Below, in pieces: positions 1-64,000 of a stretch of 64,000 nucleotides of DNA. Numbering within the stretch: position 1 is the stretch's first letter; each line of letters opens with the position of its first letter. Position numbers and translations under genes: made by a program. The stretch lies in IMG/VR virus record IMGVR_UViG_3300042453_005121, positions 1 through 64,000 of that record, one strand, 5' to 3'. The notes under the pieces are model-generated. The model searched no databases. It saw nothing but the letters and a program-made list of their open reading frames with translations, and had not been told where the DNA came from. This stretch comes from a virus.

Positions 1-2432
1 TAGAGAGGCTAGACACCACACAGATCACCGGTGCCGGTGTGGTCGTGCCCGATGCCATGCCCGACCTCAGGAGCGACTCTCTCGGCGTGGGCCAGAGCCA
101 GATCAGACTCTATGACAGCAACGACTTCATAGACCTGAGCACGGTCACCAACCGCCAGGCAAGGTACAAGGAATACGAGAGATTGAGGAGCGTCGCCGAG
201 GTAGAGATGGCGATGACCGTCATCAGCGACGAAGCCTGCATACACGGTGACACCAAGGTGGCGACATTGTTCGACGGAATGCGGACCATCAGTTGGTTGA
301 CGGAGAGGTGGAAGAAGGACCAGAGCCCGTTCCTCGTCTACTGCTGGGACTTCGAAAAGGAGGACTACACACTCGGCTGGGCCTACGACCCGAGGATCGT
401 CAAGCAGTCGGAAACCATCAAGGTACTTCTGGACGACGGTTACAGTTTCACAGTCACGCCCGACCACAGGATACTCACGAGGGACCAGGAGTGGGTCCAC
501 GCCGAGGACTTGGATGTGGGCAGCGAACTCATGCCTTTCTACAGGCTTGAGCCCAACAGGCAGATAAACAAACTCAAGACCAGACAGTTCCCGAGGATAT
601 TCACGTTCGACGGCTGGAAGCACGAGCGACAGTTCATAGAGGAATGGCGCGAAGGAAAGGCCAAGTACGAGAAGGTGAGCGAGGCCAGCAGGCTCATAGC
701 GGCCGGAGCGCCGTGCCGCGACGTCGAATCAATAATGAAACACTCCTGGAAGAGCGTTGATTCGTGGATCAAACAGGAAGGCTTCTGCACCAAGGAACTC
801 AAGTGGCTCGGCAAGAGGAAGGACCGGAGAAGAGTGGTCGGAATCATGAAGGGTCCGAAGGTCAACGTGTACGACCTCAGCGTCAAGAAGCACCAGAATT
901 TCTGCACCGACAGTGTCGTGATGCACAACTGCCAGAGGAACGAGGAAGGCAGCATATTCAAGATCAAGGCGGAGAACGAACAGATCAAGAAAGAACTTGA
1001 GTTCCTCTGCTTCAACCGGAAGATGCTCAATCTAAATCGCAAGGCATGGCAGATAGTCAAGAAGCTCTGCATCTTCGGCGACGGCTTTTACGAGTTGATC
1101 ACCGACCCCGACAATCCCAAGGAAGGCGTCCTCAAGATGCAAGAACTTCCCCCGGACAGCATGTACAAGATCGTCACCACCAAGGGCAGGGTCGTAGAAT
1201 TCCAGCAGAGCAAGGAGGGCCCGGACTACGTCGCTCTGACAAGGAGTCAGATTTCGTCGGCCACCGACGCGGAACTCATGCAGAGCACGGCGATCAGGTT
1301 CGCTCCCAGCCAAGTGATACACGTGTACCTCGGAGACGACAGAAGGACTTTCTACCCGTACGGCCAGAGCCTCATGGAGCCAGCGAGGGGACCGGCCCAT
1401 CAACTGCGTCTCATGGAAGACGCGATGCTCGTCTACAGGCTCACGAGAAGCCCGGAACGCAGGGTGTTCTACATAGACGTGGGACAACTTCCGCCATTCA
1501 AGGCGGAGGCGTTCGTGGACAGGATGAAGGACCAGTTCAGAAAGAAGAAGGTGCAGACGGGACGAGGCACCGGAGCGAACGCCGTGGACGAAAGATGGCA
1601 CGCACCCGCCGCCGACGAGGATTATTGGATTCCCATCAGGCCCAATGCGAACACTAGAATAGAAACCTTGCCGGGAGCACAAAACCTCGGAGAGATAGAC
1701 GACGCACTCTACTTCAGGAACAAACTGTTCACCGCCCTCAACTTCCCCAAAAATTACCTCGGCAACGAGGACGTCGGCGCCACGAGAATCACGCTCAGTG
1801 CCCAGGACGCGAGGTTCGCTAGGATGGTGGAAAGAATCCAGGCGAGCGTGGAGGACGCGATACTGGAAGTTTGTGAGCGGCACCTTGAGATGCGCGGATT
1901 CCCCGCCGAGGCGTACGAAGACCTCAAGATAGAAATGACGCCGCCCTCTTCGTGGAAGGAACTGAGCGAGGCCGAGGTGATGACCAACAGGATCAACGTG
2001 GTGACCACGCTCAAGAGCAGCATGCTCATGGGTGACTACGACCTGCTCACCAAGTACATGAAGATACCCGGCGACGAGGCCCAGAGGATAATCAGCAGGA
2101 ACAAGATACAGAAACTGGAGGACCTCAAGATACAGATAATCGGACAAAATCCGCAACTCCTCGGAGTCGGGACGCCAGCGGCCCAGTCCAACGAGCCGGA
2201 AATGGGAACCGAACCGGGAGGACCCGTGGCCAACCTCGAAGACCAAGGAGGAGAACCACCGCAGGAAAACACCGAGGAAGGTCCAGAAGAAAATGAAACA
2301 CCACAAGAAAAGTCTCCAGTCTCCGAACTACCAGACCCAACTGACGAGGACGTGAAGAAATATGACCTCGGAATTCAGGACTACAGCAGGACGATAGACA
2401 GCGAAGAAATAGACTGGAGCGAGGAGGGTTAG
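1..2432 (+). CDS. gp20: T4-like portal vertex protein (gp20) with intein; 5' end lies outside the window
   Basis: gp20 motifs RLMEDAMLVYRLTRSPERRVFYIDVGQLP, EDYWIP, IETLPGAQNLGEIDD and RFARMVERIQ. The frame is open from the window edge (ERLDTTQITGAG...). It lies upstream of the protease/scaffold/MCP genes. Confidence 0.95.
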   Translation, partial: ERLDTTQITGAGVVVPDAMPDLRSDSLGVGQSQIRLYDSNDFIDLSTVTNRQARYKEYERLRSVAEVEMAMTVISDEACIHGDTKVATLFDGMRTISWLTERWKKDQSPFLVYCWDFEKEDYTLGWAYDPRIVKQSETIKVLLDDGYSFTVTPDHRILTRDQEWVHAEDLDVGSELMPFYRLEPNRQINKLKTRQFPRIFTFDGWKHERQFIEEWREGKAKYEKVSEASRLIAAGAPCRDVESIMKHSWKSVDSWIKQEGFCTKELKWLGKRKDRRRVVGIMKGPKVNVYDLSVKKHQNFCTDSVVMHNCQRNEEGSIFKIKAENEQIKKELEFLCFNRKMLNLNRKAWQIVKKLCIFGDGFYELITDPDNPKEGVLKMQELPPDSMYKIVTTKGRVVEFQQSKEGPDYVALTRSQISSATDAELMQSTAIRFAPSQVIHVYLGDDRRTFYPYGQSLMEPARGPAHQLRLMEDAMLVYRLTRSPERRVFYIDVGQLPPFKAEAFVDRMKDQFRKKKVQTGRGTGANAVDERWHAPAADEDYWIPIRPNANTRIETLPGAQNLGEIDDALYFRNKLFTALNFPKNYLGNEDVGATRITLSAQDARFARMVERIQASVEDAILEVCERHLEMRGFPAEAYEDLKIEMTPPSSWKELSEAEVMTNRINVVTTLKSSMLMGDYDLLTKYMKIPGDEAQRIISRNKIQKLEDLKIQIIGQNPQLLGVGTPAAQSNEPEMGTEPGGPVANLEDQGGEPPQENTEEGPEENETPQEKSPVSELPDPTDEDVKKYDLGIQDYSRTIDSEEIDWSEEG
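237..929 (+). mobile_element. Intein (231 aa, no recognisable intact homing endonuclease) in the portal protein
   Basis: Starts CIHGDTKV (block A); block B VTPDHRIL; ends VYDLSVKKHQNF...VMHN followed by Cys +1. Removing it joins SDEA to CQRNE. Confidence 0.92.
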
Positions 2433-3196
2433 TGGACGAGTTCAAATTGAAGAACGACATCCATGAGATAAGAAGCTACATAGCATCTGAATGGCCCGGA
2501 ATAGAGGAAAGAAAGCACCTCTACATGAGATTGACTCGCCTGGAAAAGATGCTTAAGGAGGCAAATAAGACGATGGACCTCAATAAGATATTTGAACTGT
2601 ACCCCGGTAAGACAGAGCTGTTTTACAAATGGAGCATTAAACAAGAAGACGCCCAAGTTCTTTTTGATGTGACCAAAGAATTAAATCCAAAAAAAATCGC
2701 AGTCATAGGAGTCTTCAAAGGAGTCTCCTCGCATGTGATAATACAGGCATTGGATTCATTTGACACAATGTACAACATAGATCCTTTTTTTGATGGCTAT
2801 ATCGCTGGGGACAACTATGAACTGTGCTATAGGGACTCAATCAAAGATGTCGCCAAGGGTAAAATTGTAACCTTGAAGGGGTATGCTTCCACAAAAGGGC
2901 CAGAAACCATCACTTTCGCCAATGAAGTGAAGGATGTTCCCGAACACATGATAAGCAACATTTCATGTGATTTAGATTTGTGCTTCATAGATGGAGACCA
3001 TAATTATCCCGTTTGCCTGCATGATTTTCAAGAAGTTTGGCCAAAGATGAGAAAGGGCGGGAAAGTGGTTCTGCATGATACGATTTCTTGGAAACACACG
3101 ATTGATAAATTGCTGGATTACATAAGGAATCTTCCGGATGCAAGTCTTGAATTGCATCCCGGGATAGATGGAGTCGGGGTAGTGACCAAAAAATGA
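2432..3196 (+). CDS. Class I SAM-dependent methyltransferase (Methyltransf_24-like)
   Basis: Motifs IGVFKGVSS, IDPF, DLCFIDGDHNY and GGKVVLHD. Confidence 0.8.
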   Translation: MDEFKLKNDIHEIRSYIASEWPGIEERKHLYMRLTRLEKMLKEANKTMDLNKIFELYPGKTELFYKWSIKQEDAQVLFDVTKELNPKKIAVIGVFKGVSSHVIIQALDSFDTMYNIDPFFDGYIAGDNYELCYRDSIKDVAKGKIVTLKGYASTKGPETITFANEVKDVPEHMISNISCDLDLCFIDGDHNYPVCLHDFQEVWPKMRKGGKVVLHDTISWKHTIDKLLDYIRNLPDASLELHPGIDGVGVVTKK

Positions 3197-3645
3197 ATCT
3201 TTTTGAATGGCTGCTTGGGCTACTTAGACCAACCAAGAAGCCACAACAAGCTCCAAGACAAAAAGTCATCATCTACACCGACACCTTCTTCAGAGGATCT
3301 CTGGTCGGCGAAGAAGTCAAAGGAAGAAACCCGAATGCAACTTTCAGGACACAGGAACTGACCGCGTGGGAACACAGCAAATCCATAAAAGACAATCGCG
3401 TGATGAAGTGGGTTGACGAGGTCCTGATTCCTGAATTGAATAAAAAAGGAACGCTCAAGCCGCTGGTCGTGTGGAAGAACGAGCGGAACGGAAAGAACTA
3501 CGTCATAGACGGACACCACAGGCTGATCGCGTACAAGAAGGCCGGATGGAACAAAGAAATTCCGGCAGTGGTGGTCAACAAGGATGAAATAATAATGACG
3601 GACTGGACCCCGGGGAGCGGGAGGCCCCATCCTTTTTCATCCTAA
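3193..3645 (+). CDS. ParB/Sulfiredoxin N-terminal domain protein
   Basis: PLVV...YVIDGHHRLIAY...IPAVV. Confidence 0.8.
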   Translation: MNLFEWLLGLLRPTKKPQQAPRQKVIIYTDTFFRGSLVGEEVKGRNPNATFRTQELTAWEHSKSIKDNRVMKWVDEVLIPELNKKGTLKPLVVWKNERNGKNYVIDGHHRLIAYKKAGWNKEIPAVVVNKDEIIMTDWTPGSGRPHPFSS

Positions 3646-3661
3646 TTTAGATATATAAGAC

Positions 3662-4474
3662 ATGCTCCGCTTCAAGGAATGGCTCATCAGTGAGGCCGCC
3701 ATAGGGCCCCAGAACATACAATACGACGCCCAAGGAAGACCCAACTTCAGGATTTACATCCAGAACGAAGGCCAGATCATCGGACTTGAAACACTTCAGG
3801 GTTCAAACTACAAGTACGCAGGCGACATGGTGAGCGACGACTTCGGGGACTCCGCACTCCTCAAGGGCTACAAACTCTACAACTGGCACGCCGACCTGCC
3901 GTCGGGAGCAGGGTACGGCCCTATGTTCTACGATATAGCCTTGGAGATCGCCACGAAGAACGGAGGTTACCTTGCCCCGTCCACGCTGCTGAATAGATTC
4001 AAGAACATATCTACGGCAAAGGACAATAAGGGCACTCTCGGGGGAGACGCAACGGACGCGGCAGAGGGCATCTACAAGTTTCTATACCAAAGACGAAGCG
4101 ACGTTGAGAAGATACAGCCCAACATCGTGCTCCAGAACGAACCCGATCAGGCCGCAAAGCCATGGATGTACGAACTGTACAGGAAGAGTCCGACGGTCCT
4201 GCCGAGGCTCATAGATATGAACGGAAAGGGGCAGCCGGTCCTTGTGTCGGGAACGGGCGTCAATGCTCAACCCATATCTGACATGAACTTCGGAACCTCA
4301 CAGGCCAAACCTCAAATCCAACAAACTCAGCCAGCACAGAGCCAGCAGTTCAAAGGCTTCCAACTCGGCGACCAGAGGACGTGGCAACAGAAACAACAAT
4401 ATCTTAATTCCATCGGAATAGACACGACAGGTTGGCAGAGACAGGAGATAATGAGAGGAGTCAAGACGGCCTGA
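3662..4474 (+). CDS. Hypothetical, possible GNAT-like protein with CTS-like N-terminus
   Basis: N-terminus MLRFKEWLISE; GAGYGPMFYDIALE resembles a GNAT acetyl-CoA-binding motif. Confidence 0.5.
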   Translation: MLRFKEWLISEAAIGPQNIQYDAQGRPNFRIYIQNEGQIIGLETLQGSNYKYAGDMVSDDFGDSALLKGYKLYNWHADLPSGAGYGPMFYDIALEIATKNGGYLAPSTLLNRFKNISTAKDNKGTLGGDATDAAEGIYKFLYQRRSDVEKIQPNIVLQNEPDQAAKPWMYELYRKSPTVLPRLIDMNGKGQPVLVSGTGVNAQPISDMNFGTSQAKPQIQQTQPAQSQQFKGFQLGDQRTWQQKQQYLNSIGIDTTGWQRQEIMRGVKTA

Positions 4475-5599
4475 TTAGAATCCGACCCTCTTCTTGTCCT
4501 CTTCCTTTTCGTGGAAGTTGTCCTCTGGATTGTATATCTCAGCCAAAGTCATCGGCTCTTCCGTGCGTCTGTCGGATCCGATGTCCTCTAATATCAGGTT
4601 GCAGTCTTCGGCGGGAAGGGCCTTGAAATGATGCTCAAGGAGCAACCTTCCCTTCCTCACCAGAGCTGGGTCAATGTTTTCCCTGTCTATGTTGAAAGTG
4701 GCTATCACCATTATGTTCAGACAGTCGCCGAGGATGCCGTCCGTTATGTTCAATATGTTGCTTATTGCCTCGTTGTCCTGAGTTGACCTGCTCCGCAAAA
4801 CCTTCTCGGCGTCCTCCAGAAGCAATATTGAATTCCTGTGCCTCATGATGAAACTGAGGAAATCGGGATTGGTCAACTGCTCGGCCGCACCGCTCGATAT
4901 GTAAATGACCTTCCTGTCGGTCTTGGTCGTGAGATACTTGATGAAGGTGCTCTTGCCGGTGCCCGGATCGCCCGACAAAAGGACCAAGCCGTTCTTGTTT
5001 TTGCCGAGATGCTCAACGATCCGATCAAATTTACCGGAAGCCTCGCTTCCGTAGTTCATATTTACGTCTATGTCCTCGCTCGGAAGCTTTATGTCAAACC
5101 TCTGAAGGCTCAGCATGCCGTCCATGCTGCACAATAGATAAATGTTGCCCTTCTTCTTGTTGTCGGTGTCCCTGTCCACGCACGATTTCAGTTTTTCGAG
5201 CGTCTCGGGACGCTGGTAGGCGATCCTGCACCTGTAGTAGAGGTCCTCGTTGTCCTGGGATTCCTCTTCCTCGTCTTCCTCGTCGCGGACGTATTCCAGC
5301 CTGCTCAGGAGACTCTCCCTCCTGAAAAGGTGGACCAAGGCGTCTTCAAATTCATAACAGGCCTCGGTGCCCTCAACTGTCAATTTATTCAAAATCAACC
5401 GCTCGGAATTGCACTCAAAAGTCCTTTTGGCACCAATTTTGTCCAGATTTTCAAGGGTGGAATTCTTGACGGGGACCGAAAATTCATAGACGTTCGGCTG
5501 GACCTCAAATTTCTCCACGTAGTAGTACAAGAAATTGAAATAAGAGCCGTAATCGTTGGAATGGGTCTTTTTTCCGTACGGATTGAATGAAGTTCTCAT
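4475..5599 (-). CDS. AAA+ ATPase
   Basis: Walker A GDPGTGKS, Walker B LLLEDAE, SRH ATFN...IDPALVRKGR. Confidence 0.9.
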   Translation of the reverse strand: MRTSFNPYGKKTHSNDYGSYFNFLYYYVEKFEVQPNVYEFSVPVKNSTLENLDKIGAKRTFECNSERLILNKLTVEGTEACYEFEDALVHLFRRESLLSRLEYVRDEEDEEEESQDNEDLYYRCRIAYQRPETLEKLKSCVDRDTDNKKKGNIYLLCSMDGMLSLQRFDIKLPSEDIDVNMNYGSEASGKFDRIVEHLGKNKNGLVLLSGDPGTGKSTFIKYLTTKTDRKVIYISSGAAEQLTNPDFLSFIMRHRNSILLLEDAEKVLRSRSTQDNEAISNILNITDGILGDCLNIMVIATFNIDRENIDPALVRKGRLLLEHHFKALPAEDCNLILEDIGSDRRTEEPMTLAEIYNPEDNFHEKEEDKKRVGF

Positions 5600-5788
5600 G
5601 CCTTGATTATATTAAATCCGATCAAAACGGCAAGGGCACAATCCAAATTTGGGTTGATAAGCATACTATACAGTTGGCGTCGCGTTCCATGCGGGCACGG
5701 GACTGCGAAAAAGAGGCCAGCGGGACTATATAGTTCCTACTTACCGGTATTGAGAAGGGCCGAAAACGAACTAGGAGTATAAATCAGT

Positions 5789-7585
5789 ATGAAAAGAAAA
5801 CTCATTGAATTTGACGCGTTCCAAAAACTGAAGACGGAATCGCTCACGAACACGCAGCAGGAACTGGCGGCCGCAGCCCCACTGCTTGCTAGGGCACTTG
5901 AAATTGAGGATTTGACCCTTGAGTCCTTCGGTCCCGAAGAGGCCCTTTTTGAGTCGGTGGACGGCGAGTTCGTCCACGCCAAGTACAGCATGAACAACGG
6001 CTACGTGCAGTTTGACAACGTAGAACAGCTCGTTCTCAGCGAGGAAACCGAAGTCGCCAAGACAAAGGACGTCATCTCCAAGATGATCGACAGACTCATC
6101 GAGAGCGACGAGAAGGGCGCCGAAGAGATGTTCTCAGAGTGGCTCGACCTCCCCCGCACCCGCAGGATTTTCAACGAGGTCAAGAAGCTCCGCGTGGTTC
6201 CGATCCGCAAGAAGGTCGGCGGAAAGACCAAAATCGTCGGATACAGGAAGGCCCGCTGGAACGCCACCCCGCACTCGCACGAGAGTTCGGGCAAGACCGC
6301 CCGCCGCATGCGTGGCAAGAAGATCGCCCAGAGGAAGATGCCCATGGGACTCAAGAAGTTCCTCGCCGCCAAGCGCGACAGGGTCAAGAAGACCATCGGC
6401 GAATGGCACGTTATAGCGGAGAACGTCCTCGGATACGTGGACCTCGCCGAGAACGGCCCGGCCCTCGACAGGTGCCAGGTCCTGCGCAACGAGGAAAACG
6501 TCGTCGGCGTCAGGGTCCCGACCATGAAACTCCGCAACGAGGCCAAGCTCCTCAAGTTCAACTGGAAGACCTTGAACACCGACGTGGTGGTCAAGAGGAA
6601 CGGCGGCAAGAAGATCAACGAGAATGCCGATTTCGTCAAGGAAATCGCCGACCTCAGGAAGTTCAACGCCGTCTCGGACGCGAAGGCCGTGGAAGAGTCG
6701 ATCGAAAAGATCGCCACGAATTTCCCCGGAGCCATCTACCTCACCGAGAGCGAACTCGCCCTCCAGATCAAGATGAGCCTCGAGTCCGTCAACGCGTCGA
6801 ACTACGACGACGAGACGTGCCGCTTCCTCGCGGAAGGCATCCTCAGGACCATCCACGAAAACTTCGTCGACCGCGTCGCGAAGATCGTGAAGCTCGCAGG
6901 AGCCGAGATCAACGAGAACGCAGCCGACAAGTACGCTGAATTCAAGAACGTCACCGAAGGCTTTTATGCCAAGGTCGACGAGTCCGCCGCCCACGAGATG
7001 CAGGCATACGTGGACGTGTACGAGGCCCTCAGGCAGGTTCACGAACTCGCCAAGGAAGAGACCAACCAGGAAGTCGCCCTTGAAACAGCGGCCCACCTGG
7101 ACGCCCTCCTGCCCATCGTCTCCGGAAAAGAAGACATGGACACCGAGGTGCTCGGAGAAGCCGCCGAATGGCTCTACGACATCGTGGAGAACACCATGGG
7201 CGACGAGTGGAACGTGAGTGAGCCGGTCGTCAGCGACAACGGTGATCACCCCGAGGTCGTGAAGAAGGGGAAGCAGACCCCATACGACTCGGAGAAGCCA
7301 GGCCATACGCCCGAGGCTCACCACACGAGCGACGGAAAGGACTACAAGGGAGACGCGGCGAAGGAACTCGCCGGAGACGGATGGAGCAATCTCGGCGGCG
7401 AGGGAGTGTATCCCAGCATCGAGAACCCCTACGTCCCAAGCGCAGAAGTGCCAAAGATCGTTGGAGAGAAGGACGTTGACAGCGACTCGGACCAGCTCGC
7501 CCAGTGGGGCAGCACCGACACCTGGCCCAGCCTCCAGAACCCCTACTCAAAGGCCTCGGTGACGCCCGACTCGGTCAAGGAATAA
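5789..7585 (+). CDS. Putative prohead core/scaffold-associated protein with a gp68-like basic segment
   Basis: First gene of the head operon, directly upstream of gp21. Acidic overall, with a central K/R-rich segment and several (L/I)xE sites. Confidence 0.55.
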   Translation: MKRKLIEFDAFQKLKTESLTNTQQELAAAAPLLARALEIEDLTLESFGPEEALFESVDGEFVHAKYSMNNGYVQFDNVEQLVLSEETEVAKTKDVISKMIDRLIESDEKGAEEMFSEWLDLPRTRRIFNEVKKLRVVPIRKKVGGKTKIVGYRKARWNATPHSHESSGKTARRMRGKKIAQRKMPMGLKKFLAAKRDRVKKTIGEWHVIAENVLGYVDLAENGPALDRCQVLRNEENVVGVRVPTMKLRNEAKLLKFNWKTLNTDVVVKRNGGKKINENADFVKEIADLRKFNAVSDAKAVEESIEKIATNFPGAIYLTESELALQIKMSLESVNASNYDDETCRFLAEGILRTIHENFVDRVAKIVKLAGAEINENAADKYAEFKNVTEGFYAKVDESAAHEMQAYVDVYEALRQVHELAKEETNQEVALETAAHLDALLPIVSGKEDMDTEVLGEAAEWLYDIVENTMGDEWNVSEPVVSDNGDHPEVVKKGKQTPYDSEKPGHTPEAHHTSDGKDYKGDAAKELAGDGWSNLGGEGVYPSIENPYVPSAEVPKIVGEKDVDSDSDQLAQWGSTDTWPSLQNPYSKASVTPDSVKE

Positions 7586-7595
7586 GGAGGAACCG

Positions 7596-8309
7596 ATGAA
7601 TCTACTTTTGGAGCACGACCACACTCCAGGGACGCTGTATGAGAACAGACTCATATTCGGAGACGGCTGCTGCGCAGTCCTCAACGAAATGGACCTGCAC
7701 GAGGCCGCCGGAAGCGCCGGACTCGTCAAGTTCAGAGGCAAGTTCCAGGAGGCCGACGCCATCAACAAGAACAAAAGGACTTACCCCTTCGGCGTACTTG
7801 ACGACAACGTCAAGTCGCTGAGCGAGAGCATCAAGAACGGAGGGCTCATCGGAGAACTAGACCACCCCACCGACAGCATAGTCCATTTCGCCAACGCCAG
7901 CCACAAGATCACAAAGCTGTGGTGGGAGGGAAAGACCCTCATGGGCGAAGGTGTCATACTGAACACACCCCACGGAAAGATTCTCAAGGCGCTCATCAAC
8001 GACGGTGTGCGCGTGGGGATCAGCAGCCGCGGAGTGGGTAACGGAAAGGTGAACGAACAAGGAATCCTCGTCATCGGAGAAAGCTACAAGCTCATAACCT
8101 TTGACGCGGTCGCCGACCCGAGCACCAGCCAAGCCTTCCAGGAGAAAGTGGTCTCCAAGGAAAGCACAATCCCCGTGTCAATCCCGACGGAAGAGCACAG
8201 GGCAGTAAAAAATGAAGCCAGCGGCATACATACCCTAAGCAAGGAACTTGTTATCGCCGCCATAGGCGGAATTGTCCAGAAACAAGCCAAAGAAATAAAG
8301 AGAGGTTGA
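7596..8309 (+). CDS. gp21: Prohead protease (T4 gp21-like)
   Basis: Motifs NKNKRTYP, GELDHP, ASHKI, TPHG, GISSRGVG and FDAVADPS. Confidence 0.95.
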   Translation: MNLLLEHDHTPGTLYENRLIFGDGCCAVLNEMDLHEAAGSAGLVKFRGKFQEADAINKNKRTYPFGVLDDNVKSLSESIKNGGLIGELDHPTDSIVHFANASHKITKLWWEGKTLMGEGVILNTPHGKILKALINDGVRVGISSRGVGNGKVNEQGILVIGESYKLITFDAVADPSTSQAFQEKVVSKESTIPVSIPTEEHRAVKNEASGIHTLSKELVIAAIGGIVQKQAKEIKRG

Positions 8310-8313
8310 ACTA

Positions 8314-9228
8314 ATGGAAAAAATTGTTGAGGCCCTTACCAAGTTGCTGCCCGAGGACGCCGTCGCCGAAGTGACGGAGGCCGTCAAGACCGAACTCGAG
8401 GGAGCAAAGCAGGCTTACGAGACCGAGTACTCCTCGAAACTTGAGGAAGCCTACGCCGAACTCTCCGAGGAGCTCAAGAGCGCCGAAGAGACCGCCATCC
8501 AGGGCTACAAGGAGGCCTACGCAATAATCCAAGACCTCCGTGCCCGACTCGAGACCCAGCAGAAGGAATTCGACGTCAGCCTCGAAGAAGGCTACGAAGA
8601 AGCCTACCAGATGCTCCTCGCCGAAAAAGGCAAGAACGAAAACCTCGAGGTCGAGATGTACGAGCAGTTCAACACCAAGCTACAGGAAATGAAGGAATAC
8701 ATGATCGACAAGGTCGACGCCTTCCTCCAGTACAAGGGCTCGGAAATCTACGAGACGGCCAAGAAGGACATCAGCAATGATCCCAGAACCGCCGAACACA
8801 AGGTCGCCCTAGACAAGATCGTCGAGTGCGTGGCCGATTACGTCGACGCCGACGCGTTCAACGCTGCCGCCGAGACCAAGGTCGAAGAGACCAACCGCAA
8901 GATCGAGGAACTCAAGAGCCAGACGAAAATCCTGGAGGCCAGGAACATCAGGCTGAGCGCCGAGAATACCAAACTCACCGAGGCAGTCCGCGAAACCCAG
9001 AAGGTCATCACGGAAAGCGCCAAGGTCGAGAAGAAAGAAAGAACTGAAAAGGCCAAGAATGTGCAGGGGAGAGGACGTGCCGTCAACGATTCGGAAATTG
9101 TCGCCGAATGGAATGGCAACAAGGCCGAAGAAAAGAAGACAAACGTTGACACCACTTTGGTCGAGGCTCTCGATCCTGACCTGCTTCGTCAAATGCAGGT
9201 CCTAGCCGGAACGAAGAACAACGACTGA
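8314..9228 (+). CDS. gp22: Prohead scaffold protein (T4 gp22-like)
   Basis: Acidic coiled-coil protein between the protease and MCP genes; contains KVDAFLQY. Confidence 0.75.
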   Translation: MEKIVEALTKLLPEDAVAEVTEAVKTELEGAKQAYETEYSSKLEEAYAELSEELKSAEETAIQGYKEAYAIIQDLRARLETQQKEFDVSLEEGYEEAYQMLLAEKGKNENLEVEMYEQFNTKLQEMKEYMIDKVDAFLQYKGSEIYETAKKDISNDPRTAEHKVALDKIVECVADYVDADAFNAAAETKVEETNRKIEELKSQTKILEARNIRLSAENTKLTEAVRETQKVITESAKVEKKERTEKAKNVQGRGRAVNDSEIVAEWNGNKAEEKKTNVDTTLVEALDPDLLRQMQVLAGTKNND

Positions 9229-9265
9229 TTTTACCATTTCTAGTTAAACCAAGGAGAATAACCAA

Positions 9266-10693
9266 ATGCAAGCTAATGCCAAGTTTCTAAACGAGGCGAG
9301 GGAGCTGGAATCTCGTTGGGCGCAGACAGGTTTGCTAGAGAACATCAATGACAAGTACACACGTTCTTGCACTGCCGTTCTCCTCGAAAACCAGCGCCTG
9401 ATCAACGAGTCCTCGACCGACTCGGGCGACGTCGCCCAGTTCAAGAGAATCTCGATCCCGCTCGTTCGTCGTATCTATCCGCAACTGATCGCCAACAAGG
9501 TCGTTTCGGTCCAGCCGTTGCTCGGCCCGACCGGCCTCGTGTACTACCTCCGCTTCCGCTACGGTAGCAACAAGGGTTCGGTCCGCGGCGCCACCAAGAG
9601 TGGCTTCCCCACCGACGACGCCAACTCGCTCCAGCAGCTCGCCAGCGGCGACGCCAACCTGAGCGTGTACTACTCGCACCAGTTCGTTGAGAACGAGTCG
9701 AGTGCAGTCGACGTCGGCGGCACCAGCACCAGCCACACGCTGGAGCACACCCCGGTCCTCGCAGGTACCGTCACCGGTACGGTGTATGACGGAACCGTCG
9801 CCGTCCAGACCTTCGTGGTCTCGGAGAGCGGCTCGTTCACGTTCACCGACATCGGCACCCCCTCGCCCAAGGTCACCAGCGCCACGCTGAACCTGACCAC
9901 CGGCGAGATGGCGTTCACCTGGAACAGCGACCCGGGTGCAAACAAAGTTGTCGTCTCATATGAGTACAACATGGAGTGCAACCAGGACCTCCCCGAAATC
10001 AACCTCGTCGTTGAGTCGGAAGAGATCGCTGCCAAGACCCGCAAGCTGAAGGCCGTCTGGAGCTACGAAGCCCAGCAGGACCTCCGCTCGCAGCACAACC
10101 TCGACGCCGAGGCTGAGCTCACCGCCGTCCTGGCACAGGAGATCAACCTCGAGATCGACCGTGAGGTTCTCTCGGACCTGCGTAACAACGCCGGCACCGT
10201 GGCCTCGTGGGACTTCAACACCGCCCTTGGTGACACCATCAAGGAAAAGTATGAGTCCCTCTACGTCAAGGTCGTCGAGGTCAGCAACGTGGTGCATCGC
10301 AAGACGCTCCGCGGCGGCTGCAACTGGCTCGTGACCAGCCCCGAAGTCGCCTCAATCTTCGAGACGGCCACCGCTGGTTTCGCTCCGGCTCCGTCGGAAG
10401 GCTTCACCTCGTCGCTCGGCATCCAGTATGTCGGCACGGTGAACAACCGCTGGAGGCTCTACAAGGATCCGCTGTTCCCCACGGGACAGATCCTCATGGG
10501 CTATAAGGGCGACTCGTACATGGACAGTGGTTACTTCTACTGCCCGTACGTGCCACTCACCCAGACGCCAGTCGTGCTCGATCCCGAGTCCTTCTGCCCT
10601 CGTAAGGGAATACTCACGAGGTATGGGAAGAAGCTGCTAAGAGAGGGCGCGAAATTCTACGCCAGACTCAGCATAGCAAATTTTGTGATATAG
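9266..10693 (+). CDS. gp23: Major capsid protein (T4 gp23-like)
   Basis: Motifs LLENQ, PLVRR.P.LIA, VQPLLGPTGLV, AKTRKLKA.WSYEAQQDL, EINLEIDRE, GYFYCPYVPL and TRYG. Confidence 0.97.
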   Translation: MQANAKFLNEARELESRWAQTGLLENINDKYTRSCTAVLLENQRLINESSTDSGDVAQFKRISIPLVRRIYPQLIANKVVSVQPLLGPTGLVYYLRFRYGSNKGSVRGATKSGFPTDDANSLQQLASGDANLSVYYSHQFVENESSAVDVGGTSTSHTLEHTPVLAGTVTGTVYDGTVAVQTFVVSESGSFTFTDIGTPSPKVTSATLNLTTGEMAFTWNSDPGANKVVVSYEYNMECNQDLPEINLVVESEEIAAKTRKLKAVWSYEAQQDLRSQHNLDAEAELTAVLAQEINLEIDREVLSDLRNNAGTVASWDFNTALGDTIKEKYESLYVKVVEVSNVVHRKTLRGGCNWLVTSPEVASIFETATAGFAPAPSEGFTSSLGIQYVGTVNNRWRLYKDPLFPTGQILMGYKGDSYMDSGYFYCPYVPLTQTPVVLDPESFCPRKGILTRYGKKLLREGAKFYARLSIANFVI

Positions 10694-10721
10694 GCATAAA
10701 CACCTGTTCACTATGAAAACT

Positions 10722-10755
10722 AAACCCGCTTGGGGAAACCCAAGCGGGTTTTTTT
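10722..10755. terminator. Rho-independent terminator after the MCP gene, probably bidirectional
   Basis: aaacccgcttggg-gaaa-cccaagcgggttttttt hairpin with T tract between convergent genes. Confidence 0.85.
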
Positions 10756-11926
10756 ATGCCTTTACCTGACACAATTCAACATGTGCAAGCATCTTAAGCT
10801 GCTTCAGGTCTATGCTGTTTGACCTGAGATATTTCTCGTCAATGTATATGAATTCAAATCCGTTCTGCTTGCAGAACTTTTGTCCCGCATCAACTTTATA
10901 CCCAACCTCTTGCTCCCTCATCCTGAAGGCAGGCTTTATCTCGGCCAAGAGGGGGCATTTTGACTTCCTGAATGCGAAGAAGTCTGGTATGTAATTCCTG
11001 ACAACGCCCGGAGCCTTCTCGTACTGTATTGCAAATGGTTCATTCTCGTACCAAACAATATCTTCATCATTGTCAAAAATGTAATGCATCATGAGTTCAA
11101 GACTTGACCTAAAGAAGGCCCTTTCCTTTTTGCATTTAGGACTTGTGAAGTAACCAGTGATGTAGAAGCGTTTATCTTCAGGGTTAAAATCGCCAGACAA
11201 AATCTTCTCTGTCATTCTCTGGCTCTGCTTCTGGTTCCACTCCTCCGGCCTGACGATGCCCTTGGCCCACGGGTTCGCCCAGGACTTGGCCAGCCACTCC
11301 CTGCAGTTCTCACGAAGGTAATCCTTCATCTCCGGCAGTTGGTTGTAGTGCTCCACCCCGTACCGCTGGAGCGTTGTCTGCGCCATCTTGACCCTGACCT
11401 CTGGTGACTGGGCCGCGTTCTCCACCCCATAACGCTCCATATTGGTCTTTCTGGTCTTCTTCTTGACCTCCTCGGACTGCATGGCGTGATCAACACCGTA
11501 CTTCTCCTGTATGGTCTGGCGCTGGCGCTCCTTGGTCTCTTTGAGGTGCATGGGGTGTTCCACCCCATACCTTTCCAAGGAGGTCTGCCTATGCTTCTCC
11601 ACCCACTGCTTCTTGAACTCTTCGTCCTTGAACTTGGCCTTTCTTTCCTCGACCAGTTCCTTCTTGTTCACGGGCATCTCCGTGCCGTACTTCTCAAGGC
11701 AGGTCTTCTTGATCTTCTCTTGGACCTCCTTACTCTTCATCGGATTCTTGTTTTTCATGAAGCATTTTCGGCAAATGTGCTTTCCCCCGTTGTCACCGAA
11801 GTTCTTTTCGGCGTACCGAAGTTTCAGCATTCTCTCTTGTCCGCATGTCTCAAAGCCCCCGTCGCAGTCGTATTTGATCTTGACATCGCGGCTCTTGATG
11901 ACGCCTTCTGTGTTTTCTAGGTACAT
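10754..11926 (-). CDS. Putative homing endonuclease: YGVE repeats plus TnsA-like PD-(D/E)xK domain
   Basis: ~23-aa repeats (TxxExYGVE...); C-terminal FRSSLE...YIPDF...EIKP. Confidence 0.7.
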   Translation of the reverse strand: MYLENTEGVIKSRDVKIKYDCDGGFETCGQERMLKLRYAEKNFGDNGGKHICRKCFMKNKNPMKSKEVQEKIKKTCLEKYGTEMPVNKKELVEERKAKFKDEEFKKQWVEKHRQTSLERYGVEHPMHLKETKERQRQTIQEKYGVDHAMQSEEVKKKTRKTNMERYGVENAAQSPEVRVKMAQTTLQRYGVEHYNQLPEMKDYLRENCREWLAKSWANPWAKGIVRPEEWNQKQSQRMTEKILSGDFNPEDKRFYITGYFTSPKCKKERAFFRSSLELMMHYIFDNDEDIVWYENEPFAIQYEKAPGVVRNYIPDFFAFRKSKCPLLAEIKPAFRMREQEVGYKVDAGQKFCKQNGFEFIYIDEKYLRSNSIDLKQLKMLAHVELCQVKA

Positions 11927-11991
11927 TTGATTTCCTTGTGTGATTGACTACAATGTATATAGCGATTCTCACATAAAATTGAAAGGTCAAA

Positions 11992-12372
11992 ATGAACCAA
12001 GACGAAAAAAGGCTGGCGGAGAAGAGGGCGGCTTGCAACGAGAGGGTCAAGAAGCACTATGCCGAGAAGATCGCCACCGACAAGGTCTCCGTCTATTGCG
12101 AGTATTGTCAGGCGACCCACGAGGCCCTCCGGTTGACCCACGACAAGAACATAGCCCGCAACGGCCGCTACATCTGCGAGCGGGAGGGCGGCCATATAGC
12201 GGGTAGCAGGCCCAAGAAGAAGAAGGAGAACCCACATGCCGCGGAGGGGAAGAAGGAGTGCAACACATGCAAGTCCGTCCTTCCTTTAGATTCCTTCAGT
12301 TCCGGCAAGAGCATGTGCAAGGGGTGCAGGGCGGCGAGGTACAAGGAGAAATATGTGGGGAAGGCCAAATGA
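11992..12372 (+). CDS. Zinc-finger protein
   Basis: CEYC, CNTC and CKGC motifs; basic. Confidence 0.55.
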   Translation: MNQDEKRLAEKRAACNERVKKHYAEKIATDKVSVYCEYCQATHEALRLTHDKNIARNGRYICEREGGHIAGSRPKKKKENPHAAEGKKECNTCKSVLPLDSFSSGKSMCKGCRAARYKEKYVGKAK

Positions 12373-12374
12373 AT

Positions 12375-12845
12375 TCATAGCGTTTCGCCTTTAAAATCAA
12401 ACCATTCATTGCCCAAATAAAACTGCCTGCATGCTACGATAAAATTGAGTTCTGTATCTTCTGCCTTTCCGAGTGAGTGGCTCTTTCCTACTGTGGATAC
12501 GCTGTGGGCTTCACAATTGGACATAAGGGTCTTCGGGATCAATGTGCGAAATGCCTTGAACCTTGATTGCAAGGAATTAGTGACGCCGACTTTAAAAAGC
12601 ACTTGATCCATCAAGCAAAATCGCCACAAGTAGACGAAGTTATACCTTTTGTGGAAACGGCTGTCCATGTCTTTCAAATAGTTGATGTCTTTTATTGGGT
12701 CCTCCAGCAAGTTTCTTCCTATGTACTTGATCCAAGTGGATTCCAGTGAACCTTGCCATTCGCAACGCTCGATTTCGTTAGGCCAAGCGTTTCTTTTTTC
12801 GCGCCATTCGATCAGTTCTAAAGCCTGGTTTGATTTCTGGCTCAT
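12375..12845 (-). CDS. GIY-YIG superfamily (T5orf172/MUG113-like) protein
   Basis: FVYL...FKVGVT...SRF...E...GNEWF. Confidence 0.6.
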   Translation of the reverse strand: MSQKSNQALELIEWREKRNAWPNEIERCEWQGSLESTWIKYIGRNLLEDPIKDINYLKDMDSRFHKRYNFVYLWRFCLMDQVLFKVGVTNSLQSRFKAFRTLIPKTLMSNCEAHSVSTVGKSHSLGKAEDTELNFIVACRQFYLGNEWFDFKGETL

Positions 12846-12935
12846 GTTTGATTCCTTAATTGACACTAGAGTATATCCTTTGAATTGAATGAATCTAGAC
12901 TAGATTTTTTTAGACTCTTGTGTCACAATCTGGAC

Positions 12936-13598
12936 ATGCGGTTGAAGGATGAGATTATAAAATTGAGGGATCAAGGTCTTTCTTATAACCAAATACGAGA
13001 TCGTTTGGGTTGTTCTAAGGGGACCATATCGTACCATTGCGGAGAGGGACAGAAGAGCAAGGTTCTAGATCGAACTAAAAAAAGAAGGCTTTGCCCTTTG
13101 CGTACCAAGATGGAGGCCTTTAAGCATGGCAAGAAGAAGGATGTCCAAAATCCTTTTGTAGAGGTGTGGCAATTTAAAAATCATTGTTTGAGGGACAAAC
13201 TCATACATTTCGCTAGGATTGGGACAAAAGCAAACAGAATGGGCTATAAATTTATGTTCAAACTCAAAGACTTGATTAAAAAGATCGGGGACGACCCAAG
13301 GTGCTACTGGACGGGTCGAAAGATAGACCTAAACAGCAGGAGGTCATACCACCTTGACCACCTCATCCCCAAATCAAGGGGAGGAGATAACTCGCTAGAC
13401 AACTGTGTTCTAGCCTGCCGGGAGGCCAACCAAGGACACAGCGACAGCATGCCCGGTGAGTATATTCATACTTCCTGCGAAGTGGCTGTACACAAGGGCA
13501 AGGACATACTGGCTAAGATGCTTGCTCAAGATAAGGAGTTCCGCAAGCTTCTTATTGAAGAATTAGAACACTCTGCCGATTCTGTGTCTGTTGCGTGA
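12936..13598 (+). CDS. HNH endonuclease with N-terminal HTH
   Basis: GLSYNQIRDRLGCSKGTISYH HTH; CYWTG...HLDHLIPKSRGGDNSLDNCVLAC..AN. Confidence 0.85.
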   Translation: MRLKDEIIKLRDQGLSYNQIRDRLGCSKGTISYHCGEGQKSKVLDRTKKRRLCPLRTKMEAFKHGKKKDVQNPFVEVWQFKNHCLRDKLIHFARIGTKANRMGYKFMFKLKDLIKKIGDDPRCYWTGRKIDLNSRRSYHLDHLIPKSRGGDNSLDNCVLACREANQGHSDSMPGEYIHTSCEVAVHKGKDILAKMLAQDKEFRKLLIEELEHSADSVSVA

Positions 13599-13661
13599 CT
13601 GTCGGTCCAAATCCCTTCCGCATTCACATTGAGAGGGACATTTGATTTCATACATAATTGT

Positions 13662-14354
13662 ATGAACTACACAAATCCAATTGAATATCCGGTCGTACTT
13701 ACTCCTAATCTTACCAACATTGCCACCGAGGGCGGGTTGGACACCAGCATCTTGAACGGGGTGTCGTTGCAGAGGACCGTCAACATGGTGATGACGCGCG
13801 ATCAGCAGGGCAACGTCAAGGTTGTCGGAAGCAGGAAGGACGGCGAGTCGTACGACGACGTGGTTTCTTACGTCTCGGGGTGGAAGACTGTCCTAGACAC
13901 GATCTGGCTTTATCCGGTTGCGGACGTGAATTCGGTCTTGGAGATCTTCCGCTTGCCAGCCGCGAAGGCCATAGTCGAGGAGGATGAGAGGATAGTTTTC
14001 GAGGACATTGACCATCTATATTACTTTTACAATGAAGTTTATGAGAGCACGGAGGTAGCCCAGCCCGTGGGTAACGTCGGATATTCATTGGGCGTCGGGA
14101 CTCGTCTGAGGGACCTCGGTATCACCGTTCACTTGGAGTTGGCGAGTGGCCTCAGGATCGTGACCTGGCGGCTTGTGGAGCAGTTGACTTCGCAGTCGGA
14201 TCTTCCTGTAAGTGGCGATTCACCGGACGGAACCATTGGATTTGTCCTCATTTACTGCGACTGGGATCGGAACGGAGTTCAAGACGCTTTGAATTTGAAT
14301 CCGGTCGGACTCGGCTTCTCTAACGCCGATCCCTTGAGGGTGGAGCAGATTTAG
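13662..14354 (+). CDS. Hypothetical putative virion protein with the shared EGxLDT module at its N-terminus
   Basis: EGGLDTS...SLQRT...RKDGESYDD matches the proteins at 15222, 24730 and 30022. Start chosen from the ATACATA-N5-ATG signal. Confidence 0.65.
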   Translation: MNYTNPIEYPVVLTPNLTNIATEGGLDTSILNGVSLQRTVNMVMTRDQQGNVKVVGSRKDGESYDDVVSYVSGWKTVLDTIWLYPVADVNSVLEIFRLPAAKAIVEEDERIVFEDIDHLYYFYNEVYESTEVAQPVGNVGYSLGVGTRLRDLGITVHLELASGLRIVTWRLVEQLTSQSDLPVSGDSPDGTIGFVLIYCDWDRNGVQDALNLNPVGLGFSNADPLRVEQI

Positions 14355-14532
14355 ATCGCTTTGGCCGACATTCTATGAGATGCTGCCGATGTTGGCCGAG
14401 GCTCGGGCTCCGAGAAAAAATACAGGGGAGACACTAAATAAGCCAAGCGGGGAGGGTGCTTGAAAAGTTTTCTGGGATGGTCTGAAAGTGGAAATTGGAC
14501 CATCCTTTGTCGGCCGGCCAAAGGAGAGGCGC

Positions 14533-14961
14533 ATGAAAAGTTTCTATGAGTTTTGGATGATGATGGAGGACTACGACTCGTGGTTGGGGAAGCCCTATCA
14601 GGACGCCGAGGAGGACTATCGTCGCCGCTCAAATTTCTCGAGGTTCTTGGGCGAAGGTGACGAAGAGGCTCCGTTCAGCCTTGAGGTGGATGTGCGTGAT
14701 GGCGAGTGGGAGGCAAGAGGGGGCATATGGGTCAAGGATTACGTGCCTAACGGGTCCGAGAATCCGGCTAGCGAGCCGCAGTTGTTCAAGGCTGGCGACC
14801 AGGGGCACGAGAGCAGCGCCGGAACTTGGTTCAAAAAAGCGGGTCGGGATTTGGAACTTCTTCCTGCGCACATCAGGGCCGAGGCCACGAAGTGGATTGA
14901 TCAGAAAGTTGAAGATGCAATAGCCAATTACGAGCCGGAAGATCCGAGAGACATGTACTAG
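14533..14961 (+). CDS. Hypothetical with CTS-like N-terminus
   Basis: AAGGAG SD; starts MKSFYEFWMMMED. Confidence 0.65.
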   Translation: MKSFYEFWMMMEDYDSWLGKPYQDAEEDYRRRSNFSRFLGEGDEEAPFSLEVDVRDGEWEARGGIWVKDYVPNGSENPASEPQLFKAGDQGHESSAGTWFKKAGRDLELLPAHIRAEATKWIDQKVEDAIANYEPEDPRDMY

Positions 14962-14991
14962 AGAACAGGAGATTGAAGACTCGTATATTGA

Positions 14992-15144
14992 ATGATACTT
15001 GTTTTAGGTTCTACGGGCTACGTTGGTTCCAAGTGTGGTGGGGTTAATCTGATGGAACCCTCTCCCGTCGCAAGGATTGGGAGGGTCTCTTGTTTCAAGA
15101 AACCTTCATTGGCCCGCAATATTATTTATTGTTTTTTTGTTTGA
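14992..15144 (+). pseudogene. Relic of an NAD(P)-dependent epimerase/SDR gene
   Basis: Translates to MILVLGSTGYVGSK (Rossmann GxxGxxG), then runs into a hairpin and non-coding-like sequence. Confidence 0.45.
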
Positions 15145-15221
15145 AAATTACAGATTTGTAAAACAATTTTGTTTGACTTCGTGTCATACATAATATCAGA
15201 ACCTTTTAACATGGAGTTCAT

Positions 15222-17423
15222 ATGGCTGGCATCAATGACATTCTGTCCAATCTCAATTCCGGTTATGAAGAAGTAACCGATCTGATTCCCGACAAGCGCG
15301 TATTCGTAGACGATTTTGATGTTGCAAAAAATGAATACGACGCATCTGTCGGCGGAATCGAACCGCTTGGAAACAGATTCATTGCATTGAGTAGCGGCAA
15401 GTATCTGTGGGTGGGCATTGATGGAGCAGCCAACGACGATGAGGCCAGAAATGTCCGCAGATACAACACTGATTTTACTTTGGATGAAACTTTTAATGCT
15501 CCTGTCTTTTCAGACGACACCGGCGGTTTCGTTGTAGATGTGGTAGAACTATCTGATGGCAAATTGGTTATTGTTGGGAATTTTACAACCGTTAATGGAA
15601 CATCGGTAGGTAGAATTGCAAGATTAAACGCAAATGGATCGTTAGACTCTAGTTTTAATTTTGAAGGTGTTGGATTTGATAATATTGTCTCTGTATTAAA
15701 ACTTCTTTCGGATGGAAGTTTCTTGGCGGGAGGACTATTTAGCACTTGCAATGGTACATCTGTAAACAGATTGGTTAAGTTGAATTCTAATGGGTCTTTG
15801 AACACATCTTTTTCTGATAATGTCACTTTAGATAATGATGTTTTCACAATGCATGTTTTATCGTCTGGCAAGATTTATGTCGGCGGAAATTTCACAAATA
15901 AATTAATCAAACTCAACAGTGACGGAACTACGGATGAGACTTTTGATGTAGGCACTGGATTCAACAACATGGTTACTAGTATCAAAGTAGATTCTAACAA
16001 CAAGGTGATTGTTGGAGGGTCGTTTGATGAGTATGACGGTTCACCTTGCAGTCGTGGAATTGTCAGATTGAATACAAATGGAACCTTAGACTCCGGTTTT
16101 GAGACAGAGGGTGCTGGGTTGAATTATAATAATGGTGGCGTGGTTCAATGTTTGGCCATTCAGTCGGACGGCAAAATAGTTGTTGGCGGTTCGTTTGATC
16201 AATATGATGGCAACAGACAAGGTCTTATTATCAGATTTAATACAGACGGAACTAAAGACTCTACTTTTGTTACTGGGTATGGTTTTGGTGATGATGGACC
16301 GAATGACGGCCAAAGAGTTCTCGACATACTTCTAAACAACAACAAAATCATTTGTGTTGGAGCCTTGTACAATTATGGCGGCAAAGCACTTTATGGGTTT
16401 GCCAAGTTAGGCTTAACAGGATCTTTGGACTCGGAAAGATTATTCAGGTATGTAAGCTTTGGTATAAATGATGGCTTTGATGACATGTATGACGATGGAA
16501 ACTTCATCAACACCAATTTGACTCAACTTTTTGAAGACATATCTGGCTTTGATGGTGATGGCGATAGTCGTGTTGAAGAGCTTTTGAGCGTCCCAAACAC
16601 TCATTCTGCTGCAATAGACGAGGATGATTTGGAAGATGAGGGATCGCCCGTTTACGAACCTGCGATGGACGGCCAAGTGATGTCGGGAAATGGTTATTTC
16701 GGCAATGATAGCAGTTACTTTACTAATTATTATCCCGGAATGTATGTCATGGTTGCAACCAATATTGACATTGAAGAATTTTCAATAACCGGTGATTTGG
16801 GGTCGGATAGCAACACAGAAAACGAATCGACAATGCTCGTTGTTTACGAAGGTGCCACATACACAGTATTTGTAAAAGTCAACAGAGAAGGCGCTGGCGG
16901 AGGAGAAGGATCAGACCCGTCCGTAAACCACATGATAATAGTTCCCGGAGGTTCAGAAGGCTTAACTCAGACAATCAACGATGATGAAGATGACTACGAC
17001 GATCATTGCATCAGGGGGCTAACAGGCAGAAAATCAATTGCATATATTCTTGTTGCAAGATCCACAGGCGAATATCTTGATTATGAAGATGCCGAGACAA
17101 TTGTTGTTAAGTTCTTGGAGGTTACTGGAGGCTTGTCAGGCGTCCAGAGTTATTCTGCCAACGACAATGGCGCTTATGATCTTTCTCCCACACCCGTGAA
17201 GAAGTTTGGCGAGGGTTCGTTGGACACGGCGATCATCATGGTGGAAGGCCAAAGAGTGTCCGTTCAAAGGGATGGATATTATGAGTTGGTTGATTCAAAT
17301 GGGAACAGAAAGATCGTTTTGGTCAGGGACGGAGAAAGCTGGGACGACGCCCCGGCATCTCCCGAGGCGACTAACAACCCCACTGGTCACCCGACCGTTA
17401 GCAGCAGCGGCAGTACCTGCTGA
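15222..17423 (+). CDS. Delta-60-repeat beta-propeller protein with the shared module at its C-terminus
   Basis: Repeats of SDGKIVVGG.F...I.RLN.DGTLD..F; C-terminal EGSLDT...SVQRDG...DGESWDD...NPTGHP...GSTC. Confidence 0.8.
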   Translation: MAGINDILSNLNSGYEEVTDLIPDKRVFVDDFDVAKNEYDASVGGIEPLGNRFIALSSGKYLWVGIDGAANDDEARNVRRYNTDFTLDETFNAPVFSDDTGGFVVDVVELSDGKLVIVGNFTTVNGTSVGRIARLNANGSLDSSFNFEGVGFDNIVSVLKLLSDGSFLAGGLFSTCNGTSVNRLVKLNSNGSLNTSFSDNVTLDNDVFTMHVLSSGKIYVGGNFTNKLIKLNSDGTTDETFDVGTGFNNMVTSIKVDSNNKVIVGGSFDEYDGSPCSRGIVRLNTNGTLDSGFETEGAGLNYNNGGVVQCLAIQSDGKIVVGGSFDQYDGNRQGLIIRFNTDGTKDSTFVTGYGFGDDGPNDGQRVLDILLNNNKIICVGALYNYGGKALYGFAKLGLTGSLDSERLFRYVSFGINDGFDDMYDDGNFINTNLTQLFEDISGFDGDGDSRVEELLSVPNTHSAAIDEDDLEDEGSPVYEPAMDGQVMSGNGYFGNDSSYFTNYYPGMYVMVATNIDIEEFSITGDLGSDSNTENESTMLVVYEGATYTVFVKVNREGAGGGEGSDPSVNHMIIVPGGSEGLTQTINDDEDDYDDHCIRGLTGRKSIAYILVARSTGEYLDYEDAETIVVKFLEVTGGLSGVQSYSANDNGAYDLSPTPVKKFGEGSLDTAIIMVEGQRVSVQRDGYYELVDSNGNRKIVLVRDGESWDDAPASPEATNNPTGHPTVSSSGSTC

Positions 17424-17443
17424 GATGATCATTGCCTTGAAGT

Positions 17444-17946
17444 TATCCACCCCGACCCTAAAGGGACTGGGTTTTCTGGCGGGAGTCGTATAAACTACCC
17501 AATCCCCCTAAAAGGGGTTGGGTAGTTCACTAAGTGTATAAGTGAACTACCCAACCCCTTTTAGGGGCTTCTAAGACATTGCTGTATAAAGAGTTCATTC
17601 CAACTCAGCGTTAAGGTCACGAGTTGGCCGAACTTCAAAGGTAATTGTAACCGGTATCCTTTGTGATGCCTCCCTTGTGCTGCCTCTGGGTCTTCCAAAC
17701 TACAATGTCTCGGCCATGGGCTTCATGACTATTTGAATCTATTTGATCCACATCAAAAGCATCATCTGGATCTGGTGCGATGCGATAGTCGCCCCTAGAG
17801 GTAAGTACAATCAAATGGGTGACACAGTAGTATCTTTTGCCATTTGTCTTGCTTTTTTAGCAAGAACATTGATTTGATCATGCGACTCATGCAACTTTTT
17901 ACCGCCATTCATCCCAGCCCCTAAAGGGACTGGGATTTCTTGGCGA
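17444..17946. mobile_element. ORF-less IS200/IS605-family-like remnant with palindromic ends
   Basis: Two related hairpins (ccctaaagggactggg at ~17456 and ~17919) and a perfect 27-bp inverted repeat at 17505-17531/17541-17567. No transposase ORF. Confidence 0.6.
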
Positions 17947-17953
17947 GATCATA

Positions 17954-20900
17954 TTAAACAACGCCTAATATATTAGAACCATTAATGCCTCCACCATGCT
18001 CGGCAATAACAGATCCACAATTGGCTAGATTATAAGAATTGTCTCTGAACGTCGCAGAACCGGTAATTTGTGCTGTGGCGGTTATATATGAGTTTCCACG
18101 AAATACAACATCTCCAGTAACAACATTATCATTATATGATGAATTATTAAAAATAACATTACCAGTTATGGGACTATTATTATAGGACGAATTATTAAAG
18201 ATGACATTTCCTAATATAGTATTTGTAGAAGTATATGAACTATCATTAAATATGACATTTCCTTGTATGGTACTGCCATTATAACTAGTATCATTAAAAA
18301 TAGGATTTCCAGTTATGTTTGTATTACCATAAAACTCACGACTAGCAGAAGAGTCGTTAAAGATTGGATCACCAACAATAAGTCCATCATTGTATGAAGA
18401 ATCATTAAAAATTGGATTTCCTGTTACATATCCCAGAATGAAAAAACCACCATTGGCAATAAATGATGTATCATTGAATACTGGATTTCCAGTAAACGAG
18501 TCAAAAACATAAGAAGTATCATTAAAGGTGGGTGTTCCGCTCACGCTACCACCGTCAGAGTACGATGTTTGATTGAAGGTAGCATCTCCGGTGATGGTTC
18601 CGCCATCGTTGTATGATGTACCGTTAAAGGTGGGATTGCCTGTAAATGAGCCGGTCAAGTAAGAAGTGTCGTTGAAGGTGGCTGTTCCGCTAACGCTTCC
18701 ACCATCAGAGTATGACGTTTCGTTAAAGGTAGCGTCTCCAGTTATGGTTCCGCCACTATTATATGAGGTATCATTAAAGGTAGGATTGCCAGTAAACGAT
18801 CCGGTTAAGTAAGAAGTGTCGTTGAAGGTGGCTGTTCCGCTAACACTTCCTCCGTCACAGTAAGATGTTTCGTTAAAGGTGGCATCTCCAGTAATAGTTC
18901 CACCATCATTGTACGCTGTGTCGTTAAAGGTTGGATTGCCCGTGAACGAGCCGGTTAAGTAAGAAGTGTCGTTGAAGGTGGCTGTTCCGCTCACACTACC
19001 ACCGTCAGAGTACGATGTTTGATTGAAGGTGGCGTCTCCAGTAATAGTTCCACCGTCATTATATGATGTGTCGTTGAAGGTGGGGTTGCCAGTAAACGAT
19101 CCAGTTAAGTAAGAAGTGTCGTTAAAGGTGGGTGTTCCGCTCACGCTACCACCATCAGAGTACGATGAGTCATTAAATGTAGCATCTCCGGTTATTTCAT
19201 CTTCGTTGTATGTATTATCATTAAAAACAACATTGCCTACAACAGCACCAGAGTTGACTGAAGCATTGCTGAAAATACATTCTCCTTCAATTCTTCCATT
19301 ATTTATTGAATTGTCATTAAATGTACAGTCTGCAAAAACTGTTTCGCTAGGATAAGAATGATTGTTTGTGGAATCATCGTTAAAAATTATAGTTCCATAT
19401 ATTATGTCATAATTAGCAGAACTATCATTGAATGTACAGTTACCGGTTATAATTCCAGTATTATTGTAAGAGTTGTCATTGAAAGTACAATCTCCTACTA
19501 TCTGGGTACTGAGCTGGTAGCCGTTATATGAAGAGTCATTAAAAACTACATTTCCAGTTATACCTGCGTTTGTTCCACCCGCATATAAATTGTATGATGT
19601 GTCATTAAAAGTAACATCTCCTGTTATGACTCCATCATTATATGAAGTGTCATTAAAGGTGGCGTCCCCGGTAATAGTTCCACTGTCATTATACGAACTA
19701 TCATTAAAGGTGGGATTACCTGTGAATATTGCTCCGCCACCAATGCTAGTCTGTAATTTAGAACTATCATTAAAGATAGCTGAACCACTGATGCTACCAC
19801 AATTAGACGAGGAAGTATCATTGAAGGTGGCATCTCCAGTTATGGACCCATTAAAATTATACGAACTATTATTAAAAACCGGGTTGCCAGTAAACGATCC
19901 AATTATATAAGAACTGTCGTTGAAAGTGGCTGTTCCGCTAACGCTACCTCCATCACATTTTGAACCGCTGTTAAAAATAGCATCCCCTGTTATATTTCCG
20001 CCGTTATTAACAGAAAACATATTAAAAACTGGATTACCCGTAAATGATCCGGTTAAGTATGCAGTATTACCACCTGTTAAACTCGGATCGATACCGTTAA
20101 AAATGGTTGATCCGCTAACACTTCCTCCGTCACAGTAAGATGTGTCGTTAAAGGTAGCATCTCCAGTAATAGAGCCACCATCATTATATGAAGATTCATT
20201 AAAGGTGGGATTGCCTGTGAATGTGAACGAGCCAGTTAAATAAGAACTATCATTAAAAGTTGTTGTTCCACTAACACTACCGCCATTGCTATACGATGAA
20301 TCATTGAATATAGCATCTCCAGTAATGGTGGTTCCTCCACTGTTATCATTATATGAACTATCATTAAAAATAGCGTCAGTAACTGTGCCGTAGTTAAACG
20401 AATTATCATTAAAAGTACCATTAGTTACTGCGCCAAACGCATCATTAAACGAATTATCATTAAAAGTAGCATCAGTTACTATGCCATAACTATTTGAACT
20501 ATCATTAAATGTAACATTTCCAACTATAGTTCCAGCATTATAAGATGCGTCAATAAAAGTCCAAGTTGGATTTTCAGTTTCAAAAACCCAATTAGTAGTA
20601 TCTGACGTCCAAGAATCTCCGGTTATGGTAAAAGCTACTGAACTGTTTGAAGAAAATATTATATCACCAGATATGGTGGCACCATTCCATTTTTCCCATT
20701 GATTAGCAGAGCCACTATTATTGATGGTATAACTAGATTTTGTAAATATAGCATCTCCGTCAATAGTTGCACTTCCATTGATTAAACTATCATCATTAAA
20801 AGTAACATTTCCAGCACAAACACCACCAGAACCAATAAAAGAACTATCATTAAAAATCCAGGATGGACCAGCAGTTTCAAATACCCATTTGGAATAATCT

Positions 20901-22132
20901 ATAGCACCACTATAATCATACCACTGATGGTCTCCTTCGCAAGTAAATACCACCGCCGTCTCTGAACTGAAGATGGTATTTCCAATAATAGTTCCTCTCC
21001 ATGGAATAAATTTAGACAAATTATCATTTAAAACATAGGATGATTTAGTAAATATGGCATCTCCGCTCACTGTGCCGTCACTATGATTATAAGAAGAGTC
21101 ATTAAACGTAGCGTCTCCGGTGACGGTGCCGTAGTTGATCGAACTATCATTAAAAGTAGCGTCTCCGGTGACGGTGCCGGAGTTGGATGAAGTGTCGTTA
21201 AAAGTAGCGTCTCCACTGACGGTGCCCTGGTTGTATGAACTGCTATTAAAAGTCCAGTTTTGCCCAGCAGTAGTAAAAGTCCAAGATGAAGAATTTAAAT
21301 CCCAAATGTCCCCGATAGTAAAACTTACGGGGGTTAATGAAGAAAAAGTTATATTGCCGTTGACTGTGCCGATTACAGGTGCCATAGGAAATGATGAGGC
21401 TGAAAAAGTAACGTCGCCATTTACAGTGCCGTTGTTGTACGAACTGTCGTTGAACGTACCGTTGCCGGTTACAGTGACGTTGTTGTACGAACTGTCGTTG
21501 AACGTACCGTTGCCGGTTACAGTGCCGTTGTTGTACGAACTGTCGTTGAACGTACCGTTGCCGGTTACAGTGCCGTTGTTGTACGAACTGTCGTTGAACG
21601 TACCGTTGCCGGTTACAGTGACGTTGTTGTACGAACTGTCGTTGAACGTAGCGTCTACGGTTACGGTGCCCTCGTTGGCCGAACTGTCGTTGAACGTAGC
21701 GTCTCCGGTGACGGTGCCGTAGTTGGTCGAACTATCATTAAAAGTAGCGTCTCCATTTATAGCGCTGCCGTTGTACCCACCATTAAAAGTAGCGTTTCCA
21801 TTGATGATGCCTGCGCCGAAACCCTCGCTAATGGAATTGTTCGAATTATTATTAAAAGTAGCGTTGCCATTGATGGTGCCATGGTTGGCAGAACCATCAT
21901 TAAAAGTCGCCACCCCAGTAACGGTAATTTCTATAGTAATATATCCTGTTAATGTAAAATTTACTATATTAGGCTCACTACCACTATTACTAGTTATGTT
22001 AGATGATGCTATTACGCTATCACTACTAGATGGCAAACTTGTGGCTGATGTTTCAAAAGTAGCATCAGTCCACCAGTTGCCCAGTGTGGCCCAATTTGCA
22101 TCTACCGCACCGTTGAAATATAAAGTTGCCAT
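17954..22132 (-). CDS. Large beta-helix repeat protein (putative adhesin/tail fibre)
   Basis: 1392 aa with dozens of 16-17 aa repeats of the type TFNDSSYNxGTITGDA; AT-rich relative to the flanks. Confidence 0.75.
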   Translation of the reverse strand: MATLYFNGAVDANWATLGNWWTDATFETSATSLPSSSDSVIASSNITSNSGSEPNIVNFTLTGYITIEITVTGVATFNDGSANHGTINGNATFNNNSNNSISEGFGAGIINGNATFNGGYNGSAINGDATFNDSSTNYGTVTGDATFNDSSANEGTVTVDATFNDSSYNNVTVTGNGTFNDSSYNNGTVTGNGTFNDSSYNNGTVTGNGTFNDSSYNNVTVTGNGTFNDSSYNNGTVNGDVTFSASSFPMAPVIGTVNGNITFSSLTPVSFTIGDIWDLNSSSWTFTTAGQNWTFNSSSYNQGTVSGDATFNDTSSNSGTVTGDATFNDSSINYGTVTGDATFNDSSYNHSDGTVSGDAIFTKSSYVLNDNLSKFIPWRGTIIGNTIFSSETAVVFTCEGDHQWYDYSGAIDYSKWVFETAGPSWIFNDSSFIGSGGVCAGNVTFNDDSLINGSATIDGDAIFTKSSYTINNSGSANQWEKWNGATISGDIIFSSNSSVAFTITGDSWTSDTTNWVFETENPTWTFIDASYNAGTIVGNVTFNDSSNSYGIVTDATFNDNSFNDAFGAVTNGTFNDNSFNYGTVTDAIFNDSSYNDNSGGTTITGDAIFNDSSYSNGGSVSGTTTFNDSSYLTGSFTFTGNPTFNESSYNDGGSITGDATFNDTSYCDGGSVSGSTIFNGIDPSLTGGNTAYLTGSFTGNPVFNMFSVNNGGNITGDAIFNSGSKCDGGSVSGTATFNDSSYIIGSFTGNPVFNNSSYNFNGSITGDATFNDTSSSNCGSISGSAIFNDSSKLQTSIGGGAIFTGNPTFNDSSYNDSGTITGDATFNDTSYNDGVITGDVTFNDTSYNLYAGGTNAGITGNVVFNDSSYNGYQLSTQIVGDCTFNDNSYNNTGIITGNCTFNDSSANYDIIYGTIIFNDDSTNNHSYPSETVFADCTFNDNSINNGRIEGECIFSNASVNSGAVVGNVVFNDNTYNEDEITGDATFNDSSYSDGGSVSGTPTFNDTSYLTGSFTGNPTFNDTSYNDGGTITGDATFNQTSYSDGGSVSGTATFNDTSYLTGSFTGNPTFNDTAYNDGGTITGDATFNETSYCDGGSVSGTATFNDTSYLTGSFTGNPTFNDTSYNSGGTITGDATFNETSYSDGGSVSGTATFNDTSYLTGSFTGNPTFNGTSYNDGGTITGDATFNQTSYSDGGSVSGTPTFNDTSYVFDSFTGNPVFNDTSFIANGGFFILGYVTGNPIFNDSSYNDGLIVGDPIFNDSSASREFYGNTNITGNPIFNDTSYNGSTIQGNVIFNDSSYTSTNTILGNVIFNNSSYNNSPITGNVIFNNSSYNDNVVTGDVVFRGNSYITATAQITGSATFRDNSYNLANCGSVIAEHGGGINGSNILGVV
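18505..19170. repeat. 150-bp higher-order tandem repeat (~4.5 copies) within the beta-helix gene
   Basis: aagaagtgtcgttgaaggtg-like word recurs at 18511, 18661, 18811, 18961 and 19111. Confidence 0.85.
21421..21655. repeat. 48-bp near-perfect tandem repeat (~5 copies)
   Basis: Unit ttacagtg(c/a)cgttgttgtacgaactgtcgttgaacgtaccgttgccgg. Confidence 0.9.
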
Positions 22133-22185
22133 CTATTGTATTCCTATAATAAGTAAATTAATATCTTGGTACAAAGGCGATAATG

Positions 22186-22317
22186 TTGGACGAATTTGGA
22201 CAATTAATATTTTTTCTTTTTACGTTGTTCATAATTGTAATATCAGGCTCATTTAGTATTATTGAAATAAAAGTTTTTTTACTCTAGTTCCGCGTTGTTG
22301 TAATAATAGGTGGCCAT
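22186..22317 (-). pseudogene. Chimeric relic: short MATYYYNNA start followed by a decayed copy of the neighbouring 104-aa gene
   Basis: 22188-22291 aligns with 22504-22601 (shared ggacgaatttggacaa...). SD and ATG at 22317 give MATYYYNNAELE*. Confidence 0.6.
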
Positions 22318-22340
22318 TTTTCAATCCTTAAAAATTTGAT

Positions 22341-22655
22341 CTATTTGTTTGTAACTTTGCTTGGTGGTGCGAACAATCCTTCTAAAACTTTAGCGGGATC
22401 ATTGCCTAAAATTTCTAGAACGCGAGCTTCAACTTGAGCCTGAGTATAGTCCCCCGCAGCATCATAGGCTTCTTTTTCCCACAATGTTAATGGACGAGGA
22501 ACTGGACGAATTTGGACAAGTACTATTTTTCTTTTTGCATTGTCCATAATTGTGACATCAAGTTCAGTTAATGTAATAGGGCTAAATGTTTTTACTGTTC
22601 CGTCTTTCTTTGTGATTGATGGAGGGGTAATTGTTATTGGACTAGAAAGATTCAT
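22341..22655 (-). CDS. Hypothetical protein (possible fibre-associated chaperone)
   Basis: AGGAG SD; 104 aa; upstream of the beta-helix gene. Confidence 0.65.
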   Translation of the reverse strand: MNLSSPITITPPSITKKDGTVKTFSPITLTELDVTIMDNAKRKIVLVQIRPVPRPLTLWEKEAYDAAGDYTQAQVEARVLEILGNDPAKVLEGLFAPPSKVTNK

Positions 22656-22682
22656 AATTTCTCCTTTTTTATTTTTTAAGTA

Positions 22683-23135
22683 CTAGTAACCAGGCACGAA
22701 TGCAATGATGTCCCACTTGTCTCTATCATAGTGATAGGTAGCAGCCAGTATGTCCATTTTGTTGGCCGTTGTGCTCCAAGGAAGTGGACTTGTTGCGCTA
22801 GAAGGCAAGTTGAACTTATTTCCCAGCGATACAGCCCTGCCTCCGGAGGAGTCCTGTTTGATCCTCCATCGGAGAGTCTTGCCGTCCACCGGATTAGTCG
22901 GATTGGCCAAAGTTGCGTTGCCGGCCAAGGTGATGTCAAAAATTTCTCCAGACAATGAATTGGTCTCTATGGTTGAGGCATATGTTGCCGATATAACGGT
23001 GGGCGACTTTGCGAGGTCCGCTATGCTCCCACATGTTAGTTTTTCGGTCGCGTTACCGGCGGCGTTTGTGGCCGGAACCACGGCTTCTCTTGAGGCCGTC
23101 CCTGCGGCGAGCTCAGATATTTTTACATTTGGCAT
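22683..23135 (-). CDS. Putative structural/tail-fibre-related protein
   Basis: MPNVKISELA N-terminus and TLANPTNP.DG...QD..GGR motif typical of phage fibre domains; SD AAGGAG. Confidence 0.55.
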   Translation of the reverse strand: MPNVKISELAAGTASREAVVPATNAAGNATEKLTCGSIADLAKSPTVISATYASTIETNSLSGEIFDITLAGNATLANPTNPVDGKTLRWRIKQDSSGGRAVSLGNKFNLPSSATSPLPWSTTANKMDILAATYHYDRDKWDIIAFVPGY

Positions 23136-23325
23136 TTTGCACTCCTTTTACGAACTCATGTATATTTAGTTGTCTCTAGTTCAGATTCACTACAATTGTG
23201 TCAAAATTGGATCGACGCAAGAGTCTAAGGCAAATTAGGATAGGGCATTAAGGCAGATTGATTTGGCGGCTAAAATTCACACCAATTGTTACTAGATATT
23301 GTGATTCAAAACAAGGAGAATTTAA

Positions 23326-23682
23326 GTGAAGACTTTTTATGAGATGCTTTCGCTGATGGAAGAAGACCAAGGTGAAGATGTGGCCGCGACGCCTGAAGCC
23401 GGCGGCGAGGGTCTGGGCGACCAGTCGGGCCAAGGGACTGAGACTCAGCCAGAAAGTGACCCCCAGCAAGGCGAGCAGAAGGCGTCGCACTACATGTTCT
23501 TCTCAAACCTCAAGATGATCAAGGAGAAGGCTGAGGCGATGCTCGCCATGGACCAGTCCAAGGTTGACGAGATGCTCGGGGACGGACACGACTGGGCTTC
23601 GGATCACATATCAACGAGCAGGGACGACGTAGAGGAAGTTTATAACTGGCTTTCTGGCGAGCTGGGCGGGCAAGGGTCCTAG
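23326..23682 (+). CDS. Hypothetical with CTS-like N-terminus
   Basis: GTG start with AAGGAG SD; MKTFYEMLSLMEE. Confidence 0.7.
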   Translation: MKTFYEMLSLMEEDQGEDVAATPEAGGEGLGDQSGQGTETQPESDPQQGEQKASHYMFFSNLKMIKEKAEAMLAMDQSKVDEMLGDGHDWASDHISTSRDDVEEVYNWLSGELGGQGS

Positions 23683-23757
23683 TGTATTTTTTGATATCGG
23701 GATTAATTTTGATTGAATTATCGGTTATGATTCTGGCTTTTCTTTGGCCTCGGTATG

Positions 23758-24435
23758 TCAGGGGAAGTCAACCAGACTGATCGTGCCTTCGCTGATGGCT
23801 AGGTAGTGACACGGTGACTCGGTCCAACATCCGCTGTTATGGTATTCTATCCCGTCTGTGCTTTGAATCGCCACATGGGTGTGTCCGCAGATAACGACAT
23901 CGGCTCCTTTCTTTTTGGCGTATAACTTCGCTCTTTCCTTTATTTGTTCGGAGCATCTAAGGAATGTCTTGCTGCTTCTTTTGGCTAATCTTGCGAGGTA
24001 GAAGCTCTTGTCTATTTTTTGTATGGTCCTGTACGCGTTGTCTGCAAGTTTGGTCAAAATGGGATATTTGGCTATGAAATTGTCAAATATGTCACCGTGG
24101 AGGACGAGTATGTTTTTGGTGCCGCTCTTGAGTCTGTATTCCTCCACGAAGTCTAAGCCGATGAGGTGGGATATGATCTCTGCGGGGCCGTCGTGGTTTC
24201 CATTGATCCAAACTATGTGTTTGTTCTTGGCCATGCTTCTCAGTTGAGAAAGTATCTTCCAGTGCGATCCTCTGAGTTTTCTGAAGTCCCAACTGTCAAA
24301 CAGGTCGCCGTTGATTATTATCTCGTTGGTCTGTATTTGACCTTGTTCAACTAGAGCAAGGAACTCCCTGACTTTTTTCGCTTGGCACACGTCGCTGCCA
24401 AGGTGTATGTCGCTGATTATTACCGTTTCGGTCAT
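23758..24435 (-). CDS. Metallophosphoesterase (LpxH/UDP-2,3-diacylglucosamine hydrolase-like)
   Basis: Motifs SDIHLG, GDLFD, GNHD, HGD, GHTH and NSGCW. Confidence 0.9.
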   Translation of the reverse strand: MTETVIISDIHLGSDVCQAKKVREFLALVEQGQIQTNEIIINGDLFDSWDFRKLRGSHWKILSQLRSMAKNKHIVWINGNHDGPAEIISHLIGLDFVEEYRLKSGTKNILVLHGDIFDNFIAKYPILTKLADNAYRTIQKIDKSFYLARLAKRSSKTFLRCSEQIKERAKLYAKKKGADVVICGHTHVAIQSTDGIEYHNSGCWTESPCHYLAISEGTISLVDFP

Positions 24436-24683
24436 CCCCTTAGATATGACATCAGAGAAAAGATCAGACAAGCCATGAAGTGTAGGAACATGTAGGCAAG
24501 CATTAATTTGGCTGCGGTCGCCATGGGCTCAACATATGACAATTCGGATATGATTTTTTCCATCTTTTTCTTGTCAATGTTTTCCATGCACATTATGTAA
24601 TTGAACTGTGTTTCGTTGCATTCGCCACGAATATATTTTCTCGCAAGTTCCACTTCTTTTTCCGTATACATAGCGTTTGTCAT
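24432..24683 (-). CDS. Small membrane protein
   Basis: C-terminal hydrophobic helix; ATGA overlap with the next gene. Confidence 0.5.
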   Translation of the reverse strand: MTNAMYTEKEVELARKYIRGECNETQFNYIMCMENIDKKKMEKIISELSYVEPMATAAKLMLAYMFLHFMACLIFSLMSYLRG

Positions 24684-24729
24684 TTTGTTTTGATATATAT
24701 TATTAGAGTCCCATTCAAAGGAGAAAAAA

Positions 24730-25044
24730 ATGGCTACATTTACAGTTGATCTGACCCCCACCGTGGTCATGCAGACTTCCGAAGGCTTTTTGGACACTTC
24801 GGTTGTTGGAGGCCTCTCAAAGCAGAGGACGATGGAAGTTCTTCTCGTGGTCAACGGCAGCAACCGCAAGCAACTCTATGGTCTTGCCGACGGCGAGACC
24901 TATGACGACACCACTTTTGATACCGTCGTCCCGAACGTCGTGGCCGGCAATCCGAACTTCCCTGCCGGAACCCCATCAATCTCGTCCGTAAATGTCACGG
25001 TTGGTCATCCGACCGCCTCGAGCGACACCGGAAGCACGATTTGA
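24730..25044 (+). CDS. Stand-alone copy of the shared EGxLDT module (putative virion decoration protein)
   Basis: AAGGAG SD; EGFLDTS...SKQRT...DGETYDD...GHPT...GSTI. Confidence 0.75.
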   Translation: MATFTVDLTPTVVMQTSEGFLDTSVVGGLSKQRTMEVLLVVNGSNRKQLYGLADGETYDDTTFDTVVPNVVAGNPNFPAGTPSISSVNVTVGHPTASSDTGSTI

Positions 25045-25165
25045 TTTTCGTAATAAGGTCGGCCGTCTTGAGATCAAGGTGTCGGCGGCTCGTGACGGAT
25101 CGGACGACGACCTGACGGTCAACACCAACAGTGCGTACCTCAGGATCACCGAGATCGCCCGCTGA
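24992..25165 (+). CDS. 57-aa overlapping +1-frame ORF, or frameshift extension of the 24730 gene
   Basis: ...VGRLEIKVSAARDGSDDDLTVNTNSAYLRITEIAR* resembles the C-terminus of the 13662 protein; lies before the terminator. Confidence 0.5.
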   Translation: MSRLVIRPPRATPEARFDFRNKVGRLEIKVSAARDGSDDDLTVNTNSAYLRITEIAR

Positions 25166-25182
25166 TTGTAATTTATTAGAAT

Positions 25183-25218
25183 GGGGGGGCGGGGCATTGC
25201 CCCGTCCCCTTTTCTTTT
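25183..25218 (+). terminator. Rho-independent terminator
   Basis: ggggcggggca-t-tgccccgtcccc followed by ttttctttt. Confidence 0.75.
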
Positions 25219-25238
25219 GATGGTGCATTGAATCCAAC

Positions 25239-28200
25239 CTACAGAGACGGACATTCAGAAGGATCGCCCGCCTGGCATTCTTCTTCCGTGGCGTACTGGC
25301 CTGTGTTATCGCACAATCCATAACAAATTCTGTATCCTATTCCCGCTTCGCATTCCCATGACTTGTGTGAGCAAGACGCCTGGCAGTCATTGTAGGAACT
25401 TCCGTTGATGCTCCATCCTGACCATTCGCAACTGCAGTTGTTGCACTGCCAATTCTCCGTGCAATTTGGGTCGCACTCGCCATCATAAGGGTAATCCTGG
25501 TTATACGATTGAATGCAACCATCTTGCATGCAGCCGGTGTTCTTCAAACCACAAGATTCTTTGCAGTCCTGTTCCGTTTCGTATTCTCCCGGATTGAGCG
25601 GAGTGCCGGGCATTCCGTATATTGGTGTGCATCCCGCCCCCTCATCGCATTTCCACGCGTAATTCACGCAATACATTTTGCATTCTTCTTGCGTGTATCC
25701 TTCTTCGTAAGAACCATTCCATCCGCAACCACCGTCGCTGTAGCAGTTGTACCTTGGCTGACATCCTTCCTTGCATTCATTGGCGGTACTGTACTGAGCG
25801 GCATCAACACCAGGTTCTCCAAAAACGGGCCTGCACGGTTCCGTGCCGAAAAGAGGAACTGTTTTTGGAATAGACGAAGGATTGCAATAATATCCCACTA
25901 TGTCGCACTCATCACAGGTGTCAACGACTTTGAAGCTAGGGTGGGTGTATGTCCATTTACTTGGCGAGCCGTAACCCAATAGACTACACCCAGTTGATGT
26001 AGTCCAAAAATTTGGTGGAGAAGGATCGTTACGACATTCAAACCTTTGTATGCAGTCACTCTCGCAAACCGATATGTCATAATAGAACCCATTCGGAAGT
26101 TTGTACCCTGGTTGATTTATAATTTCCAATTCTTCTGGACTGGGAGTGTAGAGGACACATCCGCTGGATTCGTCGCATTTATAAATACAATCTGGTGGTG
26201 TCTCTACAGCGCAGGTTATTTCACCGCAACTTTTGCCTTCCTGGAAGTTCTGGACCTTTTTTGCCCCATCGCCCAGCAACCAATAATCAAAAGTGCCAGA
26301 ATCACAATCGTCCACGTAGAACTTGCCATCACAACCGAACTCGCCGGTGCACCAAGCTCCGCACTTAGGTAGCGTCTCTATGGTGCAGGTTATTTCGTCA
26401 CAAATCTTTCCATTTTGGAAACTCTGAACTTTGTTTGCTGTGTCTCCGATGGTCCACTTTTCAAGAGTGCCAGAATCGCACCCGTTGATGTAGAACTTGC
26501 CATCACAACCGAACTCGCCGGTGCACCACGAACCACAGCAGTCATTTGGCGCTGGGTGTGTCTTTGTATTGAATCCACTCACTGCGATAGGACCATCAGA
26601 GAACAGTATTTTCGTGCAGTCACCATCCACAGAACATGGATCGCCCTTGATCCTGTAGTAGGATGAGTCGCATGAATCAGGATCTTGGACCCATTGATCA
26701 AGGGTCATTTTATTTATTTCATCTTCAAATTCACAGAAGCGATAAGATTCGTCTCCTATCTTTTTCCATTCCCGCTTTGCGCAGTCGTATTCAATCAGCC
26801 AATCATGAACGCAGAACCTGTCCGAATTCGGACACGAACCAGACGAGCATTTTTCGTCCGGCCTGAACGATCCCACGTTGGTTTGAGTGTTGTAAGAATC
26901 TATTGATCCATCAAAACACTTGCCCGTTCTTTTTCCAGAAGAATCCAGTTCGCACCAACTGCCGCAGCAATTGCTGGGGGTTCCGGAGGGTTTGGACTTG
27001 GGTCCTGGGGTGGTTGCACATTCGTAAGATTTACTACAAGTGCTATCTGTTACTATCGTGAATGTTCTCTCGCAATTGAAGAAGGGTTTCTCAATCCATT
27101 CACCTTGCGATTTCGGCAAGTCTTTCTGTGATACGCACGATTGGGTCGGAAAAGACGAATTCTCCCAATCTTGAAGTTCACAGTTATAAGTTGAAGTCCA
27201 TTCCTCAACACACAATTTGCATTCCAAATTTTCAAATGGGGTTATTGATGGTGACTTTCCGCATCCAAATCCCATGTTGTCTTTGACCCACTGCTCCATC
27301 CCGTTAGAATCGCATATCTGCTTCATTTGATCATCAGTCTGGCTGGATCTCCCGGTCTTTAGGCATTCACATATACCATAGGAAAGAAGTGTTACCGCTA
27401 CCGGGTCGTCGTCCCAATTGGGACATCCGAAGTCCCCGTCGGAGTTCTCTTTGCCTGGCTCGTAAATTGTGGGTGGCTTGTTGAATTGATTGAGACACCC
27501 GGCGTTGTCGGGCAAGTCCAACCATTCCTGCGCATTTTCATAAACCTCTCCACTCTGGGGCTCCCATATGAAGGAACCTACGCAACAAGGATCAGGATCT
27601 CCTCCAAGATCAACATAAACCATGTAGTGGGTGCATATGCCAATGACCTTTGCTGTAGCCTTGGGGCAAGTTGCCTTCAATTGATTCTCTATGATTTCCC
27701 TTCCTATTACGGCAAAAGACCTGCAATCAAAACTTGTGTCTGGTTCCTTGTATGTTCTAGGTGGTCCGAATGGGTTTACATTGCTACTGGGAGTTCCGTA
27801 CCCGGCAAAATTGTACAGTCTGTTCGGAGGGGTTGTCATACAATCAAACACCCCGCTGGAAACGCCGAGAACGTTTTGTCCGCGAACAATCGAGGTGTTG
27901 CCGGGAACGAACGAAATATTCAAAGCCGACACTGATCCTTGGTTCTGCGAGCCGACTTCGGACAAAAGTTTCCAGTAGGAGTGAGCAAAAGGATAAAAAA
28001 TCTTGAATGAATTGGGGAATGGCGGTTCAAGAGGGACCAGTGACGAAAGCGTGCCCGCATCCCACGCAGACCAGAAATCAGATATCCACCCTTGTAAGTA
28101 GTTGATGTATTCCTCACTGAGACGTCCGCCGCCGCCGTCCGTCCTGATGGAGAGGATCAAATCCGATGAGTATAGAGTGTTACTTGTGAATTCAAATTTT

Positions 28201-28841
28201 GTTCTTGAAGAAAAAAACTTTTCACTCTCTATGTTTAACCTGAAACTGGCTTTATTCGTTCCGTCCAGCAAATAACCTTCCCCGAGCCTAGCCTCTATCC
28301 TGTTGTTCGCAACCCGCTCCAGAATTATCAAGCCAGGGGCGGATTCACCGTCCAATTCCTCGCCGTATACATACAAATCAAGATTTTCGGGCAGAACCCC
28401 ATCGGGATAAGAACGAATCTCAAGATTTATCTGAAGGACGAATTCTTCAACGTCCGAAGCGAAGACGGGCGCCAAAAGACTAAGCGAGGAACTACTGCTG
28501 GGTTGCGTCAGGTCAAGGTCAATAGAATCATAAAAAACACCTTCGTTGTAGTATTGATTTATCAAGCCAATGTCCTGAGAGTTTGACCTGAAAAACTCAA
28601 GGTTCTCCATAATGATATCTTGACTGGAGCTGCTTGATTCTTGCATGTCTTCCGGACGATAAAAGCCCGCATTGCAAACGGTGGAAACAGGCAACCATGC
28701 TCCAGAAGTTCCGAAGCAATTCGGGTCGTTGGGACTGCATCCTGCATAGACGAACTTCCACCCTCCGCACCTTGATAGATTACAAGACTTATAGTCAGGT
28801 CCGGAAAGATCTACTGTTTTTCCATTTGAATTACATCTCAT
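25239..28841 (-). CDS. 1200-aa cysteine-rich repeat protein with a putative transglutaminase/papain-like domain
   Basis: Very high Cys content; YxTxxECxxxC repeats; duplicated CGxWCTGEFGCDGKFY unit; central FDCRSFA...H...WEPQ. Confidence 0.7.
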   Translation of the reverse strand: MRCNSNGKTVDLSGPDYKSCNLSRCGGWKFVYAGCSPNDPNCFGTSGAWLPVSTVCNAGFYRPEDMQESSSSSQDIIMENLEFFRSNSQDIGLINQYYNEGVFYDSIDLDLTQPSSSSSLSLLAPVFASDVEEFVLQINLEIRSYPDGVLPENLDLYVYGEELDGESAPGLIILERVANNRIEARLGEGYLLDGTNKASFRLNIESEKFFSSRTKFEFTSNTLYSSDLILSIRTDGGGGRLSEEYINYLQGWISDFWSAWDAGTLSSLVPLEPPFPNSFKIFYPFAHSYWKLLSEVGSQNQGSVSALNISFVPGNTSIVRGQNVLGVSSGVFDCMTTPPNRLYNFAGYGTPSSNVNPFGPPRTYKEPDTSFDCRSFAVIGREIIENQLKATCPKATAKVIGICTHYMVYVDLGGDPDPCCVGSFIWEPQSGEVYENAQEWLDLPDNAGCLNQFNKPPTIYEPGKENSDGDFGCPNWDDDPVAVTLLSYGICECLKTGRSSQTDDQMKQICDSNGMEQWVKDNMGFGCGKSPSITPFENLECKLCVEEWTSTYNCELQDWENSSFPTQSCVSQKDLPKSQGEWIEKPFFNCERTFTIVTDSTCSKSYECATTPGPKSKPSGTPSNCCGSWCELDSSGKRTGKCFDGSIDSYNTQTNVGSFRPDEKCSSGSCPNSDRFCVHDWLIEYDCAKREWKKIGDESYRFCEFEDEINKMTLDQWVQDPDSCDSSYYRIKGDPCSVDGDCTKILFSDGPIAVSGFNTKTHPAPNDCCGSWCTGEFGCDGKFYINGCDSGTLEKWTIGDTANKVQSFQNGKICDEITCTIETLPKCGAWCTGEFGCDGKFYVDDCDSGTFDYWLLGDGAKKVQNFQEGKSCGEITCAVETPPDCIYKCDESSGCVLYTPSPEELEIINQPGYKLPNGFYYDISVCESDCIQRFECRNDPSPPNFWTTSTGCSLLGYGSPSKWTYTHPSFKVVDTCDECDIVGYYCNPSSIPKTVPLFGTEPCRPVFGEPGVDAAQYSTANECKEGCQPRYNCYSDGGCGWNGSYEEGYTQEECKMYCVNYAWKCDEGAGCTPIYGMPGTPLNPGEYETEQDCKESCGLKNTGCMQDGCIQSYNQDYPYDGECDPNCTENWQCNNCSCEWSGWSINGSSYNDCQASCSHKSWECEAGIGYRICYGLCDNTGQYATEEECQAGDPSECPSL

Positions 28842-28965
28842 TTTGTTTATTTATTACAATTTATTTTCAAGGCCAAAATAAAGGAATTATTTTTTTCCTA
28901 AGTGATGCGACATGTTTACGTTGCATTTCCCTTCCCCTTTTCTTTTTGAATACATAAATAGTTAC

Positions 28966-29547
28966 ATGGAAAGACCCGACACGCTGATCATGTTCTCCGG
29001 CGGGCTTGACTCCACTGGGGTTTTCTGGCGGCTTATAAACTCGCAGAAGAAACTCCACATACACCATCTATACCTAGTCAACAAAGAGAACAGGGCGAAG
29101 GCAGAGGATAGGGCCGTCGGCGAGATCGTTGCTTACATGAAGAACATAAGGGACTTCGGATACTCGGAAAGCTACCACGAGTATCCTTCTTACAACGGCA
29201 ATTTCATGTTTGACAGCGATATATTTTCTTTCATGGCTGGTTCTATCTGTCTCAGCATGAGGACCGTGCAAGAGGTCGCCATAGGAATGACAGCATCCGA
29301 CATGAGGTCAGGCTTGTCGGCGAGGGTGGAGAGGGCGAACAGAATATTCGAGTCGTTCGGTGCCAAGGCCAAGAAGGTCTACCCGCTCATGGACATGACG
29401 AAGAAGCAGATATATGAAATGCTCCCTGAGGAACTGCGCACCATGAGTTGGAGCTGCCGCACGCCTTTGTACGAAGGTGAGGACATCAAAATGTGCGGGA
29501 GGTGCAGGACGTGCAGGGAGATTAAGTCAATCAGCCTTCCCAAGTGA
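28966..29547 (+). CDS. QueC-like PP-loop ATPase
   Basis: FSGGLDS and WSC...CGRCRTC. Confidence 0.75.
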   Translation: MERPDTLIMFSGGLDSTGVFWRLINSQKKLHIHHLYLVNKENRAKAEDRAVGEIVAYMKNIRDFGYSESYHEYPSYNGNFMFDSDIFSFMAGSICLSMRTVQEVAIGMTASDMRSGLSARVERANRIFESFGAKAKKVYPLMDMTKKQIYEMLPEELRTMSWSCRTPLYEGEDIKMCGRCRTCREIKSISLPK

Positions 29548-29977
29548 CGATCACTATGTCGGGCTGTGTCTCGGTTATTTCTTTTGCCCCGGGGAACGAG
29601 GTTGGGAAGTGGGTGGCGTACTTCATTCCCTCGAACTTCCTCTTGAACACCCTGCACACGAGCCTGTCGCACTTCCTGCGGAGGTTGTCTGCCAGGGCTA
29701 GGCCCGACAGGTTTAAAACTCCGTCGCCTATTATGACTTCGGACATAGAGGACAAATCTGCCCAGTCGCGCGCTATCACCGGTTTTTTCTGCACCGTGGG
29801 GTTGAGGTCCACCATGTAGTCACAAATGTGTATGAGTTCCTTGGTCATTCCGAGTAGGCATACGGGACCGAATCCTCGGCATTTCTCCTCGTAGATTTTC
29901 ACTTCGTTTTGGTCGGGGGAAAGCGGGGGGCGGAGGTTCTGCCAGTGCCTGGCGTCTTGGATCAATTTGTCGTCCAT
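29531..29977 (-). CDS. Hypothetical (possibly a degenerate methyltransferase fold)
   Basis: LLGMTKEL and VIIGDGVLN. Start chosen from GTATATA-N5-ATG. Confidence 0.5.
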   Translation of the reverse strand: MDDKLIQDARHWQNLRPPLSPDQNEVKIYEEKCRGFGPVCLLGMTKELIHICDYMVDLNPTVQKKPVIARDWADLSSMSEVIIGDGVLNLSGLALADNLRRKCDRLVCRVFKRKFEGMKYATHFPTSFPGAKEITETQPDIVIVTWEG

Positions 29978-30021
29978 ATCGGTATATACCATGTGAAATC
30001 AATCATTTGCAGGAGAAAGAC

Positions 30022-31632
30022 ATGGGCCTTTATATCGTAGCCAACGCGGATGGCCATGTGATCAGCTCGACCGACGGATTGAATTGGACCGAGCCCTTTG
30101 ACACGGGGATAAGCATAGGCAAGGCGGCGGTCGGGCCGGGCAAGATCGTATACACCAGGTGCGACGTAGAAAAGAAAATGACCCCCCAGCCTGGCCTGTT
30201 CTATGCCTCGGCATGGAACCATACGCCCGCATTGGCGGCCGGCACGGGTCAGTACTACTACAACGAGGTTCATTACCTCGGGGGCAAGTTCGTGGCGGTC
30301 GGATACGAAAACACCTCGCCGATTTCTCCCGCTTTTGCCTACAGCGAAGATGGAGTCAATTGGACGATAGGCGATGTAGACCCCGTTTACATAGCCTTGG
30401 TAGGCAGCGGGAACGACATGCAATTCAATGACGTCGGCTACAACGGCACGGGTTACTTCATAATATCCAAGGTCTCAGGCGAGGGATTGGCGGGCGGTTT
30501 TTACACCGGCGATTTATCCCAAGGTCTATATGAGCAGCAATGGGTAGACATAATTAATTTCCCCGTGGACGCGAACCAGCTTCTGTTCACCGACATATCG
30601 GGTGGCGAAAACTGGGGCGCGTGGTCAGTATTCAGCGACGACAGGAAGACATGGGTTTCAACCTTCAACGAAGACCCGTCGGAACCTTGGAATTCTGTAA
30701 ACCTTGACCTTACGCAGATATTTCAGGAACATACCGGACTTTCAAATCTGGAGATAGCCGAGGCGACCATAGGCGTTATTGACGAGTATGTGACTTGGAT
30801 GGTGAGTACCTCTGACGGCCAGATAATATGGTGGCCACATGTTCCCGCCGGGCCGTTCGTGAGCGTGCCGGAGCCGTACACGGCCTCAGTTGTTTCCGTT
30901 GAAAACCTGAATCCCTTGGAGGTTCATCTGTCGTCCAACGGAGAGGAAGGTCCGGCTCTAAACAACGAGAGGATAACGATTTCTGGGGCTACGGACTCCA
31001 CGCCCGGGGCCAGCCCTGGATTTGAGAATCTTGACGGTTCTTACTTCGTAGAAAGTCTGGGATCGGGAAACTACAGGCTCCACACTGATCGCGACCTGGA
31101 ATCTCCCGTGGACGCGTCCTCGTGGATAGGCTCCTACAACGAGGGCAGTGGAACTGCCTCCATGAGCAGGGGCGTTTTCATAGACGCCCTCGGGTATGGG
31201 GACGGCAATTTCTTCGCCGGAAACGACGCCGAAGAGGTGTTCATGTGTTCCGAAATTGACGGAAATGACCTGGTCTGGACGAAGGTGGAAGACCTCAACA
31301 ACAGTCTAGAGTACTGGAACGACGTGGACTACGGCGACTTCGGGGCCTCTGTTTCTTATACTTACGAGTTTAGCGACGAGAGTCCTGAAACCATGCCCAA
31401 CTACAGGCACGGCGGGCCAGGCAACCTTGACACCACTGTTTATGAGAACGAGGGAGGCGCCAGGGTTTCACGTCAGAGGACCGGATATTTTGAGATCGTG
31501 AACGCCGTTGGCGGCAGGAAGGTCGTGGAGGTCTACGACGGGGAGACAGTGGACGACACTGTGGAAGTTCCTAGCGTTCCCGCCAACCCGACTGGCAATC
31601 CCAATGTCTTGGATTCGGGAAGCACTTTCTAG
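30022..31632 (+). CDS. Beta-propeller (BNR/Asp-box-like) protein with the shared module at its C-terminus
   Basis: SSTDGLNWT and YSEDGVNWT repeats; C-terminal GNLDTT...SRQRTG...DGETVDD...NPTGNP...GSTF. Confidence 0.7.
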   Translation: MGLYIVANADGHVISSTDGLNWTEPFDTGISIGKAAVGPGKIVYTRCDVEKKMTPQPGLFYASAWNHTPALAAGTGQYYYNEVHYLGGKFVAVGYENTSPISPAFAYSEDGVNWTIGDVDPVYIALVGSGNDMQFNDVGYNGTGYFIISKVSGEGLAGGFYTGDLSQGLYEQQWVDIINFPVDANQLLFTDISGGENWGAWSVFSDDRKTWVSTFNEDPSEPWNSVNLDLTQIFQEHTGLSNLEIAEATIGVIDEYVTWMVSTSDGQIIWWPHVPAGPFVSVPEPYTASVVSVENLNPLEVHLSSNGEEGPALNNERITISGATDSTPGASPGFENLDGSYFVESLGSGNYRLHTDRDLESPVDASSWIGSYNEGSGTASMSRGVFIDALGYGDGNFFAGNDAEEVFMCSEIDGNDLVWTKVEDLNNSLEYWNDVDYGDFGASVSYTYEFSDESPETMPNYRHGGPGNLDTTVYENEGGARVSRQRTGYFEIVNAVGGRKVVEVYDGETVDDTVEVPSVPANPTGNPNVLDSGSTF

Positions 31633-31664
31633 GAACTAATTTATATCAGGAACTAATTTATATC

Positions 31665-32045
31665 ATGTTGTCATTACAAGAATATAAGCAGTCAAAGGGC
31701 ACGAAGGGACTCGTCCAGAAGATGTTTGAGGCGAGGCAGGTCGCCCACAACCTGCATCTCAAGAGCAAGAGTTTTTCGGAGCACAAGGCTCTTAACTCGT
31801 TCTACGATGACCTTCTGGGATTCACGGACGATTTCGTAGAGACCTATCAAGGTCAGTACGGACTTCTAGGTGATTTTGAACTTAATGTTGAGGCGGTATC
31901 AAACGCCACGGAGTACCTTGAGGACTGTGCGAAGTTGTTTGCGGTCGGCAGGGACTCGCTGAAGGATTCTCACCTTCAGAACATTATGGACGAGGTTATA
32001 GCCCTTACCTACAAGACCATCTACAAACTCAAATTCCTGAAATGA
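31665..32045 (+). CDS. Ferritin/Dps-like four-helix phage protein (DUF5856-like)
   Basis: AHNLHL...SFSEHKALNSFYD...DDFVETYQG.YG...LQNIMDE...YKLKFL. Confidence 0.7.
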   Translation: MLSLQEYKQSKGTKGLVQKMFEARQVAHNLHLKSKSFSEHKALNSFYDDLLGFTDDFVETYQGQYGLLGDFELNVEAVSNATEYLEDCAKLFAVGRDSLKDSHLQNIMDEVIALTYKTIYKLKFLK

Positions 32046-32049
32046 AACA

Positions 32050-32086
32050 AAAAACCCCGCAGGTTGCCCTGCGGGGTTTCTGTTTT
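32050..32086. terminator. Bidirectional Rho-independent terminator
   Basis: aaaaccccgcagg-ttgc-cctgcggggtttc between convergent genes. Confidence 0.85.
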
Positions 32087-32103
32087 GCTGCCTCAAACAA
32101 AAC

Positions 32104-32442
32104 TCAGTTGCAGCAGTTGCAAGCCGGACGGCTCTTGGTCAGAACGAGTGCCTTGGTGCGGCAATCCTTCTTGGAAGGACAATCGCAGTTGCAACAGTCG
32201 CGGGCGTCACGGGCCTCCTGGCGGTCGGCCTGGCGGCTGAGACGACGAGACTGCCAAGCGGTGAGCCTTACCTCCTTGGCAGTTTCGCAGCAAGCCGGGG
32301 CGGCCGCAACAACGACGGTCTGGGTCGTGGGGGCGGAAGCGAGAACACTGACGGTGTTGTCGGCGGGGGTCGGAACGCCCTCGGCGGCGAAAGCCGCACA
32401 GGCAAAGACGCAGAAGGCAACGGTCAAAACAGTCTTAATCAT
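32104..32442 (-). CDS. Small secreted Cys-containing protein
   Basis: Sec-type signal peptide MIKTVLTVAFCVFACAAFA; CC/CxC-rich tail. Confidence 0.6.
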   Translation of the reverse strand: MIKTVLTVAFCVFACAAFAAEGVPTPADNTVSVLASAPTTQTVVVAAAPACCETAKEVRLTAWQSRRLSRQADRQEARDARDCCNCDCPSKKDCRTKALVLTKSRPACNCCN

Positions 32443-32555
32443 GAAAACTCCTATTGTTTATGTCCAGCGAACCATTCGGGGGACTCGTTCATTATAGTGC
32501 AAAAGAGCACGATGTAAAGCCGATTTATTTGACAAGCTGGGGCATTTAGAGACGA

Positions 32556-33059
32556 TCAGGGAATGTTCGCGGAAACATGACTCGTGATAGGACCCGCTTG
32601 AATATCCACACAAACTTCTTTCTTTTTTGGATCAAAACTCGTTATTGACCATGGTTTTAATATGTTCTCAAAAAATCTTCTTTGAGGAGTCGGACTGGCC
32701 GGTTCTTTCACGGATGTGGCCAAACTCACGACGGCGGACAGGGCGTTGTACCTCTTCCTGAAAACCGAGGGGGCTATGCCGAGGGAGGCGGCCGCAAGCA
32801 TCACGTTTGAATTGTTTTCCTCAAGTACCTTTTTAAGTTCTTCTAATTTTTCTTCGTCTCTGAACACCAGTCCGTTTGGAGGCGTGTATTTTTCGGCTCC
32901 TATCATGGATAGGAAGGCTTTTTTGTTCAGTCTGTCAAGACCCGAACATGCTCCGTTTCTGTTTTTTTGCGAGTACGATTGTTCGGGCCTATTTCTGAGC
33001 ACGAGGTTCATGCGTGCGAGGACGCATTCTTTGTATGTTTTGTTGGGGCAGTTTTGCAC
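32556..33059 (-). CDS. Hypothetical, possible Fis-like HTH protein (start uncertain)
   Basis: LEENNSNVMLAAASLGIAPSVFRKR. Confidence 0.45.
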   Translation of the reverse strand: MQNCPNKTYKECVLARMNLVLRNRPEQSYSQKNRNGACSGLDRLNKKAFLSMIGAEKYTPPNGLVFRDEEKLEELKKVLEENNSNVMLAAASLGIAPSVFRKRYNALSAVVSLATSVKEPASPTPQRRFFENILKPWSITSFDPKKKEVCVDIQAGPITSHVSANIP

Positions 33060-33132
33060 AATTCTATATAGAATGGATCAAAATGGTTTGGTTAATTCCT
33101 TTCAAATGGCCAAAATTGTACTATTTTATAAC

Positions 33133-33363
33133 ATGGCGTCCATCATACAGCAGGACAGTTATTGGTATTTGGACGGCGAGAACGAAGAAGCCGTCATGAA
33201 CGCCCTGTGTTCCATCTGTGCCAAGAAACAGAAAAAGGGATGGCGGTGGGAAGGTCGGCTCGGATACGGAGATTACGACCTTTTTTGTGAGTCCTGCGGA
33301 AATGCAATCCATTTACGGGGTGAAAATGAAGTCGAGGCTGAAGCCGGTAATAAAAGTAAGTGA
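33133..33363 (+). CDS. Small zinc-ribbon protein
   Basis: CSIC...CESC; overlaps the start of the Dam-like gene. Confidence 0.55.
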   Translation: MASIIQQDSYWYLDGENEEAVMNALCSICAKKQKKGWRWEGRLGYGDYDLFCESCGNAIHLRGENEVEAEAGNKSK

Positions 33364-34057
33364 CAGCAGAAGTCTTGTTTCGGATTGGATAGTTGAAAAA
33401 TTCCCGGAGAACTACAGGGAATTGACATATCTGGAGCCCTTCGTTGGAGGAGGCTCAGTGCTTCTGCACAAAGATCCTTCCGCTGAAGAGATCGTGAACG
33501 ACTCGGATTCGGATCTTGTGGACGCATGGAGGTCCCTGCGGGACGAACACAAGTTGTTTCTGTCCAAGGTGAGGCGCATAGAGCACAAAGAAGCGATATT
33601 TAAAAGGTACCAGAAGAAACAGGAGACGGACTACCTCAACGTCGGAGTGAGGGACTTTGTTCTGAGGCACATGAGTAAAAGCGGGCTCAAGAAGACCTAT
33701 CTCCCCAAGGAAAGGAACGTTAGGTGCGGAGATTGCTGGTGCGACATATTGGAGGTTGTTCCGGACGTGAGCGAGAGGATAAAGGACGTGTTCATGCTCA
33801 ACAGGGATGCTTTGGGCGTGATCAAGGCTTTCAGCCACAAGGACTCGCTCGTCTACTGCGATCCTCCGGCGGCTCAGGGCAAGGACTCGGAGATGGACGT
33901 TGACAAACACGTGGAACTCAGTGAAATGCTCAAGGATTTTAGGGGCAAAGTGATAATAAGTGCTGCGAATTCGGCCCTTTATCGGCGGCTTTACGCGGGC
34001 TGGACGAGGAAGGGTTTCCCGGGCAGCTCCAAGGATTCGATTTGGTTGAATTTTTGA
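33326..34057 (+). CDS. Dam-family (D12) DNA adenine methyltransferase homolog with a degenerate catalytic motif
   Basis: YLEPFVGGGSV and IVND present; motif IV reads VYCDPPA instead of DPPY. Confidence 0.8.
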   Translation: MKSRLKPVIKVSDSRSLVSDWIVEKFPENYRELTYLEPFVGGGSVLLHKDPSAEEIVNDSDSDLVDAWRSLRDEHKLFLSKVRRIEHKEAIFKRYQKKQETDYLNVGVRDFVLRHMSKSGLKKTYLPKERNVRCGDCWCDILEVVPDVSERIKDVFMLNRDALGVIKAFSHKDSLVYCDPPAAQGKDSEMDVDKHVELSEMLKDFRGKVIISAANSALYRRLYAGWTRKGFPGSSKDSIWLNF

Positions 34058-34078
34058 ATTCAACAACTAAATACATCC

Positions 34079-34366
34079 ATGTTGACATTCAGGGAATTCA
34101 GGGACTCAGAGTCCTCCAAGGAAGAGGAAAAAGCTCAGGAAGTGGTCAGGAAGGGAATGAACCTTCAGGGCGACAGCGATTTCTGGGATGATTTTTTGAG
34201 CCTGTGCGCGAACGCCTCAGGCATGGCCGCCCTTTTGGACGTGTCGGTGGAAAAGGTGACGGCCTTGGGGGGCAGGATAGGAAAAATGAGAAAGGCGATC
34301 GGCGAGAAGGACGGCCACGACGCCAAAAAGAACTCCAAATTGATAAAAACCGGAGACAAGACGTGA
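34079..34366 (+). CDS. Small protein with CTS-like N-terminus
   Basis: MLTFREFRDSE; CTAAATA-N5-ATG upstream. Confidence 0.7.
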   Translation: MLTFREFRDSESSKEEEKAQEVVRKGMNLQGDSDFWDDFLSLCANASGMAALLDVSVEKVTALGGRIGKMRKAIGEKDGHDAKKNSKLIKTGDKT

Positions 34367-34704
34367 AGAAGTTCAGCGAATGGCGTGATTCCATTGACGA
34401 AAACATGAATGCCTCGGCCCTGCGCGGCACCATCGGGGGCGGTGCTGTGAGTGTGGATCCAATTTTGAGAAGCAAATTGCGATCAAAAATACTTGACATA
34501 GTCAAAGAATTTCCTGACAAAAATCCAGCCGAACTTTTTCAGGAAATAATGGCCGTGGTGGGTCAGCTTCTGACAAAGGGGGGAGGGGCGACCACGTCCT
34601 CCAATAAAATGTACAACCAGTTGAATCAACAGTCGGTACAGAATCCCGTTCAGAAGAATCAACAGGCGCAGGCCCAACAGAACCAACAAGTCCAAAACCA
34701 GTGA
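34363..34704 (+). CDS. Small protein with CTS-like N-terminus (paralog of 34712)
   Basis: GTG start in a GTGA overlap; MKKFSEWRDSIDEN. Confidence 0.7.
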   Translation: MKKFSEWRDSIDENMNASALRGTIGGGAVSVDPILRSKLRSKILDIVKEFPDKNPAELFQEIMAVVGQLLTKGGGATTSSNKMYNQLNQQSVQNPVQKNQQAQAQQNQQVQNQ

Positions 34705-34711
34705 GGAAAAA

Positions 34712-35026
34712 ATGAAATCAATAAGAGAGTGGATGACGGAAAAGGGAATGATCAGCGAGGAAGTCAGGGGAGTTGACCTAGCCAGATTGCTCGGCGGCAC
34801 CAGTTTCCAGATCAATCGCAAATTGGCGGTGAAGCTGAATCCGAAGCTAGATCAGGTTCTGAAGTCAGAGGAGTTCGAAGGCGAGAGTCCCGAGGAAATG
34901 CTTCGTCAGATCATCGCCATCGCCGCAGAGAAACTCGGCGGTGTCGAAGGAACCACCGTGTCGGCAAACAAGTTGGCCGGGGGACTCAACCAGGCAGAGG
35001 ACCCCATCGCTCAGGAAGTCAGATGA
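34712..35026 (+). CDS. Small protein with CTS-like N-terminus
   Basis: MKSIREWMTE; GAGG SD. Confidence 0.7.
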   Translation: MKSIREWMTEKGMISEEVRGVDLARLLGGTSFQINRKLAVKLNPKLDQVLKSEEFEGESPEEMLRQIIAIAAEKLGGVEGTTVSANKLAGGLNQAEDPIAQEVR

Positions 35027-35322
35027 AGTCCTTTCTGGTCTGGTTGGAAGGCGAGGAGAGTCCAGCCCTTTCCGAGCCCCAGCACAAGCAGGGCGAAGCG
35101 AACATGGGCTTGGATTCCATCGTCGAAAGGCGAATGAAGCAGATCATAATGGAATTGGAAGGTTCCGGGAAAGGAACTCAGCAGGAGATACTCGCATCGG
35201 TCCAGAAATACCTCAAGGCGAAAGGAGTGCAGGCCGAGAAACCTGCGTCACAACCTCCTCAGGACGACGCTCAAGGTGCCCAACAGGACGGAATGCAGAT
35301 GCAGCCCGCGATGGCCAATTAG
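35023..35322 (+). CDS. Small protein with CTS-like N-terminus
   Basis: MKSFLVWLEGE; ATGA overlap. Confidence 0.7.
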   Translation: MKSFLVWLEGEESPALSEPQHKQGEANMGLDSIVERRMKQIIMELEGSGKGTQQEILASVQKYLKAKGVQAEKPASQPPQDDAQGAQQDGMQMQPAMAN

Positions 35323-35636
35323 ACATATTTCTCCCTGAACAAGTTCATCTTTATCGTCTCGACGTAGTCGTAAAGACACGTGTCTCCTTCGGACTTTATC
35401 TCCCTGAGCCTGTACACTGCCACCTTCTGACTGCCGTCTATCTGGTCATTGGTGAGGTATTCTATGAGTTTCTCGCCGAGTGTCTCGCGGGATATCTCGT
35501 TTCCGTCCACAATGCGCTTGAGTATTAGAGGCGGCTCCTCACCGTTTATCTCTATGACCCTGTCGAGGCATCCGTCCGCAGGGCCTCCGATGAGAAGGGC
35601 GTCCCATTCATATCCGTATCCTTCTTCCTTTTTCAT
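35319..35636 (-). CDS. Hypothetical protein
   Basis: 105 aa with LIGGPADG motif; ATGA overlap. Confidence 0.6.
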   Translation of the reverse strand: MKKEEGYGYEWDALLIGGPADGCLDRVIEINGEEPPLILKRIVDGNEISRETLGEKLIEYLTNDQIDGSQKVAVYRLREIKSEGDTCLYDYVETIKMNLFREKYV

Positions 35637-35956
35637 ATCCAGCCCTCTATCGTTGCCCTCTTTATTTCGTCTACAGCGACTCTCCTGCCAAGTGCTTCGC
35701 TTACTGCCTTGACAAATTCCTTCTCTATTTTTTGTTGTTCTTGGATGAGGTAATTGACGCCTTTTTGTTTGGCCTCCAGAAATCTGACCACATCTATCTT
35801 GAAGTCCAGTTTTCTGCCATCCAAGAAAACGGCTTTCTCCACGCCGTCTTTTTTGGGGTCTGGTCCCAAGGGACGCATTTTGACCTCAAATTTGTGCTTG
35901 AAATTACCGTCTCGGCCAATGGGCGGGACATCTGTTTGTATTTCTCTGTTGGTCAT
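35633..35956 (-). CDS. Hypothetical protein
   Basis: 107-aa ORF translationally coupled to the downstream gene. Confidence 0.6.
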   Translation of the reverse strand: MTNREIQTDVPPIGRDGNFKHKFEVKMRPLGPDPKKDGVEKAVFLDGRKLDFKIDVVRFLEAKQKGVNYLIQEQQKIEKEFVKAVSEALGRRVAVDEIKRATIEGWI

Positions 35957-35993
35957 AGAATAAAAGAGTTAAATACGCTCGGTATATAGTCTC

Positions 35994-36521
35994 ATGCAAG
36001 GATTATGGCTTGAGACTTCTATTTCCGAACTTTACACCAACTCCCGGAAGGCATTCCCCGGAACGAGCAAAAGGGAGAACTCCACCGACACGGTGAGGGT
36101 GGAGCACCTTGATTGGGTGCCTTTTGAAGGCGTCCGGACTCTTTTCGTGAAGGCGACCGTGAACAACGAAGGAAGGAAAAATGAATCAATAATACTTTTC
36201 AAGGGAGTCAACTACGGAAAGGCCGAAGGCAAGGGCTTCGTGCCACTGATGTCGTCATCGGGACGAAAGGTTTTCGTGGAGAGGCTCTCGGTCTCCGACG
36301 ACGAAGTGCTGGTGAGATGCACATGTGGAGACTTCTTCTGGCGTTTCAACTACTACAACTCCGTGGACAAGTCGCTCTTTGGAAGAAAAAGATCCAAGTA
36401 CGAGGGTCAGAACCTTTGGAAGGCCAACCCCACGGAGAGTTCCGGGATGTGCAAACACCTCATGAAATTGGCTAAAATCCTGCGGGAGGCCGATTTATTA
36501 ATCGCCGGCCGGAATATATAG
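35994..36521 (+). CDS. SWIM-type zinc-finger protein
   Basis: VRCTCGDF...GMCKHL. Confidence 0.7.
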   Translation: MQGLWLETSISELYTNSRKAFPGTSKRENSTDTVRVEHLDWVPFEGVRTLFVKATVNNEGRKNESIILFKGVNYGKAEGKGFVPLMSSSGRKVFVERLSVSDDEVLVRCTCGDFFWRFNYYNSVDKSLFGRKRSKYEGQNLWKANPTESSGMCKHLMKLAKILREADLLIAGRNI

Positions 36522-36527
36522 ATCAGT

Positions 36528-37091
36528 ATGACACACATGATCAATCCTAAAATAACCCAGGGCCAAAGGTTCCTGATAATAGGAACCATACTGGGCGGCA
36601 GCTCAATAATAAAGCCGAAGAAGGGCAAAAACTGCTACCTCTCCATGAGGGACAAGGACCTTTCGTGGCTCAAGTTCAAGGCCGATCAACTGAAGGAACT
36701 CACTTCTCAGTCGCCCTTGACCATAGAAAAGACCAACAGGTGGCATTCCGTCTGTTATCCTCTTTTCAACGAGTATTACGAGATGTTCTACAATGGAAAG
36801 AACAGGTCCCTCAAGGCCGAAAGTCTCAATCTTCTGCACGATTCAAGCATTGCGATATGGTTCGGCGATGCCGGGAAGTGCAAGAACGACAACGTCGTTC
36901 TGAACACGAACATATGGGGCAAGAAAGGCACCGAGACCATTGTTGAATATTTTGACAGCCTTGATTGGAAGGCTGGGATATTCATGGAGAGGAAGAACTA
37001 CAGGGTAAGGATGGACGAGGAGTCATCCAAGGACTTCCTGAAACTGGTCGGGCCTTACCTTCCCAAGAACAGAAAGTGTGGAAGGGACTGA
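36528..37091 (+). CDS. LAGLIDADG_2-type endonuclease homolog, apparently degenerate
   Basis: IIGTILGGSSI and IAIWFGDAG in place of the canonical LLGDG and WxMDDG. Confidence 0.75.
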   Translation: MTHMINPKITQGQRFLIIGTILGGSSIIKPKKGKNCYLSMRDKDLSWLKFKADQLKELTSQSPLTIEKTNRWHSVCYPLFNEYYEMFYNGKNRSLKAESLNLLHDSSIAIWFGDAGKCKNDNVVLNTNIWGKKGTETIVEYFDSLDWKAGIFMERKNYRVRMDEESSKDFLKLVGPYLPKNRKCGRD

Positions 37092-37092
37092 T

Positions 37093-37515
37093 ATGGCGGG
37101 CGCCGGTATATTCTTCACCGACGGAAAGAAGGTGCTTCTTCTGAAGCGCGGAGGCGAAGAACGCAACAAGGGAACGTGGGGACTTCCCGGCGGTGGTGTG
37201 GAAGAAGGAGAATCTGCCATTCAGGCGGCTCGCAGGGAGTCCGTGGAGGAATGCGGCCGTGTACAGGGCAGGCGATTCGGCAGCCTCGTGGAAAAGGACG
37301 ACGACCACGAGTGGACGACATTCTTCTTCAGAATCAAAAAGCCATTCAAGTGTAAACTGAGCGACGAACACACCGATTGGAAATGGTTTGATCTAGACGA
37401 TCTTCATAATTTGAATCTGCACCCTAAGTTCAAAAAGAATATGGAGAGGCACCTTTCTTTTCTCAAGAAAAGAAAGTCTTTCAGCGAGTGGCTGGAGATC
37501 CGGGAATCTTGTTGA
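37093..37515 (+). CDS. NUDIX hydrolase
   Basis: Nudix box WGLPGGGVEEGESAIQAARRESVEECG; C-terminal KSFSEWLEIRE. Confidence 0.9.
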   Translation: MAGAGIFFTDGKKVLLLKRGGEERNKGTWGLPGGGVEEGESAIQAARRESVEECGRVQGRRFGSLVEKDDDHEWTTFFFRIKKPFKCKLSDEHTDWKWFDLDDLHNLNLHPKFKKNMERHLSFLKKRKSFSEWLEIRESC

Positions 37516-38242
37516 TCATATATCCATTTTCAATAACGAAATCTTGGGTGCGTCGTATGCTCTGTGGAGTGCCCATGTCGCTCCAGAATCCCTTGACCAC
37601 GGATACGTCCATTGATTTTGACTCGCAGTAATGCTGGTTGACGTCCGTGATTTCAAGTTCTCCGCGCTTTGAAGGAATTAATTTTTCGGCTATATCGTAG
37701 ACCTTTGGGTGATACAAATAAAGGCCGGTGACTGCCATGTTGCTTTTGGGATTCTTCGGCTTTTCTTCTATCTCGCCCTCGTGGTACACGCCGAACCGCT
37801 CGGGATCATCAACTTCCTTGAGGAATATACGCGCGCTGTTGGGACATGAACCTTTGAAGAAGGTCATTTCGTCCGAGAAGGAATCCTCGTAGAAGTTGTC
37901 GCCCAATATGACCGCGAACGGATCATCGCCCGTGAAGCCTTGAGCAAGCTTGAGTGCCGATGCTATGCCGAGTTCCACCCGCATGACGTCTTGTATCTTG
38001 TAGGTGAATCTGGCTCCGAAGGCGTGTCCGTCGCCGAGATTGTGTATTATGGGTCCCGAGTGGTCACGCGAAGATATGATGAGTATTTCTTCTATCCCGC
38101 TGCTGACGAGCGTGTTTATAGGATAGAAGATCATGGGCAACGCTCCCTGATCCGTGTATATCGGCAACAGGTGCTTGTTGGTCACGAAGGTGGCGGGTTT
38201 CATCCTGCTGCCGGTGCCACCGGCGAGTATAACGCCCTTCAT
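37481..38242 (-). CDS. rmlA: Glucose-1-phosphate thymidylyltransferase (RmlA/SpsI-like)
   Basis: MKGVILAGGTGSRM, LGDN, EEKPKNPKSN, AVTGLYLY, RGELEITDVN and WSDMGT. Confidence 0.9.
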   Translation of the reverse strand: MKGVILAGGTGSRMKPATFVTNKHLLPIYTDQGALPMIFYPINTLVSSGIEEILIISSRDHSGPIIHNLGDGHAFGARFTYKIQDVMRVELGIASALKLAQGFTGDDPFAVILGDNFYEDSFSDEMTFFKGSCPNSARIFLKEVDDPERFGVYHEGEIEEKPKNPKSNMAVTGLYLYHPKVYDIAEKLIPSKRGELEITDVNQHYCESKSMDVSVVKGFWSDMGTPQSIRRTQDFVIENGYMINKIPGSPATR

Positions 38243-38255
38243 GCACGCCCCCTGC

Positions 38256-38705
38256 TCAGTCCCTGATGATCGTGATTCCCGCCATCGGATCTTCCGTGAA
38301 CAATTTTTCCTTGTCTTCCGTCTCGTCGCTCGGCCCCGTCTCGTTCAAGGGCAGGTCTTCGCGCACCACGGAGTGTTCCACCTTTCCCGAACGGGTAATC
38401 TGCTCGGGCTGGTCTAGTATCAGTTTCTCTGGCATTTTTTGCTCCTTGTTATCCGGGGCGGTGAGGGCCTCAACCAACACGGCCTCCTTTGGAACCATGG
38501 AGAGGAAATAACTGTCGCCCTCCCAAGTTCCATTGGGACCCACCCACCTTTTGCCGTCCCTTGAGGGCTTCGGCAATTCTAGGGAGGCCACAGAGCTTCT
38601 GTTTCTGAACCTGTAGAGCCCCGTTCCTTCCTGGTGGTATTCGAGTATCCTCTTGTTTTGTTCGGCCCTCTCGTACCTGTTGGCTTTTTTCCCCGCCTTC
38701 TTCAT
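38256..38705 (-). CDS. Hypothetical protein
   Basis: 149-aa ORF upstream of rmlA. Confidence 0.6.
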   Translation of the reverse strand: MKKAGKKANRYERAEQNKRILEYHQEGTGLYRFRNRSSVASLELPKPSRDGKRWVGPNGTWEGDSYFLSMVPKEAVLVEALTAPDNKEQKMPEKLILDQPEQITRSGKVEHSVVREDLPLNETGPSDETEDKEKLFTEDPMAGITIIRD

Positions 38706-38762
38706 GCCTTGGCCTTTCTTTGGGAATGCATTCTATATTAAACAGAGTATCTAGGTCTCAAT

Positions 38763-39107
38763 ATGTCAAAAATTAAACCAAAAAAGTGGACCGATGTGTA
38801 TCCGGCGGGGTCGGAGGAGGGCGACGAGGAATCAAGGTTCTTCAAGAGCCTTGCGAGGCACCCCAAGTATGAATGGAAGAGTACGGCTGCCTTGGCCAAG
38901 GAAAGCGGACTCACTCAGAAGAGGGTGGAGGAGATAATGGCCAAGTACATCAAGTTGAACATGGTGTTCCAGAATCCAAACAACGAGGAACACTGGGGCT
39001 ACTGGGAGCGTGTGCCTCACATGCTCCCCGACTCCTACGTGAGCGTTTCCGACGAGGATAAACAAAAAAGGATATCTCGGGCTTCCGGCAAGTCGGGATC
39101 AGAGTGA
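38763..39107 (+). CDS. Hypothetical, possible winged-HTH protein
   Basis: WKSTAALAKESGLTQKRVEEI. Confidence 0.55.
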   Translation: MSKIKPKKWTDVYPAGSEEGDEESRFFKSLARHPKYEWKSTAALAKESGLTQKRVEEIMAKYIKLNMVFQNPNNEEHWGYWERVPHMLPDSYVSVSDEDKQKRISRASGKSGSE

Positions 39108-41426
39108 CATCGGCGTTTTTTTGAGGTGATCGCAAACGAACTTGAGCCCGTCGTTCAGCCACTGCCAAGTCGTAGAGGTACTTATTTCTCCTCCTCCCTG
39201 ATCTGGATTGCCCGGTCCGTACATCTTCGTCGTGATGGACTTTATGATGTCGTGCATTTGTTTCAAACTGACCTCTCTGTCGCTGATTGAACTGAGGTAT
39301 TGAAAGCACTTGTCGCCTCTGTTCCTTGTTGACATCCCAAAGAACCTTTCCAATGACTCATCGCTTATTTCTCCGGAATTCATGATGGCAGTTCCAGTGT
39401 TTGCGTCGTATGGAAGTTGCAGCTTCACGCAAACTGCCAAGGCCTGCCACAATGGTGCTGGCCTGCCTCCTGGTCCTGGTTTTTTTCTCATCCCCATTTG
39501 AGAGCCCTTAGCATTCAAGGCTCTGATTGCGTCGTAGATATATCTCATCATCTGCCTTTTTCTTTCCTTGTCCAACGCTATGGCCGTGGGTGTCGTGCTC
39601 GTGCTCGCTCCCGAGAAAATTCCTGGTCTTTCCTGGACATCGTCGTCTGACCTGGCCTTGGCCAGCGCGTCCAATCCCTGACTGAGGTCGTCCCCGCCGG
39701 ATTCCTTGTCGCCGGACTGACCTGCGAACAAAAGTTTGGCTCGACCCTTGCTGGCGTAGTGGTCCCTGTACGTCTCGAGGGTTTGGATTATGTCATTCGG
39801 ATTTAACGTTATACCTATCTGGGGAGCGGCCTTGATCACGACCTGCTTCATGAGTTCAAGTCTGTATTTGTCTTCTCCGGAGGCCGTGATGCCTTCCTCT
39901 GTGCCCTTGCGCACCGCGTCCAGATATTTCATATGAAATCTGAGCGACGAGTACGGGTCGGCGATCATGCGCTTCAATTCATTCTCGTCAACCTTCATCA
40001 TTTCGGCCACTTCAGACTCGGGTCGTCCTCTTTCCAACATTGATTTGGCGTAGAGTGCTCGCTTGGCCGCGTTTATGTCCTTGTTCATCCTGCTGTTGAC
40101 TTCGTTTCTTCGATTGACTTCGTCCCTTCTGTGAGCGGTGGGAGATCTTAGTTCTTGGGCGGCCGTTCTTGCGAGGCCGAATATTCTTTGTCTCCAAGAC
40201 TTGAGCATGGATTCCGAGTCATCGTCTATAGCCCCCCATGATTTGGCCTTGCCTTCCAGCGTCACCTTTCTTCCGGCGAGCATCTGCAGCATTCGGGTCG
40301 TGAATTCATTCGCGACTTCCTCGGGATCGGAGAAATACATGTGTCCTTGCACTCCCTTCTTGGCTCCCCTGAAGGAAGAGGTGTTATTCGCAACCACGCT
40401 GCGGAAGGCTCCTCTGAAGGTGTCCGGTGCTGATTCTTCCAGGCCAGATAAATCCTTTATCAGTTTTTCCTTGGCAGAATCCACCTTTTCGGAGGGTCTC
40501 ATCTTGGTTCTTCCCCAACGATCAACAATTGCATTGCCTTCTTTGTCCGTTACGGGCACGATTAGATCGGCGGATTTTATGTCGGATGGAATGTCGTTGT
40601 CTTGCTCTTTCAGAGCGTTGTTGATGGCCTTTATGGTTTCCGATTCCCTTTTTTCGTCCTTCTTGATTCTTGCTAGATTTTCCGGCCTGAGGTAGCCGAG
40701 ACGGACCAATATCTCTTCCGCCTCCTCTAGTATTTTCTTCTTTTTTTCGTCGTCTTCTTCGTCGTCGTCGTACGAAAGGAAGGACTCGGAAACTGGGCTG
40801 ATCTTTTTGTAGTCGGACAAGAGTTCTTTGAGCCTATCTATTTCCCTCTTGCGGTCCATCATCGCGTGCCAACGCACCCAGAGGGCGTTGTTCTTCAGTC
40901 TCGTGGCGAATTCTCTTTGCGAATCGGACATGCGGTATTCGCCTTTCTTCTTGCGCTCCTCTTCTTCTTCCGCTGCGGCGCGGGCCTTTTCGGCATCTTC
41001 CTTTTCCTTCTGTATGGCTTCGTCGTCTATTTCGGTAGGCTTGGCATCTTCATCCCCGCCGGCGAACGGGTCGGGCATCTCCACGACCTCGGCCTTGCCG
41101 CACTTGGGACACACGTTCTGGTCGTCCTTCTCGTCAAATTTTCCGACGTAGGGGCAGTGCTCGCATTCCCTTATGTCGGCGTCCGATACTTTTTCCTGGC
41201 ACTGGGGGCATTCCAGGCCCTCCCGTTCCTTGTCCTCGAATCGTCCGTGGTAGCCGCACTTGTGGCAATCAAGTTCGTGGTCCTTGTAGTAGTTTTCACC
41301 CACGGCCTCGCAGAATTGCCTGAAAAATTCCTCAAGCACGACCTCGGCGTTCATCTGGGTCTGGACGGGCCTAATTATGTCGTTTATTACGCTCTCAATT
41401 ATCAGCCATTCCTTGAAACTGCTCAT
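39099..41426 (-). CDS. Large protein with CTS-like N-terminus, two zinc ribbons and possible sigma-factor-like regions
   Basis: MSSFKEWLIIES; CHKC/CPQC and CEHC/CPKC; weak sigma70 region 2 and region 4 resemblance. Confidence 0.6.
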   Translation of the reverse strand: MSSFKEWLIIESVINDIIRPVQTQMNAEVVLEEFFRQFCEAVGENYYKDHELDCHKCGYHGRFEDKEREGLECPQCQEKVSDADIRECEHCPYVGKFDEKDDQNVCPKCGKAEVVEMPDPFAGGDEDAKPTEIDDEAIQKEKEDAEKARAAAEEEEERKKKGEYRMSDSQREFATRLKNNALWVRWHAMMDRKREIDRLKELLSDYKKISPVSESFLSYDDDEEDDEKKKKILEEAEEILVRLGYLRPENLARIKKDEKRESETIKAINNALKEQDNDIPSDIKSADLIVPVTDKEGNAIVDRWGRTKMRPSEKVDSAKEKLIKDLSGLEESAPDTFRGAFRSVVANNTSSFRGAKKGVQGHMYFSDPEEVANEFTTRMLQMLAGRKVTLEGKAKSWGAIDDDSESMLKSWRQRIFGLARTAAQELRSPTAHRRDEVNRRNEVNSRMNKDINAAKRALYAKSMLERGRPESEVAEMMKVDENELKRMIADPYSSLRFHMKYLDAVRKGTEEGITASGEDKYRLELMKQVVIKAAPQIGITLNPNDIIQTLETYRDHYASKGRAKLLFAGQSGDKESGGDDLSQGLDALAKARSDDDVQERPGIFSGASTSTTPTAIALDKERKRQMMRYIYDAIRALNAKGSQMGMRKKPGPGGRPAPLWQALAVCVKLQLPYDANTGTAIMNSGEISDESLERFFGMSTRNRGDKCFQYLSSISDREVSLKQMHDIIKSITTKMYGPGNPDQGGGEISTSTTWQWLNDGLKFVCDHLKKTPMSL

Positions 41427-41523
41427 CAAATTAACTCCTGTATTGCGGCACAAGGCTATATATGGCGACGAAAATTATTATGCGGATGCTATATAAGACG
41501 AGGTCTCATTTTTGGAGAAAGAT

Positions 41524-41751
41524 ATGAAGTCATTTTTGAACTGGGTTAAGGAAGAGAAACTTGAGCTTCCCGTGATCGACGCGCCGGAGGCCGAGAAGAC
41601 CGTTGAAGAGAAGACCAAGAGGACGGGGCTGAGTGCGAATTATCCGCCAGCCTATGTCTCGAGTCAGTATCCTCACAAGTACTTTAATCCGAGCAAGGCG
41701 ACCGCCGACCTTGACATACAGAACATCAAGAAGAAGGACGTGAATTCCTGA
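41524..41751 (+). CDS. Small protein with CTS-like N-terminus
   Basis: GGAG SD; MKSFLNWVKEE. Confidence 0.65.
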   Translation: MKSFLNWVKEEKLELPVIDAPEAEKTVEEKTKRTGLSANYPPAYVSSQYPHKYFNPSKATADLDIQNIKKKDVNS

Positions 41752-41752
41752 T

Positions 41753-41992
41753 ATGGGGTGCGGGTGCGGCGGAGGAAGGAGGAACGTAGGATCTAGGGCT
41801 GCATCTGCTCAGCCGCAGCCGCAGACCCAGCCCGGATCGACCAGGGTCGTTCAGAACCAGGCCGCTAGGCAGGCCCTCGTGCAACAGGCCAAGGAAAGGC
41901 TCATGCAGAATGCACCGCAGAATAACAATGAGGCCGAACGGAAGCGCAGGATTCAGGTCTCGCTCAGAAAAAGAAACCAGGGAAAGAGTTAA
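41753..41992 (+). CDS. Small basic protein (MGCGCG type)
   Basis: MGCGCGGGRR N-terminus; starts 1 nt after the upstream stop. Confidence 0.55.
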   Translation: MGCGCGGGRRNVGSRAASAQPQPQTQPGSTRVVQNQAARQALVQQAKERLMQNAPQNNNEAERKRRIQVSLRKRNQGKS

Positions 41993-42720
41993 AAGTTTTC
42001 CAGGTTCACTCTGGAAAGTTCCGTGGGAATGGACGTATCGGGAACGACTCCGCTGTTTATGATGATGTCTCCCATCGATATGGTCGCCGAAATTCCCTCG
42101 TCGTGCCATGTTATTCTGATTTTAGACGGAAGCGTGAATTCCCGATGTTTTTGGAATTCCTCTACCTTCATCGTCGCCACGAGTTTGTTTCCGACGCGAA
42201 ATTGCTGACGAACGATAAGCCCGTTGTGCAGTTCAATCTCGCGATTGAATCCGTCCTCTTCGGTCGCAATCCTGCGTCCGTCCGGCGTGTCTATCACCGT
42301 TGATTTCTCAATCTCGTCCACACAGAACATCGCGGCCGCCAAGCAAGGATGAAATGCAGGCTTGAGTCTGGTTTCATTTATCCTGCTCCGGTCGCAGTAA
42401 TAGACGGAACTTCGGTCAAACGAACGACACCAGAACCAGAATGTGTTCCGGTCGGCCGCCGCCTTCATCTCGGTTCTGCCCCCGAGGCTTGAATCCAAGC
42501 GGATCGCCGTCTTCTTCTTGTATTCCACGCTTGTTTTCAAAGGTCCGTGGACCACGTTCGGGGCACGAAGGTCCTTTATGTCCGAAACCATGGAATTAAA
42601 ACGGTCCATTTCGGACGAAATGTCGCCGACTTGAGGTTCCGGAGACCCCGTATTAAGGAATAAGGCCACGACGGTCAGAAGCAGCAGGAACAGAGACAAT
42701 ATCCGATAAAATTGATTCAC
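41989..42720 (-). CDS. Membrane-anchored hypothetical protein
   Basis: N-terminal TM helix and a beta-rich body. Confidence 0.6.
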   Translation of the reverse strand: MNQFYRILSLFLLLLTVVALFLNTGSPEPQVGDISSEMDRFNSMVSDIKDLRAPNVVHGPLKTSVEYKKKTAIRLDSSLGGRTEMKAAADRNTFWFWCRSFDRSSVYYCDRSRINETRLKPAFHPCLAAAMFCVDEIEKSTVIDTPDGRRIATEEDGFNREIELHNGLIVRQQFRVGNKLVATMKVEEFQKHREFTLPSKIRITWHDEGISATISMGDIIINSGVVPDTSIPTELSRVNLENF

Positions 42721-42764
42721 GCTTCATATATATCTGGTCATCTTAACAAACAACGGAGTTGTCC

Positions 42765-44051
<1,287 letters not shown>

Positions 44052-44056
44052 ATCAA

Positions 44057-44209
44057 ATGATTAAGGAACAAGTCCTCATACTCAAAGTCCTCTACGACGA
44101 CGATAAGGACAAGGCTCCACACACATGGAATTGGACCGAGATCGTTGATAAAGACTACGAGATTGAGGTCATGAACCACGGTGTAGCCGAGCCTTCAAAA
44201 TCAAATTGA
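44057..44209 (+). CDS. 50-aa hypothetical protein (below the ORF-track cutoff)
   Basis: MIKEQVLILKVLYDDDKDKAPHTWNWTEIV...; fills the intergenic gap. Confidence 0.5.
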   Translation: MIKEQVLILKVLYDDDKDKAPHTWNWTEIVDKDYEIEVMNHGVAEPSKSN

Positions 44210-44252
44210 ACATCTGAACTGATATATAAGATGGGTAAGCAACAAGGAGGTT

Positions 44253-44726
44253 GTGATGTTCAAGGAGTATGCCAATCCGGTGGGAGAACCGCACAGGATT
44301 GAGGAGGTAGAGAACAAGGTTCAATTCTATTGCCGTCTTTGGGACTCAAGAAAAGACCACAAGTCAATGTGGCTTCCCAAGGTGAGCATGTCGGCCGTGA
44401 CCAACTTCCTGCTCATGGCCCTTGATGATTTCGTGGTCGCCGTGAGCGCGGTGGTCATATCGGGGCCTGACAAGAAGGCGACGGTACTGGACGCCATAAG
44501 CAGGCTTTACGACTACACGGTGGCCGAGGCGATTCCAATCTGGCTTAAGCCTTTCGCTGCTCCTCTAAAGAATTACATAGTCTACGTCCTCGTCTCAAAC
44601 GCCATTGACTGGATGGTGGCCAAGTACAGGAACGGCAGTTGGAAATATGGCCAGAGTGCCATGGAGAGGGTTCTCATGCTCGCAGACTTGAGGATGTCCG
44701 TTTGCAATGCAAGGAGGCAAAAATGA
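44253..44726 (+). CDS. Hypothetical protein
   Basis: AAGGAGG SD; GPDKKATVL...LYD...IPIWLKP; coupled to the subtilase gene. Confidence 0.65.
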   Translation: MMFKEYANPVGEPHRIEEVENKVQFYCRLWDSRKDHKSMWLPKVSMSAVTNFLLMALDDFVVAVSAVVISGPDKKATVLDAISRLYDYTVAEAIPIWLKPFAAPLKNYIVYVLVSNAIDWMVAKYRNGSWKYGQSAMERVLMLADLRMSVCNARRQK

Positions 44727-45664
44727 AGAAAATAAACAAGAGATGCAGTCTTTTCCCGTATGAAAGGGAAGAAGTCCTGTCCATACAGGACGCCATTCAA
44801 AAATACGGCTGGAGCATAAACGCGTTTGATCTTCCGGGCGCGTGGAGTAAAAGCAAGGGCGAGGGAGTCAGGGTCGCCGTTCTTGATACCGGCGTGGACC
44901 TTGATCATCCGGACTTGGCGAAGAACATACTTCCGGGATTCAATTTTATAGACCCGAAGAATCAGCCTTGGGACGACAATCACCATGGAACTCACGTTGC
45001 CGGGATCATAGCTGCCGCCAACAACGAGATCGGAATGGTCGGAGTCGCTCCGGAGGCGAAGATCGTTCCGGTCAAAGTCCTGAACAAGAGCGGAAGCGGA
45101 AATCTCGTGGATGTAGCCAAGGGAATCAGGTGGGCTGTGGATGAGGGGAAGGTTGATTTGATCTGCATGTCACTCGGTTCTCCCAACCCGGTTCAGGAGG
45201 TGAGAAAGGCCGTGCAGTACGCCCTGTCCAAGAAGGTCGTGTGTTTCGTCGCCGCAGGCAATTCGGGAGTGACCAAGGAAGTCTTTTATCCGGCGAATTA
45301 TCCGGAGACCATAGCGATAGGGTCCATAGATGAGAACCTGTCGAGGTCCGGCTTCAGCAACACCGGGGAGAATCTTGACTTCATGGCTCCGGGAGGAAGG
45401 ATATTCTCCACGGTGCCAGACAACTGGTACGCAGTGCTGAGCGGCACCAGCATGGCGGCTCCGTTCGCCGCCGGTGTCGCGGCCTTGGTGTTGTCCTATG
45501 TAAGGAACAACGGCAAGAACATCAAGCTTGAAACGAACACTGATTACATAGAAATGTTCAAGAAGCACACTGTGCCGGTTACGAACAAGGACCTCAAGAA
45601 CAAGCAATTCTACCAGGGATTTGGAATACTAGAGCCGAAGAAGGTTCTAGAGGCCCTCGGCTGA
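44723..45664 (+). CDS. Subtilisin-family (S8) serine protease
   Basis: Catalytic motifs VAVLDTG, HGTHVAG, AAGN and SGTSMAAP. Confidence 0.95.
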   Translation: MKKINKRCSLFPYEREEVLSIQDAIQKYGWSINAFDLPGAWSKSKGEGVRVAVLDTGVDLDHPDLAKNILPGFNFIDPKNQPWDDNHHGTHVAGIIAAANNEIGMVGVAPEAKIVPVKVLNKSGSGNLVDVAKGIRWAVDEGKVDLICMSLGSPNPVQEVRKAVQYALSKKVVCFVAAGNSGVTKEVFYPANYPETIAIGSIDENLSRSGFSNTGENLDFMAPGGRIFSTVPDNWYAVLSGTSMAAPFAAGVAALVLSYVRNNGKNIKLETNTDYIEMFKKHTVPVTNKDLKNKQFYQGFGILEPKKVLEALG

Positions 45665-46207
45665 TTCGGCTTCCCTGTATATGAAGATGAGATCGGCGAG
45701 CTCTTGTCGCAAGACAAGGGCTCGTTCTCCATTTGCTTCGTGGTATTCCGACAACTTGACCATGAACGAATCCAATAATGATTTGAATTTGGCGGCGGTT
45801 TTATAGTCCTCGTTCTTTTTCGCAATCTTCATCTTCTGACTGAGTTCGGTGGCAAAAGAGACCGGGTCGGCTTGGTCGGCCTGTTGTCTGCGCCACGACT
45901 CGGGTGACCGTCCAGTGTGAGATTCCGTGGTGGCCTGAACTGACGAGATAATGTACTGCATGGAGTGCTTGAAGTTGTCGTAGCAATTAGCACAACCGAC
46001 CCTGCTGTCCTTGACTATTTCTCCTAGAGTCTTGTTGCACGTGGAGCATTTGCTTTCTTCTTGTATTATTTCCACGTTGGTCTTAGAGGCATTGAGATAA
46101 AGGCAGTCCTCGCAGACCTGAGAGGTGTTTAGTTTGTCGCCGTGCTTCTCGGTTATATAGAAGCCTTTATACTTTGAACAGGGCTTGCCACTGATTGGGC
46201 AGTTCAT
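45647..46207 (-). CDS. McsA-like (CxxC plus UvrB/UvrC motif) protein
   Basis: VCEDC, CSTC, GCANCYDNF, H.G..P and a UVR-like segment AKKNEDYKTAA. Confidence 0.75.
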   Translation of the reverse strand: MNCPISGKPCSKYKGFYITEKHGDKLNTSQVCEDCLYLNASKTNVEIIQEESKCSTCNKTLGEIVKDSRVGCANCYDNFKHSMQYIISSVQATTESHTGRSPESWRRQQADQADPVSFATELSQKMKIAKKNEDYKTAAKFKSLLDSFMVKLSEYHEANGERALVLRQELADLIFIYREAESAEGL

Positions 46208-46704
46208 ATGAATGGTTTTCCGGTTATCTTTAGGACGAAATTGTCCAGTTCTTTGAAATCTGTCTCGGGCGAGGTCGTCCTTCTTATCCACACCGGAACG
46301 ATTGATTCGGGGCCGACGTCGCCCAAGATTATTCTTGAGCCGGAACTGGTCTCTTCAAATGTGACGTCATAAGGAGCCAGTGTGTCAACCGCGATGGACG
46401 GAGCCGTGGTGTCCACGGGGGTGGGCGAGGTTCCTATCTCTATGGTTGAGCCACCGGAAGACTGCGAGTAGACGTATATTCCGGCGTCGTACAGCGAGTC
46501 GGACACGCTTATGTTTTTGATGTACACGCACCTGTAGTCGGTGCGACCCGACGAGGCCTGCTCGGTAGTGATATCAGAAAAGATGTTGTTCAGCGTCCCT
46601 AGGACGGGAGTATTTGATATTTCTCCTCCCAAGGAAAGATTCGGATTTGAATTGCTTGAACCACCCGAAAGAAAAAATTGTATTTGGTTTGACGTTATTG
46701 TCAT
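46204..46704 (-). CDS. Putative virion structural protein
   Basis: SGG..N..PN.SLGG...NNIF...YRCVY..N...PVWIRR pattern typical of phage beta-sandwich proteins. Confidence 0.55.
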   Translation of the reverse strand: MTITSNQIQFFLSGGSSNSNPNLSLGGEISNTPVLGTLNNIFSDITTEQASSGRTDYRCVYIKNISVSDSLYDAGIYVYSQSSGGSTIEIGTSPTPVDTTAPSIAVDTLAPYDVTFEETSSGSRIILGDVGPESIVPVWIRRTTSPETDFKELDNFVLKITGKPFI

Positions 46705-46773
46705 GTTGGTATCTATTGATCTGCTTGATTTTTGGACAAAATGGAATAAACTACGGCGACACGAGGCCAAGCC

Positions 46774-47748
46774 ATGGAATTCACATTTGGAACGGACCCT
46801 GAGTTTATCCTTTCCGACGAAAAAGGCAAGTTGAAAAGTGCTATAGGCGTGGTGCCAGGTGACAAAAACAATAAATTTGAATGCGACGGCGATTTATTCT
46901 TTCATGACAATGTGCTGGCGGAGTGCGTGGTCCGGCCGGGATCTGATCCGGGAGAGTTGGTGTGCAACCTCGGGGATTCGCTCCGTTCCTTGGCAAAAAT
47001 CGTCGCTCCTCTGAAAATAACGAACCTTGCCGCCGGTAATTTTGAAGAAGACGAGATGAGGGACGAAGAGGCGAGGAAGGCGGGGTGCGCCGTGGAAATG
47101 TGTGCTTACGAAATGAGGACAATACCCCCCGGAAAGATAAAGAAACTCTTCAAGAAGGAGAATTTCAGGACTGCTGGTGGTCATGTCCACTTGGGGACCG
47201 GACTCGGAAAGGATCACGAGAAGTGTTTGATGCTGGTCCGGATGCTTGATCTTTTCCTTGGGGTGCCGATGCTCGTGATTGACGATTCCCCCATGACGAT
47301 TGAAAGAAGAAAAATCTATGGACGGGCCGGAAGATACAGGCAGCCGGACCACGGGATTGAATATAGAACGCCCGGCAATTTCTGGATTTCAAGCCCCAGA
47401 ATAGTGTGTCTTTTCTTTGAAATATGCAGAGAAGTAGTGAAACTTACGGAAGAGCGAGTGTATGACGACTTCTGGAAAGTGGATCACGACACTCTGAATT
47501 CCGACGATTTCTGGAACGAATGCGGCGATCCTTCAAAGTGCCACGAGTGTCACGGCTACGATGTGAAATTGTTGAGGGACGCCTTCGGCATGGAGCGGTC
47601 CGAGATGAAATCAAAGACCAAAAAAATTCTGGATGTTGTCTTCAGATATCTGCCGAAAAAAATCAGGAACGAGGTTATGAGTCTGGAGGGTTCCAAGTTT
47701 GACATCTATGAGGAATGGAATCTTACTTCGGGCCGCGCTTCATCTTGA
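46774..47748 (+). CDS. phiEco32-like COOH-NH2 ligase type 2 (amidoligase)
   Basis: FGTDPEF, DNVLAE, RTAGGHVH, RR.IYG.AG.YR and GIEYRT. Confidence 0.85.
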   Translation: MEFTFGTDPEFILSDEKGKLKSAIGVVPGDKNNKFECDGDLFFHDNVLAECVVRPGSDPGELVCNLGDSLRSLAKIVAPLKITNLAAGNFEEDEMRDEEARKAGCAVEMCAYEMRTIPPGKIKKLFKKENFRTAGGHVHLGTGLGKDHEKCLMLVRMLDLFLGVPMLVIDDSPMTIERRKIYGRAGRYRQPDHGIEYRTPGNFWISSPRIVCLFFEICREVVKLTEERVYDDFWKVDHDTLNSDDFWNECGDPSKCHECHGYDVKLLRDAFGMERSEMKSKTKKILDVVFRYLPKKIRNEVMSLEGSKFDIYEEWNLTSGRASS

Positions 47749-48181
47749 CCGGCTTGAGCTTCTCTTGGTGCCTGTCCGGCTCGTCCTTCAAACGGTGCAT
47801 CATGTTCATCAATTCCTTGACCATCTCAGAAGGGGTGTCGTTCTTGCACTTCTCAGACCTCTGAACGGCTATGCTCTTGCGGTCCTTGTTATAGAAGCCG
47901 TTTGATATTATGAAACAACCGCCGTCCTCCCGGCCGCTGTAACTCACCATCCCGACCCACTCGCCGTCGTCCCAGTTCCTGGACGAGGCCATGATTCTGA
48001 TGGGTCCGTTGTCAAATACCTGCTTCACGTGGTAGCCGCGTTTCTTGACGGCCGCGCTCACGTAACCGAGGGCTATGCGGGCGAAACCTTCAAGGACCTC
48101 CTTTGTCTTGGTCCTGTAGTTTACTTCCACGCTGTAGCGGTGGTCTCCCTCGTTCAGTTTCATCCAGTCGTGGAACCTCAT
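47723..48181 (-). CDS. Hypothetical with CTS-like N-terminus
   Basis: MRFHDWMKLNE; ATATATA-N5-ATG upstream. Confidence 0.7.
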   Translation of the reverse strand: MRFHDWMKLNEGDHRYSVEVNYRTKTKEVLEGFARIALGYVSAAVKKRGYHVKQVFDNGPIRIMASSRNWDDGEWVGMVSYSGREDGGCFIISNGFYNKDRKSIAVQRSEKCKNDTPSEMVKELMNMMHRLKDEPDRHQEKLKPVKMKRGPK

Positions 48182-48200
48182 ACCACTATATATGAATGAA

Positions 48201-48323
48201 TCAGGCCTTCTTCACCGGCTTTTTATCGGTCTTCTTTCCGAAAATACGCTCCCAATTTCTGGCCCAGATATCTTCGTTCACCGTCTTCTTTCTGGGCGTA
48301 TCGCCCTTCCCGTTCTGGCTCAT
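48201..48323 (-). CDS. 40-aa small phage protein
   Basis: MSQNGKGDTPRKKTVNEDIWARNWERIFGKK...; GKG..PR...NW.RIF is a pattern I recognise from small phage ORFs. Confidence 0.6.
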   Translation of the reverse strand: MSQNGKGDTPRKKTVNEDIWARNWERIFGKKTDKKPVKKA

Positions 48324-48473
48324 GCGATATTAGAGCGAACCAAAAAAAATTTAGATCGTACTTATATATCGCGAACAGTCCCCTTGGGGATGTCCTCCGG
48401 AGCCGCCTCGTGGCGGGCCGGATGGTGGATTTTGGTTAGACCCGAGAAGGGTCGTAATGACAAGGAGAATGAT

Positions 48474-48956
48474 ATGAGCGGTTTAATTTCTAGGAACGGT
48501 TTTGCTCCTCGCAGGGTTGATCTTTTCTCTGAGGTGAGCAAAGAGTTGGACCACATGTTCAACGAGGTTTTTTCCCCGCAGTTCTTCGCGGGAAAGAAGG
48601 GTCGGGGTTACCCATTGCTGGACGCCGTGAGATCCAACAATTCATTGACCCTGCAGTACACTGTCCCGGGCGTGAAATTGGAAGACATGGACGTGGAGGT
48701 GACTCGGGACGACCAAGGAAGACTATTGACCGTGTCCGGCAGGCTATCGCAGGATTACCTGCACAGCGAGGGCGACTACCACATCAGGGAGTTGTCCAGC
48801 AAGGAGTTCCGCAGGGTGATACGGCTTCCCGAGGACATAACCGAGGAAGAGCCGGAGGCAGTGCTCAGGGACGGGGTCTTGAAGTTGACCTTCAAGACCA
48901 GTTCGCGGGAACAGGAACTCGTACAGACTAAGAAACTGAAGATCAAGTCAGAATGA
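48474..48956 (+). CDS. hsp20: Small heat-shock protein (Hsp20/alpha-crystallin)
   Basis: AAGGAG SD; YP..D, VPGVK.ED, LTVSG, FRR.IRLP and A.L.DGVL. Confidence 0.9.
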   Translation: MSGLISRNGFAPRRVDLFSEVSKELDHMFNEVFSPQFFAGKKGRGYPLLDAVRSNNSLTLQYTVPGVKLEDMDVEVTRDDQGRLLTVSGRLSQDYLHSEGDYHIRELSSKEFRRVIRLPEDITEEEPEAVLRDGVLKLTFKTSSREQELVQTKKLKIKSE

Positions 48957-48982
48957 ATTCGGTAGATTCGCTCTTTTGAGCG

Positions 48983-49024
48983 GGCCGGGCCCACGGGTTA
49001 AACTCCCGGGGTCCGGCCTTTTTT
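48983..49024 (+). terminator. Rho-independent terminator
   Basis: ggccgggccc...gggtccggcc followed by a T6 tract. Confidence 0.7.
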
Positions 49025-49029
49025 GTATT

Positions 49030-50121
49030 TCACTGGTGGGTTTGACCGGTTATCTCCGACAACAGAGTCTTGAACGCCTTCTCCGCCACGGCGGGCACGA
49101 CGCCGTTGCCGAGCATCCTCAACTCGTCCTGCCTGTTGTCGAGGGAGATGTACAACTCGGCATCGTCCATCCCACGGGCAGCCCCATCAGTGCTTCCACC
49201 CAGCGGGGATTGAGCAGCCCCCCGGTGACGTTCTGGTTTCCTGATGGTTCTGGGGGGTTCCCACCAGAACTGGCTTCTTCCCGGTCCTTCTGGCCAAGCA
49301 TGTACACCAACCTTGGTAGCAGGTCCGTCCTGTCCCTGTGCGATCCGTCCGGATTCTTGGAGGACATTGACATTCCCGGGCTGTCCTTCCAGTCCCTGGA
49401 TGTGGCCGTCGGCCACATCCTTACCGAGGAACTCAGTCTTAGGTCTCCTTTTCCTCCCTTTTGATTCGGACCTCCCTTGCTTCCGTCCGTTGCCAAGGGC
49501 GTGGGCCACGTCGCGACAACGGTCTGTAGATTCGGTCCTCCATCCCTCCCCTGTTGTCCCGGTCCGGTGAAACAGTTCGTGTGGGGAGTCGGCCAGCCAT
49601 TCTTTCCTTCCGGCGAGGATAAAGACCCGTTTTCGTTGATGTGGAGCGCCAACTTCAGACGCACTGAATATTCCCCACGACACCTTGTAACCCAGTTCTT
49701 CCAAGTCGCTGACGACCGTAGAGAGTCCCAGCGAGATATGTCCTTCGACGTTCTCAAAGAAGCAGATTTTTGGTCCGCAGGCTTTGATTCCTTCTGCAAT
49801 CCATGGCCAGAGGTGACGGGGGTCGTCTTTTCCTTTTCGCTTTCCTGCGGCAGAGAATCCTTGACATGGATAACCGCCAGAGATGATATCCACCAGTCCG
49901 TGAAATTCTTTGAATGGGAAGGTCTTAAGATTTGTCCATATCGGGGCAGTGTCAATTTGCCCGTTTTCCATGCGCGACGCCAGGACCGAGCAGGCGAACT
50001 CTTCGATCTCCGAGTAAGCGACCGTTCGCAGATTTGGAATGCATCCTCGGAGTCCCAATTGTATACCGGCATATCCGGCGCAGAGCTCAATAGCTTTAAA
50101 GCATTTGGAATTATCCAGCAT
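49030..50121 (-). CDS. dcm: DNA (cytosine-5) methyltransferase, alpha-like polypeptide lacking motif IX
   Basis: ELCAGYAG, GGYPCQGFS, FFENV, PHQRKRVFI and motif X LGNGVVP. Confidence 0.9.
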   Translation of the reverse strand: MLDNSKCFKAIELCAGYAGIQLGLRGCIPNLRTVAYSEIEEFACSVLASRMENGQIDTAPIWTNLKTFPFKEFHGLVDIISGGYPCQGFSAAGKRKGKDDPRHLWPWIAEGIKACGPKICFFENVEGHISLGLSTVVSDLEELGYKVSWGIFSASEVGAPHQRKRVFILAGRKEWLADSPHELFHRTGTTGEGWRTESTDRCRDVAHALGNGRKQGRSESKGRKRRPKTEFLGKDVADGHIQGLEGQPGNVNVLQESGRIAQGQDGPATKVGVHAWPEGPGRSQFWWEPPRTIRKPERHRGAAQSPLGGSTDGAARGMDDAELYISLDNRQDELRMLGNGVVPAVAEKAFKTLLSEITGQTHQ

Positions 50122-50147
50122 CCGTTTTGTTCCATCGTTTTTCTCAA
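49119..50147 (-). CDS. Overlapping alternative-frame MTase beta-like polypeptide carrying motif IX (start uncertain)
   Basis: 342 open codons overlapping dcm; three WPT(P/A) repeats; C-terminal LNPRWVEALMGLPVGWT. Confidence 0.7.
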   Translation of the reverse strand: MRKTMEQNGCWIIPNALKLLSSAPDMPVYNWDSEDAFQICERSLTRRSKSSPARSWRRAWKTGKLTLPRYGQILRPSHSKNFTDWWISSLAVIHVKDSLPQESEKEKTTPVTSGHGLQKESKPADQKSASLRTSKDISRWDSLRSSATWKNWVTRCRGEYSVRLKLALHINENGSLSSPEGKNGWPTPHTNCFTGPGQQGRDGGPNLQTVVATWPTPLATDGSKGGPNQKGGKGDLRLSSSVRMWPTATSRDWKDSPGMSMSSKNPDGSHRDRTDLLPRLVYMLGQKDREEASSGGNPPEPSGNQNVTGGLLNPRWVEALMGLPVGWTMPSCTSPSTTGRTS

Positions 50148-50186
50148 TTGATAATTTTAGATTAAATTTTTCATGTTGGCAATATC

Positions 50187-50225
50187 AAAAAAAACGGCCC
50201 CGAGTTTCCCCGGGGCCGTCCTTTT
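50187..50225 (-). terminator. Rho-independent terminator
   Basis: acggccccg...cggggccgt hairpin flanked by A8 (T8 on the minus strand). Confidence 0.75.
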
Positions 50226-50247
50226 AAAAGTCATTCAAAATTGGAAA

Positions 50248-50676
50248 TCAGGCAAAAGCCACCACTATGTACTTCTTGCCGCTAGTCACGGTTGCCACAA
50301 CGTTGGTAGTCGTATGTGTTCCTTCGGAAACAACATAGACGCCCTCCGTGGCGACGCTGGTGTCGGTCGGGTAGACCATCACGAGTCCCGGGACCACACC
50401 CAGACCGTGCGCTATGTTCTGGGCAGAGCCGCTGCCGGTCTGCTCGGCGGACTTGAACACCTTCATCTTGGAGACAGTCACCGCCTGATCGGCAATCTTG
50501 ACGTTGGTGACAGCAGCGTCATTTAGCTTTTCCGTGGTGACGGCAGAGTTCGCCACGTCGGCAGTGATGACCGTGCTCGGGTCAATATTCTCGGTTCTGA
50601 CGACGCCGTTGAAAATTCTGGGTCTGACGTTTTCTACCGACCCGTTGCCCGTTCCTTCCGTAGTTGTAGCAGCCAT
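50248..50676 (-). CDS. Putative virion structural/fibre protein
   Basis: AVTxxK(I/L)xD 10-aa repeats and AHGLG..P; strong AGGAGG SD. Confidence 0.65.
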   Translation of the reverse strand: MAATTTEGTGNGSVENVRPRIFNGVVRTENIDPSTVITADVANSAVTTEKLNDAAVTNVKIADQAVTVSKMKVFKSAEQTGSGSAQNIAHGLGVVPGLVMVYPTDTSVATEGVYVVSEGTHTTTNVVATVTSGKKYIVVAFA

Positions 50677-50754
50677 TTTAACCTCCTTTGTTATTTGGTC
50701 GCTATAAATATGTATGAATTGAAAAGATGATCAACTTGGGTGTTTGTTTGAAAT

Positions 50755-53598
50755 TCACACCGGCCAGTACTCCTCCACCACCGCCAGATAATCCTTGAAC
50801 GATTCTGACATAGCTTCTTCCGCTCCGGGAATTTGCGCAGCCACTGCCGCCTGCATTTCCTTGTCTATCTTCTTGATTTCCTTCTGGGCGTCTACGATCT
50901 TCTTGAGTGCCTCGGGATCGTGTTCGGCATCGTGATAATGCTTCCTGTATCTTTGTATTATCGCGGCGATCTCTCTTTTCTTCTGAACCCTGTCAAACAA
51001 ATCCCTGTCCAAGCCAGAGCCCACGATGTACTGTATGTTGACGGGATGGTTCGTGTTGATCCTGTATATCCTGCCTTCGCTCTGCTCGGCTGACTCCGGC
51101 GTCCAATCAAAGTCGTTGATGACCATGTGTTGGGCCGCGTTCGGGAAGTCTATGCCCGTTCCGCCCATCTTCATGCTCATGACCAGAACCTTGGCGTCGG
51201 GATCGTTTGTGAATCTGGACTTGACCTTTTCCCTGTCGGCCTTCTTTGTGTCGGACAGGTAAGTGAGAACGTGGAACTTCGGGTCTATCTTTTTGAGTGC
51301 CGCATCGATCTTCTCGGCCAGTTGACGGCCCGCCGCGATGAAATTGCTGAACACGACTGTCTTGCTGGCTGCGGGTGGTTTGTCCTTTCCCTCGTTGACG
51401 ATCCTTATGACCTCTGCGGTCGTCTTGTCGGTTTTTAATTGCGCCACGGCTTCCCTTGCCGCTATGAGACGGGATATGGGAAGACTCGGGTCTTTGTATC
51501 CCGATATCCTGTCGGAGAATATGCCTTGGAACTTGTCTTGATCTATGGAGGCTCCTTGATTTGAAACCGACAAGTTCGGCATGTCCCTGATGTCTTCCTT
51601 GCTTCTTCTCACGTATACGCCCGAAAGGTTGAGCCACTTGTTGAGCCTTTCTGCGGCGCGTATCTCATCCTCGTCGCTGTCGCTCTTCTGCAGCGATCCT
51701 CCGTATCCGCCTCCCACCATGCCTGCAAAGTCCCTCTTGAACTTGGCCTCGCTGACCCTTCCGAGGTGATGGCCTGTCATGGCGAGTTGATTCCTGACGT
51801 CCATGGGCTTGTTGGACGATACGGTGGCGGAGGCTCCCCACTTGGTCGGTATTTTCTCAACGACCTTGGCGATGTTCTGGCTTCTCTTGCTCTTGCTGTG
51901 CTTCACCTTGTGCAGTTCGTCGAAGATCACGATTCCGAATCCGGTGCCGGAAAGCTTGGAGACGACTTGGTCCAGGTTCTTTCCGCTGGAGAAGTTTTCG
52001 TAGTACAAGACCGTCCATTTGCCGGGATTGAGCGGGTCCGTGGAGATTTTGGATTTTTCTTCATCTCCTACGACGTTCGTTATTTCTTCCACCCACTGCT
52101 TCTGGGTGGCTTTGAGTGTGACGACGAGAACGGGCTTGCCGTCCCTCTGCATCCTGAGAGCAGCGGCGCTGACAAGTTGGATCGTCTTGCCCACGCCAGT
52201 TGCGTCACCGAGTATCGCGTGGTCGCGTCCGTAGAGGAAGGCTATGCCCTTCTTCTGCGCGTCGTACAATTCAAATTTGCTTTCAGGAAGTTTGTCCTCG
52301 ATCTTGGACGCGAATTCTTCGTCGTCGTCGTGCTTTCCTTCCCACACGGATTCCTGAAGTCTTCCGTCCTTGAGCTTAGCCCGGACTATGTCTCTCAACT
52401 CGGACACCTCGTATCCGAACCTCTTGAGCAGTCTTCCGAAATTGACGTACTGCTTGTAGTTTCCCGAAACCGTGTAGTAGAAATCCGCCCTGTTCCATTC
52501 GTAGTCCGGGAATGTGTATTGTATTGACTCCTTGATGAATTCCTTCCTTCCCTGATCCAAGGCCCTGTAGTTGACCCTTATCCTCAACTTGTCCCCGCTG
52601 TCGTCGGTGAATTTGATCACGTCGGAGGTGGATCGCGGGGTTTCGGTGGGCGTGGTCTTTTCTCTGGCGAATTTCTCAAGCGATGTCGTGTCGTATCCTT
52701 GGCGGATGAGTTCGTCGGCCACGGACCGGAAATTGGCCGAGTCGGTGTCTATGAGGAACCTTGAAGGCCCCGGCTTATAGGATATTCCCTTGGGAGAAAG
52801 ACCCTTGCTCTTCATTGCTTCAAAAGTGGCCTTGCTTCGTTCGTACGGAACGTTGAACCTGATGGCTATCTTTGTGCCGAAGTCTGTCTTCTCCTCACCT
52901 ATGATTTCTATTTCATCAGCTTTGGAGGGAGTCGCCTGCTGCGAAGCCGGGAGAGATGGTTCGGAACCAGATTCGTACTCCACATCCATGCCTTTTGATT
53001 TGATGACCTGTGCGATTTGGGGGAGTATGCCCTTGTGCACCCTGTAGGTGTGCATGCCGGTCCTGTCCTGGGAGAATTTCTTGAACCGAGGGAGTTTCAT
53101 GTTGCCATAGGCGTCCTGCGAACGTTCGGCACCCTCGGCCTCGAGAGCGGCGTCCACGATCCTGTTTATCTGGATCGTCATGGACCTGTCCACCCCGTGG
53201 GGGATGTAGACCTTCACCTTGCCGTACTCAAGCGGCTGTTTGTCGTACACAACGGCCTTGTCGCCGGACGAACCCGCACGAACGGCCTCCATGTCCTTGG
53301 CAACCAGAGAACTGATCTGCTGGTAATTGGGGACTTGGGTATTGCGGTAGTGGGACAGCATCCGGAGCATGAGGTCGGCAGCCCTTACGGGTACCGATAT
53401 GCTGTCGATGTGTCCGTTGGCGAGAAGGGATTGGTAGGAGGTCCAGTCCCCCTTGTTGAATCCGTAATCGTTGAATTCCTTGGGGACTCCCCTAGAGGCC
53501 ATGTCCCTCATCGCGGCCTGAAGGGCCTTGATGCCCGGCCCGGTGACCGTGGACTCAACCGACTCCCTTATCCCCATCCAATCAGAAAAACCCATCAT
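50755..53598 (-). CDS. SNF2/SF2 helicase-like ATPase with CTS-like N-terminus
   Basis: GDATGVGKT, IFDELH, SAT, GGTGIDF and Q.EGRIYR; N-terminus MMGFSDWMGIRES. Confidence 0.88.
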   Translation of the reverse strand: MMGFSDWMGIRESVESTVTGPGIKALQAAMRDMASRGVPKEFNDYGFNKGDWTSYQSLLANGHIDSISVPVRAADLMLRMLSHYRNTQVPNYQQISSLVAKDMEAVRAGSSGDKAVVYDKQPLEYGKVKVYIPHGVDRSMTIQINRIVDAALEAEGAERSQDAYGNMKLPRFKKFSQDRTGMHTYRVHKGILPQIAQVIKSKGMDVEYESGSEPSLPASQQATPSKADEIEIIGEEKTDFGTKIAIRFNVPYERSKATFEAMKSKGLSPKGISYKPGPSRFLIDTDSANFRSVADELIRQGYDTTSLEKFAREKTTPTETPRSTSDVIKFTDDSGDKLRIRVNYRALDQGRKEFIKESIQYTFPDYEWNRADFYYTVSGNYKQYVNFGRLLKRFGYEVSELRDIVRAKLKDGRLQESVWEGKHDDDEEFASKIEDKLPESKFELYDAQKKGIAFLYGRDHAILGDATGVGKTIQLVSAAALRMQRDGKPVLVVTLKATQKQWVEEITNVVGDEEKSKISTDPLNPGKWTVLYYENFSSGKNLDQVVSKLSGTGFGIVIFDELHKVKHSKSKRSQNIAKVVEKIPTKWGASATVSSNKPMDVRNQLAMTGHHLGRVSEAKFKRDFAGMVGGGYGGSLQKSDSDEDEIRAAERLNKWLNLSGVYVRRSKEDIRDMPNLSVSNQGASIDQDKFQGIFSDRISGYKDPSLPISRLIAAREAVAQLKTDKTTAEVIRIVNEGKDKPPAASKTVVFSNFIAAGRQLAEKIDAALKKIDPKFHVLTYLSDTKKADREKVKSRFTNDPDAKVLVMSMKMGGTGIDFPNAAQHMVINDFDWTPESAEQSEGRIYRINTNHPVNIQYIVGSGLDRDLFDRVQKKREIAAIIQRYRKHYHDAEHDPEALKKIVDAQKEIKKIDKEMQAAVAAQIPGAEEAMSESFKDYLAVVEEYWPV

Positions 53599-53603
53599 GT
53601 TTC

Positions 53604-53661
53604 TATCTAGCAAAACTGACACTCATTTGCGCGTTCTAAAACCATCACATTTTGATATATA
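53604..53661. promoter_or_regulatory. Divergent pair of nTAnATA boxes for the helicase and J-domain genes
   Basis: CTAGATA-gaaac-ATG (-, 53598) and ATATATA-tcaac-ATG (+, 53667). Confidence 0.65.
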
Positions 53662-53666
53662 TCAAC

Positions 53667-54923
53667 ATGATGAATTTCAGAAAATGGTTGAACGAGGCCG
53701 CGATGTTGATGAGTCCCGCCGAGGCCGTGCGCGAACTTGGACTGGCACCCGAGGGAACTCTGGAGAGGGAGACGCTGAATGCAGTCTACAGGAAGATCGC
53801 TCTGGAGACGCACCCGGACAGGAATCCCGACCCCGAGGCGGCGGCAAGGTTCAAAAGGGCGGCAGAAGCCTACGAGGTGCTTCTTCCTTTCGTGGGAGGA
53901 CCCGTGCCGGGCGAGGGTTCCGTGCCTCCGGAAAGAAAATACGAATACGACCCAGAAAATGACGCCAGAAACGAATTCTACAAACAATGGGCAAGGCATT
54001 TGGCTCCAACTGGACAATACTCCATGGGAGAGTTTGACGAATGGATCAGGCAGATCGTTGAAAACCAATTCTTTCAGGTGAAGGTAAGACAGACGGTCGG
54101 CTACGTTACGTGGGGCATGAAGATCGGAAAGGACGAGCACACGATGCCCCTCGGTAGCGTCAACAGGACCTTCAGGGTGACAGGATACGCAAAAAAAGGC
54201 ACGGGCGTCCAGAAATCGCCGATGGACTCAATCAAGGAACTCTTCGCCCCATACATGTCAAGGCTTCCGGAGTTCATAGTGGACATGAAGATAAAAAACA
54301 GCGCTAATTGGCGGGAGGCGTGGATAACCATGGAACTCCCGAGCGGCAAATACCAATCGGTCAGTTTCTTCCCGGTGGAGAAGAAGGAGAAGAAGGCTCC
54401 AGGCGTGGGTATGAAGAAGGACGAAGTTTCGGAACACTTGCGATCTTCGGGCTTGACGTTCGCGGGGAGTTACACGGCCGGTGACAACTACGGCGTGTCC
54501 GAATCGCCAATGGGTTACTTCGTTCAACTCGGGCCGAAGGTCATAAGGATAATAAGGAGATACAGGGGAGACTACCACGGGAAGAAGACGATAGAGACCG
54601 TGAACGTTGCGTCCGAGCACTACGGAAACATGACAAAGGAACTTCTTGACAAGTACGTTGCGACCGTACGGAGGAGGTCGCAGCAAAACGAGGCGTTCGT
54701 TCACAGTAGCGATATGAACCCTAACTTCGCCATGGCCGTATATTCAATAATGCACAACAAGGCCTCGGCTGCAGACTGGAATCTTATTGACAGCATCCCG
54801 AAGGACAAAGCCCTAGGAATGATCAGAGGGATTCTGGAGGACAACGGCGTGGAGGGCGAAGAACTGGATCGTGAGATGGAGTGGTGGGGAAAACAAATAG
54901 CCTCAACCGGGAAGTGGAACTGA
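53667..54923 (+). CDS. J-domain (DnaJ N-terminal) protein with CTS-like N-terminus
   Basis: YRKIALETHPDRNPDPEAAARFKRAAEAYEVL; MMNFRKWLNEA. Confidence 0.85.
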   Translation: MMNFRKWLNEAAMLMSPAEAVRELGLAPEGTLERETLNAVYRKIALETHPDRNPDPEAAARFKRAAEAYEVLLPFVGGPVPGEGSVPPERKYEYDPENDARNEFYKQWARHLAPTGQYSMGEFDEWIRQIVENQFFQVKVRQTVGYVTWGMKIGKDEHTMPLGSVNRTFRVTGYAKKGTGVQKSPMDSIKELFAPYMSRLPEFIVDMKIKNSANWREAWITMELPSGKYQSVSFFPVEKKEKKAPGVGMKKDEVSEHLRSSGLTFAGSYTAGDNYGVSESPMGYFVQLGPKVIRIIRRYRGDYHGKKTIETVNVASEHYGNMTKELLDKYVATVRRRSQQNEAFVHSSDMNPNFAMAVYSIMHNKASAADWNLIDSIPKDKALGMIRGILEDNGVEGEELDREMEWWGKQIASTGKWN

Positions 54924-54939
54924 TCGGTCTTTTGTGCAA

Positions 54940-55446
54940 TCAACCCACCTTCCCGGGTTGGTTGTACGTTATTTCGTACTCGCGCTTGGCGATCCTGTAG
55001 TATTTGCCGTCTTCCTCGCGAACGAGGTAATCTCCCGGCTTCAAAACCATGCTTTCTCCCCAAGGCGCCAAAAAATTAACCACGGCATTGCCCGTGTAAG
55101 CGGCGACGTTCCTCGGACTCTGCTCCGGGTGCACAGGGTCTCCCATCTGGCCAACGTACATCTTCTGGAACTTGGCGGGCTTGATCGCATATTTCTCTCT
55201 GCTCGGGCCGCTAATGATGATATCGTTCTGTTCGGCCACGTTCTGCGTCTCCTTACCGTCGCTGGTCATTGTGGTCACGGTCATTCGTTCGGGAGCGACC
55301 GCATAACTCATTGCCGGCATGTCGGTACTGTATTGGACGAAGTTGTAAACTAGTTTTTTCTTTGTGGTGGGCAGGAAATTAAGACCGGCGGCGATCTGGT
55401 TGATGTCAATCTGGTTCTCAAGCATCCATTCGTTGAATTTTTTCAT
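54940..55446 (-). CDS. PGDYG-like domain protein with CTS-like N-terminus
   Basis: MKKFNEWMLEN; F.APWGE.M.LKPGDYLV...YRIA...TY. Confidence 0.65.
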   Translation of the reverse strand: MKKFNEWMLENQIDINQIAAGLNFLPTTKKKLVYNFVQYSTDMPAMSYAVAPERMTVTTMTSDGKETQNVAEQNDIIISGPSREKYAIKPAKFQKMYVGQMGDPVHPEQSPRNVAAYTGNAVVNFLAPWGESMVLKPGDYLVREEDGKYYRIAKREYEITYNQPGKVG

Positions 55447-57362
55447 GTTTTGATCTCCCATCGTGTCTTGCCGCAGTCCCATATGCGGGACAAACCGCGC
55501 TGGTTGGCCCACTCAAGTTCGGTCATGCCCTGCGGGCATTCGGAGTTCTTCTTGCTCTGGCTCTGCTTGCTGATTCTGCGCTTAGGATTCTTCATGTTCA
55601 CATAGTAATAATCGGGAGGCAGGTCCTCGGTCCTCTTGAAGCCGAGATTCTCGTACACCTTTCCGTCGCTGTACCTGTTATCGCTCCATGATACGACGTT
55701 TTTGATATCGTTTTCACGACACCACTCTAGGCACCTCTTGAACAGCTTGCCAGATCCTCCCACTATCTGAAGACCTTTTTTGAAGCAAAGCCTTGTGAGT
55801 ACGACCGAATACTTGTCCTTCTTCCTGTGGTGTCTGCCGAGGTCCACCACTCCCACCAATTCCTCCCCGTGGAAGAGGCCGAAGCAGACGCGGCTGAGTT
55901 TGTTTCCCCCTTGAAGGTGGTGAAGGTCGCAGAATTCACTCATTTCCTTCTTGGTGATTTCCCTAACCTCGCACTTCCTAGCTTGGATTCTTTGCGAGAA
56001 TATGCCAAGCTTGGAAAGGATGAGGCTCTTGCATACTTCTTGCTTCTGGTTCCACTCGTCGTCAAATATGGTAATGAGTTGTATTTCCTTCTCCCTGCAT
56101 TTTTTCCATTTGTCGTGATGGTAAGAACGAGTCCGTGGTTGAGGCGAGTTCTCATTGTGCCAGTAGAGGCCGCAGTATTCTAATGCTAATTTTTGATCTT
56201 GATCGTACAGATCAAGTTCTTTTCCCTCAAGAACTGAGACGTCTGGATTGAAATTAAACCCAGAGGAATTGAGCCATGATTTAATTTTACTCTGAGTCTT
56301 GCCATATTTCCATGCTGGGTATGGCGTGCCATATTTTTCTATCTTTGTTTCTATTGACTTTTTTCTTATGTCTTCGGAAGAAAAAGTATGTTCATGTCCG
56401 TATCTTTCAAGATTAGTTCGCCTTATCTTTTCTTGAATTTCAGGACTTTTAAGAGTGCATTCAACTCCATATTTCTTTAGATTGGTTATTTTTATTTTTT
56501 CTTTGGTCTCAGGTAGCGACAGATTGCATTCAACTCCGTACCTATCCACATTTGTTTTTATGGCCTTTTGTCTAACCAAAGGACTTTTTGAAGGATTTTC
56601 ATATCCATATTTTTTGAGGTTTGTTTTTTTTGTTTTTTCTTTGATGACTATAGACTTGCTTGGATGTTCAACTCCGTACCTATCAACATTTGTAGATTTA
56701 ATTTTTTCCTTTACATGTTCTGATTTGAACAAATTATCAACACCGTATTTTTGAAGAACTGTGCGATTAATTTTTTCTCTAATTTGCTTAGAAGATGCCG
56801 CTTGTTCTGATCCATATTTGTCAAGATTTGTTCTTTTTATTCTTTGCTTGACTTCTTGAGATGATAGAAAATCTTCTACACCATACCTTTCAATATTTGT
56901 ATTTCTTACTTTTTTCTTGAACTTATCAAGTTGTATTGGGAATGAAGACCCATGTCTTTTAAGGCTCGTGTCTTGAGCCTTTTTGAGTATCAATTTGTTT
57001 TGGAGTGCATGTTCTACTCCATGATTCTTAATGCACGTGGCTCTGCTTTTGGCTCTTATTTCAGAATTTTGTTGAGCGTATTCAACGCCATATTTTTCAA
57101 GGTTTGAATTCTTAATTTTTTTCTTAACATCTTCTCTTTGAAATGGATTTTCAACTCCATATTTAAGCAAATTTATTTCTGCAAGTTTTTTCTTGGAACA
57201 AACATCTTTAGAGCAAGAATCTTTTTGTATTGTTTTTCTACTTTTCTGTATTTTGCTTTTGAGTTTTTGAACTTCTTGTCCACAATAATCGCATTTCACG
57301 GGAACGCGGGCTTTCCACTTTATCTTTTCGTACGGTACATCCAATTTTTCGTGCAGTATCAT
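55443..57362 (-). CDS. Putative homing endonuclease (YGVE repeats plus Hef/Vsr-like nuclease)
   Basis: About a dozen TNxxxYGVE repeats; ELDLY...ALEYCGLYWH...IFDDEW; the repeat-encoding part is AT-rich. Confidence 0.75.
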   Translation of the reverse strand: MILHEKLDVPYEKIKWKARVPVKCDYCGQEVQKLKSKIQKSRKTIQKDSCSKDVCSKKKLAEINLLKYGVENPFQREDVKKKIKNSNLEKYGVEYAQQNSEIRAKSRATCIKNHGVEHALQNKLILKKAQDTSLKRHGSSFPIQLDKFKKKVRNTNIERYGVEDFLSSQEVKQRIKRTNLDKYGSEQAASSKQIREKINRTVLQKYGVDNLFKSEHVKEKIKSTNVDRYGVEHPSKSIVIKEKTKKTNLKKYGYENPSKSPLVRQKAIKTNVDRYGVECNLSLPETKEKIKITNLKKYGVECTLKSPEIQEKIRRTNLERYGHEHTFSSEDIRKKSIETKIEKYGTPYPAWKYGKTQSKIKSWLNSSGFNFNPDVSVLEGKELDLYDQDQKLALEYCGLYWHNENSPQPRTRSYHHDKWKKCREKEIQLITIFDDEWNQKQEVCKSLILSKLGIFSQRIQARKCEVREITKKEMSEFCDLHHLQGGNKLSRVCFGLFHGEELVGVVDLGRHHRKKDKYSVVLTRLCFKKGLQIVGGSGKLFKRCLEWCRENDIKNVVSWSDNRYSDGKVYENLGFKRTEDLPPDYYYVNMKNPKRRISKQSQSKKNSECPQGMTELEWANQRGLSRIWDCGKTRWEIKT

Positions 57363-57389
57363 GAGACAATTATACCAAATACAAAGTTT

Positions 57390-58283
57390 TCAATCAAGAC
57401 TGATGTAGGGTAGATCACCAAACTTGTAAATCAAGTCCTCAAACCATTTTTGCCTGTCTTCTCTGGCCTCTTGAAGAAGCGTTGATCCGTCAAGAGCCAC
57501 AGAGCCACCAGCTCCTGGCACGCTCTGGTATTTGCTTCTTATTCTGCCCAAAATTTCTTTCGCATACGTAAGCGAACCCTCTTGAATTGCTTGGGTAACT
57601 TCACCCCAGTCCTTATTTCTCTGCAAATAATGAACCATGACTTTTTGTATCCTGTAGGGAACGGGATAGAGTTTGATTGAATTAAGTCCGCCTAGGAACT
57701 CCCAACCGCCCAAAGCCGAACTCATTCTACTGTACATTTGTTCATACTGCTTGTAAAGGGTCCATTCTCCTGCGCGGCCCCATATCGGCTGAATCGGATC
57801 TATTAATCCACCTTGAATTGAATTATAGGAACCACCTGGGTAAAAATATTCTATGGGGATGCTACCTCCAAGATCGCTAGCCTGGAATGCGTAACTTCCT
57901 ACTTCTTTGTAGAACACATTTCTTATTATTCCAACTTCATCCGGCATCTGATACACGCTCTTTCCGGGGACCGAGTCAAACACGTAGTACTGGAAGTATT
58001 CCCTGCCAGCATAGTCCTCAAATATCTTCATTGCCTGGTCTACGGCGAAGTCCAGGTTCTGGGCATCCAGTTCCAATTTGACCACTGGGGCTCCGAGCAT
58101 GTGGAGGCAGTAGTCCTTTATTTGTTCCCTTACCTTTTCTCTTTGCCTTCTGGGACCCAGTTTGCTTTTATTGAGGGGGTCTGCGTGTCCAAGTTCGCTG
58201 CATGTGCTGTTGCACTGCACGCTCGCCATGTTGGTCATGCTTGGTCTGTTGACCGCCAAGGTATTGTTTCCGTTACAACTCAT
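57390..58283 (-). CDS. gp13: Neck protein (T4 gp13-like)
   Basis: IKDYCLHMLGAPVVKLELD.Q...AVDQA...Y and LG.IRSKY..VPG.GG...LDG. Confidence 0.8.
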   Translation of the reverse strand: MSCNGNNTLAVNRPSMTNMASVQCNSTCSELGHADPLNKSKLGPRRQREKVREQIKDYCLHMLGAPVVKLELDAQNLDFAVDQAMKIFEDYAGREYFQYYVFDSVPGKSVYQMPDEVGIIRNVFYKEVGSYAFQASDLGGSIPIEYFYPGGSYNSIQGGLIDPIQPIWGRAGEWTLYKQYEQMYSRMSSALGGWEFLGGLNSIKLYPVPYRIQKVMVHYLQRNKDWGEVTQAIQEGSLTYAKEILGRIRSKYQSVPGAGGSVALDGSTLLQEAREDRQKWFEDLIYKFGDLPYISLD

Positions 58284-58341
58284 TTGTATTCCTCCTTGTG
58301 TATATATGGCGAGTGCGATAGCTAATCAAAAAGGACCAAAA

Positions 58342-58746
58342 ATGACGAAGCAGGACGATCCCATGCCGCTCGGCGAGTTGTCGGGATACATCAAGTCGGC
58401 GAGGGAGAGCGGCCAGGGCGACTACGTTCCAGTGGTGGAGATGGGGAGTATCGTGGACGACAGGCCGCGTAGGTCTTGGATGAGGCCGCTGGCTTTGGCC
58501 TCAGCGGCCTGTCTTTTATTGGCCGTAGCAGGCGTATATGTTTCCACGAGGGAAATCACTATCGTCTCGGGAGCGGGAATTCAGGCCGTCTCGGAAATCG
58601 TGGCCGGAGACGGAGGAAGGGTGATGTCCGTAAGAACGGAAGAAGACGGATCCTACAGGGTCAGGGTTTTTACTTTCGGAGGGATGAAATCTCTCATTGA
58701 GAAACTGCGAGATAACAAGGAATTTGACAGCGTGGGAGTGAATTAA
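58342..58746 (+). CDS. Membrane protein
   Basis: AAGGA SD; single TM helix. Confidence 0.6.
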   Translation: MTKQDDPMPLGELSGYIKSARESGQGDYVPVVEMGSIVDDRPRRSWMRPLALASAACLLLAVAGVYVSTREITIVSGAGIQAVSEIVAGDGGRVMSVRTEEDGSYRVRVFTFGGMKSLIEKLRDNKEFDSVGVN

Positions 58747-58747
58747 G

Positions 58748-59155
58748 GTGGAAATGAAGCATCTTGAAGAAGTGAACATGAGTTACGCAGGTCACTTGGG
58801 GCTCGCCATGTTGAATTCATTGCGGCTGCTTGTTTCCTCCGTGGCTCTTTTTATCCATGCATTATTTCCATTTTTATTCACTCACACGGCCTCCGGTCTT
58901 ATGGAGGATGTTCGGAACTCATTTCCCAAGGTTGGTAATGACAGGATACTGGTGAGATTCAACACCAAGTGGAAAGAAGACCCGGAGAAGAGGCAATGGA
59001 GGGTTTTGGTAAACGGCGTGGAGACTTTGGCTAATGATGTCTTTATAAAAAATGGCTCCGAGACAGTGGAGGAAGAAATATCTGGGGAGAAGAAGTTTCA
59101 TTTCTTGTGTTTTGGCAAAGTCACATGGCAAGATGGTTCGGCAACTATAACATGA
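58748..59155 (+). CDS. DUF6356-like membrane protein with a C-terminal extension
   Basis: HL..VNMSY..H...IHA.FPFLF. Confidence 0.6.
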   Translation: MEMKHLEEVNMSYAGHLGLAMLNSLRLLVSSVALFIHALFPFLFTHTASGLMEDVRNSFPKVGNDRILVRFNTKWKEDPEKRQWRVLVNGVETLANDVFIKNGSETVEEEISGEKKFHFLCFGKVTWQDGSATIT

Positions 59156-60126
59156 ACAAAATCAACTTCAGAAAATGGTTTGAGTCCTCCGGCCTTGACG
59201 CCCTCTTGTCGGTGATTAGCGACAAGCACCCGGGATTGAAGATATATGCCTATGAGGGCAGGGAAAAGATTGAACTCATGGAGATAAAGGTCCCCGAGGA
59301 ATCTAGGGGCAAGGGAGTCGGCACCGAGGTCATCAAGATGATTCAGGACTACGCCCGTTCGGTCGGAAAGCCAATAGTCCTGAGGCCCGAGGCTGATAGG
59401 GGGAGGAAGGGCGACCTAGAGAGGTTCTACAGGGGCTTGGGATTTGTTCACAACAGGGGGAAGAACACGGACTTCGTTCTTTCTTCTCCCACGAGCAGGA
59501 CCATGTACTGGAGGCCTAGCGTGGACGAGTCTGTTCGCGTGACGGACACGTGGCCCATTAACAAATTGTTTTATGACATGGACAATCCCAAGGAAAGAAG
59601 GCAGTACGAGAAGGATTTGCAGGACCGTTTAGAAAGACTTAAAAAGCCCGAAAAGAAGATCGTTTCAGAAAAGTTGATGAGGGAGCCGTACACCATAACG
59701 TGCTGGCGTGGGTTTGACATGAGATCATTTGAGAGGGATGTATCGCTAGATTCCGGGGCACTGCGAATCAAGGGCGACAGGGCGATGGAGGGAATGCTTT
59801 GGTTCACTCACTCGCTCCAGCCGCGTCATGAATTTGACCCGAAGGAATATGCGATCGGACATGCGCGAGGAGACGGCTATTTGCTCACGTATCCATTGGT
59901 GTGCGAGAGAAGATACAAACTGATAACGTACGACGACGGTTCTACGTCAACGGATGGCCCAGATGAGCGTGTGAATCAGACGGAATTGAGCGACAAGGGA
60001 TTTTTCTGGGGTTCTCTTTACGACCTTCCTCCCGGGTGGTTCTTCACATGGCAGGTTCAAAAGCACATTGGATTCAAGGGATTATTGAAAATTGACATGG
60101 GCATGCTTGAGAGGATAGAGGAATGA
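59152..60126 (+). CDS. GNAT acetyltransferase plus a second (ART-like?) domain, with CTS-like N-terminus
   Basis: INFRKWFES; VPEESRGKGVGT and LERFYRGLGF; second domain WRG...WFT...YA. Confidence 0.7.
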   Translation: MNKINFRKWFESSGLDALLSVISDKHPGLKIYAYEGREKIELMEIKVPEESRGKGVGTEVIKMIQDYARSVGKPIVLRPEADRGRKGDLERFYRGLGFVHNRGKNTDFVLSSPTSRTMYWRPSVDESVRVTDTWPINKLFYDMDNPKERRQYEKDLQDRLERLKKPEKKIVSEKLMREPYTITCWRGFDMRSFERDVSLDSGALRIKGDRAMEGMLWFTHSLQPRHEFDPKEYAIGHARGDGYLLTYPLVCERRYKLITYDDGSTSTDGPDERVNQTELSDKGFFWGSLYDLPPGWFFTWQVQKHIGFKGLLKIDMGMLERIEE

Positions 60127-61004
60127 TGGGATTTTCGGAGTGGTTTTTGAGCGAGGCTCGGACTCCAAAGGTCATCATGTACCACGGAACGGCGTTCAGG
60201 AACTTGAGGCCGATAATGTCGCACGGACTTCTTCCCAATCCAAAGGGAAGGGCGTGGCAGGAAGATCCCGACTCGTCGTTCCACAGCGCCAGCAGGGCTT
60301 CTCTAGATGGCATATATCTCACCCGAAATCTGATGACTGCTCTTTCTGCTGCCAGCAACGGGGCCAATAGGAAATACATCAAAGAGGGCGATCTTTTGGT
60401 TGCGGTGGAGATGCAGCCGAAGACCGCGTTTGCCGACGAGGATGACCTCAACTTCATGGCTACCGTATCCAACATGGAGATGAGGGTGGCCGATTTGTAT
60501 TATTCATTGGAGAAGGGCGGTCCGGAAGGTCATTTGGAGGCTGCCAAGAACGAGTACAAGGATAGGTTCTTCTCCAGGGTGGGTTCGGAGGTTTCCTTGA
60601 ATCCCCTCGTCAAGGAACGTCTTGATTCAATGGTGGACTCTGTATTTGAGGCCGCGCTGAGGAGGCAGGCCGCCTATGTGGGCTACTACATGAAAAACTA
60701 TTTCAAAGACATCGGTATTCCCGACAAGAACGAAGCCGAAAGAAATTTCATGATGGCGAGGGAGGCATTGACGAGGACGCTCAAGTCGCTCGCAAATCCA
60801 TTCAACTACAAAAACGAGCCGTTCAATCTCACGGCAAGGGTGGAGGAGCCCATAGGATTCAGGGGATCAAACAGGATAGTTTGCATTTTGCACGTGCCGT
60901 TTGATTACAAGGAAAAGCCGAGGCTCGTGTACGGAACGGTCCCAGAAGATTTGATCAAGCAATGGGGGGAACGAAAGGGCGAGTGGAAGGGCGCTACCAC
61001 CTGA
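60123..61004 (+). CDS. Putative ADP-ribosyltransferase-fold protein with CTS-like N-terminus
   Basis: MMGFSEWFLSEA; MYHGT...I...GL.P...GIYLT. Confidence 0.6.
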   Translation: MMGFSEWFLSEARTPKVIMYHGTAFRNLRPIMSHGLLPNPKGRAWQEDPDSSFHSASRASLDGIYLTRNLMTALSAASNGANRKYIKEGDLLVAVEMQPKTAFADEDDLNFMATVSNMEMRVADLYYSLEKGGPEGHLEAAKNEYKDRFFSRVGSEVSLNPLVKERLDSMVDSVFEAALRRQAAYVGYYMKNYFKDIGIPDKNEAERNFMMAREALTRTLKSLANPFNYKNEPFNLTARVEEPIGFRGSNRIVCILHVPFDYKEKPRLVYGTVPEDLIKQWGERKGEWKGATT

Positions 61005-61329
61005 GGTCGTCGGGCAGCCTTTCGTATATCTTGTCGCACTCCTCCTCGTGTCGGAGTGCTTCTCCCATGTTTCCCTTGATTCTTTCTTCCATGGCGTGCA
61101 TTTTGTTTGTTGCGTAGACGGCTAGCAGTTTGGTGGCCTCCATGGCCATTTCCGGCTCGCTGATTCCGGTGAGGTGGACGGATTCGTCTGGCCTTGGGTT
61201 TCTGTACATGAGCACGAAGCTCTTGAGTTGATCTGCGGTCATGGCGTCCAGATTCGGCACATTGGTCTCGGCGTACTGGCTTTCGCTGATTATTCCGGCG
61301 AGTAGCATTTCATATTTTGTCTTCTTCAT
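60994..61329 (-). CDS. Hypothetical protein
   Basis: MLLAGIISESQY near the N-terminus; start from the shared TATATA box. Confidence 0.6.
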   Translation of the reverse strand: MKKTKYEMLLAGIISESQYAETNVPNLDAMTADQLKSFVLMYRNPRPDESVHLTGISEPEMAMEATKLLAVYATNKMHAMEERIKGNMGEALRHEEECDKIYERLPDDLRW

Positions 61330-61333
61330 GCAA

Positions 61334-61341
61334 CTATATAT
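61334..61341. promoter_or_regulatory. Bidirectional late-promoter-like box serving two divergent, apparently leaderless genes
   Basis: CTATATA-tcccc-ATG (+, 61346) and ATATATA-gttgc-ATG (-, 61329). Confidence 0.7.
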
Positions 61342-61345
61342 CCCC

Positions 61346-61609
61346 ATGGATTCCAACCTTGTTGAAATTTCCGGTTGGGTTGGTTCGGTGCTGCTCGCCT
61401 TCTGCGGCCTTCCTCAGGCATTGGAGTCATGGAGGACTGGGTCTTCTTCTGGCGTGACGTGGGGGCTTCTATTGATGTGGGGGGTCGGAGAGGTCTTGAC
61501 TCTGGTCTATGTGTTGCCGAAGATGGAGATTCCCTTGCTTTTCAATTATGCGGCCAACATCGTCTTCCTTTTGGTCATAACCTATTTCAAGGTCTGGCCG
61601 AGGTCTTGA
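61346..61609 (+). CDS. PQ-loop/SemiSWEET-like small membrane protein
   Basis: GWVGS.LLAFCGLPQA...GVTWG.L; three TM helices. Confidence 0.8.
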   Translation: MDSNLVEISGWVGSVLLAFCGLPQALESWRTGSSSGVTWGLLLMWGVGEVLTLVYVLPKMEIPLLFNYAANIVFLLVITYFKVWPRS

Positions 61610-61947
61610 TTTTTGATTAGTAGTTCTCCGACGACCTCCATGCGTCCGAGAAGTTCTTGAAATCCTTTCATGTCTGTTTTTTCTATCTTGTCCATCATGG
61701 AGTGCAGTTGTGAGCAGAGATCAACGTATTCTTTCTTGAGTTTTTCGGGGTTAAATTTGCCTTCTTTCGCTTGCTTGTAATATGGCAATTTGACCCTGAA
61801 ATGGTCGCGAGTAAGAAGTGCTGCTCCTCCTTTTTCTTCTGCTGCGTCCGCAATCTTCTTGGCGCCGTCAAACCTTTTGCCGGAGAATTCTTTTAATTCT
61901 GATTCTGATGATTCGTTGATTCCTGACAGTACAATCCAATCGTTCAT
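61582..61947 (-). CDS. Hypothetical protein
   Basis: 121 aa; GGAG SD; early INES site. Confidence 0.6.
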   Translation of the reverse strand: MNDWIVLSGINESSESELKEFSGKRFDGAKKIADAAEEKGGAALLTRDHFRVKLPYYKQAKEGKFNPEKLKKEYVDLCSQLHSMMDKIEKTDMKGFQELLGRMEVVGELLIKNQDLGQTLK

Positions 61948-61972
61948 GTGAATTCTCTCCCCTTATTATGGT

Positions 61973-63133
61973 TCATCCAGTCTTGAACTTTTCCTTTCTC
62001 AAGTCATCCATCAGGTCGCGATCGGACATGATTTCCTGCGAGTCCTTGAGCGACGCTGTTATGTAGTGCACAGTTCCCCCGTACCCTCCTTTTTCCGAGT
62101 ACTTCTTTGCGTCGCCGAAATCTGCATCGGGGCGTCTCAGTCTCACCAGTTCCTTGAGTTTATAAAAGTTGTCCTCCAAGTCGTCGGGATATGTGCTGCT
62201 GATCGTGACGGATGATCTGGAGAATCTCACGACGCCCCTAGATGTTTTCTTTGGTTCGGGTTTGAATTCGTTGGGCTTTGCATCCAAGCTCTTGTCTTCT
62301 TCTATGTCGTCGAATGCCTCTCCGAAGAGTCTTTCCATTGCTCTCTTGTCGGCGAAGTGGAATCCAGGCTTGTTGTGGGCCTTCAATGCGGCGATTACGT
62401 CGTGGAGTCTGGATTCGGAAAGGCCGTATTTCTTCGCATTCTTTTCCATCCATTCCGAAAGGTTTTGATTATCAGAAGGGTTGGCCGAATGTCCTTGGCC
62501 GAACTTCTTGAGTGAAGATATCTTGTCCACCATTCTCTGTATGTTCGGCGGAAGTGGAACGGATCTACCGAGCGGGAATCTTCTCGCCGGGTGATACTTT
62601 CCTGAGGTGAACGCGTCGTGCTTGTCCTTTATGACTAGGTCTTGCTGGTCTTGTGGAGTGGTGGGGTGGAACTGAGCACTTGTGATGTCTATGTAATGTC
62701 CCTCGGCCTCCACCCACCAGTGTTGTTGGGGGCTCTTCATGTTGTGGCCCTTTGGTGGGTTGGCGTCGTTGAGTCCGATCGCATACCCGGCGTGGTATCC
62801 CGGCTCTGGGGTTCCGTACCATCCGGCAACCTTTCTTGCCTTGAACCCTTTTTCCCTCAGGAATTTTGCTAGGTCGTCCGCCGCGTTAACGCACGTGAAG
62901 GATAGCGGATGGTGCTTGAATGGAACCACTCCCAAACTCTTGTCGTAATCCGTTCCGAGTTCGTCCTCAACGTGTTTTGGATTGTTTGGATCAAAGTGCA
63001 TGTTCTTTGGGCGCGTGATGTAATAGCACTTTTGGGCTCCGGGCTTTTTGACGAGATATTCTTTTACTGCGGCTTCAAGACGTTCCTTCATGCTCGGGGA
63101 AGGGTCGGCGAGCCACTCCATGAATGTCTTCAT
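61973..63133 (-). CDS. Transglutaminase/papain-like Cys-His-Asp protein with CTS-like N-terminus
   Basis: MKTFMEWL; TCVNAA...HWWVE...YIDITSAQF. Confidence 0.65.
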   Translation of the reverse strand: MKTFMEWLADPSPSMKERLEAAVKEYLVKKPGAQKCYYITRPKNMHFDPNNPKHVEDELGTDYDKSLGVVPFKHHPLSFTCVNAADDLAKFLREKGFKARKVAGWYGTPEPGYHAGYAIGLNDANPPKGHNMKSPQQHWWVEAEGHYIDITSAQFHPTTPQDQQDLVIKDKHDAFTSGKYHPARRFPLGRSVPLPPNIQRMVDKISSLKKFGQGHSANPSDNQNLSEWMEKNAKKYGLSESRLHDVIAALKAHNKPGFHFADKRAMERLFGEAFDDIEEDKSLDAKPNEFKPEPKKTSRGVVRFSRSSVTISSTYPDDLEDNFYKLKELVRLRRPDADFGDAKKYSEKGGYGGTVHYITASLKDSQEIMSDRDLMDDLRKEKFKTG

Positions 63134-64000
63134 TTCTCACCTACTTCACTCTTGAGTGATACCTTGGCATTGTCCAGGAACATCTCCTTGTCAAAGCCGG
63201 AAAACCCTCCGTATGGGGATTCAAACTTGAAGCTTTCCTTGTTTTGTAAATAGTCCTCCAAATCCAACTCCTCGGTCTTGGATATGAAGTCCGAAAGGTC
63301 CTGGCTGTGAATCTGGAGTCTGTACGGGTGGTTCTCCATGTCCACCCAGAATCCATTTTCATCGCTGCTGTCCATGGCCTTCTTGAACGATTCCCACGCG
63401 TCCTTCTCGGAGCCGGATACGTACGCGTCTTTGTATGCCGACGAAAGGGCTTCGCGCACCGAATTACTCGCATCCCAAGCAGCCTCTGCGTCATCTACCT
63501 CGTGGCCCTCCTCCTTGGCGACCCTGATCATCGTATCTTCCAGTTCATCATCGGCTTTATGGGACATGTCGTTCCAACTTATGTCCCAACTTATGTTATC
63601 GGCAAAGTCCATGTCGCCGCCGAACCAGTGACCGAAACCTCCCATGCCTTCCTTGTCGTCTGTAGAAACTATGTTCCCCAAATCCTCAAGGTCGTACTGC
63701 TTCAGCGTCACCGTGTCTCCTTCAAGGCTCATGTCTTTCGGGACGAGGCTTAGATGGCTGGCTATCTCATATTTTCTGCCTGTTTGCAGCATGTGCTTTA
63801 CCATATTGCCTATGTTTGGCTTTATCGCCTCTATGATCTTGCGGTCGGTTTCTTGGAGGTCTTTGAGGCTGAAGTTCCTTTCCGGGGCATATCCTCCTCC
63901 CTTGATCACGTGTATGGACGGGTGCTTTAGAAGCTCCATGATCGCCGGATGGTATCTCTTGGATGGCTTGCTGTTGCCTCTGCCCTTCATTTCGCCGAGA
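63130..64000 (-). CDS. Hypothetical acidic protein, probably 5'-truncated by the window edge
   Basis: Frame open to the window end; ATGA overlap with the next gene. Confidence 0.6.
   Translation of the reverse strand, partial: LGEMKGRGNSKPSKRYHPAIMELLKHPSIHVIKGGGYAPERNFSLKDLQETDRKIIEAIKPNIGNMVKHMLQTGRKYEIASHLSLVPKDMSLEGDTVTLKQYDLEDLGNIVSTDDKEGMGGFGHWFGGDMDFADNISWDISWNDMSHKADDELEDTMIRVAKEEGHEVDDAEAAWDASNSVREALSSAYKDAYVSGSEKDAWESFKKAMDSSDENGFWVDMENHPYRLQIHSQDLSDFISKTEELDLEDYLQNKESFKFESPYGGFSGFDKEMFLDNAKVSLKSEVGEK

Follow-up and report, generated by a model that had tools for sequence, protein, structure and literature searches.

Organisation of the locus

The window, a 64,000-nucleotide stretch of the 150-kb contig of an uncultured giant freshwater phage, encodes a head module of T4 type on its plus strand. 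A gp20-type portal protein, split by an intein (39-2432; Pfam Portal_T4, 6e-76, and Intein_splicing, 9e-11), precedes the head operon, the first gene of which (5789-7585) encodes a family-less protein of 598 aa, a candidate for the prohead core or for an internal protein. Relatives keep its N-terminus (MKRKLIE), and CTATATAG and TATAAAT lie upstream of the gene. The following gene (7596-8309) encodes a prohead protease beginning MNLLLE/H (the slash marks a predicted cleavage site), which is the presumed remover of the leader peptide described below. The presence of a gp21 homolog, claimed from a sequence-only reading of this DNA, is confirmed by matches to Peptidase_S77 (3e-27) and to the T4 gp21 structure 5JBL (E = 6e-16), with the His (ELDHP) and Ser (SSRG) residues aligned. 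Between the protease and capsid protein genes, in the position of T4 gene 22, lies a gene for an acidic helical protein (8314-9228; MEKIVE/A), which from position and composition is a putative scaffold, onto which the leader would presumably dock; searches gave no family match and no detectable gp22 homology, and its N-terminus is conserved in 77 relatives. The major capsid protein (9266-10693) belongs to the gp23 family (Pfam Gp23, 1e-84, from residue 56) and has an N-terminal extension of about 50 aa with four [LIMFV]-x-E sites, the first being FLNE/A at residue 10.

Within this module, with the portal on one side and the protease on the other, is a plus-strand gene for a protein of 270 aa (3662-4474; MLRFKEWLISE/AA) that has no match in family searches. 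Its orthologues are rare and keep its N-terminus with other letters (MTNFKEWLISE and MFAFREWLMNE). This N-terminus is a leader peptide of 10-12 residues (about 9-13 across variants), hereafter the tag, which is carried by about one sixth of the genes of the phage. The sequence-only reading had listed some 17 proteins that share it, and all 17 N-termini were found at the positions given, 12 on the plus and 5 on the minus strand, opening reading frames of 75-947 aa. No tagged gene that starts in the window is missing from that list; an 18th begins just beyond the window and about 11 more lie farther along, giving about 29 in the whole contig.

Also on the plus strand, the tag opens an acidic protein of 142 aa (14533-14961; MKSFYEFWMMME/D), a very acidic protein of 118 aa with a GTG start (23326-23682; (M)KTFYEMLSLME/E) and a protein of 95 aa (34079-34366; MLTFREFRDSE/S), which has TAAATA 5 nt upstream of its ATG and an orthologue in LR756511 beginning MTFLEAWE. 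These are followed by a 113-aa protein, again with a GTG start (34363-34704; (M)KKFSEWRDSIDE/N), its 104-aa paralogue (34712-35026; MKSIREWMTE/K), a 99-aa protein (35023-35322; MKSFLVWLEGE/E), a 75-aa protein (41524-41751; MKSFLNWVKE/E; LR756511 orthologue beginning MVKTFMQWAEE) and a very acidic protein of 428 aa with 30% D+E (42765-44051; MLSYKEYKLLNE/S). The remaining plus-strand genes encode a J-domain protein of 418 aa (53667-54923; MMNFRKWLNE/AA), with TATATA 5 nt upstream of the ATG, a GNAT-like protein of 324 aa (59152-60126; MNKINFRKWFE/SS) and a 293-aa protein with a possible ADP-ribosyltransferase-like fold and an invariant YHGT (60123-61004; MMGFSEWFLSE/ARTP). The J-domain protein has a second, internal tag-like stretch, MGEFDEWIRQIVE, at residue 120.

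On the minus strand the tagged products are a 775-aa protein with weak zinc-ribbon hints only (39099-41426; MSSFKEWLIIE/S), a basic 152-aa protein (47723-48181; MRFHDWMKLNE/G; TATATA 5 nt upstream of the ATG) whose LR756511 orthologue (58% identity) begins MLNFKDYVEE, and an SNF2/helicase-family ATPase of 947 aa (50755-53598; MMGFSDWMGIRE/S; TAGATA 5 nt upstream of the ATG), the IMG/VR orthologues of which begin MIDFQTWKLINLWE and MKSIKFLIENNE. There follow a 168-aa protein with a PGDYG domain slightly under the cut-off (54940-55446; MKKFNEWMLE/N) and a 386-aa protein with a weak transglutaminase-core hint (61973-63133; MKTFMEWLAD) that has no Glu shortly after the tag. The 18th tagged gene encodes 499 aa (MKTFMEWLFHE/N) and contributes its 3' part to the window (63130-64000, with its start at 64629). 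It has only the first 8 residues in common with its neighbour at 63133, and 23 of the first 24 nucleotides are identical between the two.

Identity of the tagged proteins

The tagged proteins had been read as unrelated. When the first 15 residues were removed, one pair was clearly similar (34363 and 34712, E = 5e-8) and three other pairs matched at E about 0.005 only. The proposed SNF2 ATPase and J-domain protein are both substantiated by Pfam (Helicase_C, 1e-13, and SNF2-rel_dom, 3e-10; DnaJ, 8e-10). Where several GNATs had been suggested we find one, and that weakly (59152): Pfam GNAT families fall under the cut-off, its fused homologues carry precomputed GNAT families, and it matches phrog_10691 at 2.6e-15. 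Faint similarity is likewise what we recovered for the ART-like protein (60123; PDB Tpt1, E = 0.075; Pfam PARP, E = 0.15), which gave a low-confidence fold model and no fold match in a structure search, and for the transglutaminase-like protein (63133; Transglut_core, E = 0.12). A sigma-like protein in the same list was not reproduced. The proteins at 14533, 23326 and 42765 contain 22-30% D+E.

Distribution and conservation of the tag

A simple tag score was applied to start codons, those within 45 codons of a called gene start being counted as N-terminal. The score was reached by 26 of 646 N-terminal start codons, compared with 4 of 2,090 deeper in-frame starts (Fisher p = 3e-13) and 9 of 5,755 starts that were off-frame or intergenic (Fisher p = 2e-19). 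The motif marks true gene starts. Five of the nine off-frame or intergenic hits are genuine small genes overlooked by the gene caller. Across 80 related loci we found 140 tag-like starts representing 122 distinct peptides. The sequence-only reading would be undermined by a motif equally frequent in non-virion early genes; on this contig the tag is missing from all of about 20 proteins with a recognisable role in replication, recombination, nucleotide metabolism or sugar metabolism, and proteins found free of it include the RNR subunits, DnaB, PolA, gp32, RecA/UvsX, helicases and the tail sheath. A promoter-like hexamer, TA[ATG]ATA, which is also found upstream of the head operon, occurs at most 8 nt from the start in 10 of 26 tagged genes compared with 8 of 142 untagged genes (p = 3e-5).

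The consensus in this lineage is M-K-[TS]-F-x-E-[WYF]-[LIV]-x(0-3)-E. Among 133 distinct tags the initial Met is followed by K (59%), T/S (66%), F (91%), any residue, E/D, W/Y/F and L/I/V/M (81%), with Glu at positions 9-12 in 75%; tags were selected on F/Y at position 4 and W/Y/F/M at position 7, and the L/I/V/M at position 8 and the Glu at 9-12 lie outside the selection. The tags at 34079 and 42765 are weaker variants in which F or Y replaces W. Translation efficiency could account in part for the preference for K2 and T3. A Sec or Tat signal peptide, or a membrane anchor, has a basic n-region and then an unbroken hydrophobic core at least about 10 residues long. Read from their sequences, the tags do not have this form, being at most 12 residues long with a conserved Glu/Asp at position 6 and another at the end that break any such core, and these identities were rejected.

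The motif is retained, in differing letters, by each of the six orthologue pairs shared with LR756511. The set of tagged cargo, by comparison, turns over fast among close relatives, as only 7 of 31 tagged proteins are matched in a phage with 79% identity in the capsid protein. Relatives join the GNAT-like domain of 59152 to the 60123 gene, so that split and joined versions of the pair both exist. Every stand-alone homologue of 60123-61004 begins with the tag, whereas the four that are fused behind a GNAT domain have it only at the new N-terminus: F-x-E-W is lost at the junction, L-x-E/A being kept in three and I-T-E/A in the fourth. Loss of the internal copy fits a signal that acts only at the N-terminus. 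A relative of 595 kb has about 41-46 tagged genes, and 401 matches to the capsid gene of this clade are present in IMG/VR.

Predicted cleavage sites

Among the 17 tags of the window, picked without regard to Glu, 15 have a Glu at +2 to +5 after the aromatic residue (p = 5e-8), the two with none at the usual distance being those at 34363 and 63133. The predicted P3 residue is hydrophobic in 87% of tags and the predicted P1' residue is N, S or A in 43%. The same hydrophobic-x-E element also opens the capsid protein (FLNE/A), the scaffold-like protein (IVE/A), the protease (LLE/H) and the 5789-7585 product (LIE/F), and these openings match those of T4 gp24 (MAKINELLRE/S) and gp22. The propeptides that gp21 removes from T4 gp24, gp22 and gp23 are resembled by MQANAKFLNE/A, MEKIVE/A and MNLLLE/H, each with hydrophobic-x-Glu in its first 10 residues; in contrast to the tags, the head proteins of this phage, whose cleavage sites are predicted, have no F-x-E-W element.

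Comparison with known systems

The T4 capsid targeting sequence, MKTYQEFIAE (PMC8442874), agrees with the lineage consensus at each constrained position. In the leader of T4 IPIII, targeting is set by residues 4 and 7 and processing by residues 8 and 10 (PMC9026906), and in sequence terms positions 4/7 and 8/~10 of the tag correspond to these. As a positive control we ran a DNA pattern built from the consensus (M-K-[TS]-[FY]-x-[ED]-aromatic-like) on T4, together with a reversed pattern. It gave five matches and the reversed control none. Of these, three fall on the initiation codons of ipI, ipII and ipIII; the other two are at the beginning of gp61.1 and within denB.1. The perfect tag-like start of gp61.1, which is annotated as a hypothetical protein only and to our knowledge is not known as a virion protein, means that a tag-like N-terminus alone is insufficient proof of packaging. 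The motif is absent from the intermediate T4-type phages Flavobacterium phage immuto, the nearest cultured relative, LR756508, Syn9 and Listeria phage LIS04, so that homology with the T4 tag is not established, and the two may possibly have converged.

The likeness to T4 extends to an N-terminal leader of 10-19 residues on otherwise unrelated proteins, in the same register (M-K-T, aromatic 4, E 6, aromatic 7, aliphatic 8, E at about 10 and then a small residue), to a gp21-family protease and gp20/gp23 head in the same genome and to a fast-changing cargo set. There are also differences. Trp takes the place of Phe as the dominant residue at position 7, and the spacing from aromatic residue to Glu varies here (2-5 residues). 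Tagged genes number about 29 in 150 kb, compared with 3 in T4 and at least 10 reported across T-even phages. Large enzymes are part of the cargo here (the 947-aa SNF2 protein, the 775-aa protein and the J-domain protein), which is not confined to small basic proteins, and the genes, known here from their sequence, are scattered over both strands, many with a promoter-like hexamer of their own beside the ATG.

In the phiKZ-like phages SPN3US and 201phi2-1, head-internal proteins including enzymes are loaded via N-terminal propeptides that are trimmed after Glu by a gp21-related protease (PMC5694885, PMC10052503). This resembles the present case in the loading peptides on many proteins, the protease and the Glu cut, which is predicted here. 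The phiKZ/SPN3US propeptides are, however, mostly >100 residues long (roughly 80-270), lack a short consensus and are cut at A/S/G-x-E (PMC5694885), whereas the tag has a strict consensus, and its length of about 9-13 residues and hydrophobic P3 do not fit that type. The repertoire of SNF2 ATPase, GNAT and ART, with ParB-like and methylase genes nearby, recalls the polyvalent proteins and P1 DarB (Iyer et al. 2017, PMC5512222), for which the same role is proposed, namely entry alongside the DNA and action early in the host. Those domains reside in one giant polypeptide. Here they are on separate proteins with their own tags, only GNAT and ART-like being fused and only in some relatives, an arrangement that does not fit that class. 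Our literature searches turned up no account of a tag of this kind in huge phages.

Interpretation of the tag

The shared leader is, we think, quite likely a capsid targeting sequence of T4 type, the cutting and packaging being predicted steps. The core of the sequence-only reading, a gp21-cut capsid-targeting leader on unrelated proteins, passed all the in-silico tests, including the comparison with non-virion genes, and the reading as a whole is partly supported. A peptide that in T4 loads the head stands here on about one sixth of the genes, which suggests that the phage probably packs dozens of unrelated tagged proteins into its head; by analogy, these are perhaps injected into the host. 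The over-representation of the hexamer at tagged genes, and its occurrence ahead of the head operon, also speak for the capsid reading.

In the mechanism we propose, tag residues 2-8 would form a short amphipathic helix, the aromatics at 4 and 7 docking the new protein onto the scaffolding core, made of the gp22-like 8314-9228 product and perhaps also that of 5789-7585, during prohead assembly. Once the shell had closed, the gp21-family protease (7596-8309) would cut after the Glu at position 9-12, at a hydrophobic-x-Glu site with a small or polar residue behind it. The tag would depart and the mature protein would remain in the head with the DNA, to be delivered with it to the next host by analogy with T4 IPI-III and Alt, on which this ejection is modelled (PMC12373910). 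A load of some 30-45 kinds of cargo protein, two of them as long as 775 and 947 aa, would go far past what has been shown for T4.

The tag might instead be an address label for another destination, such as a chaperone, compartment, membrane or polymerase hub, its likeness to T4 being convergent. The missing motif in intermediate T4-type phages, the tagged J-domain protein and the tag-like start of the hypothetical T4 gp61.1 all favour such a label, yet it leaves unexplained the Glu at a fixed short distance, the retention of L-x-E/A at fusion junctions, the same type of site on the capsid, scaffold-like and protease proteins, and the way in which the pattern singles out T4 ipI-III. Conserved acidic residues further oppose a membrane-binding helix, and we regard a non-capsid label as unlikely. 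It is likewise unlikely, in our judgement, that the tag loads the prohead with what are mostly assembly or core components, degraded or retained rather than injected. The products of 14533, 23326 and 42765 are small as well as very acidic, like scaffold or core proteins, and T4 gp67 and gp68, which likewise associate with the core (PMC5694885), provide a precedent. The SNF2 ATPase, J-domain protein and GNAT nevertheless have no obvious role in assembly, domains of these types recur in capsid-packaged, injected polyvalent proteins and P1 DarB (PMC5512222), and the cargo turns over as fast between close relatives as do the T-even internal proteins.

The shared 5' sequence could also act at the level of the nucleic acid: leaderless mRNAs might use it as a translation-initiation or downstream element, or it might be a mobile regulatory cassette. 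The promoter-like hexamer lies 4-8 nt before the ATG in 10 of 26 tagged genes. Lys is common at codon 2 of well-translated genes, and the 23 identical nucleotides of two neighbouring tagged genes point the same way. Against this, the tag is equally present behind Shine-Dalgarno-type leaders, its F, E and L codons vary synonymously between genes, indicating conservation at the protein level, variable positions differ freely, orthologues retain residues rather than bases, and the internal copy in fused genes decays selectively, which together make an explanation at the nucleic-acid level very improbable. Chance or a single paralogous family, for which the adjacent paralogues 34363 and 34712 might speak, is refuted for practical purposes by the enrichment at true starts (p = 3e-13) and the dissimilarity of the other tagged proteins beyond the tag, and is opposed also by the spread of distinct peptides over related loci.

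Implications for giant phage biology

Proteins injected with phage DNA act ahead of any phage gene expression, and those of T4 disarm restriction enzymes and reprogramme RNA polymerase. Should the tag function as it does in T4, one simple rule applied to sequences would list the packaged cargo of an abundant clade, pointing in each genome to about 30-45 candidates for early action, most of them without an assigned function, and the tag would serve as a short, transferable peptide with which foreign proteins could be loaded into large capsids. T-even internal proteins and polyvalent proteins would also be linked, through genes that occur in split and in fused form. We suggest, tentatively and as a plausible extension, that the tag is an ancestral loading signal of the T4 superfamily, the use of which has expanded about ten-fold in a clade of freshwater phages of about 500-600 kb, with dozens of proteins packed and injected. 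If so, the enzymes and small proteins, each bearing a separate tag and often a separate late promoter, would amount to polyvalent proteins in 'unbundled' form, and the injected proteome of uncultured giant phages would be legible from sequence alone.

Contig and head module

The window covers the initial 64 kb of one contig of 150,762 bp. Among public records it is closest to LR756511.1, an uncultured phage genome of 595 kb with a major capsid protein that is 78.6% identical, and among cultured phages to Flavobacterium phage vB_FspM_immuto (capsid identity 40%); the contig is therefore considered to be a fragment of a huge phage. A T4-type head module is recognisable from sequence in the window, comprising an intein-containing gp20 portal gene (39-2432, +), a 598-aa protein with no family assigned (5789-7585, +), a prohead protease of the gp21 family (7596-8309, +), a helical, acidic protein that occupies the place of gp22 (8314-9228, +) and is a putative scaffold by position and composition alone, and a gp23-family capsid protein (9266-10693, +). 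The gp21 homologue anticipated by the sequence-only reading is well supported (Peptidase_S77, 3e-27; T4 gp21 structure 5JBL, 6e-16), and the catalytic His and Ser of T4 gp21 align with it. Besides the portal gene, two genes are broken by selfish elements, namely SpoVR (contig 142507-145332, +), interrupted by an intein with a LAGLIDADG domain, and a DEAD-box helicase (contig 96103-98628, +), interrupted by a LAGLIDADG domain.

A shared N-terminal leader on unrelated proteins

The sequence-only reading had described about 17 unrelated proteins with a common leader, referred to here as the tag (lineage consensus M-K-[TS]-F-x-E-[WYF]-[LIV]-x(0-3)-E). All 17 N-termini were recovered at their coordinates (12 on the + strand and 5 on the - strand, two with a GTG start), and the shared leader is confirmed. 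When a score for F/Y-x-acidic-aromatic-hydrophobic near the N-terminus was applied to all start codons in six frames, using gene calls home-made for this analysis, it was reached by 26 of 646 start codons at most 45 codons from the start of a called gene, compared with 4 of 2,090 in-frame starts deeper in genes (Fisher p = 3e-13) and 9 of 5,755 other starts (p = 2e-19), five of these nine being real small genes that were uncalled. Approximately 29 of roughly 170 genes on the contig are tagged, including one that starts just beyond the window end (64629, -) and others further along (66043, 84457, 93453, 94264, 98894, 98926, 99729, 131594, 132875, 137622 and 137894).

After removal of the first 15 residues, clear similarity was observed only in the adjacent pair 34363/34712, with three further pairs similar at E about 0.005 only, so that the description of these proteins as unrelated holds. 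Paralogy is rejected as the source of the tag, since the tagged proteins lack general similarity beyond it. Neighbouring genes 61973-63133 and 63130-64629 have their first eight residues (MKTFMEWL) in common and nothing beyond; 23 of the first 24 nucleotides (63110-63133, -, and contig 64606-64629, -) are identical in these otherwise unrelated genes, which suggests that the tag was recently copied between them. A nucleotide-level cassette is rejected because synonymous codons vary: the tagged genes use both TTT and TTC for Phe, both GAA and GAG for Glu, and four codons for Leu. Residues at the variable tag positions also differ freely among tagged genes, and orthologues in relatives preserve the pattern of residues while the letters change, as in MRFHDWMKLNE versus MLNFKDYVEE, MGTFKEWLINE versus MKSFASWFNE, MQFKEFILDE versus MEFKKFLITE, and, for the SNF2 protein, MMGFSDWMGIRE versus MIDFQTWKLINLWE and MKSIKFLIENNE. 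LR756511 yields matches for only 7 of the 31 tagged proteins, and the orthologue comparison is thus limited to six pairs.

Complete tag-like peptides also occur inside two proteins. The tagged J-domain protein has MGEFDEWIRQIVE at residue 120 (54024-54062, +), and the 598-aa protein of the head operon has MFSEWLDL at residue 114 (6128-6151, +); these may be left over from gene fusion or mark internal starts. Directly after the portal gene are genes for a methylase-like protein (2432-3196, +) and a ParB-N-like nuclease-domain protein (3193-3645, +), the latter starting with the tag-like MNLFEWLLGLL, which has the F-E-W spacing and no Glu behind.

The possibility that the motif is equally frequent in non-virion early genes is not borne out, as no recognisable protein of replication, recombination or nucleotide metabolism is tagged. 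The tag is absent from the recognisable large and small RNR subunits, SbcC/D-like proteins, DnaB, PolA, gp32, RecA/UvsX and DEAD helicases, and from PrkA, YeaH, SpoVR, a C5 methylase and glycosyltransferases. The tail sheath, portal and capsid proteins likewise lack it, as do a subtilase (S8; 44639-45664, +), a phiEco32-like COOH-NH2 ligase (46774-47748, +), a DUF5122 beta-propeller protein (15222-17423, +) and a collagen-repeat protein (contig 101721-103760, -).

Similarity to the T4 capsid targeting sequence

The capsid targeting sequence (CTS) of T4 internal proteins, MKTYQEFIAE (PMC8442874), matches the lineage tag at each constrained position. Amongst 133 distinct tags pooled from the contig, LR756511 and the surroundings of related capsid genes at 80 IMG/VR loci, and picked by M-x-x-[FY]-x-[ED]-[WFYM] alone, the unselected positions are still biased (K2 in 59%, T/S3 in 66%, L/I/V/M8 in 81% and Glu at 9-12 in 75%). 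Suppressor analysis of T4 IPIII assigns residues 4 and 7 to targeting and 8 and 10 to processing (PMC9026906), and these four mapped positions are the conserved positions in the tags of this phage.

In 17 tags picked by a rule blind to residues after the Trp, Glu is present 2-5 residues past the Trp in 15, against an internal background of 24% (p = 5e-8). Anchored on this Glu, 87% of tags have a hydrophobic P3, partly as a by-product of tag positions 7 and 8, and 43% have N, S or A at P1'. This site pattern is the same as the L/I-x-E cleavage rule of gp21 (PMC5694885; PMC9026906). Hydrophobic-x-Glu sites, conserved in dozens of relatives, also open the head proteins, namely the capsid protein (MQANAKFLNE/A, the slash marking the presumed cut), the scaffold-like protein (MEKIVE/A), the protease (MNLLLE/H) and 5789-7585 (MKRKLIE/F), and these N-termini resemble those of T4 gp24 (MAKINELLRE/S) and gp22 (MLKEQLIAE/A). 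The capsid protein has four [LIMFV]-x-E sites in its first 52 residues versus eight in the other 423.

As a positive control, a whole-record DNA pattern scan (M-K-[TS]-[FY]-x-[ED]-aromatic-like) gave five matches in T4 and none in the reversed control. The starts of ipI (MKTFKEF...), ipII and ipIII account for three of these matches; the remaining two are the start of gp61.1 and a site inside denB.1. Gene 61.1 (NC_000866.4 18966-19130, -), described in the record only as hypothetical, begins with a near-perfect CTS, MKTFKEFIKE/D, and warns that an N-terminal match does not prove packaging.

A promoter-like hexamer

Ten of the 26 tagged genes have the hexamer TA[ATG]ATA at most 8 nt from the start codon (for example at 3650-3661, 34067-34078, 48182-48193, 53599-53610 and 53655-53666), versus 8 among 142 untagged ones (p = 3e-5). 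Many start codons have it 4-6 nt before them, leaving no space for a Shine-Dalgarno sequence, and genes in which it abuts the start may give leaderless late-type transcripts. In five more tagged genes the hexamer lies 9-45 nt upstream and is separated from the start by a GGAG-like site. The motif is also found ahead of a gene beside the sheath, and upstream of the head operon are CTATATAG and then TATAAAT, at about 5725 and 5778. This motif is similar to the T4 late promoter TATAAATA. As the hexamer precedes both many tagged genes and the head operon, their co-expression is plausible.

Nature of the tagged proteins

Searches of the tagged proteins against Pfam and PHROGs left most without a family. 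The SNF2/helicase ATPase (50755-53598) and the J-domain protein (53667-54923) named in the sequence-only reading exceed Pfam thresholds, and a GNAT in 59152-60126 and a transglutaminase core in 61973-63133 are plausible, with scores below threshold. No sigma-like protein was found among the tagged proteins in these searches. Other plausible sub-threshold domains are PGDYG (54940-55446), a VLTF3-like zinc finger (93674-94264) and an HD domain (132875). One tagged protein of 104 aa (contig 93139-93453, -) starts MLTFHQFLILE/A and is almost pure Pro/Gly low-complexity sequence in its remainder. Domains of the SNF2, GNAT and ART types are found repeatedly in polyvalent proteins and in P1 DarB, for which packaging and delivery together with the DNA are known or predicted (PMC5512222).

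The GNAT gene overlaps the downstream ART-like gene by 4 nt (ATGA; 59152-61004, +). The ART claim is plausible insofar as 60123-61004 is PARP/Tpt1-like, below threshold. Fold prediction did not confirm an ADP-ribosyltransferase, the AlphaFold model being too poor (mean pLDDT 63.5, with values <50 across a large share of the putative catalytic region); Foldseek matched no PDB structure at E <= 0.001, and the ART label is weak. Seventeen homologues of this protein were found. Stand-alone forms open with the tag followed by L-x-E/ARTP, apart from three without a tag, which are probably cut gene calls. Four longer metagenomic homologues (408-425 aa) carry in front a GNAT domain that is the counterpart of the upstream gene product; here the tag is present at the GNAT N-terminus only, and the junction has lost F-x-E-W and retains hydrophobic-x-E/A (L-x-E/A in three, I-T-E/A in the fourth). 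This is as would be expected if F-x-E-W served as an address at the N-terminus and hydrophobic-x-E were useful in its own right as a cleavage site; alternatively, the junction Glu could be part of the downstream domain.

The tagged cargo set turns over rapidly. The gene at 3662-4474, inside the head module, is present in just 3-4 of 80 related loci. Internal proteins of T-even phages show similarly fast turnover (PMC3012670; PMC12373910).

Distribution and interpretation

Tag-like N-termini occur across the whole of LR756511 (41 in called genes and 5 outside), many preceded by cTAAATA-N4-5-ATG, and the 80 related IMG/VR loci (969 kb) contain 140 tag-like starts with 122 distinct peptides. The strict pattern M-x-x-F-x-[ED]-W has 11 matches in LR756511 and none in LR756508, Syn9, LIS04 or immuto; pattern scans likewise indicate that the first three lack the tag, as does immuto in the 100 of 160 kb read and in whole-record scans. 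Judged from this distribution, the tag in its present form is confined to this phage clade, plus T-even phages with Phe at position 7, which means either that an old signal has diverged in other lineages or that the resemblance is convergent. The sequence-only reading had proposed a virion-packaged effector payload. The best explanation of the sequence data, which we regard as reasonably probable, is that the tag is a T4-type CTS borne by an unusually large and diverse set of cargo proteins, whose packaging, cleavage and injection are putative.
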